A stretch of 64,000 nt of DNA from a virus (IMGVR_UViG_3300043077_000173:1-64000); one strand, 5' to 3'; positions 1-64,000 are shown, numbered from the stretch's first letter. Program-made: numbers and translations. Notes: a model not told the origin generated them from the letters alone.

Positions 1-401
1 TCACGTGCAGTTGTTTCATCAGTAATAATCTTTGTTAAATCTTCAATTGTCTGATTGTATTCTTCTTTAAATTCTTCATAGTCATCATCCAGCTCTGAGA
101 CATTCCCACTAACGCTGGAAATATAGCTATTCATATTTTCGATCTGTAAGCTTCTTTCAGAAGCCTCTTGTTCGATGCTTTGCTTGAGAGAATTTAATTC
201 TGAGGTTACGGATTCATTTGTTTTATCAAGATCAGAGGAAAGACCTGATTCTCCAACTTCCTCATAAACGTCTTTACCAGATACATAATCAATCTGTCCA
301 TTAGCATTGACACGCAAATACTTATTTTTCTGTCCACTAACAGGCGTGATAAAATCATCTATCATGCTTGAGTTTATTTTAATACTTGAAGTTACAGCCA
401 T
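1..401 (-). CDS. 5' part of a putative virion/tail-associated coiled-coil protein (runs off the window edge)
   Basis: Manual translation from ATG at 401: MAVTSSIKINSSMIDDFITPVSGQKNKYLRVNANGQIDYVSGKD..., open to position 1; late-type TAAATA box at 435-440. Confidence 0.6.
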   Translation of the reverse strand, partial: MAVTSSIKINSSMIDDFITPVSGQKNKYLRVNANGQIDYVSGKDVYEEVGESGLSSDLDKTNESVTSELNSLKQSIEQEASERSLQIENMNSYISSVSGNVSELDDDYEEFKEEYNQTIEDLTKIITDETTAR

Positions 402-443
402 CGATTTAAATACCTTAATATACCAATATACAGATATTTATTA

Positions 444-806
444 TCAAATAAGCCTTTCTTTTATTCTTTTGGTTAAAGACCTTATGCTATCAAAGAAATG
501 ATAATCATAGCCATAATCTAGTATATACTGTTCATGAAAGTATCCGTCTTTAGTCAATTGTTCCTCAATCTTTTTAATGGCTTCAATCTGTTTAGAACAA
601 CATATACAGCGATAATTTACCATTAATGTTTTTTCCATATTGACTATTCTTATCCAGCCATCATCAAATAAAGCTTTTTCTTCTTCATCTTTTGTGATAG
701 CTCTTCCTAAAATATTTTCAATAATCTCTTTATGACCAAAGTCTGTTAAAATCGTATGAACTTCAGCGTTTGGGGAAATCCAAAATCCGTAAATCGATTT
801 AGTCAT
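444..806 (-). CDS. hypothetical protein
   Basis: 120-aa ORF directly downstream of the clamp loader; YGFWISP..H..GWIRI pattern typical of small phage proteins. Confidence 0.6.
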   Translation of the reverse strand: MTKSIYGFWISPNAEVHTILTDFGHKEIIENILGRAITKDEEEKALFDDGWIRIVNMEKTLMVNYRCICCSKQIEAIKKIEEQLTKDGYFHEQYILDYGYDYHFFDSIRSLTKRIKERLI

Positions 807-811
807 ATCAT

Positions 812-1726
812 TTACCCTATGATTTTCTTTAAATCAATTAAGCAAGCCATTAGGTTAATGTCTGGGAAAGCCATTGTTTCATGTTTGTACAAGTATTCAC
901 TAATTTTTAAGATAACATCATCCCATAATGATTTATTTTCTGTAATCATTTCTAAATGATTGTATAAAAATTGATAAAATACTGTGTAATCCTCTACGGA
1001 AAGGCTTTCCACCAACAATTTTTTAGTATTTAAAATCGTATCAGTCTTAAACGATCTAATAATACTTGTAAACTTGTCTACCGAATAATTTTCTCCCCCT
1101 AACGCTTCTAAAACATTACCCTTTATATGTTGTGTTAAAGCGTTTATACAAGCTCTTAAATCAGGATAATATGTCTGTATATACTTTAATAAAACATCTG
1201 CGGTAAATGATACTCCCTCATTGTTTAGAATCATCATCATTCTTGCAATAAATCCTGTAGTATCAACTTTGTTAAAATGATACATTTGACATCTTGATTT
1301 AATTGCGTCAGATACTTTAGATACATCATTGGTTGTAAAGACGAATACACACCATTCAGAATATTGTTCAAGAACATACTTTAAACAATCTTGTGCCTGT
1401 TTAGAAGCTCTCTCAAATTCTTCAAGAACAACGAGTTTAAACCCTTCATTCAATGGTGGAACAGAAGCATAGTCAATGACTTTACGCATATCATCAATGG
1501 AAGTACTATTTGACACATTGATTCGCATATAGTCTTTAATGCTCATCTCGTTTAATAAAACGTTTACCAAAGAGGATTTACCAGTGCCTGGCTTACCATA
1601 TAATAACAAATGGGTGTCTAAACGCTTATTATCAATCCATTTACGAACGTTTTGCTTAAACGATTCATCCACAAAGACTAGTTCATCAAACTTCTTTGGT
1701 CTATATTTTTCCGTTAAAGGTTGCAT
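812..1726 (-). CDS. clamp loader AAA+ subunit (RFC/T4 gp44-like)
   Basis: LTEKYRP N-terminus, Walker A GKPGTGKS, Walker B-like VVLEEFE, SRC arginine finger, PDLR motif. Confidence 0.93.
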   Translation of the reverse strand: MQPLTEKYRPKKFDELVFVDESFKQNVRKWIDNKRLDTHLLLYGKPGTGKSSLVNVLLNEMSIKDYMRINVSNSTSIDDMRKVIDYASVPPLNEGFKLVVLEEFERASKQAQDCLKYVLEQYSEWCVFVFTTNDVSKVSDAIKSRCQMYHFNKVDTTGFIARMMMILNNEGVSFTADVLLKYIQTYYPDLRACINALTQHIKGNVLEALGGENYSVDKFTSIIRSFKTDTILNTKKLLVESLSVEDYTVFYQFLYNHLEMITENKSLWDDVILKISEYLYKHETMAFPDINLMACLIDLKKIIG

Positions 1727-1731
1727 CTATA

Positions 1732-2040
1732 TTATTCCCGATTCAGATAATCCCACAATTTTTCATCAGTATCAAGTACATCAATGATTTTATGAGTACC
1801 TGCTTCATAAATGTTTTTCTCAACATCTTCATACAAATACCATGTAATCATATCGGAATCATTTTCGCCAAACAATTTGGAAAAGCATTTTCTGTAAGGT
1901 TTTATCAAGTCATCAGTAAGATTCAGAAGATCAAGACTTCCACCTGTAGCATTGTAAACATCGTCTACAATCTTATCAGCATAACGAATTTCTTCCAAAA
2001 ACTCTAAAAACTCTTCTTTGGACATTTTATCAGAAATCAT
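1732..2040 (-). CDS. hypothetical protein
   Basis: 102-aa ORF, AGGA RBS, tightly packed in operon. Confidence 0.6.
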   Translation of the reverse strand: MISDKMSKEEFLEFLEEIRYADKIVDDVYNATGGSLDLLNLTDDLIKPYRKCFSKLFGENDSDMITWYLYEDVEKNIYEAGTHKIIDVLDTDEKLWDYLNRE

Positions 2041-2054
2041 TTGATTATTCCTTT

Positions 2055-2414
2055 CTATAAAAGTGTTAGTAAAAATATTCCAGAAACTAATGTTCCTATG
2101 ACTGTTAAGATAATATAAAACCAGCTGTTTGTCAAGTCTTTTTTAGACATTTTCCATTCATCTTGGTGTTTTTCTCTGAAAAGCTTTAATTCTATATCGT
2201 TTGGTAAATGGTCTTTCCCAAAAAGATTATACAAGTCTGGATATCTTCGACGATCAAAAATCTTATTAGGAGACCATTTAATAAACGATTCAGGTATAGA
2301 ACCTTCTACTTCAGTAATATAACCAATTGGTAGATTGTCTTCTATCGGTTTATTGTTATGATAGTCCCATCTATCCTTTATTTTACAAGCTTTAATGACA
2401 GTATGAATTGTCAT
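2055..2414 (-). CDS. tail-collar-like domain protein with C-terminal transmembrane helix
   Basis: LPIGYI...IPESFI...FDRRRYPDLYNLFGKDHLPN resembles the tail-collar consensus; hydrophobic C-terminus WFYIILTVIGTLVSGIFLLTLL. Confidence 0.5.
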   Translation of the reverse strand: MTIHTVIKACKIKDRWDYHNNKPIEDNLPIGYITEVEGSIPESFIKWSPNKIFDRRRYPDLYNLFGKDHLPNDIELKLFREKHQDEWKMSKKDLTNSWFYIILTVIGTLVSGIFLLTLL

Positions 2415-2418
2415 ACAC

Positions 2419-2718
2419 TTATTCCTTTATATAGCGTTTCACTTTAACCTTATTATTTGCTAATACTTGTGTAATAATAAAAGGAACATCATATCGTGTA
2501 TCTATGATATAGCCTTTTTTAACCAGCTTAGGATCAAGGTATTTCATAAACTCCATCCCTTTAGGATTGTAATAAATCTCTTCCCAAAAATAGTCAAGAG
2601 CTTCTGTATCCTTTTTCGAAATGATACAATGATATAATTCCTTTTTTAGTATATATTTGTTAATTATTTCAATTATTTGTTCAATTATTTTTTCAAGCAT
2701 CTTTCTCCCCAATTCCAT
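2419..2718 (-). CDS. hypothetical protein
   Basis: 99-aa ORF overlapping the upstream gene. Confidence 0.55.
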   Translation of the reverse strand: MELGRKMLEKIIEQIIEIINKYILKKELYHCIISKKDTEALDYFWEEIYYNPKGMEFMKYLDPKLVKKGYIIDTRYDVPFIITQVLANNKVKVKRYIKE

Positions 2719-3073
2719 ACCCTTTTAGTTCTTCAGGCATGGTTTTTGAAACTGCTATTAGTCCTTCTCTATATGATTTTGGTGAGATATACCAAACCTT
2801 TTTAGGCTTACCATTTATGATAACATTCATACTGGTCGACCAATGCCCGTGGCAAATCGCAATCCAATCACCAGCTTCTATGTCTTTGATATTATCTGCT
2901 TTAAATAATACCCTTGACCATCTTGGTCTTACAAACTCTCCATACATATCCATTTTTTCTTGTGTATAGAATAAGCCACCTTTTTTACGCTCTCCATACT
3001 CCATATCTTCTACGTACATTGTGTCTGGAAGGCAAACTATTTCATGAGGTATATCTGCACCATAATCAATCAT
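2693..3073 (-). CDS. divergent phage GroES-like co-chaperonin
   Basis: E-RKKGGLF mobile-loop-like segment, RPRW..V, DIEAGDWI..HGHWS, as in jumbo-phage GroES-like proteins. Confidence 0.65.
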   Translation of the reverse strand: MIDYGADIPHEIVCLPDTMYVEDMEYGERKKGGLFYTQEKMDMYGEFVRPRWSRVLFKADNIKDIEAGDWIAICHGHWSTSMNVIINGKPKKVWYISPKSYREGLIAVSKTMPEELKGYGIGEKDA

Positions 3074-3076
3074 ATC

Positions 3077-3451
3077 TTATTTCCTTTTAGCTTTCTTTTC
3101 TAGATCATCTGTAGTAGTCTGTTCAGCCTCAAATTGGCTTTCAGCCTCTTTCAAAAGCTCTTCATCATCAGCTGTAATGTCTTCATATACTGGTGATACG
3201 GTTGGTTTAGCCTTTTCAAATTCTGGATTAGCTGTTGCACCAGGCTCTTTAAGATTTTCAACAACTGTTTCGGATTTATGCTGTGCATACCAGTCAGCCA
3301 TAATTTCTTCACGAGTCTTTACAATTTCCCCATTTTTACCAAGCTTATCGCCACGTCCATTGTATCCTGCATTACCAAGTGCTACATTTTTTTCGTACTT
3401 TTTGGCTAGTGAAACCATATCCACCTTTTTACCTCTTGCAGACAAAACCAT
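3077..3451 (-). CDS. conserved jumbo-phage hypothetical protein
   Basis: ARGKKVDM..L....ALGN..NGRGDKLG..GEIVKTREE motif; sigma70-type promoter upstream. Confidence 0.65.
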   Translation of the reverse strand: MVLSARGKKVDMVSLAKKYEKNVALGNAGYNGRGDKLGKNGEIVKTREEIMADWYAQHKSETVVENLKEPGATANPEFEKAKPTVSPVYEDITADDEELLKEAESQFEAEQTTTDDLEKKAKRK

Positions 3452-3516
3452 TGAATACTCCTTTAAATAAATTATTACAACTTTTAATATATTTTCTTAT
3501 AATCTTTTTGTCAATA

Positions 3517-4152
3517 TTAAATCCATTCAGTAGGATCTGAAACATATCCATCAGAAGGATTCATTATGCCATACTTTATCATTAGACTAACTCTACGCAT
3601 TGAATGAAATGATTCTTGTAAACCATCTTTAATATAATGAAAATCACTATCAAGTTTAAAGTCCAACGGTTTAGAATATGGTCCATCTAAAATATCTACA
3701 TCATAGTATTCGATGTACTTATCACTATATTTTTCTCTTAACCATCTAGCACACCGTATAGCATATTCTTTTTTCGTTGCGGTAATGTACGCATGCAAAT
3801 CTTTACGATAATCTATTGATACACCATATCTTACCCAACCATTCTCTAAATCTTCTTGAGTAAAACAAAACTTATCAGAATTAAACATTTTATTAATATG
3901 TAATTCTATATTCTCTTTAGTATTAACATTATAAAAGCCATTTGTTCCAATGAAGTCTAATGTCATATCCTTGTTCTTAAAAAGTTTTTCACAATCTTTA
4001 TTCTCGAAGATTACACGAAACTTACCACCAGAGGCTTTAATAACATCATCTATCTTATGATCTATCTTATCATCGATGTCAATAGGCAGTTTATAATATT
4101 CTTCTTTCTTAAAATATTTCACGAAAACCCCTTTATAAATCATCTGTGTCAA
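3517..4152 (-). CDS. hypothetical protein
   Basis: 211-aa ORF overlapping the phosphoesterase stop. Confidence 0.6.
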   Translation of the reverse strand: MTQMIYKGVFVKYFKKEEYYKLPIDIDDKIDHKIDDVIKASGGKFRVIFENKDCEKLFKNKDMTLDFIGTNGFYNVNTKENIELHINKMFNSDKFCFTQEDLENGWVRYGVSIDYRKDLHAYITATKKEYAIRCARWLREKYSDKYIEYYDVDILDGPYSKPLDFKLDSDFHYIKDGLQESFHSMRRVSLMIKYGIMNPSDGYVSDPTEWI

Positions 4153-5107
4153 TGATTAGATTAGGGTTGAACACTACATCGTTTTCCGTTAAATGCTCTT
4201 CCGCAGGCAAGTATCCACACGCATTTACCAAATATTTTTTACCATTCCCAAAGGTAAAAGATTTACGACAATGGACATGCCCAGATATTACAAGCTTAAT
4301 ATTTTCGAAACCATTTACCCAATCTTCTAGGTCAGAAACATAGGAAGAATTTGACTTGCATTTAGCATACTTTTTATCGATACACTTTGGGCTTAAACAA
4401 TGGTGAGTCATTAGGATAATCTTACATGAAGGATTTATGGAAACGATTTCATTATAGCATCGTTTAACCTCATCCTGTGCTAAAAGATTTAACTCCCTAT
4501 AATATGAAGGAGTAATAGCTACACCAGGTTTTTCAAAGCCCCATCTAAAATCATTTAATGAATACGATGCTGTCCACATATTTTCTTCAACGATAAGATC
4601 TTCTGTCAATTCTTTAACAGGCTCGGTTTTAGATGTTCTAAGACCATAAGCAGCGGACCATATATCAAATGCTTCTTGACGCTTATTATATTCATCAACA
4701 GTGTAGTTGCAGTATTTGTAATCCGTATAAAATGTACTACCAATGATTGCTACATCTTTTTCATCATTCAAGAACATCCAATCATTTTCCAAAAAGTGAT
4801 GATTACCAGCATTTTTTGGAAATTCTTTCCTAAGGTCATTTTTAATCTCATCAAGCGTTTTCATCGTGTATTGATAGCAAAGATGATTACCTTCAATGAA
4901 TATCACTCTATCGTCTGGAAAACAGCCTTTAAGAAATGCTTTAGTGTTATCAAGACCTGTAGCAACATCACCAGCAATCAATGTAGTAAATGATGGATCA
5001 TGAACCATCATATCACCAATGTTTGTCTTAAACGGTGAGAGTTCATACGTTTCACCACCATTTAATCCACCAGTATAATGGGTATCACTCAAGATTCTTA
5101 ATTTCAT
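4133..5107 (-). CDS. calcineurin-like metallophosphoesterase
   Basis: SDTH, AGD, GNH, THH and GHVH motifs in canonical order. Confidence 0.9.
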   Translation of the reverse strand: MKLRILSDTHYTGGLNGGETYELSPFKTNIGDMMVHDPSFTTLIAGDVATGLDNTKAFLKGCFPDDRVIFIEGNHLCYQYTMKTLDEIKNDLRKEFPKNAGNHHFLENDWMFLNDEKDVAIIGSTFYTDYKYCNYTVDEYNKRQEAFDIWSAAYGLRTSKTEPVKELTEDLIVEENMWTASYSLNDFRWGFEKPGVAITPSYYRELNLLAQDEVKRCYNEIVSINPSCKIILMTHHCLSPKCIDKKYAKCKSNSSYVSDLEDWVNGFENIKLVISGHVHCRKSFTFGNGKKYLVNACGYLPAEEHLTENDVVFNPNLIIDTDDL

Positions 5108-5238
5108 AACATTACTCCTAAAAGGCTTAACAAAAACAGTATTATCACACCTATTGGCAATACAAAGTTGTAGACAATCATTAACGTCACAACTATTGAA
5201 CTAAATGCTCTACCAAATGTTTCTAAAACCTTTTTCAA
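5104..5238 (-). CDS. small (44 aa) membrane protein, absent from the ORF track
   Basis: GAGGTG RBS, TTG start, MKKVLETFGRAFSSIVVTLMIVYNFVLPIGVIILFLLSLLGVML, TGA overlapping the next ATG (ATGA coupling). Confidence 0.65.
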   Translation of the reverse strand: MKKVLETFGRAFSSIVVTLMIVYNFVLPIGVIILFLLSLLGVML

Positions 5239-5300
5239 AAATTACACCTCTCGATTTTAAATCAAGGTATTATAACATCTCATAAAGCATTTTGCAAATA

Positions 5301-5822
5301 TTATTTTAAGAATTCATGTATGTCAAGATTGTATTTGATAGAATCAACAAGATGTAGTTTGATCAGATAGAGGCAAAAACTTGATACGCTACTTCCTCTT
5401 CCACAGCCGACTACCCAATCATTTTTCTTTATCTCATCTGATAACCATATACAACACCGCAAGAATTTATCGAATCCTTTACTATGATATAAGGAAAGCT
5501 CTTCATCTACACGATTTCTCTCTATATCGTTTTTACAAAGCTTATGGAAGTAATCATCTAAAAGGATTGAGTCATATTCTTTAGGATAAACCCATTTATC
5601 ACGTCTGTTTTCCAACGATTCAATAGAGTTTGGTAATGAATACTTTACATCATCATAATTTTCATAAGCGTATTTGTTAAATGCTACTACGTCAATGTCA
5701 TCTTTAGGAAAGATGAGCATTTCAGATGGCTGTAAGCCATTGTAAAGCATTTCTATCAACGCTTTCGTAAAATATACCACATTACCGTTATCGTCAATCA
5801 GTCTATTGTCAAGAGTTATCAT
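5301..5822 (-). CDS. DNA polymerase III alpha (DnaE)-like fragment
   Basis: ERNRVDEEL..Y...GF..F......D......VGCGRGSSVSS..LYLI....VDSIKYNL...EFL matches the DnaE GRGS region; ends before the catalytic PDxDxD motif. Confidence 0.8.
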   Translation of the reverse strand: MITLDNRLIDDNGNVVYFTKALIEMLYNGLQPSEMLIFPKDDIDVVAFNKYAYENYDDVKYSLPNSIESLENRRDKWVYPKEYDSILLDDYFHKLCKNDIERNRVDEELSLYHSKGFDKFLRCCIWLSDEIKKNDWVVGCGRGSSVSSFCLYLIKLHLVDSIKYNLDIHEFLK

Positions 5823-6103
5823 TTGTTAAATCCCAACGTTGTCATTCTCTCATCATACTCGTTGTAAAAATCTTCGACATCCTCTTCTTCAAGAATTCCT
5901 TCTTCAATCCTTCTTTGAAGCTCATTGTCATATATTTGTTCAATCCGAACGATTTGTCCAGCCATCTGTGACGGAATAAGTCCATGGTCAAGCTTACTCA
6001 GCATATTCTCAATACGCCAATAACGTTTGATTAACTCTTTATCACCAAGGGTTTCAATTGTTGATAAATCAACATATAACCCATAGTTATCATCAATTTC
6101 CAT
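5819..6103 (-). CDS. hypothetical protein
   Basis: 94-aa ORF coupled (ATGA) to the DnaE fragment. Confidence 0.6.
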   Translation of the reverse strand: MEIDDNYGLYVDLSTIETLGDKELIKRYWRIENMLSKLDHGLIPSQMAGQIVRIEQIYDNELQRRIEEGILEEEDVEDFYNEYDERMTTLGFNK

Positions 6104-6113
6104 TTTCTTATTC

Positions 6114-7331
6114 CTAAATCAGTTGAAACTCTGGACTTTTCGTCTGGTTATAATCATAGAACGAAACGCTGAAATTGTCAATATCTTTATTGTAAACCGG
6201 CGAAAAATGTACTTCAAAGAAACACATCTTTCTTCCTGTAAAGAATTTTCCTTTATTTTCCTCTTGATTCAATATCTTATATGCATATAAGTTTGTATTA
6301 GGCTTTGCAAATAATAAATTCATACATGGGAAATATGAAGGAGTAGTATATGTTGCAATCTCTAAATCACTCATTTTCTGTAAATTATCATCTTTGAATA
6401 CACCCGTTGAGGTATAGTTTGTCACAACTTTGTAATAGATACCGTCATAGATAAATGTATCTCCTACAATGTATTGGGTATTGGCTTGCCATAGACTTAT
6501 CTCTTTAGTCTTCCAAGCCTCTATCGATTCATTTTCCTCGTCGAAAAATCTTATATACGGTCTATTCTTTTGATCCATTACATCTTCACTTGTTATATAA
6601 GGTAACACAATCTTTGTCTTTTGTAAAGGTGTTTCATTAAGATCCGGATTATATACCCAAGGATAATCTATTGAAGCCACATGATGAACTTGACCATTTA
6701 AGATAATAAATTTATTCTCTGGTTTCCATGAAAGAGTGAACATAATGTTTTCTTGTAAATTCATTGTCCCTTCTTCATAAATCAAATAGTTTACATAATC
6801 AATCTCTGTGTTAAGATTTTCTTCATATACTTGTACAGGCTTAATGATTAGCTTACCATAATTTGGATCAATGATTTCTCGCCACTCTGTTGTAAAAGCG
6901 TTTCCAGCATAAGCTTCATCTTCCCAGCTTTTTGTAGACGCTGTACCACCATAGAGTTCTTCATCATCATTTCCAATATAGTCTTCTCTCTTTATTGTAG
7001 CATATACTGGTTTTGGCTCATCGCCTTCTTTCAAAACAGCATATACGTCAAGATACCTTACTTCTTCTTGACTTGTCGCATAATATTTCCCTGTTTCAGA
7101 ATCATATGAAATCAAGTATTTAGGATATGTTGAACCAGTTGCATCTACAATCTCCTGTGTCGCAATATCATACAAAATACCTTCTGCTTTCATTTGCTGT
7201 ACATAAATCTTTTCTGATAAAAGCTTTCTAATGCCAGCTATTGAAGGATATGCTATAGAAACAACTTTGCGATCTTTACTTGATGCATCAGTTGCTTGAT
7301 TATCAGCATTTAATGTAGATGGTGTAGGCAT
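6114..7331 (-). CDS. putative virion/baseplate protein with a short carbohydrate-binding-like motif
   Basis: WQANTQYIVGD...YDGIYYKV motif; late-type box at 7369-7374. Confidence 0.55.
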   Translation of the reverse strand: MPTPSTLNADNQATDASSKDRKVVSIAYPSIAGIRKLLSEKIYVQQMKAEGILYDIATQEIVDATGSTYPKYLISYDSETGKYYATSQEEVRYLDVYAVLKEGDEPKPVYATIKREDYIGNDDEELYGGTASTKSWEDEAYAGNAFTTEWREIIDPNYGKLIIKPVQVYEENLNTEIDYVNYLIYEEGTMNLQENIMFTLSWKPENKFIILNGQVHHVASIDYPWVYNPDLNETPLQKTKIVLPYITSEDVMDQKNRPYIRFFDEENESIEAWKTKEISLWQANTQYIVGDTFIYDGIYYKVVTNYTSTGVFKDDNLQKMSDLEIATYTTPSYFPCMNLLFAKPNTNLYAYKILNQEENKGKFFTGRKMCFFEVHFSPVYNKDIDNFSVSFYDYNQTKSPEFQLI

Positions 7332-7422
7332 TATTCAAAACCTTTTGATTTCATAGTATCTTACTAATTATTTACTCATATTTTGTAAAATGAATTACTA
7401 ACAACAAGCATTTACGCAGATG

Positions 7423-10400
7423 CTATAAGTCAAAGTATATAGTAGCATTCTCTGCCCCAAATTGTGTATCATAATCGGCTAATGCTTTAATAGTTTCTTC
7501 CATATCAGCTCTAAAATGAATTTCTTTTATTTTAGGGCAATGTTGGAAAGCATGCTGTAGTCCGCTAATGTCTACACTTGTAAGAGCTGGAAATGATACA
7601 GAACCAGTAAGACCTGTACAGTTATAGAAAGCAGAATCAAGTCCATTCTCCCCTATACTTGTAAGAGCTGAAAATAATACTGATCCAGTGAGACCTGTGC
7701 AGCCAACGAAAGCATAACTCAGTCCCTTACTTCCTATACTTGTAAGAGCTGGAAATGATGCAGAAGTTAAACATTTGCAGTTGATAAATGCCTGTTCTAG
7801 GCCATTACTATCTATATTTGTTAAGGAAGGGAATGATACATCTGTTAAAGCAGTACAGTTTTTAAATATTTGATATAAAGAACTATTTCCAATAGTCAAC
7901 AATGATGGAAATGTTACGGATTCCATACTTGTATTCCCTATAAATGCTTGATAGAGTCCTTGTTTCTCTACTTTTTCAAGCATTGGAAAAGATACATTTT
8001 CTATATTTTTGCTGTCAGAAAAAGTGTCACCAATTCCGCTACTTTCAATACTCTTTAAAACAGGAAATGAAATATCTTTCAATCCTGTACAGCCTGAAAA
8101 TGATTCATTGAATCCTGATTCTTCAACTATCTCCGCTGATGGAAAAACAACATTTGTCAATGATGTACAACCATAAAATGCTCTCTCAAATCCATTAACG
8201 CTTTTAAGCACAGGAAATGAAACATCTGTTAAAGCAGTACAGTCATAGAAAGCATATCGTAACCCATAATGACCTATATTCGTTAAGGCAGGAAATGAAA
8301 CTGAAGTCAGACCTGTACATTTTTCAAAAGCATATGTAAGCCCTTGGTTTCCTATACTATTAAGTTTAGGAAATGAAACCGATGTAAGACCTGTACAGCC
8401 CTTAAATATATCAGCCAAGCCACTACCACCAGTAATAGTTTCAAGAGCTGGAAATGATACAGTCTTTAATCCAGTACATCCCGAAAATGTTACTTGTAGG
8501 CTTTGATCCCCAACATATGTTAAAGAGTCAAAAGAAACACTAGTTAGTCCTATGCAACTATAGAAAGCATTATAAAATCCTTGCATTCCTATACTGGTAA
8601 GTTTAGGAAATGAAACTGAACCTGTAAGACCCGTACAGCCAGAAAAAGCATTACTTAGTCCGCTACTTCCTACACTTGTGAGAGCAGGAAATACTACTTC
8701 ACCAGTAATGTCATTTTGATTGAGGAACGCATTGGTTAGATCAGTATAGCCAACAGTCTCTACTTTATTAATTCTAGCAGGTGGTAGTTTTCGGTTTTCC
8801 CTAACATAAGAAGCGTATTGATATATAGTGTAGATATACTCATCTTCATCTACTTCTGGCTCTTCTGGCTCAGTGACTTCTGGTTCTTCAATATCTGGTA
8901 TCTCTGGAACTTCTGGATCTGGTTCAGGTTCAGGCTCTGGATCCGGTTCAGGAACATCAGGCTCTTCAATATCTGGTATTTCTGGTTCGGGCTCAGGTTC
9001 GGGATCTGGTTCAGGTTCAGGGTCTGGAACATCAGGCACTTCTGGCTCTGGATCTGGTTCAGGGTCTGGATCAGTATAATCTGGTTCCCAAGGAATCTCT
9101 GGCTCGTCAGGCGTCTCTGGTTCAACGGGCTCAATAGGTGTCTCTGGCTCGTCTGGCTCGTCAGGTGTTTCTACATATACAATATCATCATTATTGTACT
9201 CATATGCTTCAACAATATCTTCTGAGTTATATTCTTTCAATCCTTTATAAAATGCTTGATATAAAACATCTCCGTCTTGTATAAACTCTTTTCTATAAGT
9301 TTTGTCCCATAAAATGTTTAAAGGAGCATTGTAACAAAGGATATCCTTCAAAAGAGTTTTATCAAAGCATTGAAGCTTACAAAGATTTATAACAGGTCTA
9401 TTAGGAATACTGTATAAACTATTATTTGATTCATAAGCTGATGATTTATCCAAAGCTGCTAATAAATTCGCGTATTCATCATTGTTCTCAATATTCATAT
9501 ACAGATAACATTCAAGAGCATTTTGACCTAACCCTTTCTCAACACTTATTGTAAAGACTCTACTAATAGTCTTGTAACCATTTGATGCTTCAACAATAAA
9601 TGAAAAGTCTTTATAGTCTTGGTATTCAACTTCCCCTGTTATTATACCATTATCAAATTCAAGCCCTGCTGGTAAATTACCGTCAGACAATATATAAGAA
9701 ACGTTATACTGAGAATTTGTTAAAATCTGTATATAGCATTGGTCTCCAACCTTTACAGATCCAAGGTTTTCAGATGATGCCCAAGAGATTTCTTCAGATT
9801 CTTTTAAAACGTTTGCAGATATTTCAAAACTTCTTTCAACAGTGTCATAATCATTTGTAACACTTATTGTTACATAATAGTCCGCAGTTTCATCAGATTG
9901 TAGTACACCTGTTATTCTTCCTGTACGATTTTCTAATGATAGCCCTTTAGGTAAATGTCCCCCTACAATATCATAGACTAATGTTTCTCCGCTATAATCA
10001 TTTGGGTCATATGCTTTAACAAATAATGTTGATGTATCTCTGTAATCAATCTGTCCTATTAAACCTTCTTCAGTAACCCATATTGGAGAAGATCCTTCAG
10101 GAATCTTTGTAACAACGGCTGTTATCTCTTTGGTTTCAACAATAACACCATCTCTCTTAATACCTAGCGTAAAATGATATTCAGTATCTTCTTCAACCTT
10201 ATCAAGCGTTCCATAAAGAAGCCCATAATCATTTAACATCAACCCTGCTGGTAAAGCACCTGATACTTTAACGATTTGATCCGATTCATCATTATCTTTT
10301 AACGTATACTGATTATTGAAATACTGTGATTCTACAAGTTGTAAATAATCTGAAACACTGTCATCAAAGTGTGGTAAATTATTCGAAACTTTTATCTCAA

Positions 10401-10671
10401 AGTATCTATCGGAAAATTCATCATCATTATATGCTCTTAAAGTAAACCCACAAGTTTTTGGAGCATCTACTTCTTTGGCAACTCCTTCAAAACCATAGCA
10501 ATATCCTGTGTAAACAGGAACTAAAGAAACACCATTTGGTAATTCACCGGAAATTACCTCGACTTTAACGTCATACTGTTGTTTTAAAAATACTTGAACG
10601 CCATCCTTTATAGATGTACCTTCTTCAACAATGGTCAATAGACCCGATGGTGTTTCCCATTTAATAGCCAT
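7423..10671 (-). CDS. putative virion protein: Ig-like repeats, Pro/Glu linker, BspA-type leucine-rich repeats
   Basis: Four SG.LP.GL.L..G.I.G Ig-like repeats, about 110-aa PEPEPD linker, about 15 FxGCTGLTxVSFPxLxxIG repeats, C-cap ..FGAENATIYFDL. Confidence 0.8.
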   Translation of the reverse strand: MAIKWETPSGLLTIVEEGTSIKDGVQVFLKQQYDVKVEVISGELPNGVSLVPVYTGYCYGFEGVAKEVDAPKTCGFTLRAYNDDEFSDRYFEIKVSNNLPHFDDSVSDYLQLVESQYFNNQYTLKDNDESDQIVKVSGALPAGLMLNDYGLLYGTLDKVEEDTEYHFTLGIKRDGVIVETKEITAVVTKIPEGSSPIWVTEEGLIGQIDYRDTSTLFVKAYDPNDYSGETLVYDIVGGHLPKGLSLENRTGRITGVLQSDETADYYVTISVTNDYDTVERSFEISANVLKESEEISWASSENLGSVKVGDQCYIQILTNSQYNVSYILSDGNLPAGLEFDNGIITGEVEYQDYKDFSFIVEASNGYKTISRVFTISVEKGLGQNALECYLYMNIENNDEYANLLAALDKSSAYESNNSLYSIPNRPVINLCKLQCFDKTLLKDILCYNAPLNILWDKTYRKEFIQDGDVLYQAFYKGLKEYNSEDIVEAYEYNNDDIVYVETPDEPDEPETPIEPVEPETPDEPEIPWEPDYTDPDPEPDPEPEVPDVPDPEPEPDPEPEPEPEIPDIEEPDVPEPDPEPEPEPDPEVPEIPDIEEPEVTEPEEPEVDEDEYIYTIYQYASYVRENRKLPPARINKVETVGYTDLTNAFLNQNDITGEVVFPALTSVGSSGLSNAFSGCTGLTGSVSFPKLTSIGMQGFYNAFYSCIGLTSVSFDSLTYVGDQSLQVTFSGCTGLKTVSFPALETITGGSGLADIFKGCTGLTSVSFPKLNSIGNQGLTYAFEKCTGLTSVSFPALTNIGHYGLRYAFYDCTALTDVSFPVLKSVNGFERAFYGCTSLTNVVFPSAEIVEESGFNESFSGCTGLKDISFPVLKSIESSGIGDTFSDSKNIENVSFPMLEKVEKQGLYQAFIGNTSMESVTFPSLLTIGNSSLYQIFKNCTALTDVSFPSLTNIDSNGLEQAFINCKCLTSASFPALTSIGSKGLSYAFVGCTGLTGSVLFSALTSIGENGLDSAFYNCTGLTGSVSFPALTSVDISGLQHAFQHCPKIKEIHFRADMEETIKALADYDTQFGAENATIYFDL
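8856..9170 (-). repeat. low-complexity Pro/Glu/Asp tandem repeat linker
   Basis: Repeated tctggttcagg-type units encoding PEPDPEPEPE. Confidence 0.9.
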
Positions 10672-10681
10672 GTTTTATTTC

Positions 10682-11296
10682 CTAAAATCTTCCAGTAGCA
10701 ATAATTTTTTTGATCTCGTCTTCCATATCTGGTGCAATAGCACATTGACATTCTTCACCACCACAACAAGGACCTTCGTGATGATGTTCACAGCCTTCTC
10801 CGTGATGATGATCGCAACCTTCTCCATGATGATGTTCGTGAGGACAGCCACATTCATCTGGGCATTCTTCATCACCATATACTGTCGAAATTTCAATGGT
10901 TTGAGGTTCTGCACCAACGGTTGTATTCAAAAGATTTGATAAATCAATGCTATTAAAGCATGTAGAGTTAACTGGTCCTGATTGATATTGTAGATAGCCT
11001 TGGGTAACTTCTTCAGGAGCATTTCCGCCACATTCAGCACCACATTGACATTCTTCACCATCAAAATGTTCGTGTGGAACATCTGCTACCAAACAATCAT
11101 AACAATCAATGGTTAAAGGATTTACACCATCGTTGAAGGAAATCAATTTTTCCATAACTTTATGAAGATCTACGTCAGACTTTGACTCATCTTTTGACCA
11201 TTCTAATAATCTCAAAAATAACGAAAACGAAATAAGGATATTCTTCTCACTTTCAGACTTTGTTAATAATGAATTAGTGATATTTTCTTCAAACAT
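10682..11296 (-). CDS. conserved phage protein with His/Cys-rich C-terminal tail
   Basis: LFLRLLE...DVDLH..E N-domain; HHHGEGC repeats; TATAAATA upstream. Confidence 0.7.
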   Translation of the reverse strand: MFEENITNSLLTKSESEKNILISFSLFLRLLEWSKDESKSDVDLHKVMEKLISFNDGVNPLTIDCYDCLVADVPHEHFDGEECQCGAECGGNAPEEVTQGYLQYQSGPVNSTCFNSIDLSNLLNTTVGAEPQTIEISTVYGDEECPDECGCPHEHHHGEGCDHHHGEGCEHHHEGPCCGGEECQCAIAPDMEDEIKKIIATGRF

Positions 11297-11326
11297 TTAT
11301 TAAAACCTCTTCGAAAATTATATCAT

Positions 11327-11334
11327 TATTTATA
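11327..11334 (-). promoter_or_regulatory. T4-type late promoter for the His-rich and Ig-LRR genes
   Basis: Exact TATAAATA just past the groEL terminator. Confidence 0.7.
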
Positions 11335-11340
11335 CAAAAA

Positions 11341-11360
11341 GAAGCCCAATATTGGGCTTC
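11341..11360 (-). terminator. intrinsic terminator after groEL
   Basis: Perfect palindrome GAAGCCCAATATTGGGCTTC followed by a T5 run on the - strand. Confidence 0.75.
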
Positions 11361-11383
11361 TTCTTTCAGGAGATAACATTGGA

Positions 11384-13009
11384 TTACATTTGAGGCTGTT
11401 TATTAAACATCTCCATCATTTTAGCATTTGCTTCAAGATCATCAATGACCAACCCCTCTACGGTCAACAATGAACCAGCAACTGAAGCTCCGTTTTCTAA
11501 TGCACAGCGAAGAACTTTTGTGGCATCAAGAATACCAGCCTCCATCAAATCACAATATTCATCATTACGAACATCATAACCATAGGTGAATGAAGGATTC
11601 TCCAAAACTTTTTCATAAACAACTTCACCAGATTTACCAGCATTGTTTACGATGGCTAATAGCTGTGATTTGGTAGCTTTCTTAACAATTTCTACACCAC
11701 TGTAGAAGTCGTCTGTTTCACCTTCAGCTGTTTTCAACGATGGAGCAAGCTTGATCAAAGAAACACCACCACCAGGCAAGACACCTTCTTCAAGAGCAGC
11801 ACGAACAGCACAACATGCATCATCTACACGATCTTTCTTTTCTTTGACCTCTACTTCAGTAGCACCGCCTACTTTAATAACAGCAACACCATTAGACAAA
11901 CGAGCAATACGTTCACGAACCTTCTCTTTGTCGTATGTTGACTCTGTATTTTCGAGTTCGACTTTCAATTGTTCAATACGCTCAGCAATAGCTTCTTTCG
12001 AACCAGCACCACCGATAATCGTTGTTTCTGTAGCAGATACTTTGATTCGTTCACAAGTACCTAAATCTTCCAGCTTGATGTTCTCGGCTTCAGATCCCAA
12101 TTGTGCAGAAGAGAATACACCACCTGTCAGCAAAGCAATGTCTTCCATATACTGCTTACGATAAGAACCAAATGACGGAGCTTTTGTAGCACAACACTTT
12201 AAGAACCCTTTAACAGTATTGATAGCCATCATTGCCAAAGGCTCTGAATCAACTTCATCAGCAATGATCAAGATTGGACGATTAGTTTTTACAACCTGTT
12301 CCAATAATGGAGCAATGGACTGAATGGTATTGATTTTACCATCATACATGTAAATAAACGGATTATCAAACTCAACTGTCTGTTTTTCAATGTTTGTCTG
12401 GAAATATGGTGATAGATAACCTTGGTCATACTGTAAACCATCAACGATTTCAAGCTCTGTGTTCAAACCTCTTGCTTCTTCAACGGTAATAACACCATCA
12501 CGACCAATCTTATCAACTGCTTTGGCAATCAATTTACCAATCTCTTTATCGCCATTAGCAGAAATATTAGCTACCTGTTCAACTTCATCAGAGGTTTCAA
12601 TAACTTTTGAATGCTCTTTCAAACCTTTTACCAATTCATTTACGGCATAGTCAATACCACGCTTAATATCTGTTGAACGGCGACCTTTGCTAATGTTCTT
12701 CATACCTTCTTCTGCAATTGCTTTGGCAATAATGCATGTATTCGTCGTACCATCACCAGCCTGCTTATTTGTCTTTTCGCTAGCACTAACAAGCATCTTA
12801 GCACCTTCACCTTCAGGACCAGACAATGTCAATGACTTAACCATTGTATAGCCGTCTTTTGTCAACTTGGTTGTGCCCCAATCCTGCTGAATAGCAATGT
12901 TCCGACCACTCGGACCAGCCGTAGCTGCAACTGCTTCTGTAACTGCTGCCAAGCCGTCATACATACGCTGTCTTGCTTCTTCACCTTTTAATAGTTTCTT
13001 AATTTGCAT
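11384..13009 (-). CDS. groEL: chaperonin GroEL
   Basis: GPSGRN, TKDG, AGDGTT, ISANGD, VGGATEVEVKEKKDRVDDA, GVLPGGG. Confidence 0.98.
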   Translation of the reverse strand: MQIKKLLKGEEARQRMYDGLAAVTEAVAATAGPSGRNIAIQQDWGTTKLTKDGYTMVKSLTLSGPEGEGAKMLVSASEKTNKQAGDGTTNTCIIAKAIAEEGMKNISKGRRSTDIKRGIDYAVNELVKGLKEHSKVIETSDEVEQVANISANGDKEIGKLIAKAVDKIGRDGVITVEEARGLNTELEIVDGLQYDQGYLSPYFQTNIEKQTVEFDNPFIYMYDGKINTIQSIAPLLEQVVKTNRPILIIADEVDSEPLAMMAINTVKGFLKCCATKAPSFGSYRKQYMEDIALLTGGVFSSAQLGSEAENIKLEDLGTCERIKVSATETTIIGGAGSKEAIAERIEQLKVELENTESTYDKEKVRERIARLSNGVAVIKVGGATEVEVKEKKDRVDDACCAVRAALEEGVLPGGGVSLIKLAPSLKTAEGETDDFYSGVEIVKKATKSQLLAIVNNAGKSGEVVYEKVLENPSFTYGYDVRNDEYCDLMEAGILDATKVLRCALENGASVAGSLLTVEGLVIDDLEANAKMMEMFNKQPQM

Positions 13010-13095
13010 AATTTTGTTTCTCCTAAAATTTTCTAATCTCTTTAATAGTAATCTTAATCATCAAGATTTGTCAAAAATATTTTTGTCAATGATTT

Positions 13096-13125
13096 TTCCA
13101 GAAAAAAGCATATGTTTTTCTGGAA
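13096..13125 (-). terminator. hairpin between groES and groEL
   Basis: TTCCAGAAAAA-N8-TTTTTCTGGAA; TTGACA boxes lie between it and groEL. Confidence 0.5.
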
Positions 13126-13136
13126 TTTTTTACCAA

Positions 13137-13517
13137 TTATTTAAGGATTCCCAAGATGTTAGACTGTTTAAGCATGGTTTTCTCTTTTCCAGAAATTTTA
13201 ACAGTAACACCTGTAAGTTTTGGAAATAAAACTCGATCGCCAACAGATACATACATCGGTGTCAAAACACCAGTCTGCTCACAAATAGCTCCAGTACCAA
13301 CAGCAACAACCGTTCCAGTTGAAGGTTTTTCAGTAGAATTTTCAGGTAAAACCAATCCACCAGCGGTTGTTTTATTTTCTTCATCTTTTTCGATAATGAC
13401 ATAGTCAAACATTGGGGTAATGGTATCAAAGCCTTTATAAACGATTTTATATCCATCGTCTGAAGGCTCTAAAACCATTGATTTAGATTCTTCATCAATT
13501 GTATAAGATGCTTTCAT
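13137..13517 (-). CDS. groES: co-chaperonin GroES (N-terminally extended)
   Basis: PMFDYVII, TTAGGLVLP, EKPSTGTVVAVGTG, VSVGDRVLF, ILGIL. Confidence 0.95.
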   Translation of the reverse strand: MKASYTIDEESKSMVLEPSDDGYKIVYKGFDTITPMFDYVIIEKDEENKTTAGGLVLPENSTEKPSTGTVVAVGTGAICEQTGVLTPMYVSVGDRVLFPKLTGVTVKISGKEKTMLKQSNILGILK

Positions 13518-13580
13518 TAAATTATCTCCATTATTTTTATTTCAAGCCTTACTATAGCCTTAATAATGAAGATTGTCAAA

Positions 13581-15176
13581 TTATTTTTGTAAAATTTGTG
13601 TAAGCAGTTGATTACGTTGTTGTTCAGGTATTTTTCTATTTGTTTTCAACATTTTAACAGCAGTGCTTTTCATTAAATCATTTGCCGTAAATACTGACAA
13701 AACGAATCTATCAAGATACCCTAAACCATTCTTATTATCTTCCATTTTTTCAGAATATATACGCAATACAACACTTATGATATATTCCGCCCATTTAGCA
13801 TTATGAACGTATGGAGCTAATTTAAGAGGAAGAGATGAGGAATAAAGAGGAGCATAAAATGCTTCAAAACTTCGTAAGCTGTCTTGATACTGATTAAAAA
13901 ATTGAATAACTCCCTTGTTTGAACGATTATCACCATATCCAAAAAATCTGGCAATCACATCAATCTGATCATCTTCTAGAAGATATTTGAAGAACACAAC
14001 AGATTCTTCCTCATTTAATGGAGTAAATATTGCATAAAGTAATTTAAGATCCTGTAACAAATCGCTTTCTAGTTGAATATACTCGTCTTGATGGTTGCCA
14101 TCAAATAGTTTCCTTCCAAGGTTTATAAAAAAAGGCTGATAATCATCTTTCTCTACAATATTGCTCAAAGTTTCACAATATTCCGAAACAACCTTTAATA
14201 GCTTATTATTTCCCTTAGTCCTTTCCCTATAGCATTTATTAGCAAGATTTAATAAAAACGTCGGATCACCATTTTTAAAATCCTTTACAACTCTTCCTTT
14301 TATAGAGTTTTCACTATATGAGTTAAAGTCTGAAATCAACTCGTTTGGCTCATAGTGTTCACCGTAAATGATTTTGAAAAAATTATCTTTGGTCATACCG
14401 TTGATTTCATTATCGCTTAAAGCATTACTCATCCATCTGACAAGCTCATATAAAAGCTTAAAAAATTCATAAACCGTTGATTTATTGTAATCATCCATGA
14501 AATCTCTTGGTCCTCTCCATTCAAGTGTTCCTTGTGGATGTATACGGATTAAACGATATTTGGTACTATTCATAAGATCAATGATGTCTTGAATCTGGCT
14601 GTTTTTAATGCATTTCCCAATCTTTTTCAAATACTCAACAGAAGCATACTCATCATTAAAGAAATCAAAGTTTTTGAAATGAGTGATCTTCTTAATCATT
14701 TTATTATCAAGAGATAATTTAGAAATAATCCATATAACATCTTGATCATTGATATCAGGAAATGATAAATGAACATGAAATCCACAGCTATCATTCGTAT
14801 AAAAATCATAGTTGTGTAAAGTGTCTAAACCGTTTATGCATTTTTTGAGATTGGCTGGCGTGAACTCCATTACAGGTGTTGCCCATTCAAAAGGATATTC
14901 GTCATTTTCGGTTATATGGATTGATCCGTCGCTCTTTATATCAAGCTCATCATTATCCGTATAGTCAAAAGCGTCTTTTATATCCTTTTCGATAATATAG
15001 CTGGCTAATTCTTCGTCGTTGTCTGGATCGACTTCAGCATCATCCATATACCAGCTAAACTTTTCGTCAGTGATTTTAGCATATGCCTCTAACTCAAAGC
15101 CGAACTTAAATTGCGAAGCCAGATATTTTTCAAGCAACAGTTGTTCATTCAACACTTTAACCATTGATATCTCCAA
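13581..15176 (-). CDS. putative amidoligase (COOH-NH2 ligase)
   Basis: FKFGFELE, DGSI, E..TP, NDSCGFHVHLS, GTLEWR motifs; late-type box at 15191-15196. Confidence 0.8.
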   Translation of the reverse strand: MEISMVKVLNEQLLLEKYLASQFKFGFELEAYAKITDEKFSWYMDDAEVDPDNDEELASYIIEKDIKDAFDYTDNDELDIKSDGSIHITENDEYPFEWATPVMEFTPANLKKCINGLDTLHNYDFYTNDSCGFHVHLSFPDINDQDVIWIISKLSLDNKMIKKITHFKNFDFFNDEYASVEYLKKIGKCIKNSQIQDIIDLMNSTKYRLIRIHPQGTLEWRGPRDFMDDYNKSTVYEFFKLLYELVRWMSNALSDNEINGMTKDNFFKIIYGEHYEPNELISDFNSYSENSIKGRVVKDFKNGDPTFLLNLANKCYRERTKGNNKLLKVVSEYCETLSNIVEKDDYQPFFINLGRKLFDGNHQDEYIQLESDLLQDLKLLYAIFTPLNEEESVVFFKYLLEDDQIDVIARFFGYGDNRSNKGVIQFFNQYQDSLRSFEAFYAPLYSSSLPLKLAPYVHNAKWAEYIISVVLRIYSEKMEDNKNGLGYLDRFVLSVFTANDLMKSTAVKMLKTNRKIPEQQRNQLLTQILQK

Positions 15177-15235
15177 AAATTGTCTGTTAATATTTATGGC
15201 TTCGCTGCAAGGATTTATGAAAAGAATTGCTCCGC

Positions 15236-15514
15236 TCAGTCTTCTTGTTCAATTGATTCATCAAACTCGTCCCAGCTGTTAGAGTTTAGCCAACAATTTA
15301 TTAAAGACTTGTCTAATTCTTCATGGTCAACCTTTGAAGGAAGGATTTCCAAAGCATTTAATAAAATCTTTGATTTATTGTGTTCCTGTAATACTTTACG
15401 ATTCTGTACAAGGTTGAATTCTTTAATATCACAGTCATAATCATTTAAGCCGATAATTACTTCCATATTGTCAGAAAAATGGCTTAAAACTTCTCGTAAA
15501 TCTTTTACTTTCAT
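15236..15514 (-). CDS. hypothetical protein
   Basis: MKVKDLREVL..F.DNMEVII start typical of small phage proteins; GAGG RBS and sigma70-type promoter. Confidence 0.65.
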   Translation of the reverse strand: MKVKDLREVLSHFSDNMEVIIGLNDYDCDIKEFNLVQNRKVLQEHNKSKILLNALEILPSKVDHEELDKSLINCWLNSNSWDEFDESIEQED

Positions 15515-15651
15515 CGCTTTTAAATCCTCTCAACAAATGTTTTTCTGTCAAGCATTTATATCTGCTATGCTTTACCTTATAACATCTACTTAAAGGATTG
15601 TCAAGCGTTTTTTGTAAATAATCATAGCAACATTTTATCAAGGATTTTCAA

Positions 15652-16197
15652 ATGGGTATCTTATTAGCAATGTGGAGAAGAATGTTTGGGGGAGCATCTT
15701 CTAAGTACAAAATTTTTACAAAACGTGGTTTTCAAGCAGCATTCTTAATGCTTTTAATCTTTCTTTACAGATTCTTTGTATCATCAAATAGTTGGTATAT
15801 AGCTTTAGCAATAGCTGTTTGGACATACGTTTATTTCTCCAAAGGTCATTACTACTATTTCTTATGTGGTACAGAGTCGGATGAATATATCGATGAGCAA
15901 GAAGCCAAAGGCAGAAAGCCTGCAATGAACTGGATTGTTGAGCCTCTTAATAAAAAGCTTGGCTTTGCTCCTCGTTCTAAACAATACTGCTTTATCGGTA
16001 TGCTTGTTCGCTATGTTTCTTATTCAATACCTTTATCGTTAATGGCTGGTAGTCAAGTGTTCTTCGCCGCTCTACTCATTCCGTTCATCTATAATGCATG
16101 CTTCTGGATCGAATTTCCTACAGCTTGGAAGATGAATTCCCCAACAAACTGGGCTGAATTCTTTGCTGGATTGGTAATCGGCTGGAGTCTTATGTAA
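15652..16197 (+). CDS. multi-pass membrane protein
   Basis: Several hydrophobic helices; AAGGA RBS; TAAATA at 15615-15620; terminator downstream. Confidence 0.75.
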   Translation: MGILLAMWRRMFGGASSKYKIFTKRGFQAAFLMLLIFLYRFFVSSNSWYIALAIAVWTYVYFSKGHYYYFLCGTESDEYIDEQEAKGRKPAMNWIVEPLNKKLGFAPRSKQYCFIGMLVRYVSYSIPLSLMAGSQVFFAALLIPFIYNACFWIEFPTAWKMNSPTNWAEFFAGLVIGWSLM

Positions 16198-16203
16198 ATT
16201 ATT

Positions 16204-16225
16204 AAGCCCCTGTTTTAAGGGGCTT
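16204..16225. terminator. terminator between convergent genes
   Basis: AAGCCCCT-N6-AGGGGCTT plus T tract. Confidence 0.8.
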
Positions 16226-16230
16226 TTTTA

Positions 16231-16455
16231 TTACTCAACTGCTTCAACAACACCATCTCGTGTGTTATACATCGTGTAAGAACATAACTCTCTGCATTCA
16301 TCATTCTTAGATGATTCGATGTCAATTTCAAGAGCTGTCATTTTCTTTCGTTCGGCAAATTTTTCACGAATCTTTTGAAAAGCTACTTCTTTGCTGTTAA
16401 ATGTTCCATAATATTCTTCTGTTTCACGAGAAATCAAAACGTAAATAAGCTTCAT
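16231..16455 (-). CDS. hypothetical protein
   Basis: 74-aa ORF with TTGACT-N16-TATAAT promoter. Confidence 0.65.
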   Translation of the reverse strand: MKLIYVLISRETEEYYGTFNSKEVAFQKIREKFAERKKMTALEIDIESSKNDECRELCSYTMYNTRDGVVEAVE

Positions 16456-16525
16456 ATCATTACCCTTTCATTGTTGTTGATAATGATATTATAGTCATTA
16501 TTCATAAAAAGTCAAGCAAAAAAAT

Positions 16526-16545
16526 AACCCCTGAAATCAGGGGTT
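16526..16545 (-). terminator. intrinsic terminator
   Basis: AACCCCTGA-AA-TCAGGGGTT with T tract on the - strand, just after the 604-aa gene. Confidence 0.8.
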
Positions 16546-16551
16546 TATTCA

Positions 16552-18366
16552 TTAAGACCATTTTACATGCCAATGGAATGTTTCACCATCATCATTTGAT
16601 ACCCTTGAAATCGTATACTGTTTAGTATTTTCAAAGTATTCAATAACTTGTTCCATCTCGTCTTGCATAACATCGTTTTCCAAAGTTTGCTTCCATACTT
16701 GATAATACTTTTTAGACAACGATGGTGTAACCATTTGGAAATCAATCGTTGGTAATTCATCGGTATAATTATCACCACCATAGACTAGCACAACATCTGA
16801 TACACGATCATTTAGAGTTCCAGCATTTGCTACAGCATTCCCGTTGCTAAACGAAACCGTTGGTACATAGATATAGCCATCACCTTTCTTATCAAGAACA
16901 ATGCTCTTAACAGTCCAAGTAAAGATAGCTTGTTGTGGAATATCACCTAATAGATACTTGTTTAAATCCCATACTTTCTCAACTTTTGTCCAGTGTCCGT
17001 TAGGATAGATCTCATTAGCCTTCATCTTGACATAGGCAGAACCAACTTCAATCTCTCCATTGTATGTGATAACATCATGTTCTCTACCAAATGTATCATC
17101 AAGGTATAATGAATCAAAACGATATTCTTTTCCAACCTCTACCCAAGCACCGTTTATCTTAGCCTTGTATGAATTGTTTGGATAAATGAATAGGTCTAAA
17201 TCATCTCCATACTCATTGCTTGGAAGATCTTTCCAATCTTCTTCAACAAGAATGTCTTTCCACGTTTTACTACAACACTTGTAGATAACACGAGCAACAA
17301 CTTTTTTAACACTACCATCGGTATTTCTAAATACTTGATTATACTTAACAATATCACCAATTTCATAATCGAATACCCTTGGACGATAAGCATCACCAAG
17401 CTCATAGATGTGCTTAACTTTAGCCCAACCACAAGCTGTTTTTACATAGCTGTTTCCAAAAACATTGTAGCAAACAGTCCCTTCAATGCCATAATCCATT
17501 GGTAGTCTAAAGTTTTCATAAGAATGCACTTGCTTTCTTGCAACCCATACATCATCAAGCTTGATGTAAATGTTGCTACCTGAAATCGTATAGACATCAC
17601 CCATTTCACCAAATGATGAAGCTGGTAAAGAGCCTAGCTTATAGATATCAGCAGTAGATTGCCAAGTGTTTAACGGAACATCATCACACATCAAGTCTGA
17701 CGTGTCTTTTACATAAACGGCTCCATCTCTTGCAATACGAAGATCGGAAATCTGTCCATAGTCAGAGTATAGGTCAAGCCAATTATCAAGATCTTTGTAA
17801 ATCAACTCAGCGGTGTTAAAAATCTTATCCTCAATCTCCCCTCTTGATATTATCTCAACATCAAGTATACAGCCGTGATCGTCAACTTCTGTAACCTTTA
17901 TCTCAATAGGATTTGCGTCATTACGCCCAGCGACAACAAGAACTTCACCAACACGAAAGTTTCCAGACTTCTGAATCGTTGGATCAGCATAACCGGTTGC
18001 AATATAGTTGTCAGGAATAAAATCAGGTGCATATCCACAGAAAACCTCATCATCAACTACTTGTTGTGCATTACCGCCATCGATTAACAATTCATTGTTT
18101 TCGTTTCCATCACCATTATTTGATAGATAGGTATCAAGATAAGGAATCGTAACTGTATCAAGCTCCATAATGCAATGAGCTTCAGCTTCTTTGATTGGCT
18201 CGGCATAATCCCGTGTATCAGTCATGACAGTATCAGTAACATCACATTCAAACAAGTTATCATCAACGCTTTCAGCAACAGTTGCTTCTATAGCATTGAT
18301 TTCCTTAATTATTCTTGTTTTATTTCTGGCATATACTTTAGCCGAACTACCATCATAAAATTCCAT
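16552..18366 (-). CDS. putative virion structural protein
   Basis: 604 aa; beta-rich degenerate repeats (YxKxxxxW; GxGY..P.V.F); late-type box at 18396-18401. Confidence 0.6.
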   Translation of the reverse strand: MEFYDGSSAKVYARNKTRIIKEINAIEATVAESVDDNLFECDVTDTVMTDTRDYAEPIKEAEAHCIMELDTVTIPYLDTYLSNNGDGNENNELLIDGGNAQQVVDDEVFCGYAPDFIPDNYIATGYADPTIQKSGNFRVGEVLVVAGRNDANPIEIKVTEVDDHGCILDVEIISRGEIEDKIFNTAELIYKDLDNWLDLYSDYGQISDLRIARDGAVYVKDTSDLMCDDVPLNTWQSTADIYKLGSLPASSFGEMGDVYTISGSNIYIKLDDVWVARKQVHSYENFRLPMDYGIEGTVCYNVFGNSYVKTACGWAKVKHIYELGDAYRPRVFDYEIGDIVKYNQVFRNTDGSVKKVVARVIYKCCSKTWKDILVEEDWKDLPSNEYGDDLDLFIYPNNSYKAKINGAWVEVGKEYRFDSLYLDDTFGREHDVITYNGEIEVGSAYVKMKANEIYPNGHWTKVEKVWDLNKYLLGDIPQQAIFTWTVKSIVLDKKGDGYIYVPTVSFSNGNAVANAGTLNDRVSDVVLVYGGDNYTDELPTIDFQMVTPSLSKKYYQVWKQTLENDVMQDEMEQVIEYFENTKQYTISRVSNDDGETFHWHVKWS

Positions 18367-18413
18367 AGTATTCCCTCATTCGTGTATTATACTACTATTT
18401 ATGATAAAAAGAA

Positions 18414-18435
18414 AGCCGAGCTATTAAACTCGGCT
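18414..18435 (-). terminator. intrinsic terminator
   Basis: AGCCGAG-N8-CTCGGCT followed by T-rich tract on the - strand. Confidence 0.7.
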
Positions 18436-18442
18436 GTATCTT

Positions 18443-18979
18443 TTATAAAGCTTTTGCAGGAATATCTACAAAAAATGGTTCGCCTTTAACCTTACACTGA
18501 ATATAAGATTCTTCTACAGTTTTATGAGGGCATAGTTTAGTAATAATATATGTACTGTCAGCTTTTTTAGCACCCATATGCTTGAAATAGTCTTTATCAG
18601 ATTCTTTTAGTAAAATCTTTTTAGCAGAAAGTTCATCACCAACTTTTAAGCCTTCAAAGATTTTAGCAACTTTTCCAAACTCTTTTGCTTCACTTGTTAA
18701 ATTGTCATACGCTTGATCTTCAGCGTTCGCTTTAATATCATCTTCAACAGCTGAAGCTTCTTCTTGCTTACCGAGTGTAATAGTATCTCCATCTAAGCTG
18801 GCAACAGAACCGTTATCAGACAAGATTTCAGCAAGATTGGCTTCATCCATCTGTACACCAAACTCTCTATTAATGAATAGTACCAGCTTTGCAAGTGATA
18901 CACTCTTAACACCTTTTGATGTAAGAATCATCAATAAGCTTTGAATGTTATTAACAATTCTTCCCTCAATATTGTCCAT
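18443..18979 (-). CDS. hypothetical (probable head-associated) protein
   Basis: 178-aa ORF coupled to the upstream gene in a late unit. Confidence 0.6.
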   Translation of the reverse strand: MDNIEGRIVNNIQSLLMILTSKGVKSVSLAKLVLFINREFGVQMDEANLAEILSDNGSVASLDGDTITLGKQEEASAVEDDIKANAEDQAYDNLTSEAKEFGKVAKIFEGLKVGDELSAKKILLKESDKDYFKHMGAKKADSTYIITKLCPHKTVEESYIQCKVKGEPFFVDIPAKAL

Positions 18980-19458
18980 TATTTCTGTTCCCTTTCAACT
19001 TCGCCAAAATCAACGTCAGATAGATCTAAATCATCTGTTTCACCATAATCGGCGTCTGCATCAAAATCTTCATAATCGTCTGAATTTTCTTCATCGCCAA
19101 AATCTGTATCTAAATCATTTAGCCCAGCATTTTCACCAGATGCTTCACCAGAAAGATTTCCTTGAGAGATTTTAACAACTTCATCATCAATAGACGATTT
19201 AATGTCAGATAATGACTGAATAGCTTGATCAAGTTTTTCACCAATCATTTGGTTAAAGCTATCACCAGCTTCAATATCACCAGAATATTTAAGCTTTTTA
19301 ACGAGTTCAGCAACGTCCTTAATCTTGATATTTGAAAGCTTTTCAACCATACTCTGTAAATCTCCAGAAATATTAGAGGTTGCTAAAGCTACTTCTGTCT
19401 GATTGATTTCAGCTTCACATAGCCTTTGAATAAAATTTTTTGCCATAGTTTTCTCCAT
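18979..19458 (-). CDS. acidic helical, probable head-associated protein
   Basis: RLCE cleavage-like motif near the N-terminus, acidic tail; late-type box at 19475-19480. Confidence 0.6.
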   Translation of the reverse strand: MEKTMAKNFIQRLCEAEINQTEVALATSNISGDLQSMVEKLSNIKIKDVAELVKKLKYSGDIEAGDSFNQMIGEKLDQAIQSLSDIKSSIDDEVVKISQGNLSGEASGENAGLNDLDTDFGDEENSDDYEDFDADADYGETDDLDLSDVDFGEVEREQK

Positions 19459-19528
19459 TACTATTTTCTATCATTATTTATTCTTATTTCATTTAATAGC
19501 ATTTATCAATAATATTTTACAAAAAATC

Positions 19529-19557
19529 TTGACATTAGACGATTTATGGTTTATCGT
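19529..19557 (+). promoter_or_regulatory. sigma70-type promoter for the primase operon
   Basis: TTGACA-N17-TATCGT. Confidence 0.65.
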
Positions 19558-19582
19558 GTTCCTAAAAGATATAGAGGAAAAG

Positions 19583-20584
19583 ATGCATCCAATATTAGAA
19601 ACAATATATAATCTGTTACCACCAGAGAAAAAGCAACGTAATAACAAATGGATTGCTTTTAATGCTCCGTGTTGTGAAGAATATGGACATGAAAACCCTG
19701 ATAAAAAATCAAGGGGTAATATGCTATTCACAGATGATTCTTGCGTATATAACTGTTTTAACTGTCATTATACTACAGGCTTTAAGGTCGGACAATATAT
19801 GAGTAAAAAATTTACCGATCTTTTATATTGGATGGGGGCGTCCTCTAAAGAGATAAACGATTTAAGGCTAATGATTCGAGAGTATAACGAGTCAAATACT
19901 TCAGGAATCATTCAAAAGGAAATCGTTAAAAAGAGAGAGATTAGAAAAATCCCTAAAAATTACAAAAGTATTCAAGAATCTTTATGCGAAGGTGAAAAAT
20001 CTAAAACCTTTCAAAAGATTGTACAATACATTTACCAAAGGAATCCAAGATTATTAGAATGGTCAACACTCTATTGGGCTGAAAAGAATGAAAGCTTTTT
20101 AATCGAGTGTAAAGAATATGATGAAACAGTTGGCTATTCTTTGAGAAGTATTGATGATAATTCGAAGAGTAAATACCTTCATTATATTCCATATGGTTAT
20201 GTATACAATTTTGACAACCTTTTAAAAGATAGGAAATATGAAATCTTGGTAGAAGGTGAATTAGATGCTCAAGCAATAGATGGTATCGCATATCTTGGCT
20301 CAACACTTACAGACGATCGTTTAAAGCGTTTAATACCCTTTGTAAATGATAAAGAGTTAATCATCTGTCCAGATAGAGATAACGCTGGTAAGAAAATCGT
20401 TGATCAAGTGTTAGAACAAGATTTACCGTTCAGCATTGCTTTCCCAAATTGGGATAGAGGTATTAAAGATTCTGAAGAAGCTGTTAAAAAATATGGCAGA
20501 TTATATACGATATATACTATATTAAATAGTAAAGAAAAAGATAAAGCATTGATAAAAATGAATGCTACAAAATGGTTTAATTAG
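19583..20584 (+). CDS. DNA primase (zinc finger plus TOPRIM; gp61/DnaG-like)
   Basis: PCC..CFNC zinc ribbon, VEGELDA, PDRDNAG; start moved to ATG 19583 (GAGG RBS) because the TTG at 19529 is a -35 box. Confidence 0.88.
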   Translation: MHPILETIYNLLPPEKKQRNNKWIAFNAPCCEEYGHENPDKKSRGNMLFTDDSCVYNCFNCHYTTGFKVGQYMSKKFTDLLYWMGASSKEINDLRLMIREYNESNTSGIIQKEIVKKREIRKIPKNYKSIQESLCEGEKSKTFQKIVQYIYQRNPRLLEWSTLYWAEKNESFLIECKEYDETVGYSLRSIDDNSKSKYLHYIPYGYVYNFDNLLKDRKYEILVEGELDAQAIDGIAYLGSTLTDDRLKRLIPFVNDKELIICPDRDNAGKKIVDQVLEQDLPFSIAFPNWDRGIKDSEEAVKKYGRLYTIYTILNSKEKDKALIKMNATKWFN

Positions 20585-20595
20585 AAGGTGTTAAA

Positions 20596-21120
20596 ATGAA
20601 TTTATTTACAACAAGTGATAATCCCGAAGCTTGTATTAAAGTATTAGACGACGTACTTTTAACAAAAGCTTTATTAGAGTCCGCTCAAATGATTTCTTGT
20701 GCTATCAGATTGAACGAATATATTGATGAACCTATTCCTGAAGAGTCTTTATATAAAGTCTTTAACGCAAGTGAGGAACATAATGTATGGGTAAGAGAAA
20801 ATCGCTCAAATTATCGCTGGACATTCTATTACCTCATGGCTGCTCTAGGCGAATATCAATATCGTTATAAGAAAATTCACGATGCCACAAAAGTTGCTCA
20901 AGTTGCTATGAAGTTTGAAAAATACTTTCCAGAAGGTAAAATGACACCTTTTCCGAGAAAGTTTAATAAAGAGTATGAAAACTATCGTGATTTAATGAAT
21001 ATCAAGGATACCTTTAAAGCATATAAAGAATACCTTGTTACCAAATGGCAGAAAAAATTTGCTGAAGGTAAAAAGGTTACTTGGACTGGGCGTGAAGAAC
21101 CTGATTTTGTTCGAAGATAA
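20596..21120 (+). CDS. pyrimidine-dimer glycosylase/endonuclease V-like protein
   Basis: MNLF....P..C...LDD....K.LLESAQM, W.RE...NY.W, EY.YRY.K.H, WT.R..P pattern. Confidence 0.7.
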   Translation: MNLFTTSDNPEACIKVLDDVLLTKALLESAQMISCAIRLNEYIDEPIPEESLYKVFNASEEHNVWVRENRSNYRWTFYYLMAALGEYQYRYKKIHDATKVAQVAMKFEKYFPEGKMTPFPRKFNKEYENYRDLMNIKDTFKAYKEYLVTKWQKKFAEGKKVTWTGREEPDFVRR

Positions 21121-21123
21121 CTA

Positions 21124-21152
21124 TTGACAATAATCGTTTTATTGGGTATATT
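21124..21152 (+). promoter_or_regulatory. sigma70-type promoter for the helicase
   Basis: TTGACA-N17-TATATT. Confidence 0.75.
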
Positions 21153-21184
21153 AAGCATAAACCGTTTATAGAAAGTATAGTGGA

Positions 21185-22534
21185 ATGTTGATTAATAAAA
21201 ATTTTGACGAAAAAGATCAGAAAACTCTTATTGAACTGTTGTGTAGCGATGGAACAGTTTTTTCAAGAGTATTACCAATTCTTAAAGCCGAATATTTTAA
21301 TAAAAAATTTCAGCCTACTATCAATTACTTAATTGATTTTTCAAACAAATACAATACTTTACCAACATTTACTCAGCTAAACAATGAAGCAAGAATTGAA
21401 TACAATGTTGTAAACGGTATTAGCTCAAACGTTAATCTTCAAAAATCTGCCTTAGATCTTGCTGAAGGTTTTATCAAAAAGCGTGCTCTGGAAATAGCTG
21501 TTGAACAAGCTTATTCATTAATCGCTAAAGGTGAAACCTCTGGAATAGATACTATCATAAAGGAAGCCCAAAGTATTTCTTTACAGCAAGATTTGGGCAT
21601 GAACTTTTGGGAAAAACCTGATGAATGGTTAAAACAGCAAGAAACTGACCAAGCATTATTACCAACAGGTTGGAAAACATTTGACGAAAGACTTGGTGGG
21701 GGTCTTGCCTATGGAGAATTGGAATATGTGATCGGTGCTTCAGGTGGTGGTAAATCATTAACGATGCAAAATATGGCTGTAAACTGGTCTTGTCAAGGTT
21801 ATAACGTTATATACTTTACATTAGAGATGAATAGACGTTTGGTTGGTAAACGTATGGCATCAATGATTTCAAATGTCCCTTATAGAGATATTCGAGGTAA
21901 TGTTTCAGGAGTCGCTAACACCATTATTGCTAAAAGAAAAAATATCATACCAGGCGTTTTACAAGTAGCAGATTTACCTATTGGATGTAACGCAAATCTT
22001 ATTGAAAGCTTTATTCAAGAATTTGAACTAAAGACAAACATTATTCCACAAATCATTTTTGTAGACTATGCTGATATTATGACTCCTTGTGATAAACGTA
22101 TTGACCCAAACAGTATTTCAAGAGTTGATAAAGCAATTACCCTTGAATTGAGAGAGATTGCTCGTGAAAGAACTCGTAATGGTAAGAACACAACCATTAT
22201 TACAGCCAGCCAATTAACAAAAGAGGCAATGGATGAAGTCGATTGTGGAATGAGCAACATAGGTGGTGGGCAATATAAGAGTTCGAACTCAGATAATATC
22301 TTTTTAGTAAAGACAACCGATGCATTACGTCAGAAAGGCGAGTACGAGTTTAAGTTCTTGAAAACAAGAAACTCTGGGGCTAAAGATACAAAGCTTCGTA
22401 TGAAATACAACGTTGATACACTACTTATTTCAGATCTCGATGAAGTGCAATCGGCTACCCCAGTGTTCAATACAAACCAACAAGTTTCTAATGCGTTAGC
22501 TACATTACAAGGATTAACACAAAAATCTAGCTAG
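21185..22534 (+). CDS. DnaB-like replicative helicase (T4 gp41-like)
   Basis: PTGW..D..LGGG, Walker A GASGGGKS, TLEM, VDYAD, TASQ, LKTRN. Confidence 0.93.
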   Translation: MLINKNFDEKDQKTLIELLCSDGTVFSRVLPILKAEYFNKKFQPTINYLIDFSNKYNTLPTFTQLNNEARIEYNVVNGISSNVNLQKSALDLAEGFIKKRALEIAVEQAYSLIAKGETSGIDTIIKEAQSISLQQDLGMNFWEKPDEWLKQQETDQALLPTGWKTFDERLGGGLAYGELEYVIGASGGGKSLTMQNMAVNWSCQGYNVIYFTLEMNRRLVGKRMASMISNVPYRDIRGNVSGVANTIIAKRKNIIPGVLQVADLPIGCNANLIESFIQEFELKTNIIPQIIFVDYADIMTPCDKRIDPNSISRVDKAITLELREIARERTRNGKNTTIITASQLTKEAMDEVDCGMSNIGGGQYKSSNSDNIFLVKTTDALRQKGEYEFKFLKTRNSGAKDTKLRMKYNVDTLLISDLDEVQSATPVFNTNQQVSNALATLQGLTQKSS

Positions 22535-22540
22535 TCCATT

Positions 22541-22568
22541 AAAAAAGACCCTTTTCAGGGTCTTTTTT
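22541..22568. terminator. bidirectional terminator
   Basis: AAAAAAGACCCT-TTTC-AGGGTCTTTTTT between convergent genes. Confidence 0.85.
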
Positions 22569-22604
22569 CGTAAATCATTTAAGAAGATGCTTTATGTAAA
22601 GCTT

Positions 22605-23879
22605 TTATTTACAGCCTTCCTCGATCTCAGGCTCTTCTTCAAAAAGCTTTGCTTTACCAGTTTTAGGATCGAGTTCCATATCAGTTTCTGAACCAACATC
22701 TTCGGAACAAGCTGATTCTTCAACATCATCTTCGTCCACAACATCTTTTGGATCATCCCATTCACAATCTTCTCGTGAATCAAGATATCTTGCACAATGA
22801 TCGCAAACCCAGCCGAAATAATGCTCGTGTTTCATTTCATTCTTTGGAAACTCTTCACCACACCAATTACATTTACGGGTTTCTTCAAAATCATCTCCAT
22901 CAGATAAATCATCAGAAGTATCAATCGCTTCATCAACAATATCTTCAGAACAAGTTGATTCTTTAACAGTTTCATCAGTATTCACACCAGCACATTCTAA
23001 AGCTTCAGCAATCTGCTTCTCAATATCTTCTGAAAGAGATTCATTTGTGTTCAATTCTTCATTTTCAAAGGTTTGAGCAGCTTTTTCAACAATAGCTTTA
23101 TCAACGCCGTTCTTTACCAAATATTGCTGTAATTTTTTGTAAACGTTGATTGGGCGATCTAAAGCTGTTTGATAAGAAATCCATGATCTAATCTTTTCAA
23201 CAAATGCTTTCATCTTAGGATCTGTCTGAACCAATTTCTTCACAATCTGTTGATATGATTGATTGTTTTCATAAGAAACTTTACCAAAAATGTCCATGAA
23301 AGTATATACCAAATACTCATTAACATAATTGTCTAATTCTTCGCCTTTCAAACCACCAAATAAACCTTCTTCAAGCTTTTTCTTAAAATCTTCCGAAGAT
23401 TTTTCATCAGAAGATTTATCCTCAGCTTTTTCAGCAGGCTTTTCTTCTTCAGCCTTTTTAGAAGCTTTATCAGAATCTTCATACTTAAAATCTTTCCAAT
23501 CTTTTGGCTCAGAAGGTGTTGAAGCGTTACTATAAGATTTAACATCAGAAGTTGGCTCTTCACCTTTTGAATTAGATGTTGCTGGTTCAAACTTTGCTCC
23601 ATCTTTTAAAACGCTTTCTGAACCTTTTGAAAGTAAACTATCTCCTTTGCCCTCATCTTTTGTTAAAGTGTTGATAACAGAAGATTCAACTTCTCCCCAA
23701 CCATCTGAAGGAGTTGTTGTAGATAATTTAACGGGCTGTTCTTCATATGGTAACTCGGCTTCAGTAATTGACTTAATCTTATCACCATATCTTGTCATAT
23801 AATCAACATATTCATCAAGAGTTTCAAACTTTTTAATACCTCTTTTTCCTGAAAATGTTTCCAAGATGTATTTCATCAT
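22605..23879 (-). CDS. acidic putative internal head protein with a C4 zinc-finger module
   Basis: Multiple [ILV]xE motifs; CNWC...CDHC; late-type box at 23917-23922. Confidence 0.6.
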   Translation of the reverse strand: MMKYILETFSGKRGIKKFETLDEYVDYMTRYGDKIKSITEAELPYEEQPVKLSTTTPSDGWGEVESSVINTLTKDEGKGDSLLSKGSESVLKDGAKFEPATSNSKGEEPTSDVKSYSNASTPSEPKDWKDFKYEDSDKASKKAEEEKPAEKAEDKSSDEKSSEDFKKKLEEGLFGGLKGEELDNYVNEYLVYTFMDIFGKVSYENNQSYQQIVKKLVQTDPKMKAFVEKIRSWISYQTALDRPINVYKKLQQYLVKNGVDKAIVEKAAQTFENEELNTNESLSEDIEKQIAEALECAGVNTDETVKESTCSEDIVDEAIDTSDDLSDGDDFEETRKCNWCGEEFPKNEMKHEHYFGWVCDHCARYLDSREDCEWDDPKDVVDEDDVEESACSEDVGSETDMELDPKTGKAKLFEEEPEIEEGCK

Positions 23880-23961
23880 TGTATATATTCCTTACATTAT
23901 AATGTATCTTTATGATTATTTATTCGTTAAAAGATTTACATAGATAATTGTCAAATATTTG

Positions 23962-23987
23962 GGCTCAATCCTAAAAAGAATTGAGCC
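23962..23987. repeat. left 26-bp palindromic site (inverted copy at 26857-26882)
   Basis: GGCTCAATCCTAAAAAGAATTGAGCC; 25/26 identical to the reverse complement of 26857-26882. Confidence 0.9.
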
Positions 23988-24018
23988 GTAATTTTTTCTT
24001 TGATTATTATTTTTACAT

Positions 24019-24047
24019 CTTGTGTCATAAATAATTTATGACACAAG
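24019..24047. promoter_or_regulatory. 29-bp perfect palindrome containing a late-type TAAATA box
   Basis: CTTGTGTCATAAAT-A-ATTTATGACACAAG, about 40 nt upstream of the tail fibre ATG. Confidence 0.7.
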
Positions 24048-24088
24048 CCTTATAAAATAAGAATTTAATAAAATCATAAGGATAAAAT

Positions 24089-25321
24089 ATGGCATTACGA
24101 TTAGGTTCAACGCTTATTTCCGGAGATGATGTAAATGCTCAAATTGAAAGCATTAATAAATCATTGGACTTAAAAGCTAGCAGTCAAAACGTTTACACAA
24201 AAGATGAAGTAAATGATTTATTAAAGACTTCAGCAGATCTTACTGATGAATCTTTAAAAGAGATCAATGATGCTATTGCAGGACTTGATACAGACTCTAG
24301 CATTCCTTTTATTACGTGTGATTTAAGCAATACTGATAATTATTTCATATCTGGTCAAGGCCTATTTTTACGCTTTAAAGATGATGCAGGTGCTTATGTA
24401 AAACTTGAAAAATTTAAAACGTATTATTTAAGAATTAGACTTGCAAGTAGTTCAGATTTTAAGAAATCTTATTACAATCTGCAACCTTTTATAGTGCTTA
24501 ATGGAAATAATACAGATACCTCTGCTCCGTTAGAATCTAGAGCAGCCTCTTTTAGTTCGTTAAGTGACTTGGAGCAAGGTGGTACAGTTTATGGATCTGG
24601 TGTAGTTACATTCAATAATCTTATTAATAACTACTGTGGCCATAACCTTAGTGATAACTGGCAACAAGATCGCATTGTACCTATGGTATTTATGGGTTCA
24701 TCATCTTTTACAGCAAATGCTTTATTACTTACAAAGTTAGATACTCCTGATTTAGACGGTACGACAATCACAAAGAACGACAGTGACGAGTTGCAGGTGA
24801 TTGGTGTGATTGATTCTAATTCTGGAGATGCGGTTAAGACTTGGAGCGGTACAACAGACGAGTACAACGCTATCACTGATAAAGACCCGAACACATTGTA
24901 CAACATCACTGACGACTTCTCCGCCACAGCATACGAGGCTTATAGTAAGACAGAGAGTGACGCATTGATGGATAATAAGGCAAACACGGATTTAGACAAT
25001 CTTACGAGTACAGGGAAAGCGTATGCGTCTGGATTGGGAATGCCAAGTGAACAATATATCGATTTGACTTGGGAGAGTCCTTACGAATATACAGCACCAG
25101 CAAACGGGTATTTGTACTTTTATAGAAATGCATCGACTGGACAATACATTGTTCTTACAAATAGTACGGTAGGGATGAGAAATAGCATGTTTTCGAGTTC
25201 AGGGAATCAGATTGCTGTAATAGCACTAGCAAGAAAGGGTGATAATTTTGCAATGGAATGTACAGCAACAGGAACAATTCAAGCATTTAGATTTATTTAC
25301 GCACAGGGAGAGGTTAGCTAG
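24089..25321 (+). CDS. tail fibre-like protein
   Basis: VYTKDEV, W.GT..EY.AI..KDPNTLYNI, KANTDLDNL and YTAPANGY motifs typical of tail fibres. Confidence 0.75.
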   Translation: MALRLGSTLISGDDVNAQIESINKSLDLKASSQNVYTKDEVNDLLKTSADLTDESLKEINDAIAGLDTDSSIPFITCDLSNTDNYFISGQGLFLRFKDDAGAYVKLEKFKTYYLRIRLASSSDFKKSYYNLQPFIVLNGNNTDTSAPLESRAASFSSLSDLEQGGTVYGSGVVTFNNLINNYCGHNLSDNWQQDRIVPMVFMGSSSFTANALLLTKLDTPDLDGTTITKNDSDELQVIGVIDSNSGDAVKTWSGTTDEYNAITDKDPNTLYNITDDFSATAYEAYSKTESDALMDNKANTDLDNLTSTGKAYASGLGMPSEQYIDLTWESPYEYTAPANGYLYFYRNASTGQYIVLTNSTVGMRNSMFSSSGNQIAVIALARKGDNFAMECTATGTIQAFRFIYAQGEVS

Positions 25322-25374
25322 AACTTCACAGAGTAAACTAAGTTTTAATTGCAAAACGGATTAGGAAAAATAAA

Positions 25375-26049
25375 ATGATCTACAAAAAGAATTCACCTAT
25401 TGGTACAGTTCGTCAGGGTTATGCAGACGCTCGAAAAATATATCTTGGGGATAAACTTGTATGGCAAGCTAGCGATTGGGATTACTATGTTTGGAGAGAT
25501 ATTGATAAAAATGGTATTGTCTCGCTTGCAACAGGCGAATTTCCAAGTGACATATACGCAGATATAAAAGAAATAGGAACTTTTGGACTTTCTTATGCTT
25601 TTTATGGATGCACAGGACTTACTGGATCTGTTTCATTCCCTGCTCTTACTAGCGTAGGAACCAACGGACTTTCTTATGCTTTCTCTGGATGCATAGGTCT
25701 CACAGGTTCGGTTTCATTTCCTGCTCTTACTAGTGTAATGACCATGGGACTTGCTAATGCTTTCTCTGGTTGCACAGGTCTCACAGGTTCAGTTTCATTT
25801 CCTTCTCTTACAAGTGTAGGAACCACCGGACTTACTAATGCTTTCTCTGGTTGCACAGGTCTCACAGGTTCAGTTTCATTTCCTTCTCTTACTAGAGTAA
25901 TGACCGTAGGACTTTCTAATGCTTTTAAAGGTTGTATAGGTATAACCGAACTTCATTTCCGAGCTGATGCACAATCTGTCATAAAAAAATCAGCAGGTTA
26001 CTCCAGCAACTTCGGGGCTACTAATGCAACAATTTACTTTGACTTATAA
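25375..26049 (+). CDS. BspA-type LRR protein (putative receptor-binding/adhesin)
   Basis: KIYLGDKLVW N-terminal motif, four 27-aa LRR units, C-cap FGATNATIYFDL. Confidence 0.8.
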   Translation: MIYKKNSPIGTVRQGYADARKIYLGDKLVWQASDWDYYVWRDIDKNGIVSLATGEFPSDIYADIKEIGTFGLSYAFYGCTGLTGSVSFPALTSVGTNGLSYAFSGCIGLTGSVSFPALTSVMTMGLANAFSGCTGLTGSVSFPSLTSVGTTGLTNAFSGCTGLTGSVSFPSLTRVMTVGLSNAFKGCIGITELHFRADAQSVIKKSAGYSSNFGATNATIYFDL

Positions 26050-26063
26050 CACGGAGAAGGTCT

Positions 26064-26792
26064 ATGTCAAGACTAAAAATTCGAAAAACAACTAATAGTG
26101 GCGTACTTTCTGGCTATACAGGTGAAGTAACCGGGGTTTTTGATAATATTAAAGAAATAGGGCAATATGGGCTTTATTATGCTTTCCAATATTGCAACCT
26201 TACTGGTTCAGTTTCATTCCCAGCTCTTACTAGTGTAGGAGATTATGGACTAAATGACGCTTTCTTTAGATGCACAGGCCTTACAGGCTCGGTATCATTT
26301 CCTAACCTCTCAAGTGTAGGAAGTGACGGATTAAACAATGCTTTCTATGGTTGCACAGGTCTTACAGGTTCAATCTCTTTTCCTTCCCTTACAAGTGTAG
26401 GAGATTCTGGACTAAATTATGCTTTCTATGGTTGCACAGGTCTTACAGGTTCAATCTCTTTTCCTTCCCTTACAAGTGTAGGAGATTCTGGACTAAATTA
26501 TGCTTTCTATGGATGCTCAGGACTTACAGGTTCAATCTCTTTTCCTTCCCTTACAAGTGTAGGAGATTCTGGACTAAATTATGCTTTCTATGGATGCTCA
26601 GGACTTACTGGATCTGTTTCATTCCCTGCTCTTACTAGCGTAGGAACCAACGGACTTTCTTATGCTTTCTCTGGTTGCACAGGCATAACCGAACTTCACT
26701 TTAGAGCAGATGCACAATCTGTCATAGAGGCTACTGACGGGTATTCCGAAAACTTTGGAGCAACAAATGCTACTATATACTTTGACTTATAG
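26064..26792 (+). CDS. BspA-type LRR protein (putative receptor-binding/adhesin)
   Basis: GGAG RBS, six LRR units, C-cap FGATNATIYFDL. Confidence 0.8.
   Translation: MSRLKIRKTTNSGVLSGYTGEVTGVFDNIKEIGQYGLYYAFQYCNLTGSVSFPALTSVGDYGLNDAFFRCTGLTGSVSFPNLSSVGSDGLNNAFYGCTGLTGSISFPSLTSVGDSGLNYAFYGCTGLTGSISFPSLTSVGDSGLNYAFYGCSGLTGSISFPSLTSVGDSGLNYAFYGCSGLTGSVSFPALTSVGTNGLSYAFSGCTGITELHFRADAQSVIEATDGYSENFGATNATIYFDL
26340..26610 (+). repeat. 81-bp tandem repeat (about 3.3 near-identical units)
   Basis: gctttctatgg recurs at 26340, 26421, 26502 and 26583. Confidence 0.95.
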
Positions 26793-26839
26793 TATCTAAG
26801 GAAAATACTTATATCTCCCAAGTATCTAAAGAAAATACT
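26791..26839. repeat. pair of 19-bp direct repeats, 30-bp period
   Basis: AGTATCTAAGGAAAATACT (26791) and AGTATCTAAAGAAAATACT (26821). Confidence 0.85.
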
Positions 26840-26856
26840 ATAGGTAAAGTATAAAT

Positions 26857-26882
26857 GGCTCAATTCTTTTCAGGATTGAGCC
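26857..26882. repeat. right 26-bp palindromic site (inverted copy of 23962-23987)
   Basis: GGCTCAATTCTTTTCAGGATTGAGCC. Confidence 0.9.
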
Positions 26883-26891
26883 TTAAATCAT

Positions 26892-27572
26892 TTATTCAGC
26901 ATCTTCTGGATCAAAGAATTTATCATCAAATACCATATGAAATTTATCTAATAAAAATACATAGGTATGTAAAGTATCTTTATCAATGGTTGCTCTATGA
27001 CCATCTTCACTAGATACTACAAGAGTATTATCAACAATTTTTTGAATAGTCCATTTAACGTCTTTATCATCAATGAATGACATACCTACTTGAAAATCAA
27101 TATAGTCATCATCGTACATAACACCAGTATTAGCAAAATTTGAACGCCTTCTATGGTAATAGCTTTCATTAATTTTCTTTCCGTTAAATTTGTTCCAAGC
27201 TTTTCCATAAAGGTATTTGCCATATTGTTTACCATACTTTTCTTTGAAACTATCTTTATTAGCTTCTACCCAAGATTCTATCTCAGCATCTGGTGGAGCA
27301 ACTTCAGTCATTGTTTCTTTATGAATATTTTTTCTACGCCCTTTAGCAGTAAAATAAATTTCATGTTGAGGATTTTTCTTACGTTTAATCAACCCTCTAG
27401 TAACAAGGTTATTAACAACTCTTACATCAAACTCCGGTAATTCATCTTTTAATACCTTACCAGCTTCTTTAATCTTTTGATAAAGTCTTTTTTCATCGTT
27501 GTTCAATGAATAAATGACACCATTTGCATAGACGGTTTGAAAAGACTCTACCATAAAATCCTTTAATTTCAT
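26892..27572 (-). CDS. hypothetical (probable head-associated) protein
   Basis: 226 aa; modules separated by MVE, MTE and INE motifs. Confidence 0.6.
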   Translation of the reverse strand: MKLKDFMVESFQTVYANGVIYSLNNDEKRLYQKIKEAGKVLKDELPEFDVRVVNNLVTRGLIKRKKNPQHEIYFTAKGRRKNIHKETMTEVAPPDAEIESWVEANKDSFKEKYGKQYGKYLYGKAWNKFNGKKINESYYHRRRSNFANTGVMYDDDYIDFQVGMSFIDDKDVKWTIQKIVDNTLVVSSEDGHRATIDKDTLHTYVFLLDKFHMVFDDKFFDPEDAE

Positions 27573-28969
27573 AGTTTATCCCCTTGAAGACTTATTGATT
27601 GAATTGGAACAACAGTTACTTTACCACTTGAAGGATCTTTAACAATATATTTCTTATTGTTTTCATCAGAATCATCTATACCAACCATTTCTTGATCGGA
27701 TAAGCTTTTTGTGTCATCTTTCGGATCTTCAACGTTGACTTTCATACTGGAATTGGCAGAAAATGCATTCTTGACATTATCTTCCTTTTTCTTCATCTCA
27801 ATCGGATCTACTTCATTGTTGTTATCAGTATCATTTACAATCATATCCTCTAATAAAAGATCTAACTCAACATGATTCATATCTTCATATATAGGAGTTT
27901 GTAAACAATTGTTATATAAATCCTCTATCGCTTCAAGGATTTCTTTCTTATTTGTTGTCCCTAAAATACCATTGTCAACATATAGATAGCTTTTACCTTC
28001 AATGATTTTAAATGATACAAGACGATCATTAATTGTTAATGATGAAGGAAAATCATTTTCAACACATTCTTTGAAAAGCTTTACATCTTCAGTCATTTTC
28101 TTCTTTCTTTTCTTCGAAGCTTTTGGCATTACAGATGGAATAGCAGCAACACAAGAAGCACAAGTCGCTCCAGCGGTACAACACTCTTCGATTTCAGGCT
28201 GTGCATTATCTAATTTAGCGATTTTCGTTAAAGCAGATGACTTCAATGCTGATAAAGAATTTTGAATATTAGTATCTTTATATGTTTTAATTAAATCATC
28301 AATACGAGAAACCAATTGCTGTAAATCTTCTATGATATTTGATGAATCAATATGTTTTGTAAGCTCTGAAATCAAGCTGAATGAAGGTTCTTCCGCTTCT
28401 GTTACAGACTTTTCAGCTTGCTTTTCTTCTTTTGATAAATTGTTTAAAAACATTTCGATTTCAGCTTTTAACGGATAAATTGCTTGAGCAACATTTTGAC
28501 CATTGATAACTAAATCTGTGTTGAACTTTAAGCTTGAATCATTTACTTCACTTTGTTGAGCCATTCCTAAAAATGCCTTAGCAATATTTTGATTGGTTTT
28601 AGCACTAATGATGTTATATAAACCGCCCATACAGTTTGATGTAGATAATTTACCAGCAACTAATTCAATTAATTGGTTTAACTCCATGATTTGATTAAGA
28701 CTTAAATCAGAGGCTTCTGGTAAAGTATCTTCTTTCAATACTCTTTTAAAGCCTTTCTTAAACTGTTTAAAGCATTTATCATAGTTTCTGTCAGTTGTTC
28801 CTGCTACATATTCTAATAATTTCTTTTGCTTTTCATCTTTTGATAAAAGATAGCTTTCAGCAATAGATACAACATTTAATAAATCATTTGGCGATAAATC
28901 AAGTGTGTTCAAAAATCCAGAAAATTCTTCTTCATTCCTTGTGTTAAAAACATCATATATTGTAGACAT
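27569..28969 (-). CDS. hypothetical (probable head-associated) protein
   Basis: Start moved to ATG 28969 (AAGG RBS, TAAATA at 28999-29004); EECCTAGATCASCVA motif; several [LVM]xE motifs. Confidence 0.6.
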   Translation of the reverse strand: MSTIYDVFNTRNEEEFSGFLNTLDLSPNDLLNVVSIAESYLLSKDEKQKKLLEYVAGTTDRNYDKCFKQFKKGFKRVLKEDTLPEASDLSLNQIMELNQLIELVAGKLSTSNCMGGLYNIISAKTNQNIAKAFLGMAQQSEVNDSSLKFNTDLVINGQNVAQAIYPLKAEIEMFLNNLSKEEKQAEKSVTEAEEPSFSLISELTKHIDSSNIIEDLQQLVSRIDDLIKTYKDTNIQNSLSALKSSALTKIAKLDNAQPEIEECCTAGATCASCVAAIPSVMPKASKKRKKKMTEDVKLFKECVENDFPSSLTINDRLVSFKIIEGKSYLYVDNGILGTTNKKEILEAIEDLYNNCLQTPIYEDMNHVELDLLLEDMIVNDTDNNNEVDPIEMKKKEDNVKNAFSANSSMKVNVEDPKDDTKSLSDQEMVGIDDSDENNKKYIVKDPSSGKVTVVPIQSISLQGDKL

Positions 28970-29090
28970 TATAAAACCTTCATCATTTATTATAATGGTA
29001 TTTATTAGAAGATTTACGTCAATCATAAAAAGAAAGAGATGATTTAACAACCATCTCTTTTATTAAAGTTTTTATTAAATGCTTTACAAA

Positions 29091-29549
29091 TTAGAAAGCA
29101 ACTTCAACTTCAACCTTGCTGAATAATTTAACAGCTTTAGCGTCTTTGTCTTCGCCAAGAATATGACCTTCGTCATCAACTTTAACGACAACAGCTGGAA
29201 TTTCACCAAAGAGTTCTTCAATTTTAGCTTTAGCAGCTGCAACTAAATCACCTTTAGCTGAAACCTGCTGATCAACACCAAGACCACCTTTGCCATAAAC
29301 GTTTGCCTGTTCAAGTGTGAACTTCAAAACTTTGCCTTCAACTTTTGTAATAACTGGTTGACCACCATATGTTCTTAAAACTTCGAGAACACGGAGTAAG
29401 TTAGCTTGAGCTTCAGCAACTTCTTTAACGGAAGCACCTTCAGCAGCGGCTAGATCAACACCAGCTGTTAGTGTGAAAAATTGAATTGCACCATTGAGAT
29501 GATGTGCCTTAGCAGGAATCTCATAAGTTTTTCCAAAACCATAATCCAT
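29091..29549 (-). CDS. small Ala/Val/Gly-rich probable virion protein
   Basis: Own late-type box (29601-29606), AAGGA RBS, downstream hairpin, codon bias resembling the capsid gene. Confidence 0.6.
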   Translation of the reverse strand: MDYGFGKTYEIPAKAHHLNGAIQFFTLTAGVDLAAAEGASVKEVAEAQANLLRVLEVLRTYGGQPVITKVEGKVLKFTLEQANVYGKGGLGVDQQVSAKGDLVAAAKAKIEELFGEIPAVVVKVDDEGHILGEDKDAKAVKLFSKVEVEVAF

Positions 29550-29685
29550 TTTATTTTCCTTATATAATATGTAATGCTAATTGATTTCAGCATCTGTAAT
29601 TATTTATTATGTTCGTAGAAAATTGTAGAAAAGAAATATTAAAATACTTTATGATAACTACAATAAGGTTATTGAGGTTAATATT

Positions 29686-30717
29686 ATGAATCATATGGAA
29701 ATAGATTATTCAAAATTATCAAGGGATTATCGTAAAGAACCATTAGGTACATATTCAATGTATGAAAAGCCTTGTAAAGAAGACTTATTATACCTATACA
29801 TTGACCTCAACTTGTCTGTCAAAGAAGTTGGTGAAATTATCGGTCGTAAAGTATGGGCAACAAGAAAATATCTTAAATCGTATGGAATAACTAAAGATAT
29901 TAATTCTGTTACGGAAACTCGTAAGCGTACAAAATTATCAAAATATGGTGATCCAAATTTTACAAATCGTGAAAAATTTATACACACTTGTCAAGAAAAA
30001 TATGGTGTCAATAATGTTTTTAGCTTAGATGATGTTAAAGAAAAAATTAAAAATCATTGGTTAGAAACAATTGGTACTGAATACTATTCATCAACAAAAG
30101 AATGCCGTGAAAAAATGAAGAAAACAAGCATTGAAATATACGGTGTCGAATATCCTAATCAAGCAAATGTTATTAAAGAAAAACGTAAAAACACTAATAT
30201 TTCAAAATATGGTTATCCTTCAAATTCTCAAACACAAGAATTTAAAGATATGTGGAAAAATAAAGAATGGGCTGATAAAGTAAAAGAAAAATCATATAAA
30301 TCAAGAAAAATTAATCATTCATTTAAGCAGTCTAAAGCAGAAGATTTATCATATGAATTAACAAAAAGTATTTTTCCAGATGCTCAACATCAATATTCTT
30401 CTGAACTATACCCATTCAATAGTGATATATACATTCCAGAAATAGACACTTATATAGAATTAAACTATCATTGGACACATGGTATTAATTCAAACGGGTT
30501 CCATTGTCATTGTCCATATGATGAAAATAATGATGAGCATAAACGTTGTGTCAACTTTTTGTTAAGTAAAAATTCTCCATATTATCTAAATGCTGTTAAA
30601 GTATGGACTATAAGAGATCCATTAAAGCGTAAAATAGCTCAAGATAACGGTATAAATTTTCAAGAATTTTATACAAAACAAGATTATATAGATTGGTTGG
30701 AACAATTTAAGCAATAA
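29686..30717 (+). CDS. free-standing homing-endonuclease-like protein (HTH, KYG repeats, PD-(D/E)xK-type nuclease)
   Basis: RDY..PL..EKP.KEDL.YLYI N-domain; KYG repeats; SKAE...YPFNSDIYIP...IELNYHWTHG...RDPLKR. Confidence 0.75.
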   Translation: MNHMEIDYSKLSRDYRKEPLGTYSMYEKPCKEDLLYLYIDLNLSVKEVGEIIGRKVWATRKYLKSYGITKDINSVTETRKRTKLSKYGDPNFTNREKFIHTCQEKYGVNNVFSLDDVKEKIKNHWLETIGTEYYSSTKECREKMKKTSIEIYGVEYPNQANVIKEKRKNTNISKYGYPSNSQTQEFKDMWKNKEWADKVKEKSYKSRKINHSFKQSKAEDLSYELTKSIFPDAQHQYSSELYPFNSDIYIPEIDTYIELNYHWTHGINSNGFHCHCPYDENNDEHKRCVNFLLSKNSPYYLNAVKVWTIRDPLKRKIAQDNGINFQEFYTKQDYIDWLEQFKQ

Positions 30718-30718
30718 C

Positions 30719-31543
30719 TCATTCTATTCCCTCTATATTTTCTTTAAGATATTTGTATAATCTCATTACTGATATTTTCTTAGCAGAAATAGAACTCACA
30801 AATTCTCTTATCTTATTAAACTCTAGTAAATCCTTCATTTGCTGTAAATATTCCTTATTATGGCAGTAAAAATATACCTCTTGAGCATATTGCCCTACAT
30901 ATTCTGGAACTTTTCCTAAACAACCATTACCCCAATTACACATAGCATAATCATAATCTTCTTTAATTGGTTTATTTTCTGCTGTTTGATAATCACCTTT
31001 CTTTCTACGATGTTCAATTATCGTAATATCCTTTAATGTATAGTCTGGTTGTGGATTTAATAAACCATTTACAGGTCGTTTGTATATATTAAAGCAACAA
31101 TGTAAATCTCTATCAGAATATTTTATTAATCCTAAATCTTCTGAATAAATCAAGTCAAATTGATACATCTGTAGGTTATTCTTAAATTGTGATATTGGCT
31201 GAATAAACGCTATATAATCTCCTATTTCACAACATTTTTGGTAAAACTTTCTTGATAAATTATTATTTGTACCAAATGGTGGATTACCTATACATAATCT
31301 TCCTTTTTTATAGTCTATCTTCTCTTGTAAAAAGTCTGCCTTAATAATACCGTCTGCTTCTGGTTCAATATCATAAGCAGTACACTTCATTTGTGAGCTA
31401 AATGATCCATTACCAGCAGAAGGTTCAACAATATCCGTAATATCATTTACATTATATTGAAATAAAATGATTATTGTTTTTTCAAACAACTGTTTAGCTA
31501 AATCTTTTGGCGTATAATATTTGTCATTAACAATTTTAGACAT
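30719..31543 (-). CDS. N6-adenine DNA methyltransferase (gamma-type, no obvious cognate restriction enzyme)
   Basis: YYTP, VEPSAGNGSF (motif I), GNPPFG (motif IV). Confidence 0.88.
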   Translation of the reverse strand: MSKIVNDKYYTPKDLAKQLFEKTIIILFQYNVNDITDIVEPSAGNGSFSSQMKCTAYDIEPEADGIIKADFLQEKIDYKKGRLCIGNPPFGTNNNLSRKFYQKCCEIGDYIAFIQPISQFKNNLQMYQFDLIYSEDLGLIKYSDRDLHCCFNIYKRPVNGLLNPQPDYTLKDITIIEHRRKKGDYQTAENKPIKEDYDYAMCNWGNGCLGKVPEYVGQYAQEVYFYCHNKEYLQQMKDLLEFNKIREFVSSISAKKISVMRLYKYLKENIEGIE

Positions 31544-31572
31544 TAAAAAATCCTCAAAAAATCTTTGAGGAT

Positions 31573-31601
31573 AGTTTACAATTACAGCAACAATTTGTCA
31601 A
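31573..31601 (-). promoter_or_regulatory. sigma70-type promoter for the methyltransferase
   Basis: TTGACA-N17-TAAACT. Confidence 0.65.
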
Positions 31602-31655
31602 TATAAAGAATCTATTACAACAAAATTTACGTAAATTCTTGTCATAAATACCCGT

Positions 31656-32102
31656 ATGATAGACTTTAATGAAATAAAAGAGAAAATCCTTAACGATGAA
31701 GACTTTGCAAATGCTACAGAATATCTTCTAAGTAAAGCTTTACTCTCTCAAAAGCTTCCTCAATTAAAGTTTTTCTACAAAAAGCATAAAATAGTCTTAG
31801 GGCAAAATGGTTTATTCACAGTTTACCAACCAGATGGGTTAAAATTAGCGAGTAAAATCCATTATCAAGAAACTGCTAAATATATAATTCTTAATCGGGA
31901 AAAATTTGGAAATATACAGTCAATTCAAAGGATTGAATCAGAACTGTTTAGATACAAAGATAAAATAGAATTTTTCTTGAAATACAATCAAAAAGTTCAA
32001 TCAGAAATCATTGAAGGAAAGATTCAATCAATGATGGACTACTATCATTTATATAAAAACTCTCTTATTGAAAGATTACGGGATTATAACTTATGTGAGT
32101 AA
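31656..32102 (+). CDS. hypothetical protein
   Basis: 148-aa ORF; TAAATA immediately upstream; convergent overlap with the greA-like gene. Confidence 0.6.
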   Translation: MIDFNEIKEKILNDEDFANATEYLLSKALLSQKLPQLKFFYKKHKIVLGQNGLFTVYQPDGLKLASKIHYQETAKYIILNREKFGNIQSIQRIESELFRYKDKIEFFLKYNQKVQSEIIEGKIQSMMDYYHLYKNSLIERLRDYNLCE

Positions 32103-32538
32103 TTTCCCATTCTCTGTTATTAAATTCGAAAATATCACCAGTATTTAAGCCAATCATTTGTCTAACAATTGGTGCTTCACATGATAATCTGCCTTCATTT
32201 ACATCAGATTCCCATACACTAACGATTGTAAAACGTTTTAAAACGTGTGTATCACAGTCTTCTATTTCTACTGTTGAACCAAACGTTACTTTATCGTCTT
32301 GACACATCGTTTTTTCAAAAACTTGACAATCTTTTAAGATATTGGTCATCTCAAGAATCTTTTTATCAATCATATCTTGAGCTTCTAATGCTTGCATATA
32401 CTCTGGATCATCCTCTACAACACCAATGGGTCTAACTTCTTCTATTCTTTGTGTAACACGAGGTCTATCAACAGTCTTTAATACTGCTAATTCATCTAAT
32501 AGTCTGGTGAACCCTTTATGTGTAAGCATTATTGTCAT
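32065..32538 (-). CDS. greA: GreA/GreB-family transcription factor with divergent tip
   Basis: LT..GF..L..EL..LKTVDRP, EY..A.E.Q, VTFGSTV, G.LS...PI...IG...GD; start moved to ATG 32538 (AGGA RBS). Confidence 0.85.
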   Translation of the reverse strand: MTIMLTHKGFTRLLDELAVLKTVDRPRVTQRIEEVRPIGVVEDDPEYMQALEAQDMIDKKILEMTNILKDCQVFEKTMCQDDKVTFGSTVEIEDCDTHVLKRFTIVSVWESDVNEGRLSCEAPIVRQMIGLNTGDIFEFNNREWEITHISYNPVIFQ

Positions 32539-32616
32539 TATTCTTATCCTAATAGTCAAAGGGAAAAATGCTTTTAATAACACTTTCCCCATTGTTTTTC
32601 ATCGTTTATTTATTTT

Positions 32617-32916
32617 TTACATCTTGTAAACAACTTGTAATGCAGTTTCTACCTCATCCAAATCATTTTTTGACTTTTCAATGTCTTCTTTGTTCTTAAT
32701 ATATGCTTTAGCCATCTTTGCAAATAAAGCTGGTTTTACTTTAGCCTCATCGTCTACAGTATTTTCATTTAAACGATCTGCTAACCCTTTATGGTTCTCT
32801 TTCATATGCTCCTGAAGATCTTTAATCTGATTCATGCATTCAACAGTGTCATCTACAATCTGTTTAATCGCATTCTTTTCATCTTCGTTGAAGTTCCTTA
32901 CGTCAAATACACTCAT
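32617..32916 (-). CDS. T4 DsbA-like double-stranded DNA-binding protein
   Basis: 99-aa helical protein; IK..V......QI....E.MKE and F.KMAKAY pattern. Confidence 0.6.
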   Translation of the reverse strand: MSVFDVRNFNEDEKNAIKQIVDDTVECMNQIKDLQEHMKENHKGLADRLNENTVDDEAKVKPALFAKMAKAYIKNKEDIEKSKNDLDEVETALQVVYKM

Positions 32917-32925
32917 TTCTACCTC

Positions 32926-33249
32926 TTAATTTTTAATAACACTATTAATCCATTCTACTAGCTTCTCATAGTTAGTACTAATATCTCTTTCAAATTGCTC
33001 GGCTTTATATTTTTTACTAACCAGAAGAACAACTGGTACATAATTATACCCGAGTTTAGTCATAATGTCAATATTTTTACAAAAATAATAATCTAAATCT
33101 TCGAAAACAAGTTTTTGCTCCATCGTTTTTAAATGCTCGTCAACGTATAAGCATGCAACACACGATTTAGGCATACCAAACTCTATGATAGAAGATTTAC
33201 CAGAAGCTTCTATCTTTTGAAGCTCTTTTAAATCATTTATTTCTTTCAT
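32926..33249 (-). CDS. thioredoxin-like protein
   Basis: IIEFG...CVAC (CxxC) and VP cis-Pro motif. Confidence 0.65.
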   Translation of the reverse strand: MKEINDLKELQKIEASGKSSIIEFGMPKSCVACLYVDEHLKTMEQKLVFEDLDYYFCKNIDIMTKLGYNYVPVVLLVSKKYKAEQFERDISTNYEKLVEWINSVIKN

Positions 33250-33442
33250 TTTTTAGCTGTTCCTTGCTTTCATTAAGTTTTGCAAAATCAATGTTTTCAA
33301 GACTTTCTTCAGTATCGTCTCTTTTAACGATCCAACCTAAAGTCTTTTTTCCATTTCCTTTATCAATCCTTCTACGCAAAAAATAGTAGTTATCCCTTGT
33401 GTAATTCTTTAGACTCAAAATCATTTCTTCAAGATTCTTCAT
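33233..33442 (-). CDS. hypothetical protein
   Basis: 69-aa first gene of the operon; AAGGA RBS; TTGACA-N17-TATATT upstream. Confidence 0.6.
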   Translation of the reverse strand: MKNLEEMILSLKNYTRDNYYFLRRRIDKGNGKKTLGWIVKRDDTEESLENIDFAKLNESKEQLKNERNK

Positions 33443-33568
33443 TTAAAATCCTTAATATATCATTTACGGGGAAATATTTATTCCTCAATATCTGTAATAT
33501 AATAGCTGATAACCGATTTGTCAATAAAATTATGGTAAATAGTATCAGAATCATTAAGGATAAATCTT

Positions 33569-34726
33569 ATGGGAAGCACTAATTTTCATCTTTATCAAAA
33601 ACAAAGAGGTCAAAACTACAACTACATTGATCGTGTATTGAAATCATACATTATGCAAGGTGGTGGTATTTTTTATCTATACCCTATGGTTGCGGTTGTT
33701 GGTTCTGACAATGTTGAACACGCTATTGGTGAAAATGGTTTAGTAGTTTCTGATGCGGTTTTGAATGAAAACCCTAAACGCAAATACTCTAGAGAGGTTT
33801 TTGAATTATGGGGTGTTACACAGATGAAAGCACCATCTTGGCAATACGTTTTAGCTGGCTTGACAGATGCAGATTCTGATGAAAAACAACTTATCCTTCA
33901 CTATAACTCGATGATTGCTCAAATTGGTCGTAAAATCATTGCTGGTGATGTTATTGAAATCACTTGGCTAAGAGATCTTGATGTATTAGGCTCTGATAAA
34001 GCACAAAATAAATTCTATCAGGTAACAACTTCTCAAAGATATGATGAGGCTTGGGATCCTAACTACAAATATCATCTCTGGGAACTCAAAATAAAGCCTC
34101 TGACAGCATCTCCGGAATTTTCCGACTTATATAACACTGGTGAAGAAAACGACTTCTACGAGGATTACGGGTCGGCTAATGGTGGCGGTGGTTTGAGTCA
34201 AGAAAATACCACATCTAGTAATGAATTAGCTATAATGGATTCAATTCTTGATGAGGCGGAAGAGAATGGACCTTCATTCAGATTGCATGATGAACACCAC
34301 GTTTATCTCGATGAAAATGATAAGCTATATGTCGAAAATCTATTTGTCCCACAAGGAACAGATGGTATACCAAATCAGTTGAACTGTACTGATATCGTTT
34401 TCGGTGAAGAATTTCCTGAATCATTTGAAGAAGATGGATATTTCTTACGTACAGACTATAATCCTCCAAGGCTTTATAAACGTTTGGTAAATCGTTGGCA
34501 GTTGGTAGAGTTTGATAATCGTGAAAAATGGACTGGTTGTCCAGCTATTCTTCGTTCTCATATCAATAACGACTCAACATTTATCAATGAATCTGATGAA
34601 ACTGTTAAATCACAGCAAAATATCAAAGATTTAGTAAAAGCAAGAATTAAAAAAGAAAATGGTAAATCAAGAGATTGGAAAAAAATTAGTAAAATTCGCC
34701 CAGATGATGTACCAACAGGTATTTAG
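33569..34726 (+). CDS. neck/head-completion protein (T4 gp14-like)
   Basis: ENPKRKY, GRKIIAGDVIE, HLW.LK.KPL..S.EF, LRTDYNP.RLY motifs; TAAATA at 33536-33541. Confidence 0.7.
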   Translation: MGSTNFHLYQKQRGQNYNYIDRVLKSYIMQGGGIFYLYPMVAVVGSDNVEHAIGENGLVVSDAVLNENPKRKYSREVFELWGVTQMKAPSWQYVLAGLTDADSDEKQLILHYNSMIAQIGRKIIAGDVIEITWLRDLDVLGSDKAQNKFYQVTTSQRYDEAWDPNYKYHLWELKIKPLTASPEFSDLYNTGEENDFYEDYGSANGGGGLSQENTTSSNELAIMDSILDEAEENGPSFRLHDEHHVYLDENDKLYVENLFVPQGTDGIPNQLNCTDIVFGEEFPESFEEDGYFLRTDYNPPRLYKRLVNRWQLVEFDNREKWTGCPAILRSHINNDSTFINESDETVKSQQNIKDLVKARIKKENGKSRDWKKISKIRPDDVPTGI

Positions 34727-35109
34727 ATCTTTTGATTTTTCTCTTTATATTCAATAGATTGAGTATAATGTTCAACACCATACTTTTTCTTCATGGTTTT
34801 TCTGGTTTTTTCTTTAACATCCTCTAATTGAAAAGGATTATCAACACCTTTTGTCTTGTTCAAGGTTTTCTTTTGGTTTTCATAAACCATTTTTCGGTCT
34901 TTTTTAATACCATATTCGGCTAAAACGTCTTGTAACATCCGTTTATTGTAGTTCAAATAGGCAGACAATTCATTAATAGACATATTCTGATCAATATAAA
35001 GCTCTATCAAATCCTCTTTATAAGGCTTTTCTCTAGATCTTGTTGAACCGTTTGTAATATATCCTAAAGGTTGTTTAGTATAATCTCTTATCATTTGTTC
35101 CACACCCAT
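34723..35109 (-). CDS. nuclease-less paralogue of the homing-endonuclease-like family (HTH plus KYG repeats only)
   Basis: RDYTKQPL..EKPYKEDLIELYI; ends after two repeats; probable start ATG 35094 overlapping the upstream TGA. Confidence 0.7.
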   Translation of the reverse strand: MGVEQMIRDYTKQPLGYITNGSTRSREKPYKEDLIELYIDQNMSINELSAYLNYNKRMLQDVLAEYGIKKDRKMVYENQKKTLNKTKGVDNPFQLEDVKEKTRKTMKKKYGVEHYTQSIEYKEKNQKI

Positions 35110-36377
35110 ACTTTATTGCCACAATCGTATATCTTGTAATAGCCCAATTTATGCATAATATCGGCTTCTGATTTTCCAGAATAGCCTTCAAGAACAAGCT
35201 TATGTTTCTGACATTTATATCTTGATAAAACCTCATAATGCTTATTCCATACATAGTTTGGCTCACTTATTCTATCGAGTTTAAATCCAAGCATTTCATA
35301 TAAATTCCCTCGTGTATGAGCAAGATTTGAATAGCTTATAATAGACTCTGGCTTGTAAGTCTTTATAAAAGCTTTAAATAATCTACTAGCAGCACCATTT
35401 ACGGTATAACCTGCTTTAGAACAATATCGTGAAAGCTCCCATTGATACTTTTTATTAAACCTTGGCTTACAAAATGTCATCAAAGACACTAATTCATCAT
35501 TATAATAAAGGCCTAATTTAACATTACTCTTATCATTTCCTTGTAAATGATTTAGCTCAAGAAATTCACGTTTTTCTTTATTGTTAACCTCTTTAACTAC
35601 ACATTTTCTAGCACCAATCTTTATCTCATTGATTTTCAATAAATTATTTAACTGGTTAATGATTTTATCTTTTTTGGTAAGCCATTCATATTCAAAGACA
35701 TGATACAAAAATATCCCCTTTTCTTCAGCTTTTAGTGACTTCTGTTGATGATAATTCTCTTTAACCCTATTCTCGTTATGCCAATAATTTCCATTAAATT
35801 CTACGCCAATTTTAAGCTCAGGAATGTATATATCAATCTCTTGATTTTCAAGATATTCTTTAGTATTATTCTCGGTTTTATAGAATTTATTGATATACTC
35901 TCGTAATCGTTTTTCTTCCAACGATCCGCTATGATTCATCAAATTCTTTAAGTGATAATTTACGATATATCTTCTAGCTACAGCATTCGAAATATTAAGA
36001 TATTCAGCCAATTCGGTACCAGACTCGATGTTATTATCTTTAATAAACTGTTCAAGAATCTCTTTATTATCAAGTATTTCAGAAACACCTTCTCCATAAT
36101 GAATTCTCTGAAATGATTTCTCTCCATACTTGTCTTGTAAAGTATTTTGGCGGATCATAGTAACAGATTCTTTACGTTCAAGGTTGTACAAGTCAACATA
36201 CTTCTTTACATATTTTCTTGAAACCCCTAAATATTTTCCAATAGCGTCTAAAGATAAGCATTTAACACAAAAAAGATACTCTAAATCTTCTTTATCAATG
36301 CTCTCATAACACGCTTTACCAAAAATATACTGTAAAGGTTGTTTAGTATAATCTCTCTTTAAGCCTTCCATACCCAA
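35091..36377 (-). CDS. Hef-like endonuclease with C-terminal Mom/GNAT-like domain
   Basis: EIDIYIPELKIGVEFNGNYWH nuclease; ARKC..NHLQG..ELSRYC..GAASRLF..ISYS..LY..LGF..IYDCG. Confidence 0.78.
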   Translation of the reverse strand: MGMEGLKRDYTKQPLQYIFGKACYESIDKEDLEYLFCVKCLSLDAIGKYLGVSRKYVKKYVDLYNLERKESVTMIRQNTLQDKYGEKSFQRIHYGEGVSEILDNKEILEQFIKDNNIESGTELAEYLNISNAVARRYIVNYHLKNLMNHSGSLEEKRLREYINKFYKTENNTKEYLENQEIDIYIPELKIGVEFNGNYWHNENRVKENYHQQKSLKAEEKGIFLYHVFEYEWLTKKDKIINQLNNLLKINEIKIGARKCVVKEVNNKEKREFLELNHLQGNDKSNVKLGLYYNDELVSLMTFCKPRFNKKYQWELSRYCSKAGYTVNGAASRLFKAFIKTYKPESIISYSNLAHTRGNLYEMLGFKLDRISEPNYVWNKHYEVLSRYKCQKHKLVLEGYSGKSEADIMHKLGYYKIYDCGNKVWVWNK

Positions 36378-37789
36378 ATCTTTCTACCACAGTTATATAT
36401 CTTATAATAGCCTTCTTTAATCATTTTGTCAACATCTTCGTCATCAGATCTTTTAACAACCATTCCGCTTTTAAACCATATATAATCAGGTTCTTCTAAA
36501 CCATTTAACTCAAACCCTAATTGAGTATATACTTCATCTTTTTCTTTACCAATACTTGAATAGCTTATAATAGTCTTTGGCTTGTAAGACTCTATAAAAG
36601 CTTTAAAAAGTATTTCTCCGGAAGATAGATTATAGCCATCTTTTACCCAATATTCCGCTAATTCATATTCATAAACAGCTGACTTACAAAATTTCATAAA
36701 TGCTGTCAGTTCATCATTTTTATAAGCATTTACAACTACATCGTTTCCATCAAATACTTTAACCGTCAAATCATTTTCATCTATCGTTTCCTCATCGATT
36801 TTCAATAAATGATTTAACTCATGAAGTATTTTTAAACGATTTGTGTTCCATTCATACTCAAATATGTGATAAATGAATATACCCTTTTCTTCTGCAAGCA
36901 AAGATTTTTCTTGATGATAATTTTTAGGTTTAGCATATTCATTATGATAGAAATTACCATTAAATTCTACACCTATTTTAAGTTCTGGTATATAAATGTC
37001 AATTTCTCTTGATTTTAAATATTTGCGAGTATTATTTTCAGTTTCATAATATTGGTTTATATAATCTCTTATACATTTTTCTGGTATTGATTTAGAATAA
37101 TCAAATAGATAATACCAATTATTTTTATTAATGATAAGCCACATTGTTCGATAGCGTATATTCAATTTTGTTGATAAATCTTTGATATTCAATACTTTAT
37201 TATCAATTATGTATTGTAAAAGTTTATCTTCATGCTCTAATAAATCCCTCTGTTCTTCAGAGTAATCCTTACACATATAAATCTTTGACCCATATCTTTT
37301 TAAGCATGTATCTTGATTTTTTTTGGTATTATTGTAGTTCTCATTTCCATACTTTTTAAACTTTGTGTTCTTAACTTTTTCTAAAAAATCAGTCGTCTGA
37401 GAATAATATTCCGTACCATATTTCTCCCTTAAAGTGTTCTTTGATTTTTCTTTTACACCTTCTCGTTGAAAAACATTAGTAATACCTTCATTTTTCAATA
37501 AGTTCTTTTTAAGATTTTCTTTAATCTTTTTCGTATCTTTTCTAATACCAAGTTTTTTAAATGCTTTCATTAACCCAGACTCACTTCTGTCAAATACGAT
37601 ACTTGCATCTTCTCTAAGCATATTAAGCTCTATATACAAATATTGTACATCCTCTTTATACGGAAGTTCTTTTCGTATACCACCATGATCGTTTCGTGGG
37701 ATTATTTTTAATGGGTTTATAGCATAGTTTCTTTTTAATCTTGATGTATCAACTCCATATTCATCAAATATTTCTTGTATGGTTTTCAT
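36359..37789 (-). CDS. Hef-like endonuclease with degenerate Mom/GNAT-like domain
   Basis: Same N-domain and KYG repeats; EIDIYIPELKIGVEFNGNFYH; C-domain lacks NHLQG. Confidence 0.75.
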   Translation of the reverse strand: MKTIQEIFDEYGVDTSRLKRNYAINPLKIIPRNDHGGIRKELPYKEDVQYLYIELNMLREDASIVFDRSESGLMKAFKKLGIRKDTKKIKENLKKNLLKNEGITNVFQREGVKEKSKNTLREKYGTEYYSQTTDFLEKVKNTKFKKYGNENYNNTKKNQDTCLKRYGSKIYMCKDYSEEQRDLLEHEDKLLQYIIDNKVLNIKDLSTKLNIRYRTMWLIINKNNWYYLFDYSKSIPEKCIRDYINQYYETENNTRKYLKSREIDIYIPELKIGVEFNGNFYHNEYAKPKNYHQEKSLLAEEKGIFIYHIFEYEWNTNRLKILHELNHLLKIDEETIDENDLTVKVFDGNDVVVNAYKNDELTAFMKFCKSAVYEYELAEYWVKDGYNLSSGEILFKAFIESYKPKTIISYSSIGKEKDEVYTQLGFELNGLEEPDYIWFKSGMVVKRSDDEDVDKMIKEGYYKIYNCGRKIWVWKA

Positions 37790-37851
37790 AATACCTCCGT
37801 ATTCGTTTGGATATATTTATACCATATTTATGTTCATATTACAAATAAAAA

Positions 37852-37877
37852 AAGAGAGTGAATTTCTTCACTCTCTT
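37852..37877 (-). terminator. terminator after the major capsid gene
   Basis: AAGAGAGTGAA-TTTC-TTCACTCTCTT plus T tract on the - strand. Confidence 0.85.
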
Positions 37878-37899
37878 ATAAGTCTTTCTCTTACAGCTA

Positions 37900-39087
37900 T
37901 TAGATGAAGCGTAAGTTCTGAACTTTAATGCGAGCCAAATAATCAGCTGCGTTGCCCAAACTGCTAGCTGGGTTTGTTAGAGCTTTGAAGCCATAACGAG
38001 TAACCATACCCATAACATTTTCAAATGTATTAGGATCAATCAATGTACCAGAACACATTACTGGAATGTAAGGACAATAGTAAGCAGGAGCATCAATCTC
38101 GTTGTCACCCTTATAGCCCATTAGAATATCGTCATCAGTAGCATATGTGTTTACATAAACTTTGATAGCACCATTCAAAACACCAAGCTGTTTGTTGTTA
38201 GTTGGAGCTTCAAACTTACCTTCAGTTGTACGAACGAACTGAGAAGCACCAGCAGACTGTAAAACAGAAAGAACAGCGTGGTTTACAACAGCCCAGTTAG
38301 CTGTCGATTTGCGAATCTTACGAGCGATTTCGTTACCGCAACGGTTCATCAATGCAGCTAGAGAAGCATGTTCATCAACGACTGAAACTGCAACACCTGA
38401 TGTCTTGTTCTGATCATAAACAGCCATTGGCATACCAGCAATACTGCGTAATTTAGCAAGAATTTCTTGGTCGATATCAAGAACGATCTGCTGAGCTAAT
38501 GATGTAGAAAGTTCCTGTTCGATGTTTGCACCATACTGTGATTCAGCGTCCTGCATAGCTTCAAGTGTGAAGCGAGCTTTCAAACGACGTGTACCAGCTT
38601 TAACATCTTCTTTAATGAATTCAACGGAAATATCGTTACCGCCTGTACCTTCAAGAACAGCTGTATCAGCAGCACCTGGATTTTCCATATCTTCGTTACC
38701 TGAATACCAAGCACCAACCAAGAATGGGGACATAGCTTCCTGACCAGCAATGATACCTTTACCATTTACTGGAGAAGTTGTAGCATAACGAATACGCATT
38801 GTTGTGATTAGGCCAGCAGGACCTGTTAGAGGCTGAACACCAACTAATTCGTGAGCCATAACAGTTGGCATAACACGTTTAATTAAAGGCATCATAACCT
38901 TGTTGATAAGAGCAACGTTAGCAGCAACAGTTGAGCCACCAGTAGCATGCTCTTTTAAGAGTTCACGACGTGTATTTTCTAATACAGTCTCTGTAATTGC
39001 ACGGCGAGAAGCAGATTTGATGTCGGCACAAAGACCAGACTTCATTTTGTTCCAAGCAACGGCATTTTCTAATATAATATTAGCCAT
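37900..39087 (-). CDS. major capsid protein (T4 gp23-like)
   Basis: LVGVQPLTGPAG, RRLKARFTLEAMQD, IDQEIL, YCPYIP, TRYG. Confidence 0.96.
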   Translation of the reverse strand: MANIILENAVAWNKMKSGLCADIKSASRRAITETVLENTRRELLKEHATGGSTVAANVALINKVMMPLIKRVMPTVMAHELVGVQPLTGPAGLITTMRIRYATTSPVNGKGIIAGQEAMSPFLVGAWYSGNEDMENPGAADTAVLEGTGGNDISVEFIKEDVKAGTRRLKARFTLEAMQDAESQYGANIEQELSTSLAQQIVLDIDQEILAKLRSIAGMPMAVYDQNKTSGVAVSVVDEHASLAALMNRCGNEIARKIRKSTANWAVVNHAVLSVLQSAGASQFVRTTEGKFEAPTNNKQLGVLNGAIKVYVNTYATDDDILMGYKGDNEIDAPAYYCPYIPVMCSGTLIDPNTFENVMGMVTRYGFKALTNPASSLGNAADYLARIKVQNLRFI

Positions 39088-39109
39088 TAAAAATTTCTCC
39101 TATTTTAAG

Positions 39110-40375
39110 TTAAATTAATTTACTGTTCGCAATAATCTTGGAAATCTCTGCGTCAACGTCAAGACCGCCCATATCCTCTACATTCATTGCAACCTTATTT
39201 GTGTTATTTCCTGTTAAATAAACAGGTTTCTTGCTTTCTTTTAAAACGCTTTCACCTTTATTTATAACAGATTTTGTAGAATTGCTTAAAATCATAGGAA
39301 TATACTTCTTTACAGACTCGTTTAATTTTTCTGTAGGAACTTCTTTCACTAAGTTTTTAATCATATCTTGTTTGTCTTTTGCTAAATGACCAATGGATTC
39401 ATTGATAATCTTTGCTCTTACAAGCTTGTCATTTACAGCTTTTAATTGTTTGTTTTCGTTAAGAGCTTTAGTAGCCTTTTCTTCCAATACTTTATTAGAA
39501 TGAAGTAACTTATTCTGATTTGCTTTAACAGATTCTAACAAACCGTTTACAACCTTATTCTCGTTAAAGAATTTAACAGCAAATTCTTTTGCAAATGCTT
39601 CAAAAATCTTTGAACCAAAGGATTTCTTACGGTTGTCAGCAATCTCTTTACGAAATTCTGTAATCTCACGATTCATTGTTTCGTTTACAAACTTTTCCAT
39701 TTTATCAGCAGCGTTGTTGTAAAATTTCTGCTTGGCTTTTGAAAGCTTTTCAGCAGATTCTTTAACTAAACGTACACGTAAAGCATCTAGAGATTTCATC
39801 TCATCTTTATGCTCTTTAACGTTTGCTTTAACCTGTTCAGAAATGAATTTACCAAACTTTTCAATGGATTCAGCAAATTGTTTCTTGTCATCTTTAAATT
39901 CCATAACTTGCTTTTTAACAGTTTCATTAATAAACTGTGAAGCTTTTGTTACAAAATCATCTTTTTTAGCTTCATAAGATGCTTTTAATGATTCTTGTAA
40001 TTGAGCCAATTTTTTATTAAATGATTCTTTAATAACTGCTTCTTTATCAGCAAGTAATTTATCTAAAGATTTCTGAGCTTCTTGTAGTTTCAATTTTTCT
40101 TTAATCAAGTTCTTTCTGTGAAGATCAATTTTCTTCATTTCTTCTGAAATAACATTGTTTGTAAGAGTGTTCATTGATTCTACAATACGTTCTTTATCAG
40201 CTTTTGCCTGCTTTGAAAGTTCTTCGTAAACTTCTTGACGTACGTCTTGACGAATTTGTGATACTTTTTCTTTCATAAGAGCATTAAAAGCATTCTTAAC
40301 ATCAGCAGTAGCATTGTTACCTAAGCATTCTAATAACTTGGCATTCAATTCTCTATCTGTTAATTTTGTAGCCAT
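39110..40375 (-). CDS. prohead scaffolding/core protein (gp22-like)
   Basis: Long coiled coil between protease and capsid genes; FGSKIFEAFAKEF motif. Confidence 0.8.
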   Translation of the reverse strand: MATKLTDRELNAKLLECLGNNATADVKNAFNALMKEKVSQIRQDVRQEVYEELSKQAKADKERIVESMNTLTNNVISEEMKKIDLHRKNLIKEKLKLQEAQKSLDKLLADKEAVIKESFNKKLAQLQESLKASYEAKKDDFVTKASQFINETVKKQVMEFKDDKKQFAESIEKFGKFISEQVKANVKEHKDEMKSLDALRVRLVKESAEKLSKAKQKFYNNAADKMEKFVNETMNREITEFRKEIADNRKKSFGSKIFEAFAKEFAVKFFNENKVVNGLLESVKANQNKLLHSNKVLEEKATKALNENKQLKAVNDKLVRAKIINESIGHLAKDKQDMIKNLVKEVPTEKLNESVKKYIPMILSNSTKSVINKGESVLKESKKPVYLTGNNTNKVAMNVEDMGGLDVDAEISKIIANSKLI

Positions 40376-40391
40376 TTTTTATTCTCCTAAA

Positions 40392-41063
40392 TTATTTGTA
40401 ACTCCAAGACCTGAACCAACTAACAATATCATCATTTAACTGTTGTTCATATCTCTTTGAATTACCATATATATAATCCGCTGCACTGTTATACAAGTGC
40501 TGTCCTTTTCCACCTTGAAACTTCTCATATACAGGTGTCGGACGAGCATCTTGGGCTGAAGGTGTTGCAACAATATCAACAGTGATGATCTTGAAGTCAG
40601 AAACTTCACCAGTGTAATCATCAACGTTACCTGAACCTCTGGAGCTTACTCCTAATGGAACTCCGTCCATGAGTAACCCTTCAACAATTTTTCCTGATGG
40701 AGTGCTTGATAATATTTTCATATCACCTACACCATTATATCCATCCATATGAATTTCCGTAATCATATGCGAAACATTATGTGCATTAATGACTAATGTA
40801 TCTGGGTGATCTAGTTCACCTAATACACCACCATAGCTTTTGATCTGTTCATTCAAATCATCTAATGCACTTTCAATCTCGTGTTTTGGGTAGATACGAC
40901 CATTAAGATTCTGTTTTTCACTTTGAACGAATATCCCTTTCAAGTGCCAATTCTTGCGTTTATTACCACGTTCATCAACGAACTCAGTCTGGTCAGGCAT
41001 TAATTTTGCCTGACCGTTACTGATATATTCTTGAAGAATCAATGGGGATTTATTATCTACCAT
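40392..41063 (-). CDS. prohead protease (T4 gp21-like)
   Basis: NLNGRIYP, LGELDHP, GVSSRGSG, DIVATPS. Confidence 0.95.
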   Translation of the reverse strand: MVDNKSPLILQEYISNGQAKLMPDQTEFVDERGNKRKNWHLKGIFVQSEKQNLNGRIYPKHEIESALDDLNEQIKSYGGVLGELDHPDTLVINAHNVSHMITEIHMDGYNGVGDMKILSSTPSGKIVEGLLMDGVPLGVSSRGSGNVDDYTGEVSDFKIITVDIVATPSAQDARPTPVYEKFQGGKGQHLYNSAADYIYGNSKRYEQQLNDDIVSWFRSWSYK

Positions 41064-41078
41064 TCTTCCTTCCTTCTA

Positions 41079-42125
41079 TTATTTGTCTAATAAAGATTTG
41101 CTTGTAGCAGCTTTATTAGCAGGTTTTTCTTGCTTATGCCAAGATTTAACACCCTTATTTTCATAAGAGCTCATTTTAACCTTTGATGAAGGAGCTTTAC
41201 CCTGTGAAACTGTATAATCAACTGCTAAACCAGCTTTGTTATCCATCTTCATACCAGGTAATTTACCAAAGTTCATAGAACTATTTTTCTTAACGCCTTC
41301 TTCTTCAGAGGTCATTTTTTTACGAGGATCAGCAATGTTTGTGAAAGATTCTTCAACAGCTTCTTTCTCATCACCTTCAATACCCTCTAATTCATCAATT
41401 AGAGCATTTAGATCTTCAGCAGTGTATTTGATGTCGTCAATAACTTCATCTTCACCACGTTGAACATCTTCATAGCTGCCTTCTTCGCCGTCAGCTGTAT
41501 CTGCAACAGGAGCATCAGCAGGTTCAGCACCTTCTGTTCCTTCTTCATCAGCTTCACCAATCATATCATCAGCATTTTCTGCTTCATCAGATGTGAATTC
41601 TTCATCATCAGCAACATCTTCATCTTCAGAAACTTCATCACCGTTGATAGCTGCTGAAATTTCATCGAATAGATCTGCAACTTCGTCAGAAAGTTCGCCA
41701 GCCATTTCAAATTCGCCACGAAGTTCTTCAAGAGCAACAGCACCATCTTCTTTGAGATCTTCACCTTCACCATCTTCGGCGAGTTTCAATTCATCAAGAA
41801 CGTTACGAACATCATCAAATTTGGCAGAAATTTCGTCTGTCATTTCAGCAGGGAACTTGTCAGCTAACTCGTCAACAGCGTTCTGTGCTTGTGTAAATTT
41901 TTCTTCAGAATCTGAACCGATTTCATCAGTAATTTCATTGTTGAAATCATCACCCATATCTGAAACTTCAAAATCTTCGTCAGCAGCTTCTAAAAGAGCA
42001 TAGCTACTTTTGGCGGCTAGATCCATGTGACGTTTAAGTAAGCGTTCAGCTTTCTTAACATCGTTTTCAGAAACTAGAGCATCAAAAGCTTCTGCTAACA
42101 ATTTTTTGTTTAAGTTATTAGACAT
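41079..42125 (-). CDS. acidic prohead core protein
   Basis: Very D/E-rich; lies between portal and protease; TATAAATA at 42168-42175. Confidence 0.65.
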   Translation of the reverse strand: MSNNLNKKLLAEAFDALVSENDVKKAERLLKRHMDLAAKSSYALLEAADEDFEVSDMGDDFNNEITDEIGSDSEEKFTQAQNAVDELADKFPAEMTDEISAKFDDVRNVLDELKLAEDGEGEDLKEDGAVALEELRGEFEMAGELSDEVADLFDEISAAINGDEVSEDEDVADDEEFTSDEAENADDMIGEADEEGTEGAEPADAPVADTADGEEGSYEDVQRGEDEVIDDIKYTAEDLNALIDELEGIEGDEKEAVEESFTNIADPRKKMTSEEEGVKKNSSMNFGKLPGMKMDNKAGLAVDYTVSQGKAPSSKVKMSSYENKGVKSWHKQEKPANKAATSKSLLDK

Positions 42126-42274
42126 AAATACATCTCCTTAAATGTTTTATAAAAAATGTTCTATGTGTATTTATACAAGGATAGCTTTATTCATTGTTTT
42201 AGAAGTTTTTACACAAAAAATACCCCAAAATATTTTCGGAGTATTTTGAATTAAAATATTGACAAAGTCTAGGT

Positions 42275-42538
42275 TTACATCATTCCACCCATCATTCCGG
42301 ATTCATCTTCAGGATTAGCTGATGGTCCATATAGAACAGGAATAAATGCACTATCTTGAGCAATTTCTTCACGTTTTTGGTTTCTAATACGTTTTAATCT
42401 ATTCAAATCACCTAATGTTAAAACCTTTTTACGTTTTTCACCATAATGTGGTAAAGATTCATCTTCTTCTCTTTCATAAGGAGATGTTTTATTAATATCT
42501 TCACTTTCATTCAAGATTTTCTTTAATTCTTCAATCAT
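42275..42538 (-). CDS. small conserved head-module protein
   Basis: ILNE motif; LTL..LNRLKRIR...LYG; directly follows the portal. Confidence 0.65.
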   Translation of the reverse strand: MIEELKKILNESEDINKTSPYEREEDESLPHYGEKRKKVLTLGDLNRLKRIRNQKREEIAQDSAFIPVLYGPSANPEDESGMMGGMM

Positions 42539-42548
42539 TTTTTATCCT

Positions 42549-44342
42549 TTACATTCCTGTAGTCGGAGCAGTGCCCATTCCAGCACCACCCATACCCATA
42601 TCAGCACCACCTGTAGCACCCATTCCAGCACCACCCATGCCCATATCGGTTGAACCCATTCCCATGTCAGTAGAACCCATTCCGCCAACACCCATATCAG
42701 GATTCATTTCATTACCTAAATCATTTAGATAATCGTTTGGAATATCTTCTACGCCAACCGTTCTTAATCCAGGAACTTGATTCAAATCCTCTGTAGATAA
42801 CGGTATATCTTTATCTTTAAACCTATCTTGATTTTCAATCTTTAATAAACGCTGATTTTCATTAAATTCTTCTTCAGTAAGATTTAGATAAAACTTCAAT
42901 GCAAACTGTTTTGAAATATATGGATTAGAAACAGCTGAATTAAATGTTTCCAAACGATTTTTCTTAATTTCTTCATCAGCCATTTCTGTAATATTTGTTG
43001 GCTCAAAAAATGCTAACTCATAAGCATCTTCTTCAATCTCTAATCCACGATATCTAACGTATTTCTTAAATTCTTCATCAAATGTTGTAATCAAGATTGC
43101 CTGTAATCTTTCACAATACTTTAAGAAACGTTGCTCTTGAACAAGTGTTGTCGATAAACTTGTTGGAACGCTTCTTCCAGAATCACCATCAGTTGGACCA
43201 TATGGAACCCAAGATTGTGGTACATGTAATCCTCTAATTAAAAGGTTTTCCCAATATACCATATCATTGATTTCGCCAATATTTCCAGCAGCTGGTAATT
43301 TATCAATCTTTGGTTGAACACCATCTGCATCAACTGGTAGCCAATAGTCCTCATTCATTGGTATAGAATTATATGCTACATCAATTGTGTTAAATACTCC
43401 ATCAGAATCTTTTGAAGGCATCCTTCTTTGAGACATTTCATTCTTACATTGTTCAAGATATTGTCTACGTTTATATCTTGGTACAGAACCTACCGGAATA
43501 CTGAATACCAATTTTTCTGTAGCATTTTTTATACGATATAATAGGATACAATCTTGTAATAACATCTTTTGGATATACACTTTATAGATGTTTTCCAAAA
43601 TGGATATACCAAAAGGATATACCAAAATATCATCAACGTTTGTTGAAAGATGTACAACATATTTAGATTCAACAGGTAATGTTGTTTGATCATTTAATGA
43701 ATTATTTGCTTGCTGTGATTGTTGTACAGGATTTACATTAGTCGTTGTTCCACCAACGATATTTAAAAAGTTTCTTGTTTGAACGTCTGAATTAGCCGTT
43801 GATGCAATCTTTGCTGGAACGTTTAGTTCAACGTTTTTAATTACATAATGTGTTGGATTATGTAATTCATCAGCAATAATTCCTGTTACATCATATACAT
43901 TAACTCTATGTAATTCAAGAGTTTCAGGATCTCTAATAAAATATGTATCACCATATTTTAAAGTATCTCTTACAGTATCATATATACGTTTTTTCCACTC
44001 TTGTTTTTTTACCCATTCTTTTAACACCAATTCTAAACTATCAGTATGAGAATCTGGTAGTTCCATACCGTCTGTATATTTTATTTGAAATGGTGAATCT
44101 TTACCAGTCTGTGTGATATAATCTGTCAGCATATCCAATGACCAAGATATAACTGGATCTTGTTCCATCCCATCGTATACATTATATCTTTCCATACGGT
44201 TTTGAGGACCTTGATATACTATTGGTAAAAGATTTTTATATTTGTCATATAAACTAGGTGTACCAGAATAATTTGACTTATTACCTATACCCATCTTTGC
44301 TTTTGATAAATCAACATTTTTTAAAAACTTCTTATATGACAT
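42549..44342 (-). CDS. portal protein (T4 gp20-like)
   Basis: LKYGD, PFGISILE, D.ILLYRI..A.E..VF.I.VG, NEDYWLP, I..LP. Confidence 0.92.
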   Translation of the reverse strand: MSYKKFLKNVDLSKAKMGIGNKSNYSGTPSLYDKYKNLLPIVYQGPQNRMERYNVYDGMEQDPVISWSLDMLTDYITQTGKDSPFQIKYTDGMELPDSHTDSLELVLKEWVKKQEWKKRIYDTVRDTLKYGDTYFIRDPETLELHRVNVYDVTGIIADELHNPTHYVIKNVELNVPAKIASTANSDVQTRNFLNIVGGTTTNVNPVQQSQQANNSLNDQTTLPVESKYVVHLSTNVDDILVYPFGISILENIYKVYIQKMLLQDCILLYRIKNATEKLVFSIPVGSVPRYKRRQYLEQCKNEMSQRRMPSKDSDGVFNTIDVAYNSIPMNEDYWLPVDADGVQPKIDKLPAAGNIGEINDMVYWENLLIRGLHVPQSWVPYGPTDGDSGRSVPTSLSTTLVQEQRFLKYCERLQAILITTFDEEFKKYVRYRGLEIEEDAYELAFFEPTNITEMADEEIKKNRLETFNSAVSNPYISKQFALKFYLNLTEEEFNENQRLLKIENQDRFKDKDIPLSTEDLNQVPGLRTVGVEDIPNDYLNDLGNEMNPDMGVGGMGSTDMGMGSTDMGMGGAGMGATGGADMGMGGAGMGTAPTTGM

Positions 44343-44374
44343 TGATATTGCACCTTAAAACTTTTACATATCAC

Positions 44375-44382
44375 TATTTATA
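44375..44382 (-). promoter_or_regulatory. T4-type late promoter for the portal gene
   Basis: Exact TATAAATA about 33 nt upstream of the ATG. Confidence 0.75.
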
Positions 44383-44411
44383 GCATATTTTTACTCAAAT
44401 AATCAATTTTA

Positions 44412-46811
44412 TTATTGATTCGTTCTAATGCCGTTTAAGCTCACACCATTATTCAATGATGGTAATAATTTAAAATAGTCAATAAGATTAGACGTTAAGC
44501 TCGTTAATTTTTGAACCCCTTGATTAATTGACGCCAAATAATCAACATCACCAGCTACAGACCAATCATAATTGTTCCCATTGTTTTTGAAAAGTTCTGT
44601 AGCAATTGAATCCCCATTGGACGATGGCGTATCATCACCAAATGTATCTGGATTAACAATTGCTTCTGGTTGAACTAATGGTTTCACCGTCGGTGTAACA
44701 GCTTTCAATCCAATTTTTGGTTCTTTAGTGGTCCATTTATCTACTAATGCATTACCGGCGTTTGCAATTGTTGCACCAAGTATTGGATGCCCAGTTGCTG
44801 CTACAACACCTCCAACGGCGGTAGCTAATCCTTTGCCTGCAGCTCTTGCAACACTTTTTACGCTTGTGTCTACAACGGCATCTGCGACAGCTGCTCCAAC
44901 ATCTTCTGCGGCAAAATATAATCCAGCAAGACCAGCACCGTACCCTCCGAGTTTCAAAATAGAACCCAACGCCCCAGGAAGAAGTCCTATTGATGTAATT
45001 ATTTTACCAATTGCATTCGTTCCAAGCCATTTAAAGGCACTAACCATCCATTTACCAATTGTTGTTAGACCAGATAACCCTTTACCAAGTCCAGTAAATC
45101 CTAGCTTCACTATATTTTTTAACCCAGATAACCCTTTACCAAGCCCAGTAAATCCTAACTTCACTACATTTTTTAACCCAGAGAACGCTTTAGAAAATAA
45201 ACCCGTTCCAGTAACGCTTTCTCCAAAGAATTTTTTTACCAGCACATCTCCAATAACCATTCCAAGTGTCGTTGCTAATATATTACCTGCTGTTGAAATT
45301 ACTGCTCCAACTACACCTCTTGTTTCAGGGGCTAATGATCTCATAGCTTCTGCTGCTTTGCCAGTCGCTTCAGCGACTTCGTCCATAGCTTTTGACGCTA
45401 AGTTTACTTCTGTTCTAATTCTATTATATCCACCAAGAGCTTCAAATATATTATTCATGGTTATGTTCTGCTTTTCGAACATATTTTGAAGGCTTGTTAA
45501 AAATTCGGTATCTTTCTTTCTATTTTCGTCCTCTTCCGGTGTTTGTTCCTCTTCTTTTGCTTTAGCTTGTCCAAGCAAATAGGCTTGTCTGTTTGCATAT
45601 GAACCATGTGAAAAATATAGTTCTGATGTTTCTGCACCTGCTGCTGCAGAAAATATACCATGATTGCTAAGATCTCTTTGTGCTTTTTTACTATCTCTTT
45701 CATAGGCTGGTGCTAATTGTTTTGCAAGAGCTGTTACTGATTCTTGTGTCAGCGTTCCGTCACGCATTTGTTCCATAATTGCACGATCTAATTTGGAGCC
45801 AAATTCACTACCAGCTTGATTCATTAATATCTTTGAATTAATGCGAGTTCCACCTGAAGCAAAATAGTCAAGATAATCATCAGATCCTCTACCAGCTGCA
45901 TATAATGCTTTATACATCTCTGGATTTGCTTCTTTCCAGACTTTAACACGTAATGCTTTGTCTTTAGCGTCTTGTTCTTCTTTAAGCTGAGAAACTGTTT
46001 TACCAGTTGCTAAACTCAAAGCTTTCATCGATTTTGCTTGTTTATCAACTTCTCTTGTTAACTCTTCTTCGCTCATCGTTAAAAGCTTTATAGGCGATAC
46101 GCTATCAACATATGTTTCAAAAGCTGCTTGAGCATCATCTTGTGACATTTGGTATTTTTGAGTAAGTCCAGCAGTAGCTTTTTCATATGCTTTAACACCA
46201 TTACCATATGTATTGTTTAGTTTAGCAATGGTTGGAGCCATTTTTTGTAAACGTTTTGCCAAATCTTCATGTGTCATACCAAGAGTGCTTGCACTTTGTA
46301 CTAAACTGTCAAAACCATCTCTTACAAGTACACCACTATGTTCAAGATCTGCATATATGTTTGCATTTTTGAGGGTGCCCTTCATTTCGTTTACGGCACC
46401 GTCCCACGCTTTTGTCGCTAAAACAATAAATTTTTTAAATTTACTATCTGAAACACTATCAAATTTACCTAATGCTTTTGATATAACATCAGCATTGTTT
46501 TTCGCTGTTTGTTGTTGCCTTCTTCTTTCTTCTTTTTCTCTGCGTGTGGCCTCTTTAGCATCACGTTTGTTATCATTTTCTATAGTCTGTTTCGCTATAT
46601 CATTAGCATTTTTGTTTTGTTTACCAAGTTCTTCTATGATTTTTGTAACTGATTTTGTATTCTTTCTGTCTAATAATGCTCCCAAGGCCTCTAATAATGG
46701 AATTAAGCCGTTAACACTACTAAATCCAACAGATATAGCACCACGCTGTTCAATGTATGGAATTAAATTTTCCATACCAGTAAGTAAATCTGATGTATCT
46801 ATATCTGCCAT
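44412..46811 (-). CDS. probable tape measure protein
   Basis: 799 aa helical, Ala/Gly-rich hydrophobic C-half with an 18-aa (54-bp) tandem repeat. Confidence 0.6.
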   Translation of the reverse strand: MADIDTSDLLTGMENLIPYIEQRGAISVGFSSVNGLIPLLEALGALLDRKNTKSVTKIIEELGKQNKNANDIAKQTIENDNKRDAKEATRREKEERRRQQQTAKNNADVISKALGKFDSVSDSKFKKFIVLATKAWDGAVNEMKGTLKNANIYADLEHSGVLVRDGFDSLVQSASTLGMTHEDLAKRLQKMAPTIAKLNNTYGNGVKAYEKATAGLTQKYQMSQDDAQAAFETYVDSVSPIKLLTMSEEELTREVDKQAKSMKALSLATGKTVSQLKEEQDAKDKALRVKVWKEANPEMYKALYAAGRGSDDYLDYFASGGTRINSKILMNQAGSEFGSKLDRAIMEQMRDGTLTQESVTALAKQLAPAYERDSKKAQRDLSNHGIFSAAAGAETSELYFSHGSYANRQAYLLGQAKAKEEEQTPEEDENRKKDTEFLTSLQNMFEKQNITMNNIFEALGGYNRIRTEVNLASKAMDEVAEATGKAAEAMRSLAPETRGVVGAVISTAGNILATTLGMVIGDVLVKKFFGESVTGTGLFSKAFSGLKNVVKLGFTGLGKGLSGLKNIVKLGFTGLGKGLSGLTTIGKWMVSAFKWLGTNAIGKIITSIGLLPGALGSILKLGGYGAGLAGLYFAAEDVGAAVADAVVDTSVKSVARAAGKGLATAVGGVVAATGHPILGATIANAGNALVDKWTTKEPKIGLKAVTPTVKPLVQPEAIVNPDTFGDDTPSSNGDSIATELFKNNGNNYDWSVAGDVDYLASINQGVQKLTSLTSNLIDYFKLLPSLNNGVSLNGIRTNQ

Positions 46812-46827
46812 AAAACTTTAACCTTCT

Positions 46828-48138
46828 TTATGTTCTATTGTGTTGCTTAATTACGTCCCACATTCCTTTCACTTTTGGTGCAAGTTGTCTAAGTGTAGTA
46901 AATGTTGGCTCAATATTTAAAATTAAATCAATTATTGGATAATCACCACGACGTGAAAATGAAACTGCAGAACCTTGTGCTCCTAATATTTTAAATTCAA
47001 CATCATTAGTTACACTATAATACTCAGAAATTCTCGGATCTGTACGTACAATACCTGTTATCTTTGAATACTCTTTTTCATTCATTACATCCATCTTATA
47101 CCAGATGCTTAAAATATATGTTCTACATAATCTAGTCAATTTAACGAATTCATCTTTATTAACATCTTTTGGTATATCCTTCTCAGATGTTTTTTTATTT
47201 CGATAATATAAATAGGTGTTAATCATCTTAATAATTGGGGCTAATTTACCAGGTATTACTCTAAATTTCAATGTTTGTCTATATCTACTGATAATATTTC
47301 CTATCCTTTCATCGTCTATATTAAATGTCATAGGTGCAATTCTAAAACCATCAAGCATTAAACCTGCATATGATTTAAAAAGTTGGGTTTTATTAACTTT
47401 TTGTTTTAATTTTCCATCAATGATATCTTGATTGTGTTGCATAGTTTTATTTCGTAAAGTTTCTTCTTGGCTGTCGTTTGAACCATCAGTTTTCTGTTCA
47501 TCATTTGTTGAATCTTTTCTATCAATCGTTTGAATATCATTTTTTGGGTTTGTTAAAGCAACATTGCCATATATTCCTAATGCTCTTTGTACAGATTTTG
47601 AACATAATTCAACTAAACGTTTTGATAATTTTATAGATTTAGCTATATCAGTCATCAATTCTTTATCTTCTAAGCATTCTTTAATTGATGAATAACGTTC
47701 ACCTCTACCATCATCTGAATCGTCTAATCGATCCGTATTTTTTATCTTTTTATTATTGTTTTTAGCTTTTTGACCATCTTCAGAAGATTTTATTGGCTCA
47801 GCTGACTGAATCGTTTCTATTTTCTCAGCTGCTTGTTGTGAAGTTGGATTTATCATTCCTAATGGATCAGATAATCCAAGCTCTTTAGCAACAAATATTA
47901 ATACATCTTCATCCGATTTATTCCTTAATTGATCATAATTGCTGTCAAGTATATTCGACACACGATCCCAGTCGGGTACCGCTGTTTTTGTATATATATC
48001 TTTAAGGAGTGAAATAGTCTCAGAAGGATTCAGATACAAGTCTCTTTCAACCAATATTTCAGGATTATTAGCTTTAATAGATTCGTATAAAGCTTCTGTT
48101 ATAATAAATTCACCATTGTCTGTATATACTTTAATCAT
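46828..48138 (-). CDS. hypothetical late protein
   Basis: 436 aa; TAAATA at 48164-48169; IITE and ILVE motifs. Confidence 0.6.
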   Translation of the reverse strand: MIKVYTDNGEFIITEALYESIKANNPEILVERDLYLNPSETISLLKDIYTKTAVPDWDRVSNILDSNYDQLRNKSDEDVLIFVAKELGLSDPLGMINPTSQQAAEKIETIQSAEPIKSSEDGQKAKNNNKKIKNTDRLDDSDDGRGERYSSIKECLEDKELMTDIAKSIKLSKRLVELCSKSVQRALGIYGNVALTNPKNDIQTIDRKDSTNDEQKTDGSNDSQEETLRNKTMQHNQDIIDGKLKQKVNKTQLFKSYAGLMLDGFRIAPMTFNIDDERIGNIISRYRQTLKFRVIPGKLAPIIKMINTYLYYRNKKTSEKDIPKDVNKDEFVKLTRLCRTYILSIWYKMDVMNEKEYSKITGIVRTDPRISEYYSVTNDVEFKILGAQGSAVSFSRRGDYPIIDLILNIEPTFTTLRQLAPKVKGMWDVIKQHNRT

Positions 48139-48195
48139 TATGTCACCTTAAATAATCTATGAGTATTTATGAGTAAATGGTTTATCAATTATTCA

Positions 48196-48420
48196 TCAAG
48201 CTTTCATTGATTCATTCTTTTCTTCAATAAATTTATTATAAAGCTTTTTAAAAGATTCACGAACATTATATGGCAGACTATAAACCTCTGTTAAAGAGAC
48301 TTTTCCATCAGTCTTTATGCTCAAATCTATTAAAGACTCTTCAAATGTTTTGGCTCTTTTATATAAGCTTTGAATATATTTGCTTATATCTTCATCAGAA
48401 GATTTTAAGAGCCTACTCCG
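48196..48420 (-). CDS. start-less gp51-like ORF, probably read by -1 frameshift from the gp26-like gene
   Basis: 74 open codons (RSRLLKSSDEDI...SLTEVYSLPYNVRESFKKLYNKFIEEKNESMKA) in the -1 frame right after T TTT TTC. Confidence 0.7.
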   Translation of the reverse strand, partial: RSRLLKSSDEDISKYIQSLYKRAKTFEESLIDLSIKTDGKVSLTEVYSLPYNVRESFKKLYNKFIEEKNESMKA

Positions 48421-49337
48421 AAAAAATCTGATTGGTTAAAACCACTTATTGCAATATCAAATTCGTGTCCACAGGCTTCACAAGTACATTTTACGGTAGC
48501 TGGTAAACCAATATCATTTATTTTACGAATTGTTTTATCAATTTCAGATACATACGTTGATTGAATATTCGATATAAATTCTAATATATGTTCTTTATTA
48601 TTAATCGTTGTTTCATCAGGCATTTTAATGTAGCTTATGCTATCTGTAATGATATTATTACCAATTTCATTCATTTTTAAATAGCACGAATTCATTGAAT
48701 CAACAGCGTTCTTTCTTTCTTCGTCAGTTGTTGTATCGTCATAGTTGAAATCTTTTAGCATATTAATCAATTTCTGCTGATTAAAAATGAGATTAGAATA
48801 TCTTTCTTTTGTGATCAAATATGTTGGATGAACATATACCGTTAAACCATTGTTCAGTTCAACCTTATATTCACTATCAAGATAAGTTGTTTGATCCATA
48901 ATAGAAGAAATGCTATAAGAGGCTTCTTGCTTTCGTGGCATTAGTTTACCTTTTTTTTCTTCAGCTGCAATCTTTTCTTCATCTCTCAATTCCATCAACC
49001 TGTTCTCACACTGTGGGCACATTACCTCAAGAGTAAGTTCATCACCATATGTCGCTTTTTGAATCGCTAAAAATAAAACATTAGCATCTGGATATAGCAA
49101 TTTAGACGGATCTTTAATTCCTGGAACACACGATTTAATCATCTGAATATTCGCTTGTCCTGATAATAGTGCATCAGGATTCATTAGTAAAAGCTCATCT
49201 TTTGGAAGCATTGGGTATACTTCTACTTCACCGTTCGGGGTATATTCAATATCACCTTCTTCATACCAGTTCCCATTAGATGGTAGACGAACACTTAATT
49301 CTGCTTTTCTCGCAAATTCCATTAAAGGATTAGCCAT
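48405..49337 (-). CDS. baseplate hub assembly protein (T4 gp26-like)
   Basis: LPSNG, VYPM..KDE....PDAL..G, I.SCVP, D...L.AI..ATYG, two CxxC pairs, C-terminal FF. Confidence 0.8.
   Translation of the reverse strand: MANPLMEFARKAELSVRLPSNGNWYEEGDIEYTPNGEVEVYPMLPKDELLLMNPDALLSGQANIQMIKSCVPGIKDPSKLLYPDANVLFLAIQKATYGDELTLEVMCPQCENRLMELRDEEKIAAEEKKGKLMPRKQEASYSISSIMDQTTYLDSEYKVELNNGLTVYVHPTYLITKERYSNLIFNQQKLINMLKDFNYDDTTTDEERKNAVDSMNSCYLKMNEIGNNIITDSISYIKMPDETTINNKEHILEFISNIQSTYVSEIDKTIRKINDIGLPATVKCTCEACGHEFDIAISGFNQSDFFGVGS
48420..48426 (-). promoter_or_regulatory. -1 ribosomal slippery heptamer T TTT TTC
   Basis: In-frame GAT TTT TTC four sense codons before the stop; fits X XXY YYZ. Confidence 0.7.
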
Positions 49338-49375
49338 ATTATCTCCTTACAATTCTCTATTTTTCGAGTATTTTA

Positions 49376-52300
49376 CTATACGTTTTCAAAATATTCAATA
49401 ATTTTTTCGATAACAATTCTCGCTTCTTGTTCAATATATTCGTATTTTGTCATACCGTCTATGAAAATACTTTTATCAGCAATCATTTCTTCATCGTCTA
49501 TATATGAATACATCCTATCATTGAGTTTAATAGCACCATCTTCCAAACCAACTTCGCTAAAAATTGGAACGCCAGCTTCTGTACCCATATATTGATGTAA
49601 GCTCCATTTGCCATAATTGTCATAGTATTTAATATAAGAATCTAATACCATATCATGTGTAAGAACATACTCTTTCATCTCCGCTTCAGAGTCAAACGTA
49701 TATTCCGGCTGGATCAATTTAGTTTCATCATCTTTGTAAAGGTCTGAATACGTCCAATAATTTTGTACGTTGTATGTCTGATACTGTTTAAGCTCAAAAT
49801 TACCAAATGATGTAATCGTCCACAGCGTCCAAATATTATCATATTCTTCATCAGATTCTACTAAAACAGTTTTTCCAACCAATTCATTATCCCTTGATTG
49901 AGCCATATCTCTATGAGTAGCAAAAGCATAGTCATATTCAGGTATTTCTTCGCTGTCTAAGAAGGTCGCTTCAAATTCATTAGTACCAACGTCAATAGAA
50001 GTTGTGATATCCCTTGTAGAGAAAATATTATTACAAATATCAACAAAGTTTCTTCTAGCTAATGCCAAATCTTTGAACATGGTTTGGCGTGGTCTTATTT
50101 GTAAGCCTAATTGATTCCTCTCGTCTATTGTTGGATCTGGAACGGCTTGTCCTAATGAGTCAACACCGAGCAAGCTATCCTGCATTTTGCTCCACAAGAC
50201 GTCTGGAATTTCATCGTCATCACCTTCTCTGACCAATAGCCATTCAGTATGGTTGTTAAGATCTTGCTGTTTCTTAAAGTTTAGCTGAATAACAAAATCA
50301 CTACCAGTCGTTACTTGATCAAAATTGCATAGAATGAACGTATTCACTTTATCAACGTTGTCTGAAATATCAATTGGAGCAAACCATGTAACACCCAATG
50401 ATGTTGGATCATTGATAATTGAAGAAATCTCAAAAGCGGCTGTTGATCTAAAGTCTACATCAGGAATTTCTGTCGGATTCTTTGTCCAATAATAGTAATA
50501 GTCTTCATATGAAGCTGTACTTGAATTCCAAACCTCTTTATGAACATACTTGGTTACATCTGACGGCAACGTTGGAGATTTTACCCATTCCATGATAGCA
50601 ATTTCAGATCCAGGAAGTTGTTTACCCCAGTTATCTCGTTTGTAGTTGATATCCCCTTGATGATAATCCAAATATCTTACTTTTGATGTATCCCACCATA
50701 GATAACCAATCCTCGAATCACCCCATTTGTAATAATCATTATAATCATCTACAGGATCATATGAAGTAATATAGTTGACCTCGTCTAATACATCGTTTGG
50801 AACAACGTTTAATAAAGGATCATATGGATATATTTCGGTCAATGATTCATTTGTATCATCATTTACGATAAAACTATGAGCTAAAGTTTTTGCATCAATG
50901 ATTGCGGTCTGGACTCTATATAAATCGTATACACCATCATTGTATTGCAATATACACCAAGCATTTTTATCAACGATTGACTGTGAATCGTCGGCTAAAT
51001 GCTTTGAATCAGATATTTCAGATAAATGATTTAATAAAACGTCTTTAACAACAACGATTATATCACCATTCGATAAAACGTCTTTGTCAAAACTTTCCAA
51101 TGATTTAAAATCGTCTACTTTCAACGATATATAATCATCTTCACCAAGTTTTTTGTAAACGTTCCAGTCATATTCGTTAGATCGTACTACCCAAATCGTT
51201 TCACCAACAGCCATATAATCCTTATACTCTTCAAAAGAATCTACATCAGCAACTGTATAGTCTACATCGTTTACCTGCAAAAATCCACCTAAAGGATTCA
51301 TAACAGTTCCGCCAGTTTCAAACTTATTGAAATCCTTTCCTTCAATTTTTCTTAACCAACGATTATTAGACCAGTCTATATCAATGATTGATTCATTAGT
51401 ATTTGTTGAAACGCCTGTATTAAACGATATGATTTGAGGATTTTGAGTAACCTTATTAGCTGGAATATTCAACTCAATCATTGAGCTATTTTTTGTATAG
51501 CCAAAATCAGCTATTTTAAAAGCCCAGTTATCATACAAATCAATTTTTGAATCGTTTGAACTCATAACGTATGATGAACGGTTTAACTTACCGAATGAAC
51601 GTTTTGTTCCTTTCTCTTTTAATAACCCTTTATAGAAATCAAAGAGGTTTCTATCGGTTAATAGCAAGTTTTCCATTGTTGTGGTTTTCTGATAGCCAAT
51701 AGTCTTTTTAGCCATTTCACGAAAATCACCATATGAATGAATGTCATCCGTATCATAGATGTAGTTGAAATCATCAGCTAGCTTATCAAAGTTTGCTACA
51801 GCTCCATCTTTTTGTACCAAATATCCTGGAGCTAATAATGTTCCATCCCAACCATTTGCTCCAATAGCATTTATCTTAAAGCGTTGTGTCTTAATGCATA
51901 GTAATGGATCGTATAAAACTTCTCCATAAATGGTTTCATTATCAAATAGTATACAATGCTCATATTCAATAGTGTTTACTCTTAAAGCAGCCATAATAGA
52001 CGTTTTTGTTGAAATATCCGTATAGCCACTATGTCTATAAACCTGTAAATCATTGTTATAAATCGGTTTACCAGCTGTTCCTAATACTGTCCAAACACCA
52101 TTCAACTGTTTTCCAACAATATCAAGCATTCCAGAATGTTTTATTCTTACTTCAGAGGCAAATGGGTTCAATATAATGATAGAATCAACTGAAGGCGAAA
52201 CACTTGTCCACTTCAAAAAGTCTTCTGCTTTCATTCTAAAGTCAATAACTACACCATCATTGTTCATCGTGATGTAATCCCAACCTTCATCCTCAAGATA

Positions 52301-55300
52301 TTCTCCATAACCGCAAATTATTTCAAATAATTCTTGAACAGATGTGTAAACAGTCTTGTAGTTAACCCTTTTAGTATCATCTAACCAAACGTTATAATAG
52401 GTAACGTTTTTCCCATTGATTTCAACAGGGGTTTTCTTTTTGTTTTTATTCGGTAATTTAACGGTAAAATATGGCTCAGTAGAATTATAGCCATCAATCA
52501 CATACCCCTTTTCAACCTTTCTGATCATTATCGCAGAATATGATAAAATCTTTGAGGTCTTAGATTTGTACATATTGATAGAATAATTGTTATCAGGTAT
52601 TATACCATAATTATCTGATTTAACTACCAGTGATCCTTTTTTATAGTATCCACCACACCGATAGAATAAACGGATATCAATACTTCTGAAAGGATCTCCT
52701 AAATTCTCTGTAATGCCAAGATTTTGTCTTACCAAATAATCGGAAATCCATTGCTGTACACCTGTTTTTTGAATATACTCATCATCAATAAGCTCATTGT
52801 GAAAGTATTCTTCATCATTCGTCGATCTTTCATAAGTATCTGAGTGAATTAGCTGTTCATAATCCGTTCCTTTGAATAGATATTCTTTTCCTAATGTTTC
52901 CCAATTCTCCTCAATCCATTCCACTGGCTTCATAAGATACAGAATCGTCTGAATTGCATAGCGATATTCAGATGTGAACATCCAAGCAAGCTCCACATTA
53001 CCCATATCACCGCTTTCCCAATCTTTAGAAGCATAGAATGCAATCGGAGCTTTTTCAACAATACCAATCTGATAAGGTGTTTTCAAATTACCTTGCTCAT
53101 CAACTGGTAAGAACCTTTCAACAAGACCAGCTCTCTTAAATTCTTCATGAGTACCAACGTTTACACCGTCAGCAATGTATCCATTCTCAAGATCTCTCCA
53201 CATAGGAATGTTGTTTGACGTATATGGGGCTTTACCATAGTGAGATTCCCACCAAGATGGCTTCTGTCCAAAGCCTAACATCTCCCACGGATGTGTATGT
53301 GGTCTGTATGTGTCATAATAGTACATATAAACCGACTTATATGAACCATATAATTGTTGTCCGTCAACGTCTTCACAAGTAGAATAGTTATAGGTTAATG
53401 GATCACTTACAGAAAAGTTTGTATTAGAAGCATATGAATAACCATTATCAGCACACCATTGTTCAAAGAATGCTTTAATATGGTTTCTGTATTCTTCATA
53501 AGAGTAATCTGTTGTTCTAAACTTTCCAGGAATAATGGTGTATTTGTTAAAATCTGGAACTTCTTTAAAAGTTGCTGGAATCGAGTTATAAATCTGCCGT
53601 TCCATTTCAAGCAATGCACTATCACGATAATCCCCAAACAAAATCTGATAAGATCCATCGTGACATAGTAAAACTGTCGCCTTTCCATCTTCATCATCAA
53701 CAGTTGTTATCTTAGGCTCGTAGCAAAGATCAAGACCAAGATATGCAGGAGTAGCAGGAATATAACATTCACCAAGTGTTGAGCATACACCATTGTTATA
53801 AAATGGTGATATTCCTTCTTTACCAATATTCATTTTTGATAAAGCAGTTGTAATAACAGTGTATAAGTCCGTACTTTCCGTATATTCATTAGTCTTTGAC
53901 ATAGACTCAATAACATTTCTGAACTTGGCTTTAAACTTAACATATTCAGAAGATACATAAGAAATAGCATTTCGAACGCTTGTTTCATCTTTAGCGTTTA
54001 AAAGCATTGCTTTAAGTATTTGATGAGAATGTTGGATAATATTAGTACCTAATGAAATATCCTGTTTAGTATCAATGTAGTTGTTATTTCCAGAACTATT
54101 TCCAGTAAATCCTTTTTGATTACTTATAACAGACGTTAATTGATCAAAGCATTCATTATATTTGATTTCGGTAATATTTTTATTTAAAGGATTTGCTGTC
54201 AATGCTAATGGAAGATCATAAAAATATCCATCTGCAAGTGTTCCTTCAATCTTGTTTTTCAATAGTTTAACATATATGTAGTCTTCAATATCCAATGAAC
54301 TATCATCGTCAAAGATTTTCAACACTTTACCATCAATGACATAATCATTTCCATCATTTAACAATGATCCGTTCAAGTATACCAATGATGATTGACAATA
54401 TTCCGATTCATCAGGTTCATAAGCTAGATCAAGCTCAATATACTGCCGTTCAACATCATCAATCTCACCTTTTACATAATCAATACTGTCAAGCTTTATC
54501 TCTGTCGTAATATAGGTATCATTAATGTTTGACGATAAATGCCAATCACTTAAATAATCACCACTACCGTTTATTCTAACAAATTTATAGCCTTTAATCG
54601 TTTCGGTTTCATTATAATTCAAGTATGTATAATCAACAGTGTTTAAAAGGTTTTCAAAAATATAGTTTCCATAACCACTTACTAATAATCTTTTATCTAA
54701 GTCTTCATCAATTGTTGCTGTTTCATCATCAGTTGTTTTGTAATCAAATAATTTACTACCTTTAAACGATGATTGTGAATAATAAAGCTTGTTGTCTAAT
54801 GCAATACCGTCTTTATCAAATAATTTAAACAAGGGGGATTGGTTTACATCAGTTTTTTGCTGTCCTTCTACCCAATTTGTTCCGTCAAAATAAAAATAAG
54901 TATTTGCATAATCGCCACTTATAACGTTTACACCTTCGCCTTCAACAGCAATACCCTGTGGGGATAAACCATTTACAACAGGCTGTAACATAATCGTTTT
55001 AATAGTGTTTTTACCAGATACTTCATAAATTTTGTTATCGTTTAACTCATTAGTATCCCCTGAAATAAGAATTCTATCACCATCTTCTAATTCTCTAACA
55101 CCTTGAAATAATGAATTAAATGATTTACCGTGAATATCACTCTTTTTGCCATTGTAATAAAAGTTTACATAACCACGATCAGATGTACCATGATTATATA
55201 ACTCCATATCTTTCTTAAAGCATAAAATAGGCTTTTTAGCTTGAGTGACGTTAATACTGCTATCACCATTAGCTATAATTGAACGATGGAACCAACGGTT

Positions 55301-56014
55301 TCTTTTAGACCATTTGTTTCCATCTATACACCCACGTTCCATCACATAATAGTCTGGAATCGTATTAGTGTCAGAGGCTTCACTATCATCAATTAAAATG
55401 ATTGAAGAACCTACTCCTTCAACGATATACACAATGTTGTTATATTCTTCATTCACATCATTTAACAACATTATTCTCATACCACTTGACAAAACCGTTT
55501 CAGATTCTTCATCAACGTACGTATAAGACGATTTACCAATTATATCGTTTTTAACATCGGTTTGAGCAGAGAATTTACAAACGGTTGGACCTTCCTCCAC
55601 CCAATAATAATAGTTATAGTTGACAAACATATCAACGTTTATTAAAGGACACCATGACCAATATTTTCCACCAATAATTCTCGCTAAATCATTTGTATCA
55701 ACACCCTGTAACTTTAAATCATTTATGAAATTGCTATAGTCAACAATGGTATCAACATTATTATCTTCATCCGTTGTAATTAAAGCAGGCGTTAATTGAT
55801 AATTCTGTCTTTCATCAGTAGATTCTTCAACATAATAGTCCCCATCTTCCATCGCAACAGACTTTTTACCAATATAGCCATTAATCTCTTTCTCACTAGC
55901 TTGTTGAAAGAAATGATTCATGATATAATCAATAAATTGTCCGATTAAAGCTCTACTTGTAAATTCTTTAGGGAAAATCTCTTTTAAATCTCTTTTAACT
56001 ACATACTTTACCAT
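49376..56014 (-). CDS. large baseplate wedge-like structural protein
   Basis: 2212 aa; NYYWV..GP, PHTHPWEMLGF, LLKEKGT, WG....G.LWWD, LQIRPRQTMF motifs; late-type box at 56046-56051. Confidence 0.7.
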   Translation of the reverse strand: MVKYVVKRDLKEIFPKEFTSRALIGQFIDYIMNHFFQQASEKEINGYIGKKSVAMEDGDYYVEESTDERQNYQLTPALITTDEDNNVDTIVDYSNFINDLKLQGVDTNDLARIIGGKYWSWCPLINVDMFVNYNYYYWVEEGPTVCKFSAQTDVKNDIIGKSSYTYVDEESETVLSSGMRIMLLNDVNEEYNNIVYIVEGVGSSIILIDDSEASDTNTIPDYYVMERGCIDGNKWSKRNRWFHRSIIANGDSSINVTQAKKPILCFKKDMELYNHGTSDRGYVNFYYNGKKSDIHGKSFNSLFQGVRELEDGDRILISGDTNELNDNKIYEVSGKNTIKTIMLQPVVNGLSPQGIAVEGEGVNVISGDYANTYFYFDGTNWVEGQQKTDVNQSPLFKLFDKDGIALDNKLYYSQSSFKGSKLFDYKTTDDETATIDEDLDKRLLVSGYGNYIFENLLNTVDYTYLNYNETETIKGYKFVRINGSGDYLSDWHLSSNINDTYITTEIKLDSIDYVKGEIDDVERQYIELDLAYEPDESEYCQSSLVYLNGSLLNDGNDYVIDGKVLKIFDDDSSLDIEDYIYVKLLKNKIEGTLADGYFYDLPLALTANPLNKNITEIKYNECFDQLTSVISNQKGFTGNSSGNNNYIDTKQDISLGTNIIQHSHQILKAMLLNAKDETSVRNAISYVSSEYVKFKAKFRNVIESMSKTNEYTESTDLYTVITTALSKMNIGKEGISPFYNNGVCSTLGECYIPATPAYLGLDLCYEPKITTVDDEDGKATVLLCHDGSYQILFGDYRDSALLEMERQIYNSIPATFKEVPDFNKYTIIPGKFRTTDYSYEEYRNHIKAFFEQWCADNGYSYASNTNFSVSDPLTYNYSTCEDVDGQQLYGSYKSVYMYYYDTYRPHTHPWEMLGFGQKPSWWESHYGKAPYTSNNIPMWRDLENGYIADGVNVGTHEEFKRAGLVERFLPVDEQGNLKTPYQIGIVEKAPIAFYASKDWESGDMGNVELAWMFTSEYRYAIQTILYLMKPVEWIEENWETLGKEYLFKGTDYEQLIHSDTYERSTNDEEYFHNELIDDEYIQKTGVQQWISDYLVRQNLGITENLGDPFRSIDIRLFYRCGGYYKKGSLVVKSDNYGIIPDNNYSINMYKSKTSKILSYSAIMIRKVEKGYVIDGYNSTEPYFTVKLPNKNKKKTPVEINGKNVTYYNVWLDDTKRVNYKTVYTSVQELFEIICGYGEYLEDEGWDYITMNNDGVVIDFRMKAEDFLKWTSVSPSVDSIIILNPFASEVRIKHSGMLDIVGKQLNGVWTVLGTAGKPIYNNDLQVYRHSGYTDISTKTSIMAALRVNTIEYEHCILFDNETIYGEVLYDPLLCIKTQRFKINAIGANGWDGTLLAPGYLVQKDGAVANFDKLADDFNYIYDTDDIHSYGDFREMAKKTIGYQKTTTMENLLLTDRNLFDFYKGLLKEKGTKRSFGKLNRSSYVMSSNDSKIDLYDNWAFKIADFGYTKNSSMIELNIPANKVTQNPQIISFNTGVSTNTNESIIDIDWSNNRWLRKIEGKDFNKFETGGTVMNPLGGFLQVNDVDYTVADVDSFEEYKDYMAVGETIWVVRSNEYDWNVYKKLGEDDYISLKVDDFKSLESFDKDVLSNGDIIVVVKDVLLNHLSEISDSKHLADDSQSIVDKNAWCILQYNDGVYDLYRVQTAIIDAKTLAHSFIVNDDTNESLTEIYPYDPLLNVVPNDVLDEVNYITSYDPVDDYNDYYKWGDSRIGYLWWDTSKVRYLDYHQGDINYKRDNWGKQLPGSEIAIMEWVKSPTLPSDVTKYVHKEVWNSSTASYEDYYYYWTKNPTEIPDVDFRSTAAFEISSIINDPTSLGVTWFAPIDISDNVDKVNTFILCNFDQVTTGSDFVIQLNFKKQQDLNNHTEWLLVREGDDDEIPDVLWSKMQDSLLGVDSLGQAVPDPTIDERNQLGLQIRPRQTMFKDLALARRNFVDICNNIFSTRDITTSIDVGTNEFEATFLDSEEIPEYDYAFATHRDMAQSRDNELVGKTVLVESDEEYDNIWTLWTITSFGNFELKQYQTYNVQNYWTYSDLYKDDETKLIQPEYTFDSEAEMKEYVLTHDMVLDSYIKYYDNYGKWSLHQYMGTEAGVPIFSEVGLEDGAIKLNDRMYSYIDDEEMIADKSIFIDGMTKYEYIEQEARIVIEKIIEYFENV

Positions 56015-56152
56015 TGATGTTGGTTCCTTAAAACATTACTGTGAGTATTTATTAGAAGATTTTTAGAGATTTTATGTAGAAGATATCCAATAAATATTGT
56101 TAGAGTTAGATGATAATAAATAATCATATAAGTTAAAATATTGGAGATAAAA

Positions 56153-56755
56153 ATGGATTATGTAAACACTTTATCAAAGTTTGGCGTAAAGCTTGCTGAT
56201 AGAAATCAACGAGTAAAGTTTCCCAAATTAAAAACTCGTTATAAAGTATTGTTTGAAGGCTTTGCTGCACCACTTGGCGGTGATAACATCTCTATGGATA
56301 TGAAAACATACAGCGTTCCTAAAGGGGAATTCGAAGACAAGACAATTGAAATGGTAAATGGTGATATCCATTATCCTGGAAAATGGACTTGGGCTGCTTG
56401 TGATTTCACAGTCTATGATTCTTATGACAATGCCAACTACAAAGAATTATATCGTCAAATTCAGTTACAACGTGATTTATCAGAACAAGTTACTGGTACA
56501 GTTGCTCAAAACTACAAATATGTCAGTAAATTCTGTAACACCGACGGTCACCAAAATGTTATCTGCACTTGGGTAATGGAGGGTTGTTGGTTACAAAAAG
56601 CTCAACCTGAAGATGGTGCTAACGGCGATCACGAAGCTCAAGTAATCAATTGCACGCAAGTCTTTGATAATTGTTGTCTTTATGATTGTGACGGTACGCT
56701 TATTACTGGTGATGGAGCAATTTCAACTATGATGGAAAAAGTTTTGGCTTTCTAA
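56153..56755 (+). CDS. tail tube protein (T4 gp19-like)
   Basis: PKLKTRYKVLF, YPGKWTW, W..EGCWL, FDN; GGAG RBS before ATG 56153. Confidence 0.8.
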   Translation: MDYVNTLSKFGVKLADRNQRVKFPKLKTRYKVLFEGFAAPLGGDNISMDMKTYSVPKGEFEDKTIEMVNGDIHYPGKWTWAACDFTVYDSYDNANYKELYRQIQLQRDLSEQVTGTVAQNYKYVSKFCNTDGHQNVICTWVMEGCWLQKAQPEDGANGDHEAQVINCTQVFDNCCLYDCDGTLITGDGAISTMMEKVLAF

Positions 56756-56776
56756 TTCGTTTATCTCAAAAATCAA

Positions 56777-56802
56777 AAAAGAGCCTCATTAGAGGCTCTT
56801 TT
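56777..56802. terminator. bidirectional terminator
   Basis: AAAAGAGCCTC-ATTA-GAGGCTCTTTT between convergent genes. Confidence 0.85.
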
Positions 56803-56803
56803 A

Positions 56804-57814
56804 TTATTGTTTATCAAACCATTCTTTAAACTCTTTTTCAGAAAAGAATTCCAAATAATTCAAATTGTTATCTTTAGCTGTTTTTCGCTTTAAAGGATCT
56901 CTAATTGACCAATTATTCGCAGCTCGTAAATATTGTGTTTTAGGTTTTCCATTTATTCCTAATTCCTTAGATTTGTTATACCAATCGCTAATTACTTGCT
57001 GATGTTCTTGATTATTTTCATTAAATGGACAATGATATTTTAACGGTCCATGATACCAATTTCCTTGATATTCAATGAATAAATCTTTAGATGGTATATA
57101 AAAATCACAATTAAATGGATAACGTACATTATCACGATATTGATGTATAGTATCTGAAAATTTTGTTAATAGCATTTTATATATCCTAAGTTCTTGCTGT
57201 GAAGAATTCATAGTTTGATGTTGACGTTTAGTAACATACTCATTATAAACTCTATGGGTATTAACATCTCTTGTTTTCATATATTGTCTCATTTCTGTAC
57301 TTTGAGAATAGTTTTCCACCCCATATTTCCTTTTACATGTTTCTTTAGATTTTTCTTTAACAGATTCTAATTGAAAACTATTATTGACTCCATACTTATT
57401 AACCATTATTTGCTCATATTCATCTTTCCACCCCATTTTCTTAGCATATCGTGTAGCTCCATATTTTTTAAGACACGTTTGGGTAGTTTTATTATTATAT
57501 TCTTTTGTTTTTGTATAAGAAGTTTCTCCATATTTTTCAAGGCACGTTTGTTTTCTGTTTTTAACAATACTACTTTTATCTTTCTTAATATTAAATAGCT
57601 TTAAATCATTTATTATAACTTTATTACTTAGATTAAATATTTTAGATAAAACAGATTGATTGAGATTTAATTCAATATATAAGTATAAAATATCCTCTTT
57701 AAATGGTTTTTCATATATTCCATTAATCTTTTTCAAAGGATTTGTTAAATAGTCTCTCTTTAATTTTGACTTATCAATGTTATAGGTGCTATAAATATCA
57801 GTAGATTCATTCAT
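56804..57814 (-). CDS. free-standing homing-endonuclease-like protein
   Basis: Paralogue of 29686: KRDY..NPL..EKPFKEDILYLYI, KYG repeats, YPFNCDFYIP...IEYQGNWYHG, RDPLKR. Confidence 0.75.
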   Translation of the reverse strand: MNESTDIYSTYNIDKSKLKRDYLTNPLKKINGIYEKPFKEDILYLYIELNLNQSVLSKIFNLSNKVIINDLKLFNIKKDKSSIVKNRKQTCLEKYGETSYTKTKEYNNKTTQTCLKKYGATRYAKKMGWKDEYEQIMVNKYGVNNSFQLESVKEKSKETCKRKYGVENYSQSTEMRQYMKTRDVNTHRVYNEYVTKRQHQTMNSSQQELRIYKMLLTKFSDTIHQYRDNVRYPFNCDFYIPSKDLFIEYQGNWYHGPLKYHCPFNENNQEHQQVISDWYNKSKELGINGKPKTQYLRAANNWSIRDPLKRKTAKDNNLNYLEFFSEKEFKEWFDKQ

Positions 57815-57904
57815 AATTCTTCCTTATGTTTGAGTTTAGAAAGGTGTGAAAATTACAGTTTTCATGCCTTTTGTTATATCATCATTTGTAAATGATTTCA
57901 ATTA

Positions 57905-57932
57905 AAAAATCCCCAATTTCTTGGGGATTTTT
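57905..57932 (-). terminator. intrinsic terminator
   Basis: AAAAATCCCCAA-TTTC-TTGGGGATTTTT at the stop of the 635-aa gene. Confidence 0.85.
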
Positions 57933-57933
57933 A

Positions 57934-59841
57934 TTATTTTCCTTTTTTAGCTTCCATTATAATTCGACAAGATGTTTTATATGAACAGCCTTCTTTAATA
58001 AGTTTTTCAACATATCGTCTATCAAGGCTATCCCAAGCATCTACGTCTTTTTTAGCATACATCTTTTTAGCTGTTTCGTAAATGGATTTAATCTTAGCTT
58101 CATTAACGGTTTCTTTACAGGAAATTGTTTGTTTGCTACCCTCACTGGCTTCAGCACCAAATTCATCAGTAGAAACTTCATGATATTCAGCACCTTCTTC
58201 AATATCTTCTCCATCATTACCTTTCTCAATATAAGAAATGTAAATTTTTGTCTGTTCTGGAGCATATTGTGATCTAGCAGCCTGTACTTTAACGTTATCG
58301 CCAAACCGTTTAGCAATCATTTTCTTAATTAATTCAAAAGTATCACCAGAAACTGCTACTTTACCTTCGAATACTAAATATACTCTACCGTCTTGTTCTT
58401 TTGAATCAACAAAGTCCAATTTTGGGAAATACTTATTCATATATTCATAAATGTCATTGAAGTCATATTCCTGAATACCGTCTTTGTATACAGTATCTTC
58501 ACCACCAAACATATCTGGTTGAACTTCTACGGCTTCAGAAACCTCTTTTGGATCACGACTACGAACATAATCCATTACCTTCTTGTAAGCAGGAAGTGGA
58601 TTGTATTCACTGTTTGGTTCTCTATGAGCAAATACCTCTTCACCCTGTTCTTCATAACTGTGAAGTAATTTAGATATTTCACCGAAGCTAACACTTTGTG
58701 ATGCTCCTAAATCAAAACGCTTGTTATCAATGAATAGGATTAAATGTCCATCATTTCTACAAACTAACGCATTTTTATTATCTCTTGATACACAAATGTC
58801 GTCTGGTTCAGCTCTGTAGTACTGTTTGAATTCATCGCATAGTTCTTCCCAGCTCGATTTTTTTGCTGGTTGATATACGGCTTCAGAAACCTCTACACCA
58901 GCAGCTCTTAAAGCTTCTTCAATTTGTGCTTCAACGTCTGGACTTAATTCTTCATCAGCAGATTCTTCGGTAATCTCTTCTGCGAATTTGTCCTGCTGAT
59001 TTGAGCCTTCTGTATCCGAAGGAATAATTTCTTCTGCTTCGTTTAATTCAACACCAGCAGCCCTTAAAGCTTCTTCAATTTGAGCTTCATAGTCAACGTC
59101 TGTATCTTCATTTTCGTCATACATACCAGCATCCATCATATCATCAATCCCCATTTCATCAGCTGACATACCTGCTAGTTCAGGTTCAGCAGGTTCTTCA
59201 GCAGATGTCATCTCAACACCAGCAACAGGAGCTTCTGCTGGTAATTCTTCATCAAATGGAACTTCGTCGTCAAATGCTCCTTCACCACCCATTGCTGGAA
59301 CTGTTGTATCCATATCCATTGGTGTTCCATCTTCCATGTTCATTGGCTCTGGGATAGCTTCCATACCATTCATTGGTGTTGCCCCAGTTCCCTCAGCCTG
59401 ATTGGCTAAATCAAACATTTGAGATAATGCAGCAGCATCTTGTGTTTCTAAACCATTGATCGAAACGCTATATTGTGCTTCATTTACGTTATTCATTCCA
59501 TTCTCCGTAATTACAGGTGTTATTTCTGTCTCCGATGCAGTAATTTCTTCGTTATTGTCTGTATTCCTCAAAACAATAGCATCCTTGTTGTTAATATTTA
59601 TTACCTCATACTGTTTTTGACTAGCATCGTTTTTCAAAGTTACAAAAGACCCTTCTTTTGTTTTAACATCATTGTAACCATGCTTTTCTGTTTCAGCATT
59701 TGAATCAATGATTGACATTAATCTATAAGGGTTTACACCATACTTTTTAGCAACGATTGAAATAGCTTGAGGTTTAGATAAACCATTAGCAATATTTTGC
59801 TCAATTTCTTGTTTTATACCTTTTGATTCAGTATCCATCAA
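57934..59841 (-). CDS. acidic modular putative internal head protein
   Basis: Repeated QIEEALRAAGVE and EVSEAV segments; many [ILV]xE motifs; TAAATA at 59884-59889. Confidence 0.6.
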   Translation of the reverse strand: MMDTESKGIKQEIEQNIANGLSKPQAISIVAKKYGVNPYRLMSIIDSNAETEKHGYNDVKTKEGSFVTLKNDASQKQYEVININNKDAIVLRNTDNNEEITASETEITPVITENGMNNVNEAQYSVSINGLETQDAAALSQMFDLANQAEGTGATPMNGMEAIPEPMNMEDGTPMDMDTTVPAMGGEGAFDDEVPFDEELPAEAPVAGVEMTSAEEPAEPELAGMSADEMGIDDMMDAGMYDENEDTDVDYEAQIEEALRAAGVELNEAEEIIPSDTEGSNQQDKFAEEITEESADEELSPDVEAQIEEALRAAGVEVSEAVYQPAKKSSWEELCDEFKQYYRAEPDDICVSRDNKNALVCRNDGHLILFIDNKRFDLGASQSVSFGEISKLLHSYEEQGEEVFAHREPNSEYNPLPAYKKVMDYVRSRDPKEVSEAVEVQPDMFGGEDTVYKDGIQEYDFNDIYEYMNKYFPKLDFVDSKEQDGRVYLVFEGKVAVSGDTFELIKKMIAKRFGDNVKVQAARSQYAPEQTKIYISYIEKGNDGEDIEEGAEYHEVSTDEFGAEASEGSKQTISCKETVNEAKIKSIYETAKKMYAKKDVDAWDSLDRRYVEKLIKEGCSYKTSCRIIMEAKKGK

Positions 59842-59940
59842 TGATTCCTTAGATCGTTAAATATTTCACGAAATATCTACGAATATTTATTATGTAACAC
59901 TCATAAACATAAATATTTCTATGAAATATCGGAGAAAAAA

Positions 59941-61293
59941 ATGGTTGCAAACGTTAATTATTGGTACAACTCTCAAATAAGAACGATAATATTACACGTT
60001 TTAAGAATGATGTCAAATTTCTGTGTATCATCTGGAAACGATGCTAATGGAAACCCAGAACTCACTAGAGTTCCTTGTACGTTTATGTCATCAGATAAGT
60101 CTGTATTGAGTATGATTAACAATAATTCAGATACCATTCTACAATCTGTTCCAAAAATGGTTTTAACAATCTCAGATTTAAGCCTCAACAATGATAAAAT
60201 GAGCGGTTCTCCATATATGCCTTATGAATCAGAGTTTAATGAGAAAAAATATGATGAAGAAACAGGCAATTATGTACATGATTTAGGAAACTGTTATCGT
60301 GTAGAACGTTTAAACCCATTACCTATTGGTATAACCTTTAAGCTATACATTTTTACAACATTAATTACTCATAAATTACAGCTATTTGAACAAATAAGAA
60401 TGTTGTTTTCTCCAACAGCCGAATTACAAACATCTGAAAATCCTCTAGATTGGTCAAGATTATCCGCACTGGTATTAACAAACGTCAATTATTCATCAAG
60501 AGGTACTAATATTGATAGTTCAACATTAGATTCTATGGATTTAACGTTTCAACTTGATACAAATTTAGACGCTCCAGCATTGATTTCAAAATCAACACTT
60601 ATTGAAAACATTATAACAGAAATAAATGAAGGTAATATTGTCGATGATATATCTTTTGGTGAAAATCTTGCCAGACAATATCATAGTCCTACAGAAAATA
60701 ATATAACCGTTCAAAACAACAATGAGCTTATATTATCTCCTTCAAATATTGCTAAAAACTGGTATCAATTGATTAAAGCATATCATATGAAATACAATGC
60801 TTTATTGTCAGACATTTATGTACATTGTTTAATAAACGTTGATACAAATACAAAAAAGTCAATATATGGTCCTATAAAGATTGATGAAAAAGATCCAACT
60901 AAAGCATATTGGACATATAATGAAGAATCTTTACCTAAAGAGAATTTAGACCCTGTTGACGCAATTATTGACCCACATCATTTTAAGCCTCAAAACGTTG
61001 AAGGCGAACGTTATATCTTAGATGATTCAATACCAAATAATACAAAACTATGGGGTGAATTAAGGGATAGAAACGATAATATTCTTGATAAAATAGATGC
61101 CAACAATATTATTCAATACATAAATGGTTATTGGACACTAATGACTGATCCTGTTAATGAACCAGCGGTATATTATGTAAGAGATCTATCTGACGCCAAA
61201 TATCTTTACTCATTCAATACAGATTACAATATTTGGTATGATGTTATCAATAAACGTTATAGATCTGGACAATGGAGAATATCGTCTAACTAA
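59941..61293 (+). CDS. tail terminator/sheath stabiliser (T4 gp15-like), C-terminally extended
   Basis: YWYNSQIR, RVP, PKM, P.P..I.F.L.I, QLFEQI..LF.P. Confidence 0.8.
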   Translation: MVANVNYWYNSQIRTIILHVLRMMSNFCVSSGNDANGNPELTRVPCTFMSSDKSVLSMINNNSDTILQSVPKMVLTISDLSLNNDKMSGSPYMPYESEFNEKKYDEETGNYVHDLGNCYRVERLNPLPIGITFKLYIFTTLITHKLQLFEQIRMLFSPTAELQTSENPLDWSRLSALVLTNVNYSSRGTNIDSSTLDSMDLTFQLDTNLDAPALISKSTLIENIITEINEGNIVDDISFGENLARQYHSPTENNITVQNNNELILSPSNIAKNWYQLIKAYHMKYNALLSDIYVHCLINVDTNTKKSIYGPIKIDEKDPTKAYWTYNEESLPKENLDPVDAIIDPHHFKPQNVEGERYILDDSIPNNTKLWGELRDRNDNILDKIDANNIIQYINGYWTLMTDPVNEPAVYYVRDLSDAKYLYSFNTDYNIWYDVINKRYRSGQWRISSN

Positions 61294-61335
61294 AGAATTA
61301 GTAATAAATACCTTTATATGATACATTAAGGAATA

Positions 61336-61890
61336 ATGAAAATGGCTATTGATCTAAAAAAGATATTGTTTACAATGAAAAAAACATATTCATTTAATAT
61401 CAAGATTGCTTGTGATGATATAAAAGATTATGATTTTAAATCCTTTGACACAATTATGGGATTAAAAGGTATGATAAAGCGTACAAATCCAGTCGCTCTA
61501 CCTCTAGCTTCTGCCCCGTTGGATTTTCCACGTTTAAAAAGCTATTATGGAACAATTTACAAATTTGAAGCAGAGTTTGAATATCCTATTTCAGAAAATC
61601 AAATCAAAACAGAATTAAGCAATTTATTATGCCTTGATAGAAGCTTTATCATTGTTAGAACCTCTGAATCTCCTTTAGAACAATATGATGACGATTATCT
61701 TAAATACAAAGATGAAGATTATGCTTCCGTTTTATTAGATGATGCTCAAAAAGATTCTGTAAATCCTAATGACTATTATGGTGACGAATATAATAAATCA
61801 ATGATTGACGCATTACTTTCTAAAGAAGGTCAAGAAAATCAACAGCATTTCAAAGAAGTTGATAAAAATACCTATAATGGGCAGAAATAA
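61336..61890 (+). CDS. conserved hypothetical late protein
   Basis: KTYSFNIKIA and PLDFP motifs; TAAATA at 61305-61310. Confidence 0.6.
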   Translation: MKMAIDLKKILFTMKKTYSFNIKIACDDIKDYDFKSFDTIMGLKGMIKRTNPVALPLASAPLDFPRLKSYYGTIYKFEAEFEYPISENQIKTELSNLLCLDRSFIIVRTSESPLEQYDDDYLKYKDEDYASVLLDDAQKDSVNPNDYYGDEYNKSMIDALLSKEGQENQQHFKEVDKNTYNGQK

Positions 61891-61895
61891 TTCAA

Positions 61896-61919
61896 AAGCG
61901 GAGTCATAAAGCTCCGCTT
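61896..61919. terminator. bidirectional terminator
   Basis: AAGCGGAG-N8-CTCCGCTT between convergent genes. Confidence 0.8.
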
Positions 61920-61924
61920 ATTTT

Positions 61925-62692
61925 TTAGATAGCTTTTCCTCTTAAAGCACCAACTCTGTAAGCATTATCATTTTCAGATGCCATTAAAATTCTTTCAGGT
62001 AAAAACTTTACCTTAATCGTGTCTTTATACATTGATCTAAATAACGCCGAGAAATAATCTACGGAAAAATATGTATTCTCTTTCCAAATATTTGTACCAC
62101 CAATATTACCAATATTGATTGATCCATTATCTACTGATTGGTTTTCATCACCAAAATAGATATAGTTATTACCATCTTTAGAGGTTATTCTAAAATATTT
62201 CTCATTAGTTAATGAAGATAATCTACAAATATCTTTAACAATATCTTCAGTCAATTCTCCAGCATTAGATTCTAATGTATGCTGTAAGCCAAACTTTCTT
62301 TGGTCAAACTTATCTTTTAAATCTTGTTGATTAACAATAAAGCTATAGTTTTGAAGAAAATATTTCATCTTCAATCTTCCAGAAGATATATTGAATACTT
62401 TAGGGCTACCGCCATCGTCAGTATCTATATCAATCTTTAAAGAAGATTCATCATCTTTATTATAAAAAGAACTTATAATGGTGTGAATTGATGACCAATT
62501 TCTTAATCCAAACATTTTTGTCGTATATTCTTCTCCCTTATCCTCTACATAAGCATATACTAAATCGTCTGAAGTCTTACACGATATACAACAATGCTCA
62601 CTAGAAGATGGATATACCACAACAGTTTCAAAATCAAACTTATTAAATAAACTATCTGCTTCTATAAGTGTCTGTCTTAACATTTTCATCAA
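61925..62692 (-). CDS. probable sliding clamp (gp45/PCNA-like)
   Basis: 255 aa two-domain alpha/beta pattern (FGL.N, YFGD) directly after the polymerase. Confidence 0.55.
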   Translation of the reverse strand: MMKMLRQTLIEADSLFNKFDFETVVVYPSSSEHCCISCKTSDDLVYAYVEDKGEEYTTKMFGLRNWSSIHTIISSFYNKDDESSLKIDIDTDDGGSPKVFNISSGRLKMKYFLQNYSFIVNQQDLKDKFDQRKFGLQHTLESNAGELTEDIVKDICRLSSLTNEKYFRITSKDGNNYIYFGDENQSVDNGSINIGNIGGTNIWKENTYFSVDYFSALFRSMYKDTIKVKFLPERILMASENDNAYRVGALRGKAI

Positions 62693-62749
62693 CCCTTTCT
62701 TCTATTGGTTTATAATAAAGCTTTCTTTAAAGATTGTCAAGAAGAAAAT

Positions 62750-64000
62750 CTATACATCAAAGCTTAAAAATCCATCCATATCATCATTGGCTTGTAGAGC
62801 TTTATCTATACTTAAATCCCAACCAATTACACCAAAGATTGTATCAATCGTTTTATCAACAATGCTGTCTTTCATAGATTGTACATCAAATGGTAATTCT
62901 CTAAACCATTTAGGAAATGATGTTAAATCTACCGGATAAGCAATTTTAGTCATTCCAAACGGATTATTGGGCTTCAATTTACATACAATAACTTTATTGC
63001 CATCAAGAATTTTAGGTGTTTTATTGTCTTGGTTTAATTCAATCATTCGATTCCAATTGATTGAGGCTAAAACCTGTGATACAGAACATTTTCCAGATTC
63101 TTTATAAATTTGTTCATAATAATCTAATTTATTGCATGCTTGTGGCTTACCTTTTTTCCATTCAGGTAATTTATTCCAATCATTTATAGCAAAATCTCTA
63201 ACAATATTTAATAAATCCTCTTTTGTACCATCTGTTAAAATCTTTTCAAGCATCTTTTTAAGCATTACTTTAACTAATTTATGCGTATCACTTCTCTGTG
63301 TTTGAATACCCATAATCTTGATTTTTCCAGGTTTACCATGAGTATCTAAACGCCACCCATCTTTATCAACCATCATTAAAGCATACCGCTTTTTACCGCA
63401 AAATAAGCCTTTTGTAGCAACAACTTCACGTCCAGCTTTCATAATATCTTTAGCATCATTTTCACAATGAAACGTTTTTGCCATATAATCTGGATATGTT
63501 GTATTAATATGTTCTTCAACCATATTAGAAAACGTTACTAAATTATCTTTTGAATAATCAAAATCAGGATGTGCTTCTTTAAACTCTTTACAATCTAGCG
63601 ACATGTAACAGGAATTATGTACTAATATATTATTTGAGAATTCCCACTGCCGTCTATCGTCTTTAATACCTATATCATATACATACTCATCCTCAAAGTT
63701 TCCAACACACTCACATCGTTTGATTTTGCTTCTAACAATTTTCATTTCCGTAAGTTCATCTGTGCTAAAATTACCATTATTATCTAAAACCAATCGACTA
63801 AAATGCTCTTTAATTTCTTCTGAATGTTTAATCGTATAAACATCAAAATATTCTTTTATTGTGATTAAAATATCTGTATCAATTATTTCTGAAGGTTTAA
63901 CCTCAATCAATTTCCCATCTCTCTCAACCATACAAGAATGATCTGATGTAACTGTTATAATATTACCGTTTTCATCTTCAATCTCCCATTTTGGTTTCGA
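62750..64000 (-). CDS. family B DNA polymerase, 3' part, intein-containing
   Basis: REVVA..GLF..KKRYA, KIKIMG...RSD; frame stays open to the window edge. Confidence 0.92.
   Translation of the reverse strand, partial: SKPKWEIEDENGNIITVTSDHSCMVERDGKLIEVKPSEIIDTDILITIKEYFDVYTIKHSEEIKEHFSRLVLDNNGNFSTDELTEMKIVRSKIKRCECVGNFEDEYVYDIGIKDDRRQWEFSNNILVHNSCYMSLDCKEFKEAHPDFDYSKDNLVTFSNMVEEHINTTYPDYMAKTFHCENDAKDIMKAGREVVATKGLFCGKKRYALMMVDKDGWRLDTHGKPGKIKIMGIQTQRSDTHKLVKVMLKKMLEKILTDGTKEDLLNIVRDFAINDWNKLPEWKKGKPQACNKLDYYEQIYKESGKCSVSQVLASINWNRMIELNQDNKTPKILDGNKVIVCKLKPNNPFGMTKIAYPVDLTSFPKWFRELPFDVQSMKDSIVDKTIDTIFGVIGWDLSIDKALQANDDMDGFLSFDV
63614..64000 (-). mobile_element. intein (C-terminal part, apparently endonuclease-less)
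   Basis: Block B VTSDHS, block F YVYDI, block G ILVHN followed by Ser. Confidence 0.9.

Follow-up and report, generated by a model that had tools for sequence, protein, structure and literature searches.

The host-recognition proteins of huge uncultured animal-gut phages are almost unknown, and the described systems closest to the locus analysed here come from several directions. The BspA/TpLRR proteins, which include TpLRR of Treponema pallidum (6mlx) and surface proteins of Bacteroides and Faecalibacterium (4fs7, 4gt6), share with the phage proteins described below the HMM match, the solenoid fold and an xIGxxAFxxC-like core. In fungal NLR proteins, the HIC repeats (WD40, ANK and TPR repeats of Podospora het-d/het-e/nwd) undergo exchange within and between paralogues, vary in number and are diversified at few positions per repeat (PMC4986451, PMC12222747). 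The gp38 adhesins of T-even phages are small proteins encoded immediately 3' of the fibre gene, with an N-terminal attachment part and a specificity part in which conserved motifs separate exchangeable variable segments (PMC3157838). In the Goslar jumbo phage, DUF7941 proteins carry predicted LRR domains on the surface fibres that have been read as host-recognition elements (bioRxiv 10.64898/2026.04.21.720040). Lamprey VLR and diversity-generating retroelements, like the phage LRRs, show variation at exposed positions of a binding scaffold, which in VLR is also an LRR.

The LRR genes were found in a 64,000-nucleotide stretch (the window) of a 110-kb record, about 29% complete, from a large uncultured gut-type ("jumbo") phage; as only this portion of the genome is present, further paralogues or enzymes may exist. 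Three LRR binder genes are present, all of them intact open reading frames with start, cap and stop: A at 7423-10671 on the minus strand, and B at 25375-26049 and C at 26064-26792, both on the plus strand. Their PF13306 (LRR_5, BspA/TpLRR-type) scores of 120, 34.8 and 58 bits, respectively, all exceed the Pfam gathering cut-off of 27.7 bits. With unit counts anchored on the xSFPxL motif, A contains 15 units with a period of 24-27 aa, and B and C contain 4 and 6 units, each of 27 aa or 81 nt. Open reading frame calls, domain matches and unit map together confirm the three genes and their unit numbers as given in a sequence-only reading of this DNA, which had also correctly described the N-termini as unrelated and the C-cap, visible in the translations, as common to all three. 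Gene B (224 aa) consists of a small beta-rich N-terminal adaptor, an N-cap, units B1-B4 (25609-25932) and the C-cap, and gene C (242 aa) of a short, recurrent type of N-terminus, units C1-C6 and the C-cap. A, B and C carry copies of one phage-borne LRR binding module, with a 27-residue BspA/TpLRR-type unit, its own N-cap and a conserved C-cap, on N-terminal carriers that differ. An AlphaFold model of B (pLDDT 88.4) is an LRR solenoid whose best PDB matches are TpLRR 6mlx (prob 1.0, TM 0.46-0.48) and 4gt6. In contrast to the BspA/TpLRR proteins, however, the phage unit of 27 residues contains an additional GL pair and an inserted TG, the C-cap HFRAD...NAT(I/V)YFDL occurs almost exclusively on phage contigs, and the phage proteins, which begin either with a phage Ig stalk or with a short modular adaptor, have no visible secretion signal or cell-wall anchor. 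Being phage proteins, they would instead be carried outside on virions.

The common cap (...HF(R/K)xD...FGxxNAT(I/V)YFDL), carried by A, B and C at the extreme protein end, had been taken as a sign of exchange among the three genes, and this was not borne out. The same NAT(I/V)YFDL ending is found in 80 of the 120 best matches to C, and the cap closes the proteins of an entire family with more than 2,000 members, small LRR proteins that are mostly phage-borne; conserved across so large a family, it provides no evidence for exchange among A, B and C. The identity of the final 27 bp of A and C is exact, with P about 0.003 given identical peptides and the codon usage of this window, and is nevertheless weak as evidence of exchange, as rare TAC and GAC codons are common to the 3' ends of A, B and C and common descent therefore explains much of it. 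The reported continuation of this identity past the stop codon extends only about 5 nt and is at chance, with the local alignment score of the 3' flanks equal to the shuffle mean. The capped subfamily is abundant on phage contigs, while 9 loci, all in MAGs, were found among 185,579 bacterial and archaeal species genomes. Same-strand tandem paralogues occur as B/C here and as pairs or triplets 12-30 nt apart in L073, L074, L077, L079, L085, L091 and L093. With more than 2,000 relatives, tandem pairs and modular N-terminal adaptors, this large, essentially phage-specific LRR subfamily is a candidate receptor-binder class. Its members are labelled 'leucine-rich repeat protein [Caudoviricetes sp.]'. 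A search for close strains of the present phage found none, and the nearest relatives detected share only 57-71% identity.

The N-terminal part of gene A (9163-10671, minus strand; residues 1 to ~503) is composed of four He_PIG Ig-like domains (Pfam E=1.7e-24) and a conserved middle domain. It is orthologous to the N-half of single proteins of ~875-912 aa in related jumbo phages of 200-390 kb, with 57-60% identity to P0004-P0008 and 38-44% to P0009/P0014. This part is followed by a Pro/Glu/Asp-rich linker of ~120 aa (8797-9162, minus strand), which is made of short tandem DNA repeats (repeat families D4-D8) and is present in none of the aligned orthologues, and then by the LRR domain (7423-8796, minus strand; PF13306 E=7.5e-35) with N-cap, 15 units, family C-cap and TAG stop. 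The outer four units are of the 27-aa B/C type, with 72-77% nucleotide identity to units of B and C, and the inner ones are of 24-26 aa. No orthologue of A carries the LRR domain, and PF13306 is absent from five related records of 203-287 kb. Beyond the stop lies a 91-nt spacer (7332-7422, minus strand), a product of the insertion, which provides an AAAGG ribosome-binding site and a TAAATA motif 43 nt before the next start, and beyond this the displaced C-half of the ancestral gene forms a separate open reading frame of 405 aa (6114-7331, minus strand). Alignments to the orthologues show ~22 new N-terminal residues and then 57-61% identity to orthologue residues ~489-873, end to end with the orthologue C-halves up to the common ...SPEFQLI terminus. 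A phmmer search of 1.84 billion representatives found full-length relatives of this open reading frame all fused to larger proteins. Residues ~276-326 form a CBM5/12-like module, whose fold matches CBM5/12 and this same small module as found in phage tail fibres (Z 5-7.4).

The inserted block of ~1.9 kb in the orthologues' hinge comprises the Pro/Glu linker, a complete LRR domain, a stop codon, the spacer and a new start. Unsplit LRR-free orthologues of A span three clades (57-60%, 44% and 38% identity), the neighbours of the locus are syntenic (a Cys-rich gene upstream and a DNA-polymerase-fragment gene downstream), and P0009 and P0014 have a different insert of ~130 aa in the identical hinge position. 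We conclude with high confidence that gene A is an insertion chimera, formed when a complete LRR module entered a conserved fibre-like gene with Ig domains and divided it into two. Because the inserted domain brought its own stop codon, the old distal domain of A persists as a separate, still-conserved open reading frame. This chimera is what is new here, and it clearly illustrates the modular evolution of a probable host-binding protein. As in the C-terminal domain swapping of phage RBPs and in the Goslar DUF7941 proteins, a conserved N-terminal anchor is combined with an exchangeable distal binding domain; here, however, the new domain came in by insertion instead of a swap, and an Ig (He_PIG) stalk, not DUF7941, serves as the anchor. 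The locus is a clean natural example of a module graft onto an existing fibre, with in-frame hinge insertion, gene split and conservation of both halves, and bears on phage host-range prediction, on split genes in phage genomes and on engineered LRR binders with defined variable positions. Counting against a place in the virion, neither PHROG nor Pfam annotates A or its orthologues as structural. Both the insertion and the identity of the downstream open reading frame as the displaced half had been missed in the earlier reading.

DNA has also moved between and within B and C. The 76-bp identity noted previously between these genes was confirmed (25613-25688 and 26599-26674, 76/76 bases) and lies in the first unit of B and the last of C. 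It is the perfect core of a tract that extends in register to 101 nt with 3 mismatches (T/C, A/T, A/T), the direct copies of which, 986 bp apart, cover unit B1 and edges (25593-25693, plus strand) and unit C6 and edges (26579-26679, plus strand). B1 and C6 agree at 79/81 nt, far above the paralogue background of 61-68/81 for B1 against B2-B4 and 57-59/81 for C6 against C2-C5. As the codon pattern of C6 is closer to the units of B than to those of C, this tract was probably copied from B to C, out of register, by ectopic conversion. Units C3-C5 (26352-26594) agree mutually at 78-80/81 nt, each with private differences, and reflect a real and recent triplication of one unit, a three-unit tandem expansion. 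Elsewhere the C-type N-terminus is found with only 2-3 units compared with 6 here, in relatives just 53-71% identical. A parallel was found in contig L074 from another jumbo phage, in which neighbouring paralogues show 57-nt exact scaffold identity.

The clustering of between-unit variation in a few codons, claimed previously, was also evident, with 0.33-0.42 differences per nt in variable codons of B2-B4 compared with 0.04-0.05 per nt in scaffold codons, an eight-fold excess for a codon set that is partly post hoc. These variable codons of B are the family-wide hypervariable positions 12, 18, 19, 22, 23 and 26, which have ~3 bits of entropy over 218 units, are rich in S/Y/N/D/T and sit past the second short strand of each unit, off the canonical concave sheet. 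Judged from codon differences, the pattern in B of a homogenised scaffold with divergent codons at putative binding positions is real. The likeness to HIC repeats lies in repeat exchange within and between paralogues (C3-C5 and B1/C6, respectively) and in diversification confined to few positions per repeat; the phage proteins differ in being viral LRRs rather than intracellular immune receptors, and in that high conservation is seen in C3-C5, the B2-B4 scaffold and B1/C6 only, the remaining units being 70-80% identical. We consider it quite likely that the modules are changed by ordinary homologous recombination between 81-bp units.

Repetitive DNA of this kind (81-bp units, low-complexity linker) in a metagenomic contig could raise the concern that both the identical blocks and the chimeric A arose from mis-joined short reads. 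Each of C3-C5 has its private differences, however, and two direct repeat copies on a linear path allow one traversal, so that the order of B and C is no mis-join and only copy number could err. Within A, the block continues the reading frame of the N-part, and after it comes the other gene half, in the correct orientation and at the exact orthologous residue, so that an artefact would need two coordinated chimeric joins. In addition, tandem LRR pairs and scaffold identities recur in independent contigs from other samples, and we regard an assembly artefact as extremely improbable.

As to where these proteins act, the small proteins B and C are encoded in tandem, immediately after a tail-fibre-like gene (24089-25321, plus strand; 410 aa), which heads the plus-strand cassette with ATAAATA 62 nt upstream. 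This gene matches PF24243 (Phage_tail_C, E=2e-7) and, weakly, tail-fibre PHROGs; its C-terminal 100 aa recur in relatives, and in L075 a homologue immediately precedes an LRR gene. LRR genes have fibre-like genes as neighbours in the present window, L074 and L075, and distant homologues have Head_fiber_dimeric domains. Gene A shares an operon headed by a Cys/His-rich gene (10682-11334, minus strand; 204 aa; 36% identical to the gene that precedes the orthologue in L062), which is preceded by the T4-type late-promoter motif TATAAATA (11327-11334), just past the GroEL terminator hairpin. Only 29 copies of (T)ATAAATA exist on both strands, ~21 of them within 80 nt upstream of open reading frame starts, including those of the portal gene, the A operon and the fibre gene. 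Both the late-promoter motifs and the fibre genes nearby are suggestive of virion display, and we lean towards predicting that the LRR proteins are virion adhesins. The analogy of B and C to gp38 lies in gene position behind a fibre-like gene and in modular design; gp38 is not an LRR protein and has no sequence or fold relation to them, two tandem paralogues are present here, and fibre docking of B and C is putative.

The same proteins could instead be intracellular effectors, which bind host proteins in takeover or anti-defence or are packaged in the head and injected. The translations of A, B and C show no visible hydrophobic leader, signal peptide or cell-surface anchor, LRRs are typical protein-protein binders, and A sits in a replication-rich region, among replication genes and GroEL. 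In two (L073 and L077) of the five tandem LRR loci inspected from other phages, all neighbours are non-structural, and the loci lie among metabolic and replication genes. Against this, no T4-type capsid-targeting leader, with its (L/I)xE cleavage site close to the N-terminus, could be made out by eye in B and C, and A has the architecture of a displayed binder, with an Ig stalk, a ~120-aa extended linker and an LRR domain in place of a CBM-bearing distal domain. Late-promoter motifs and fibre-gene neighbours likewise favour display, and an intracellular role appears possible but unlikely.

Our account of the locus as virion adhesins assembled by module insertion and ordinary recombination, which we consider reasonably probable as a whole, is as follows. 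Gene A arose by the in-frame insertion of one entire module, together with a long Pro/Glu spacer and a stop codon of its own, at the hinge of a conserved Ig-domain/CBM fibre-like gene; its Ig stalk now ends in an LRR domain, and the old carbohydrate-binding half would be made as a separate protein. Unequal crossing-over between 81-bp units would cause unit gain and loss, short gene-conversion tracts within and between paralogues would keep scaffold DNA alike, and selection would preserve differences at five or six exposed positions per unit that are rich in Ser/Tyr/Asn/Asp. A, B and C would be late-expressed adhesins for host-surface structures, with B and C docking on the fibre encoded upstream. 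A bolder and rather unlikely extension is that the capped LRR is a portable targeting cassette (spacer, N-cap, units, C-cap and stop), dropped into fibre-gene hinges by gut-anaerobe jumbo phages and shuffled between paralogues, such that one insertion would retarget a fibre and free the old binding domain as a second adhesin, and the 101-nt B/C repeat would yield variants in each lysate. If so, fusion, deletion and expansion variants should occur at measurable frequency in every lysate, amounting to a recombination-driven host-range repertoire without a dedicated enzyme.

Finally, diversification could be programmed in a VLR-like or shufflon-like manner, with the paralogues serving as donor and acceptor cassettes actively recombined each generation into a population-level specificity repertoire. 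Two direct copies of a 101-nt tract lie 986 bp apart in a T4-like phage, a kind of phage that recombines efficiently, near-identical tandem units exist, and a unique 26-bp hairpin pair surrounds the fibre-B-C cassette. However, only three LRR loci are present in the 110 kb, all complete open reading frames, with no truncated or partial donor cassettes and, unlike VLR, no incomplete germline-type gene with donor cassette arrays. We found no match to PF00078 (reverse transcriptase), PF00239 (serine recombinase; resolvase/invertase) or PF00589 (tyrosine recombinase) in this ~29% complete record, nor the adenine-specific template/variable repeat pair of a diversity-generating retroelement. The proposal of gene conversion and unit gain or loss without a reverse transcriptase held for DNA moved within and between LRR genes (the B-to-C tract, the expansion in C, the homogenised scaffold of B and unit numbers differing among relatives) and for the absence of the enzyme from this record, but not for VLR-like assembly. 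As most units differ by 15-30% in DNA, exchange has been rare on the time-scale of their divergence. Programmed diversification is very unlikely, and the locus reveals no new diversification mechanism, the changes being those expected from general homologous recombination and selection. The 26-bp hairpins, which are unique in the record and bracket the fibre-B-C cassette in inverted orientation, form stable stems, the left one followed by a T-run, and look like intrinsic terminators.

Three leucine-rich repeat (LRR) genes lie in the window: gene A (7423-10671, minus strand), encoding a 1082-aa protein with He_PIG Ig domains and PF13306 LRRs, and genes B (25375-26049, plus strand, 224 aa) and C (26064-26792, plus strand, 242 aa), each encoding a small PF13306 protein. 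Counted by the xSFPxL anchor, A has 15 units, with periods of 24-27 residues, while B has four and C six, every unit of B and C being 27 residues, or 81 nt, long. The genes, these unit counts, a 76-bp match between B and C and a 27-bp identity between the ends of A and C had all been described in the sequence-only reading, and all are present.

On the alignment evidence, gene A is an insertion chimera, and what this locus adds is a case of an insertion splitting a conserved fibre-like gene. With A residues 1-600 as the query, orthologues of 873-879 aa (57-60% identity) were recovered on contigs up to 388 kb, together with further orthologues of 1006 aa at 44% and of 906-912 aa at 38% identity. 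He_PIG was found in all of these orthologues and LRR_5 in none, and PF13306 had no match anywhere in five related jumbo-phage records. The orthologues align to A until about residue 500, beyond which they have another C-terminal region, of ~385 residues and ending in SPEFQLI. This region is matched by the next ORF downstream of A (6114-7331, minus strand, 405 aa), in which about 22 new residues are followed by 57-61% identity, end to end, with orthologue residues ~489-873, the same level of identity as in the N-terminal part of A. Synteny with the relatives is kept on both sides, with a Cys-rich gene upstream (36% identity) and the same DNA-polymerase-fragment gene downstream, and among 1.84 billion representatives searched with phmmer, full-length relatives of the 405-aa protein occurred only fused within larger proteins. 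As the sister clade and the outgroups are both unsplit, the split state is derived. An assembly artefact is a very unlikely source of this structure, since chimeric joins would have had to arise twice in a coordinated way, keeping the frame and resuming at the orthologous residue. The public gene call for the 405-aa ORF, P0284 (359 aa), begins at residue 47; conservation with the orthologues starts upstream of that point, from about residue 15-23, and the longer ORF from 7331 is therefore the more likely product.

The hinge between the halves of the ancestral gene has received an in-frame insertion of about 1.9 kb. A ~120-residue Pro/Glu/Asp-rich spacer comes first, then the LRR domain with its N-cap, 15 units and C-cap, closed by a TAG stop codon; a second spacer, of 91 nt, contains both a TAAATA motif and a ribosome-binding site and leads to a new ATG. 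Nested tandem repeats of 12, 63 and 75 nt (families D4-D8) encode the Pro/Glu/Asp-rich spacer (8797-9162, minus strand), which probably grew through slippage or unequal exchange and whose length may differ between strains. Orthologues from two other clades (P0009, P0014 and P0038) carry, at the same hinge, an insert of ~130 residues unrelated to the LRR block (alignment A1, columns 493-630); the hinge is therefore a recurrent insertion site that tolerates inserts. At the insertion junctions, local alignment scored at the mean of shuffled sequence, and neither microhomology nor a target duplication could be shown. Within the LRR domain of A, the outer four units are of the 27-residue B/C type and the inner eleven have 24-26 residues. 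The outer units share 72-77% DNA identity with the units of B and C and are 56% identical to them in amino acid sequence, which makes them as distant as family members from outside. No donor of the domain was found among its homologues, the closest outside ones being 35-51% identical.

Evidence for exchange is most direct between B and C. The claimed 76-bp identity (25613-25688 in B) is exact and lies in a longer in-register tract, 25593-25693 against 26579-26679, with three mismatches. Unit B1 matches C6 at 79 of 81 nt, compared with 61-68 nt between B1 and B2-B4 and 57-59 nt between C6 and C2-C5, so the likeness is the product of genuine exchange between the two genes. The exchange is out of register, the first unit of B matching the last of C. 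The exchanged unit resembles B-type units more than C-type ones, which makes B the probable source and C the recipient. Units C3, C4 and C5 are mutually identical at 78-80 of 81 nt, which indicates a recent triplication. The claim that differences between units cluster at a few codons was also borne out: between B2, B3 and B4 the per-nucleotide difference is 0.04-0.05 at scaffold codons and 0.33-0.42 at variable codons, a codon set picked partly post hoc with the data already seen, and the variable codons change by multiple nucleotides (ATG/GGA, for example). A logo drawn independently from 218 units of 120 homologues provides additional support, with the same hypervariable positions as in B (12, 18, 19, 22, 23 and 26), at about 3 bits and with Ser, Tyr, Asn, Asp and Thr abundant.

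The shared gene ends proved less informative. The cap common to A, B and C is no mark of exchange, since it closes the proteins of a very large family: among the candidates scored, a search with C returned 2,110 at E<=1e-10, and 80 of the 120 best homologues finish in NAT(I/V)YFDL after an HFRAD-type strand. The 27-bp identity between the ends of A and C exists, and if codons were chosen independently it would arise by chance with a probability of about 0.003, but as a sign of exchange it is weakened by common descent, which accounts for much of it because rare TAC and GAC codons are present at the ends of all three genes. At the cap, the same codon is used at 18 of 23 shared residues between A and C and at 17 of 33 between B and C; this hints at a short conversion tract and proves nothing. 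Identity between A and C beyond the stop codon, also claimed, was not upheld, as local alignment of the 3' flanks scored at the shuffle mean and gave no shared 3' element. Small hairpins past the A and C stop codons were likewise considered and are unsupported, the fold z-score of the A flank being 0.

By all appearances the LRR genes undergo concerted evolution through general homologous recombination between 81-bp units, while selection probably favours diversity at a few putatively exposed unit positions. No reverse transcriptase, serine or tyrosine recombinase or partial donor cassette was found in the 110-kb IMG/VR record, which is ~29% complete by CheckV and of which the window is the first 64 kb; on the gene content of this incomplete record, nothing indicates a dedicated diversification machine. 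Within this record, a DGR was rejected for want of a reverse transcriptase, an invertase for want of either recombinase, and the earlier comparison with VLR assembly for want of partial donor cassettes or recombinases. Overall, the reading by recombination finds partial support and a VLR-like repertoire finds none. Concerted evolution combined with selection at few positions is well described for the high-internal-conservation repeats of fungal NLRs (PMC4986451), which resemble A, B and C in both recombination between repeats and diversity at few positions. The phage LRR genes also resemble in design the T-even gp38 adhesins, which are encoded behind a fibre gene and have conserved motifs between interchangeable variable segments (PMC3157838). 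Predicted anchor-plus-LRR proteins of jumbo phage Goslar are similar in design as well.

Same-strand tandem pairs or triplets of capped LRR genes were found on many other large phage contigs (L073, L074, L077, L079, L085, L091 and L093). At L073 a B-type gene is followed by a C-type gene in the same order, with four and three units. The two adjacent capped genes of L074 (L074:6530-7957; IMGVR_UViG_3300028886_000036, 275 kb) share 57 nt of exact scaffold identity, differ at the same variable positions and have an alternating two-unit super-repeat (SISFPEL/SVSFPKL), and would make a good second case in which to study unit shuffling; the same contig bears a second LRR cluster, L077. N-termini sort into few recurring classes, and the C-type class occurs elsewhere with two or three units. 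With one genome taken for each of 185,579 bacterial and archaeal species, the exact cap motif turned up at only nine loci, all in gut or rumen MAGs, so the capped subfamily is essentially phage-borne. Full-text literature searches yielded no description of this phage LRR family, nor of an LRR receptor-binding protein of such type.

Several lines of evidence bear on where these proteins act. Gene B's product is modelled as an LRR solenoid (pLDDT 88.4). Its best structural matches are TpLRR and LRR_5 surface proteins of gut bacteria and, among viruses, "leucine-rich repeat proteins" of uncultured Caudoviricetes. In the model of the 405-aa C-half (pLDDT 69.6), Foldseek and VIA-align matched only a ~46-residue CBM5/12-like module, which resembles chitin-binding domains and is also seen in phage tail fibres, tailspikes and baseplates whose structures are solved (Z 5-7.4). 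PHROGs gave no match and no structural annotation for the ancestral protein; because of the CBM5/12-like module and the Head_fiber_dimeric domains in its more distant homologues, it looks like an Ig-stalked, carbohydrate-binding virion fibre. The fibre-like gene (24089-25321, plus strand) that heads the fibre-B-C cassette encodes a Phage_tail_C domain at the tip. In L075, sequence homologous to its C-terminus is found immediately upstream of an LRR gene, and the L074 pair is flanked by tail-fibre-PHROG genes. The LRR pairs of L073 and L077 have only non-structural neighbours, as would suit intracellular or injected binders, a reading that we regard as rather unlikely. Weighing these two loci against the fold of B, the CBM module, the fibre-gene neighbours and a late-promoter motif, we moderately favour display on the virion.

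That motif, ATAAATA, is rare, with 29 copies on both strands of the window, about 21 of them within 80 nt (12-62 nt) upstream of ORF starts (11327-11334, 44375-44382 and 42168-42175, for example, all minus strand). It precedes the portal gene, the 2212-aa gene, the fibre-like gene and the 204-aa gene of the A operon, where it is placed just after the GroEL terminator, and was absent from the replication genes in the window motif scan. (T)ATAAATA matches the T4 late-promoter consensus and looks like a T4-type late promoter, which could sort uncharacterised genes into late and non-late. A 26-bp hairpin pair (GGCTCAAT...ATTGAGCC; 23962-23987 and 26857-26882, inverted to each other, 25 of 26 identical) brackets exactly the fibre-B-C cassette, as the sole two copies in the 110-kb record. 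Both are stable on folding (z -3.4 to -5.3). On the plus strand a T-run comes after the left copy, despite that copy's divergent intergenic location; the two may be terminators travelling with a mobile cassette. Right after the C stop codon (26792-26842) there is a ~20-nt element (GTATCTAAGGAAAATACT...) with a direct repeat 32 nt downstream, before the terminator hairpin.

The 204-aa gene (10682-11296, minus strand), directly upstream of the Ig-protein gene, encodes Cys-rich motifs and a His-rich tail (HEHHHGEGCDHHHGEGCEHHH). Related jumbo phages conserve it at this position (36% identity to L062:9470-9988). Its product, which had no family match, may act with the fibre-like protein, either as a metal-binding partner or as a chaperone.

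The window has a G+C content of 33% and encodes a T4-like major head protein, portal and baseplate hub, along with GroEL, a primase, a DnaB-type helicase, a clamp loader and several homing endonucleases. With this gene set, and with relatives reached via one window protein on contigs of 203-388 kb (one with direct terminal repeats), the source phage is, by all indications, an uncultured jumbo myovirus. Megablast of 20 kb against INPHARED phages found no close relatives, an IMG/VR scan with the fibre gene found none, and IMG/VR scans with the helicase and GroEL reached relatives at 33-47% only. A JGI metagenome scan with C gave best relatives of 62-68% on unrelated contigs, and homologues of the LRR genes derive mainly from rumen, other animal-gut and human-gut assemblies. 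The DNA polymerase fragment gene (5301-5822, minus strand; counterpart L062:13002-13532) encodes a stand-alone piece of 173-176 aa that matches DNA polymerase (phrog_11127) only partly and adjoins the Ig-protein gene in both phages, another sign of essential genes kept split in this phage group.
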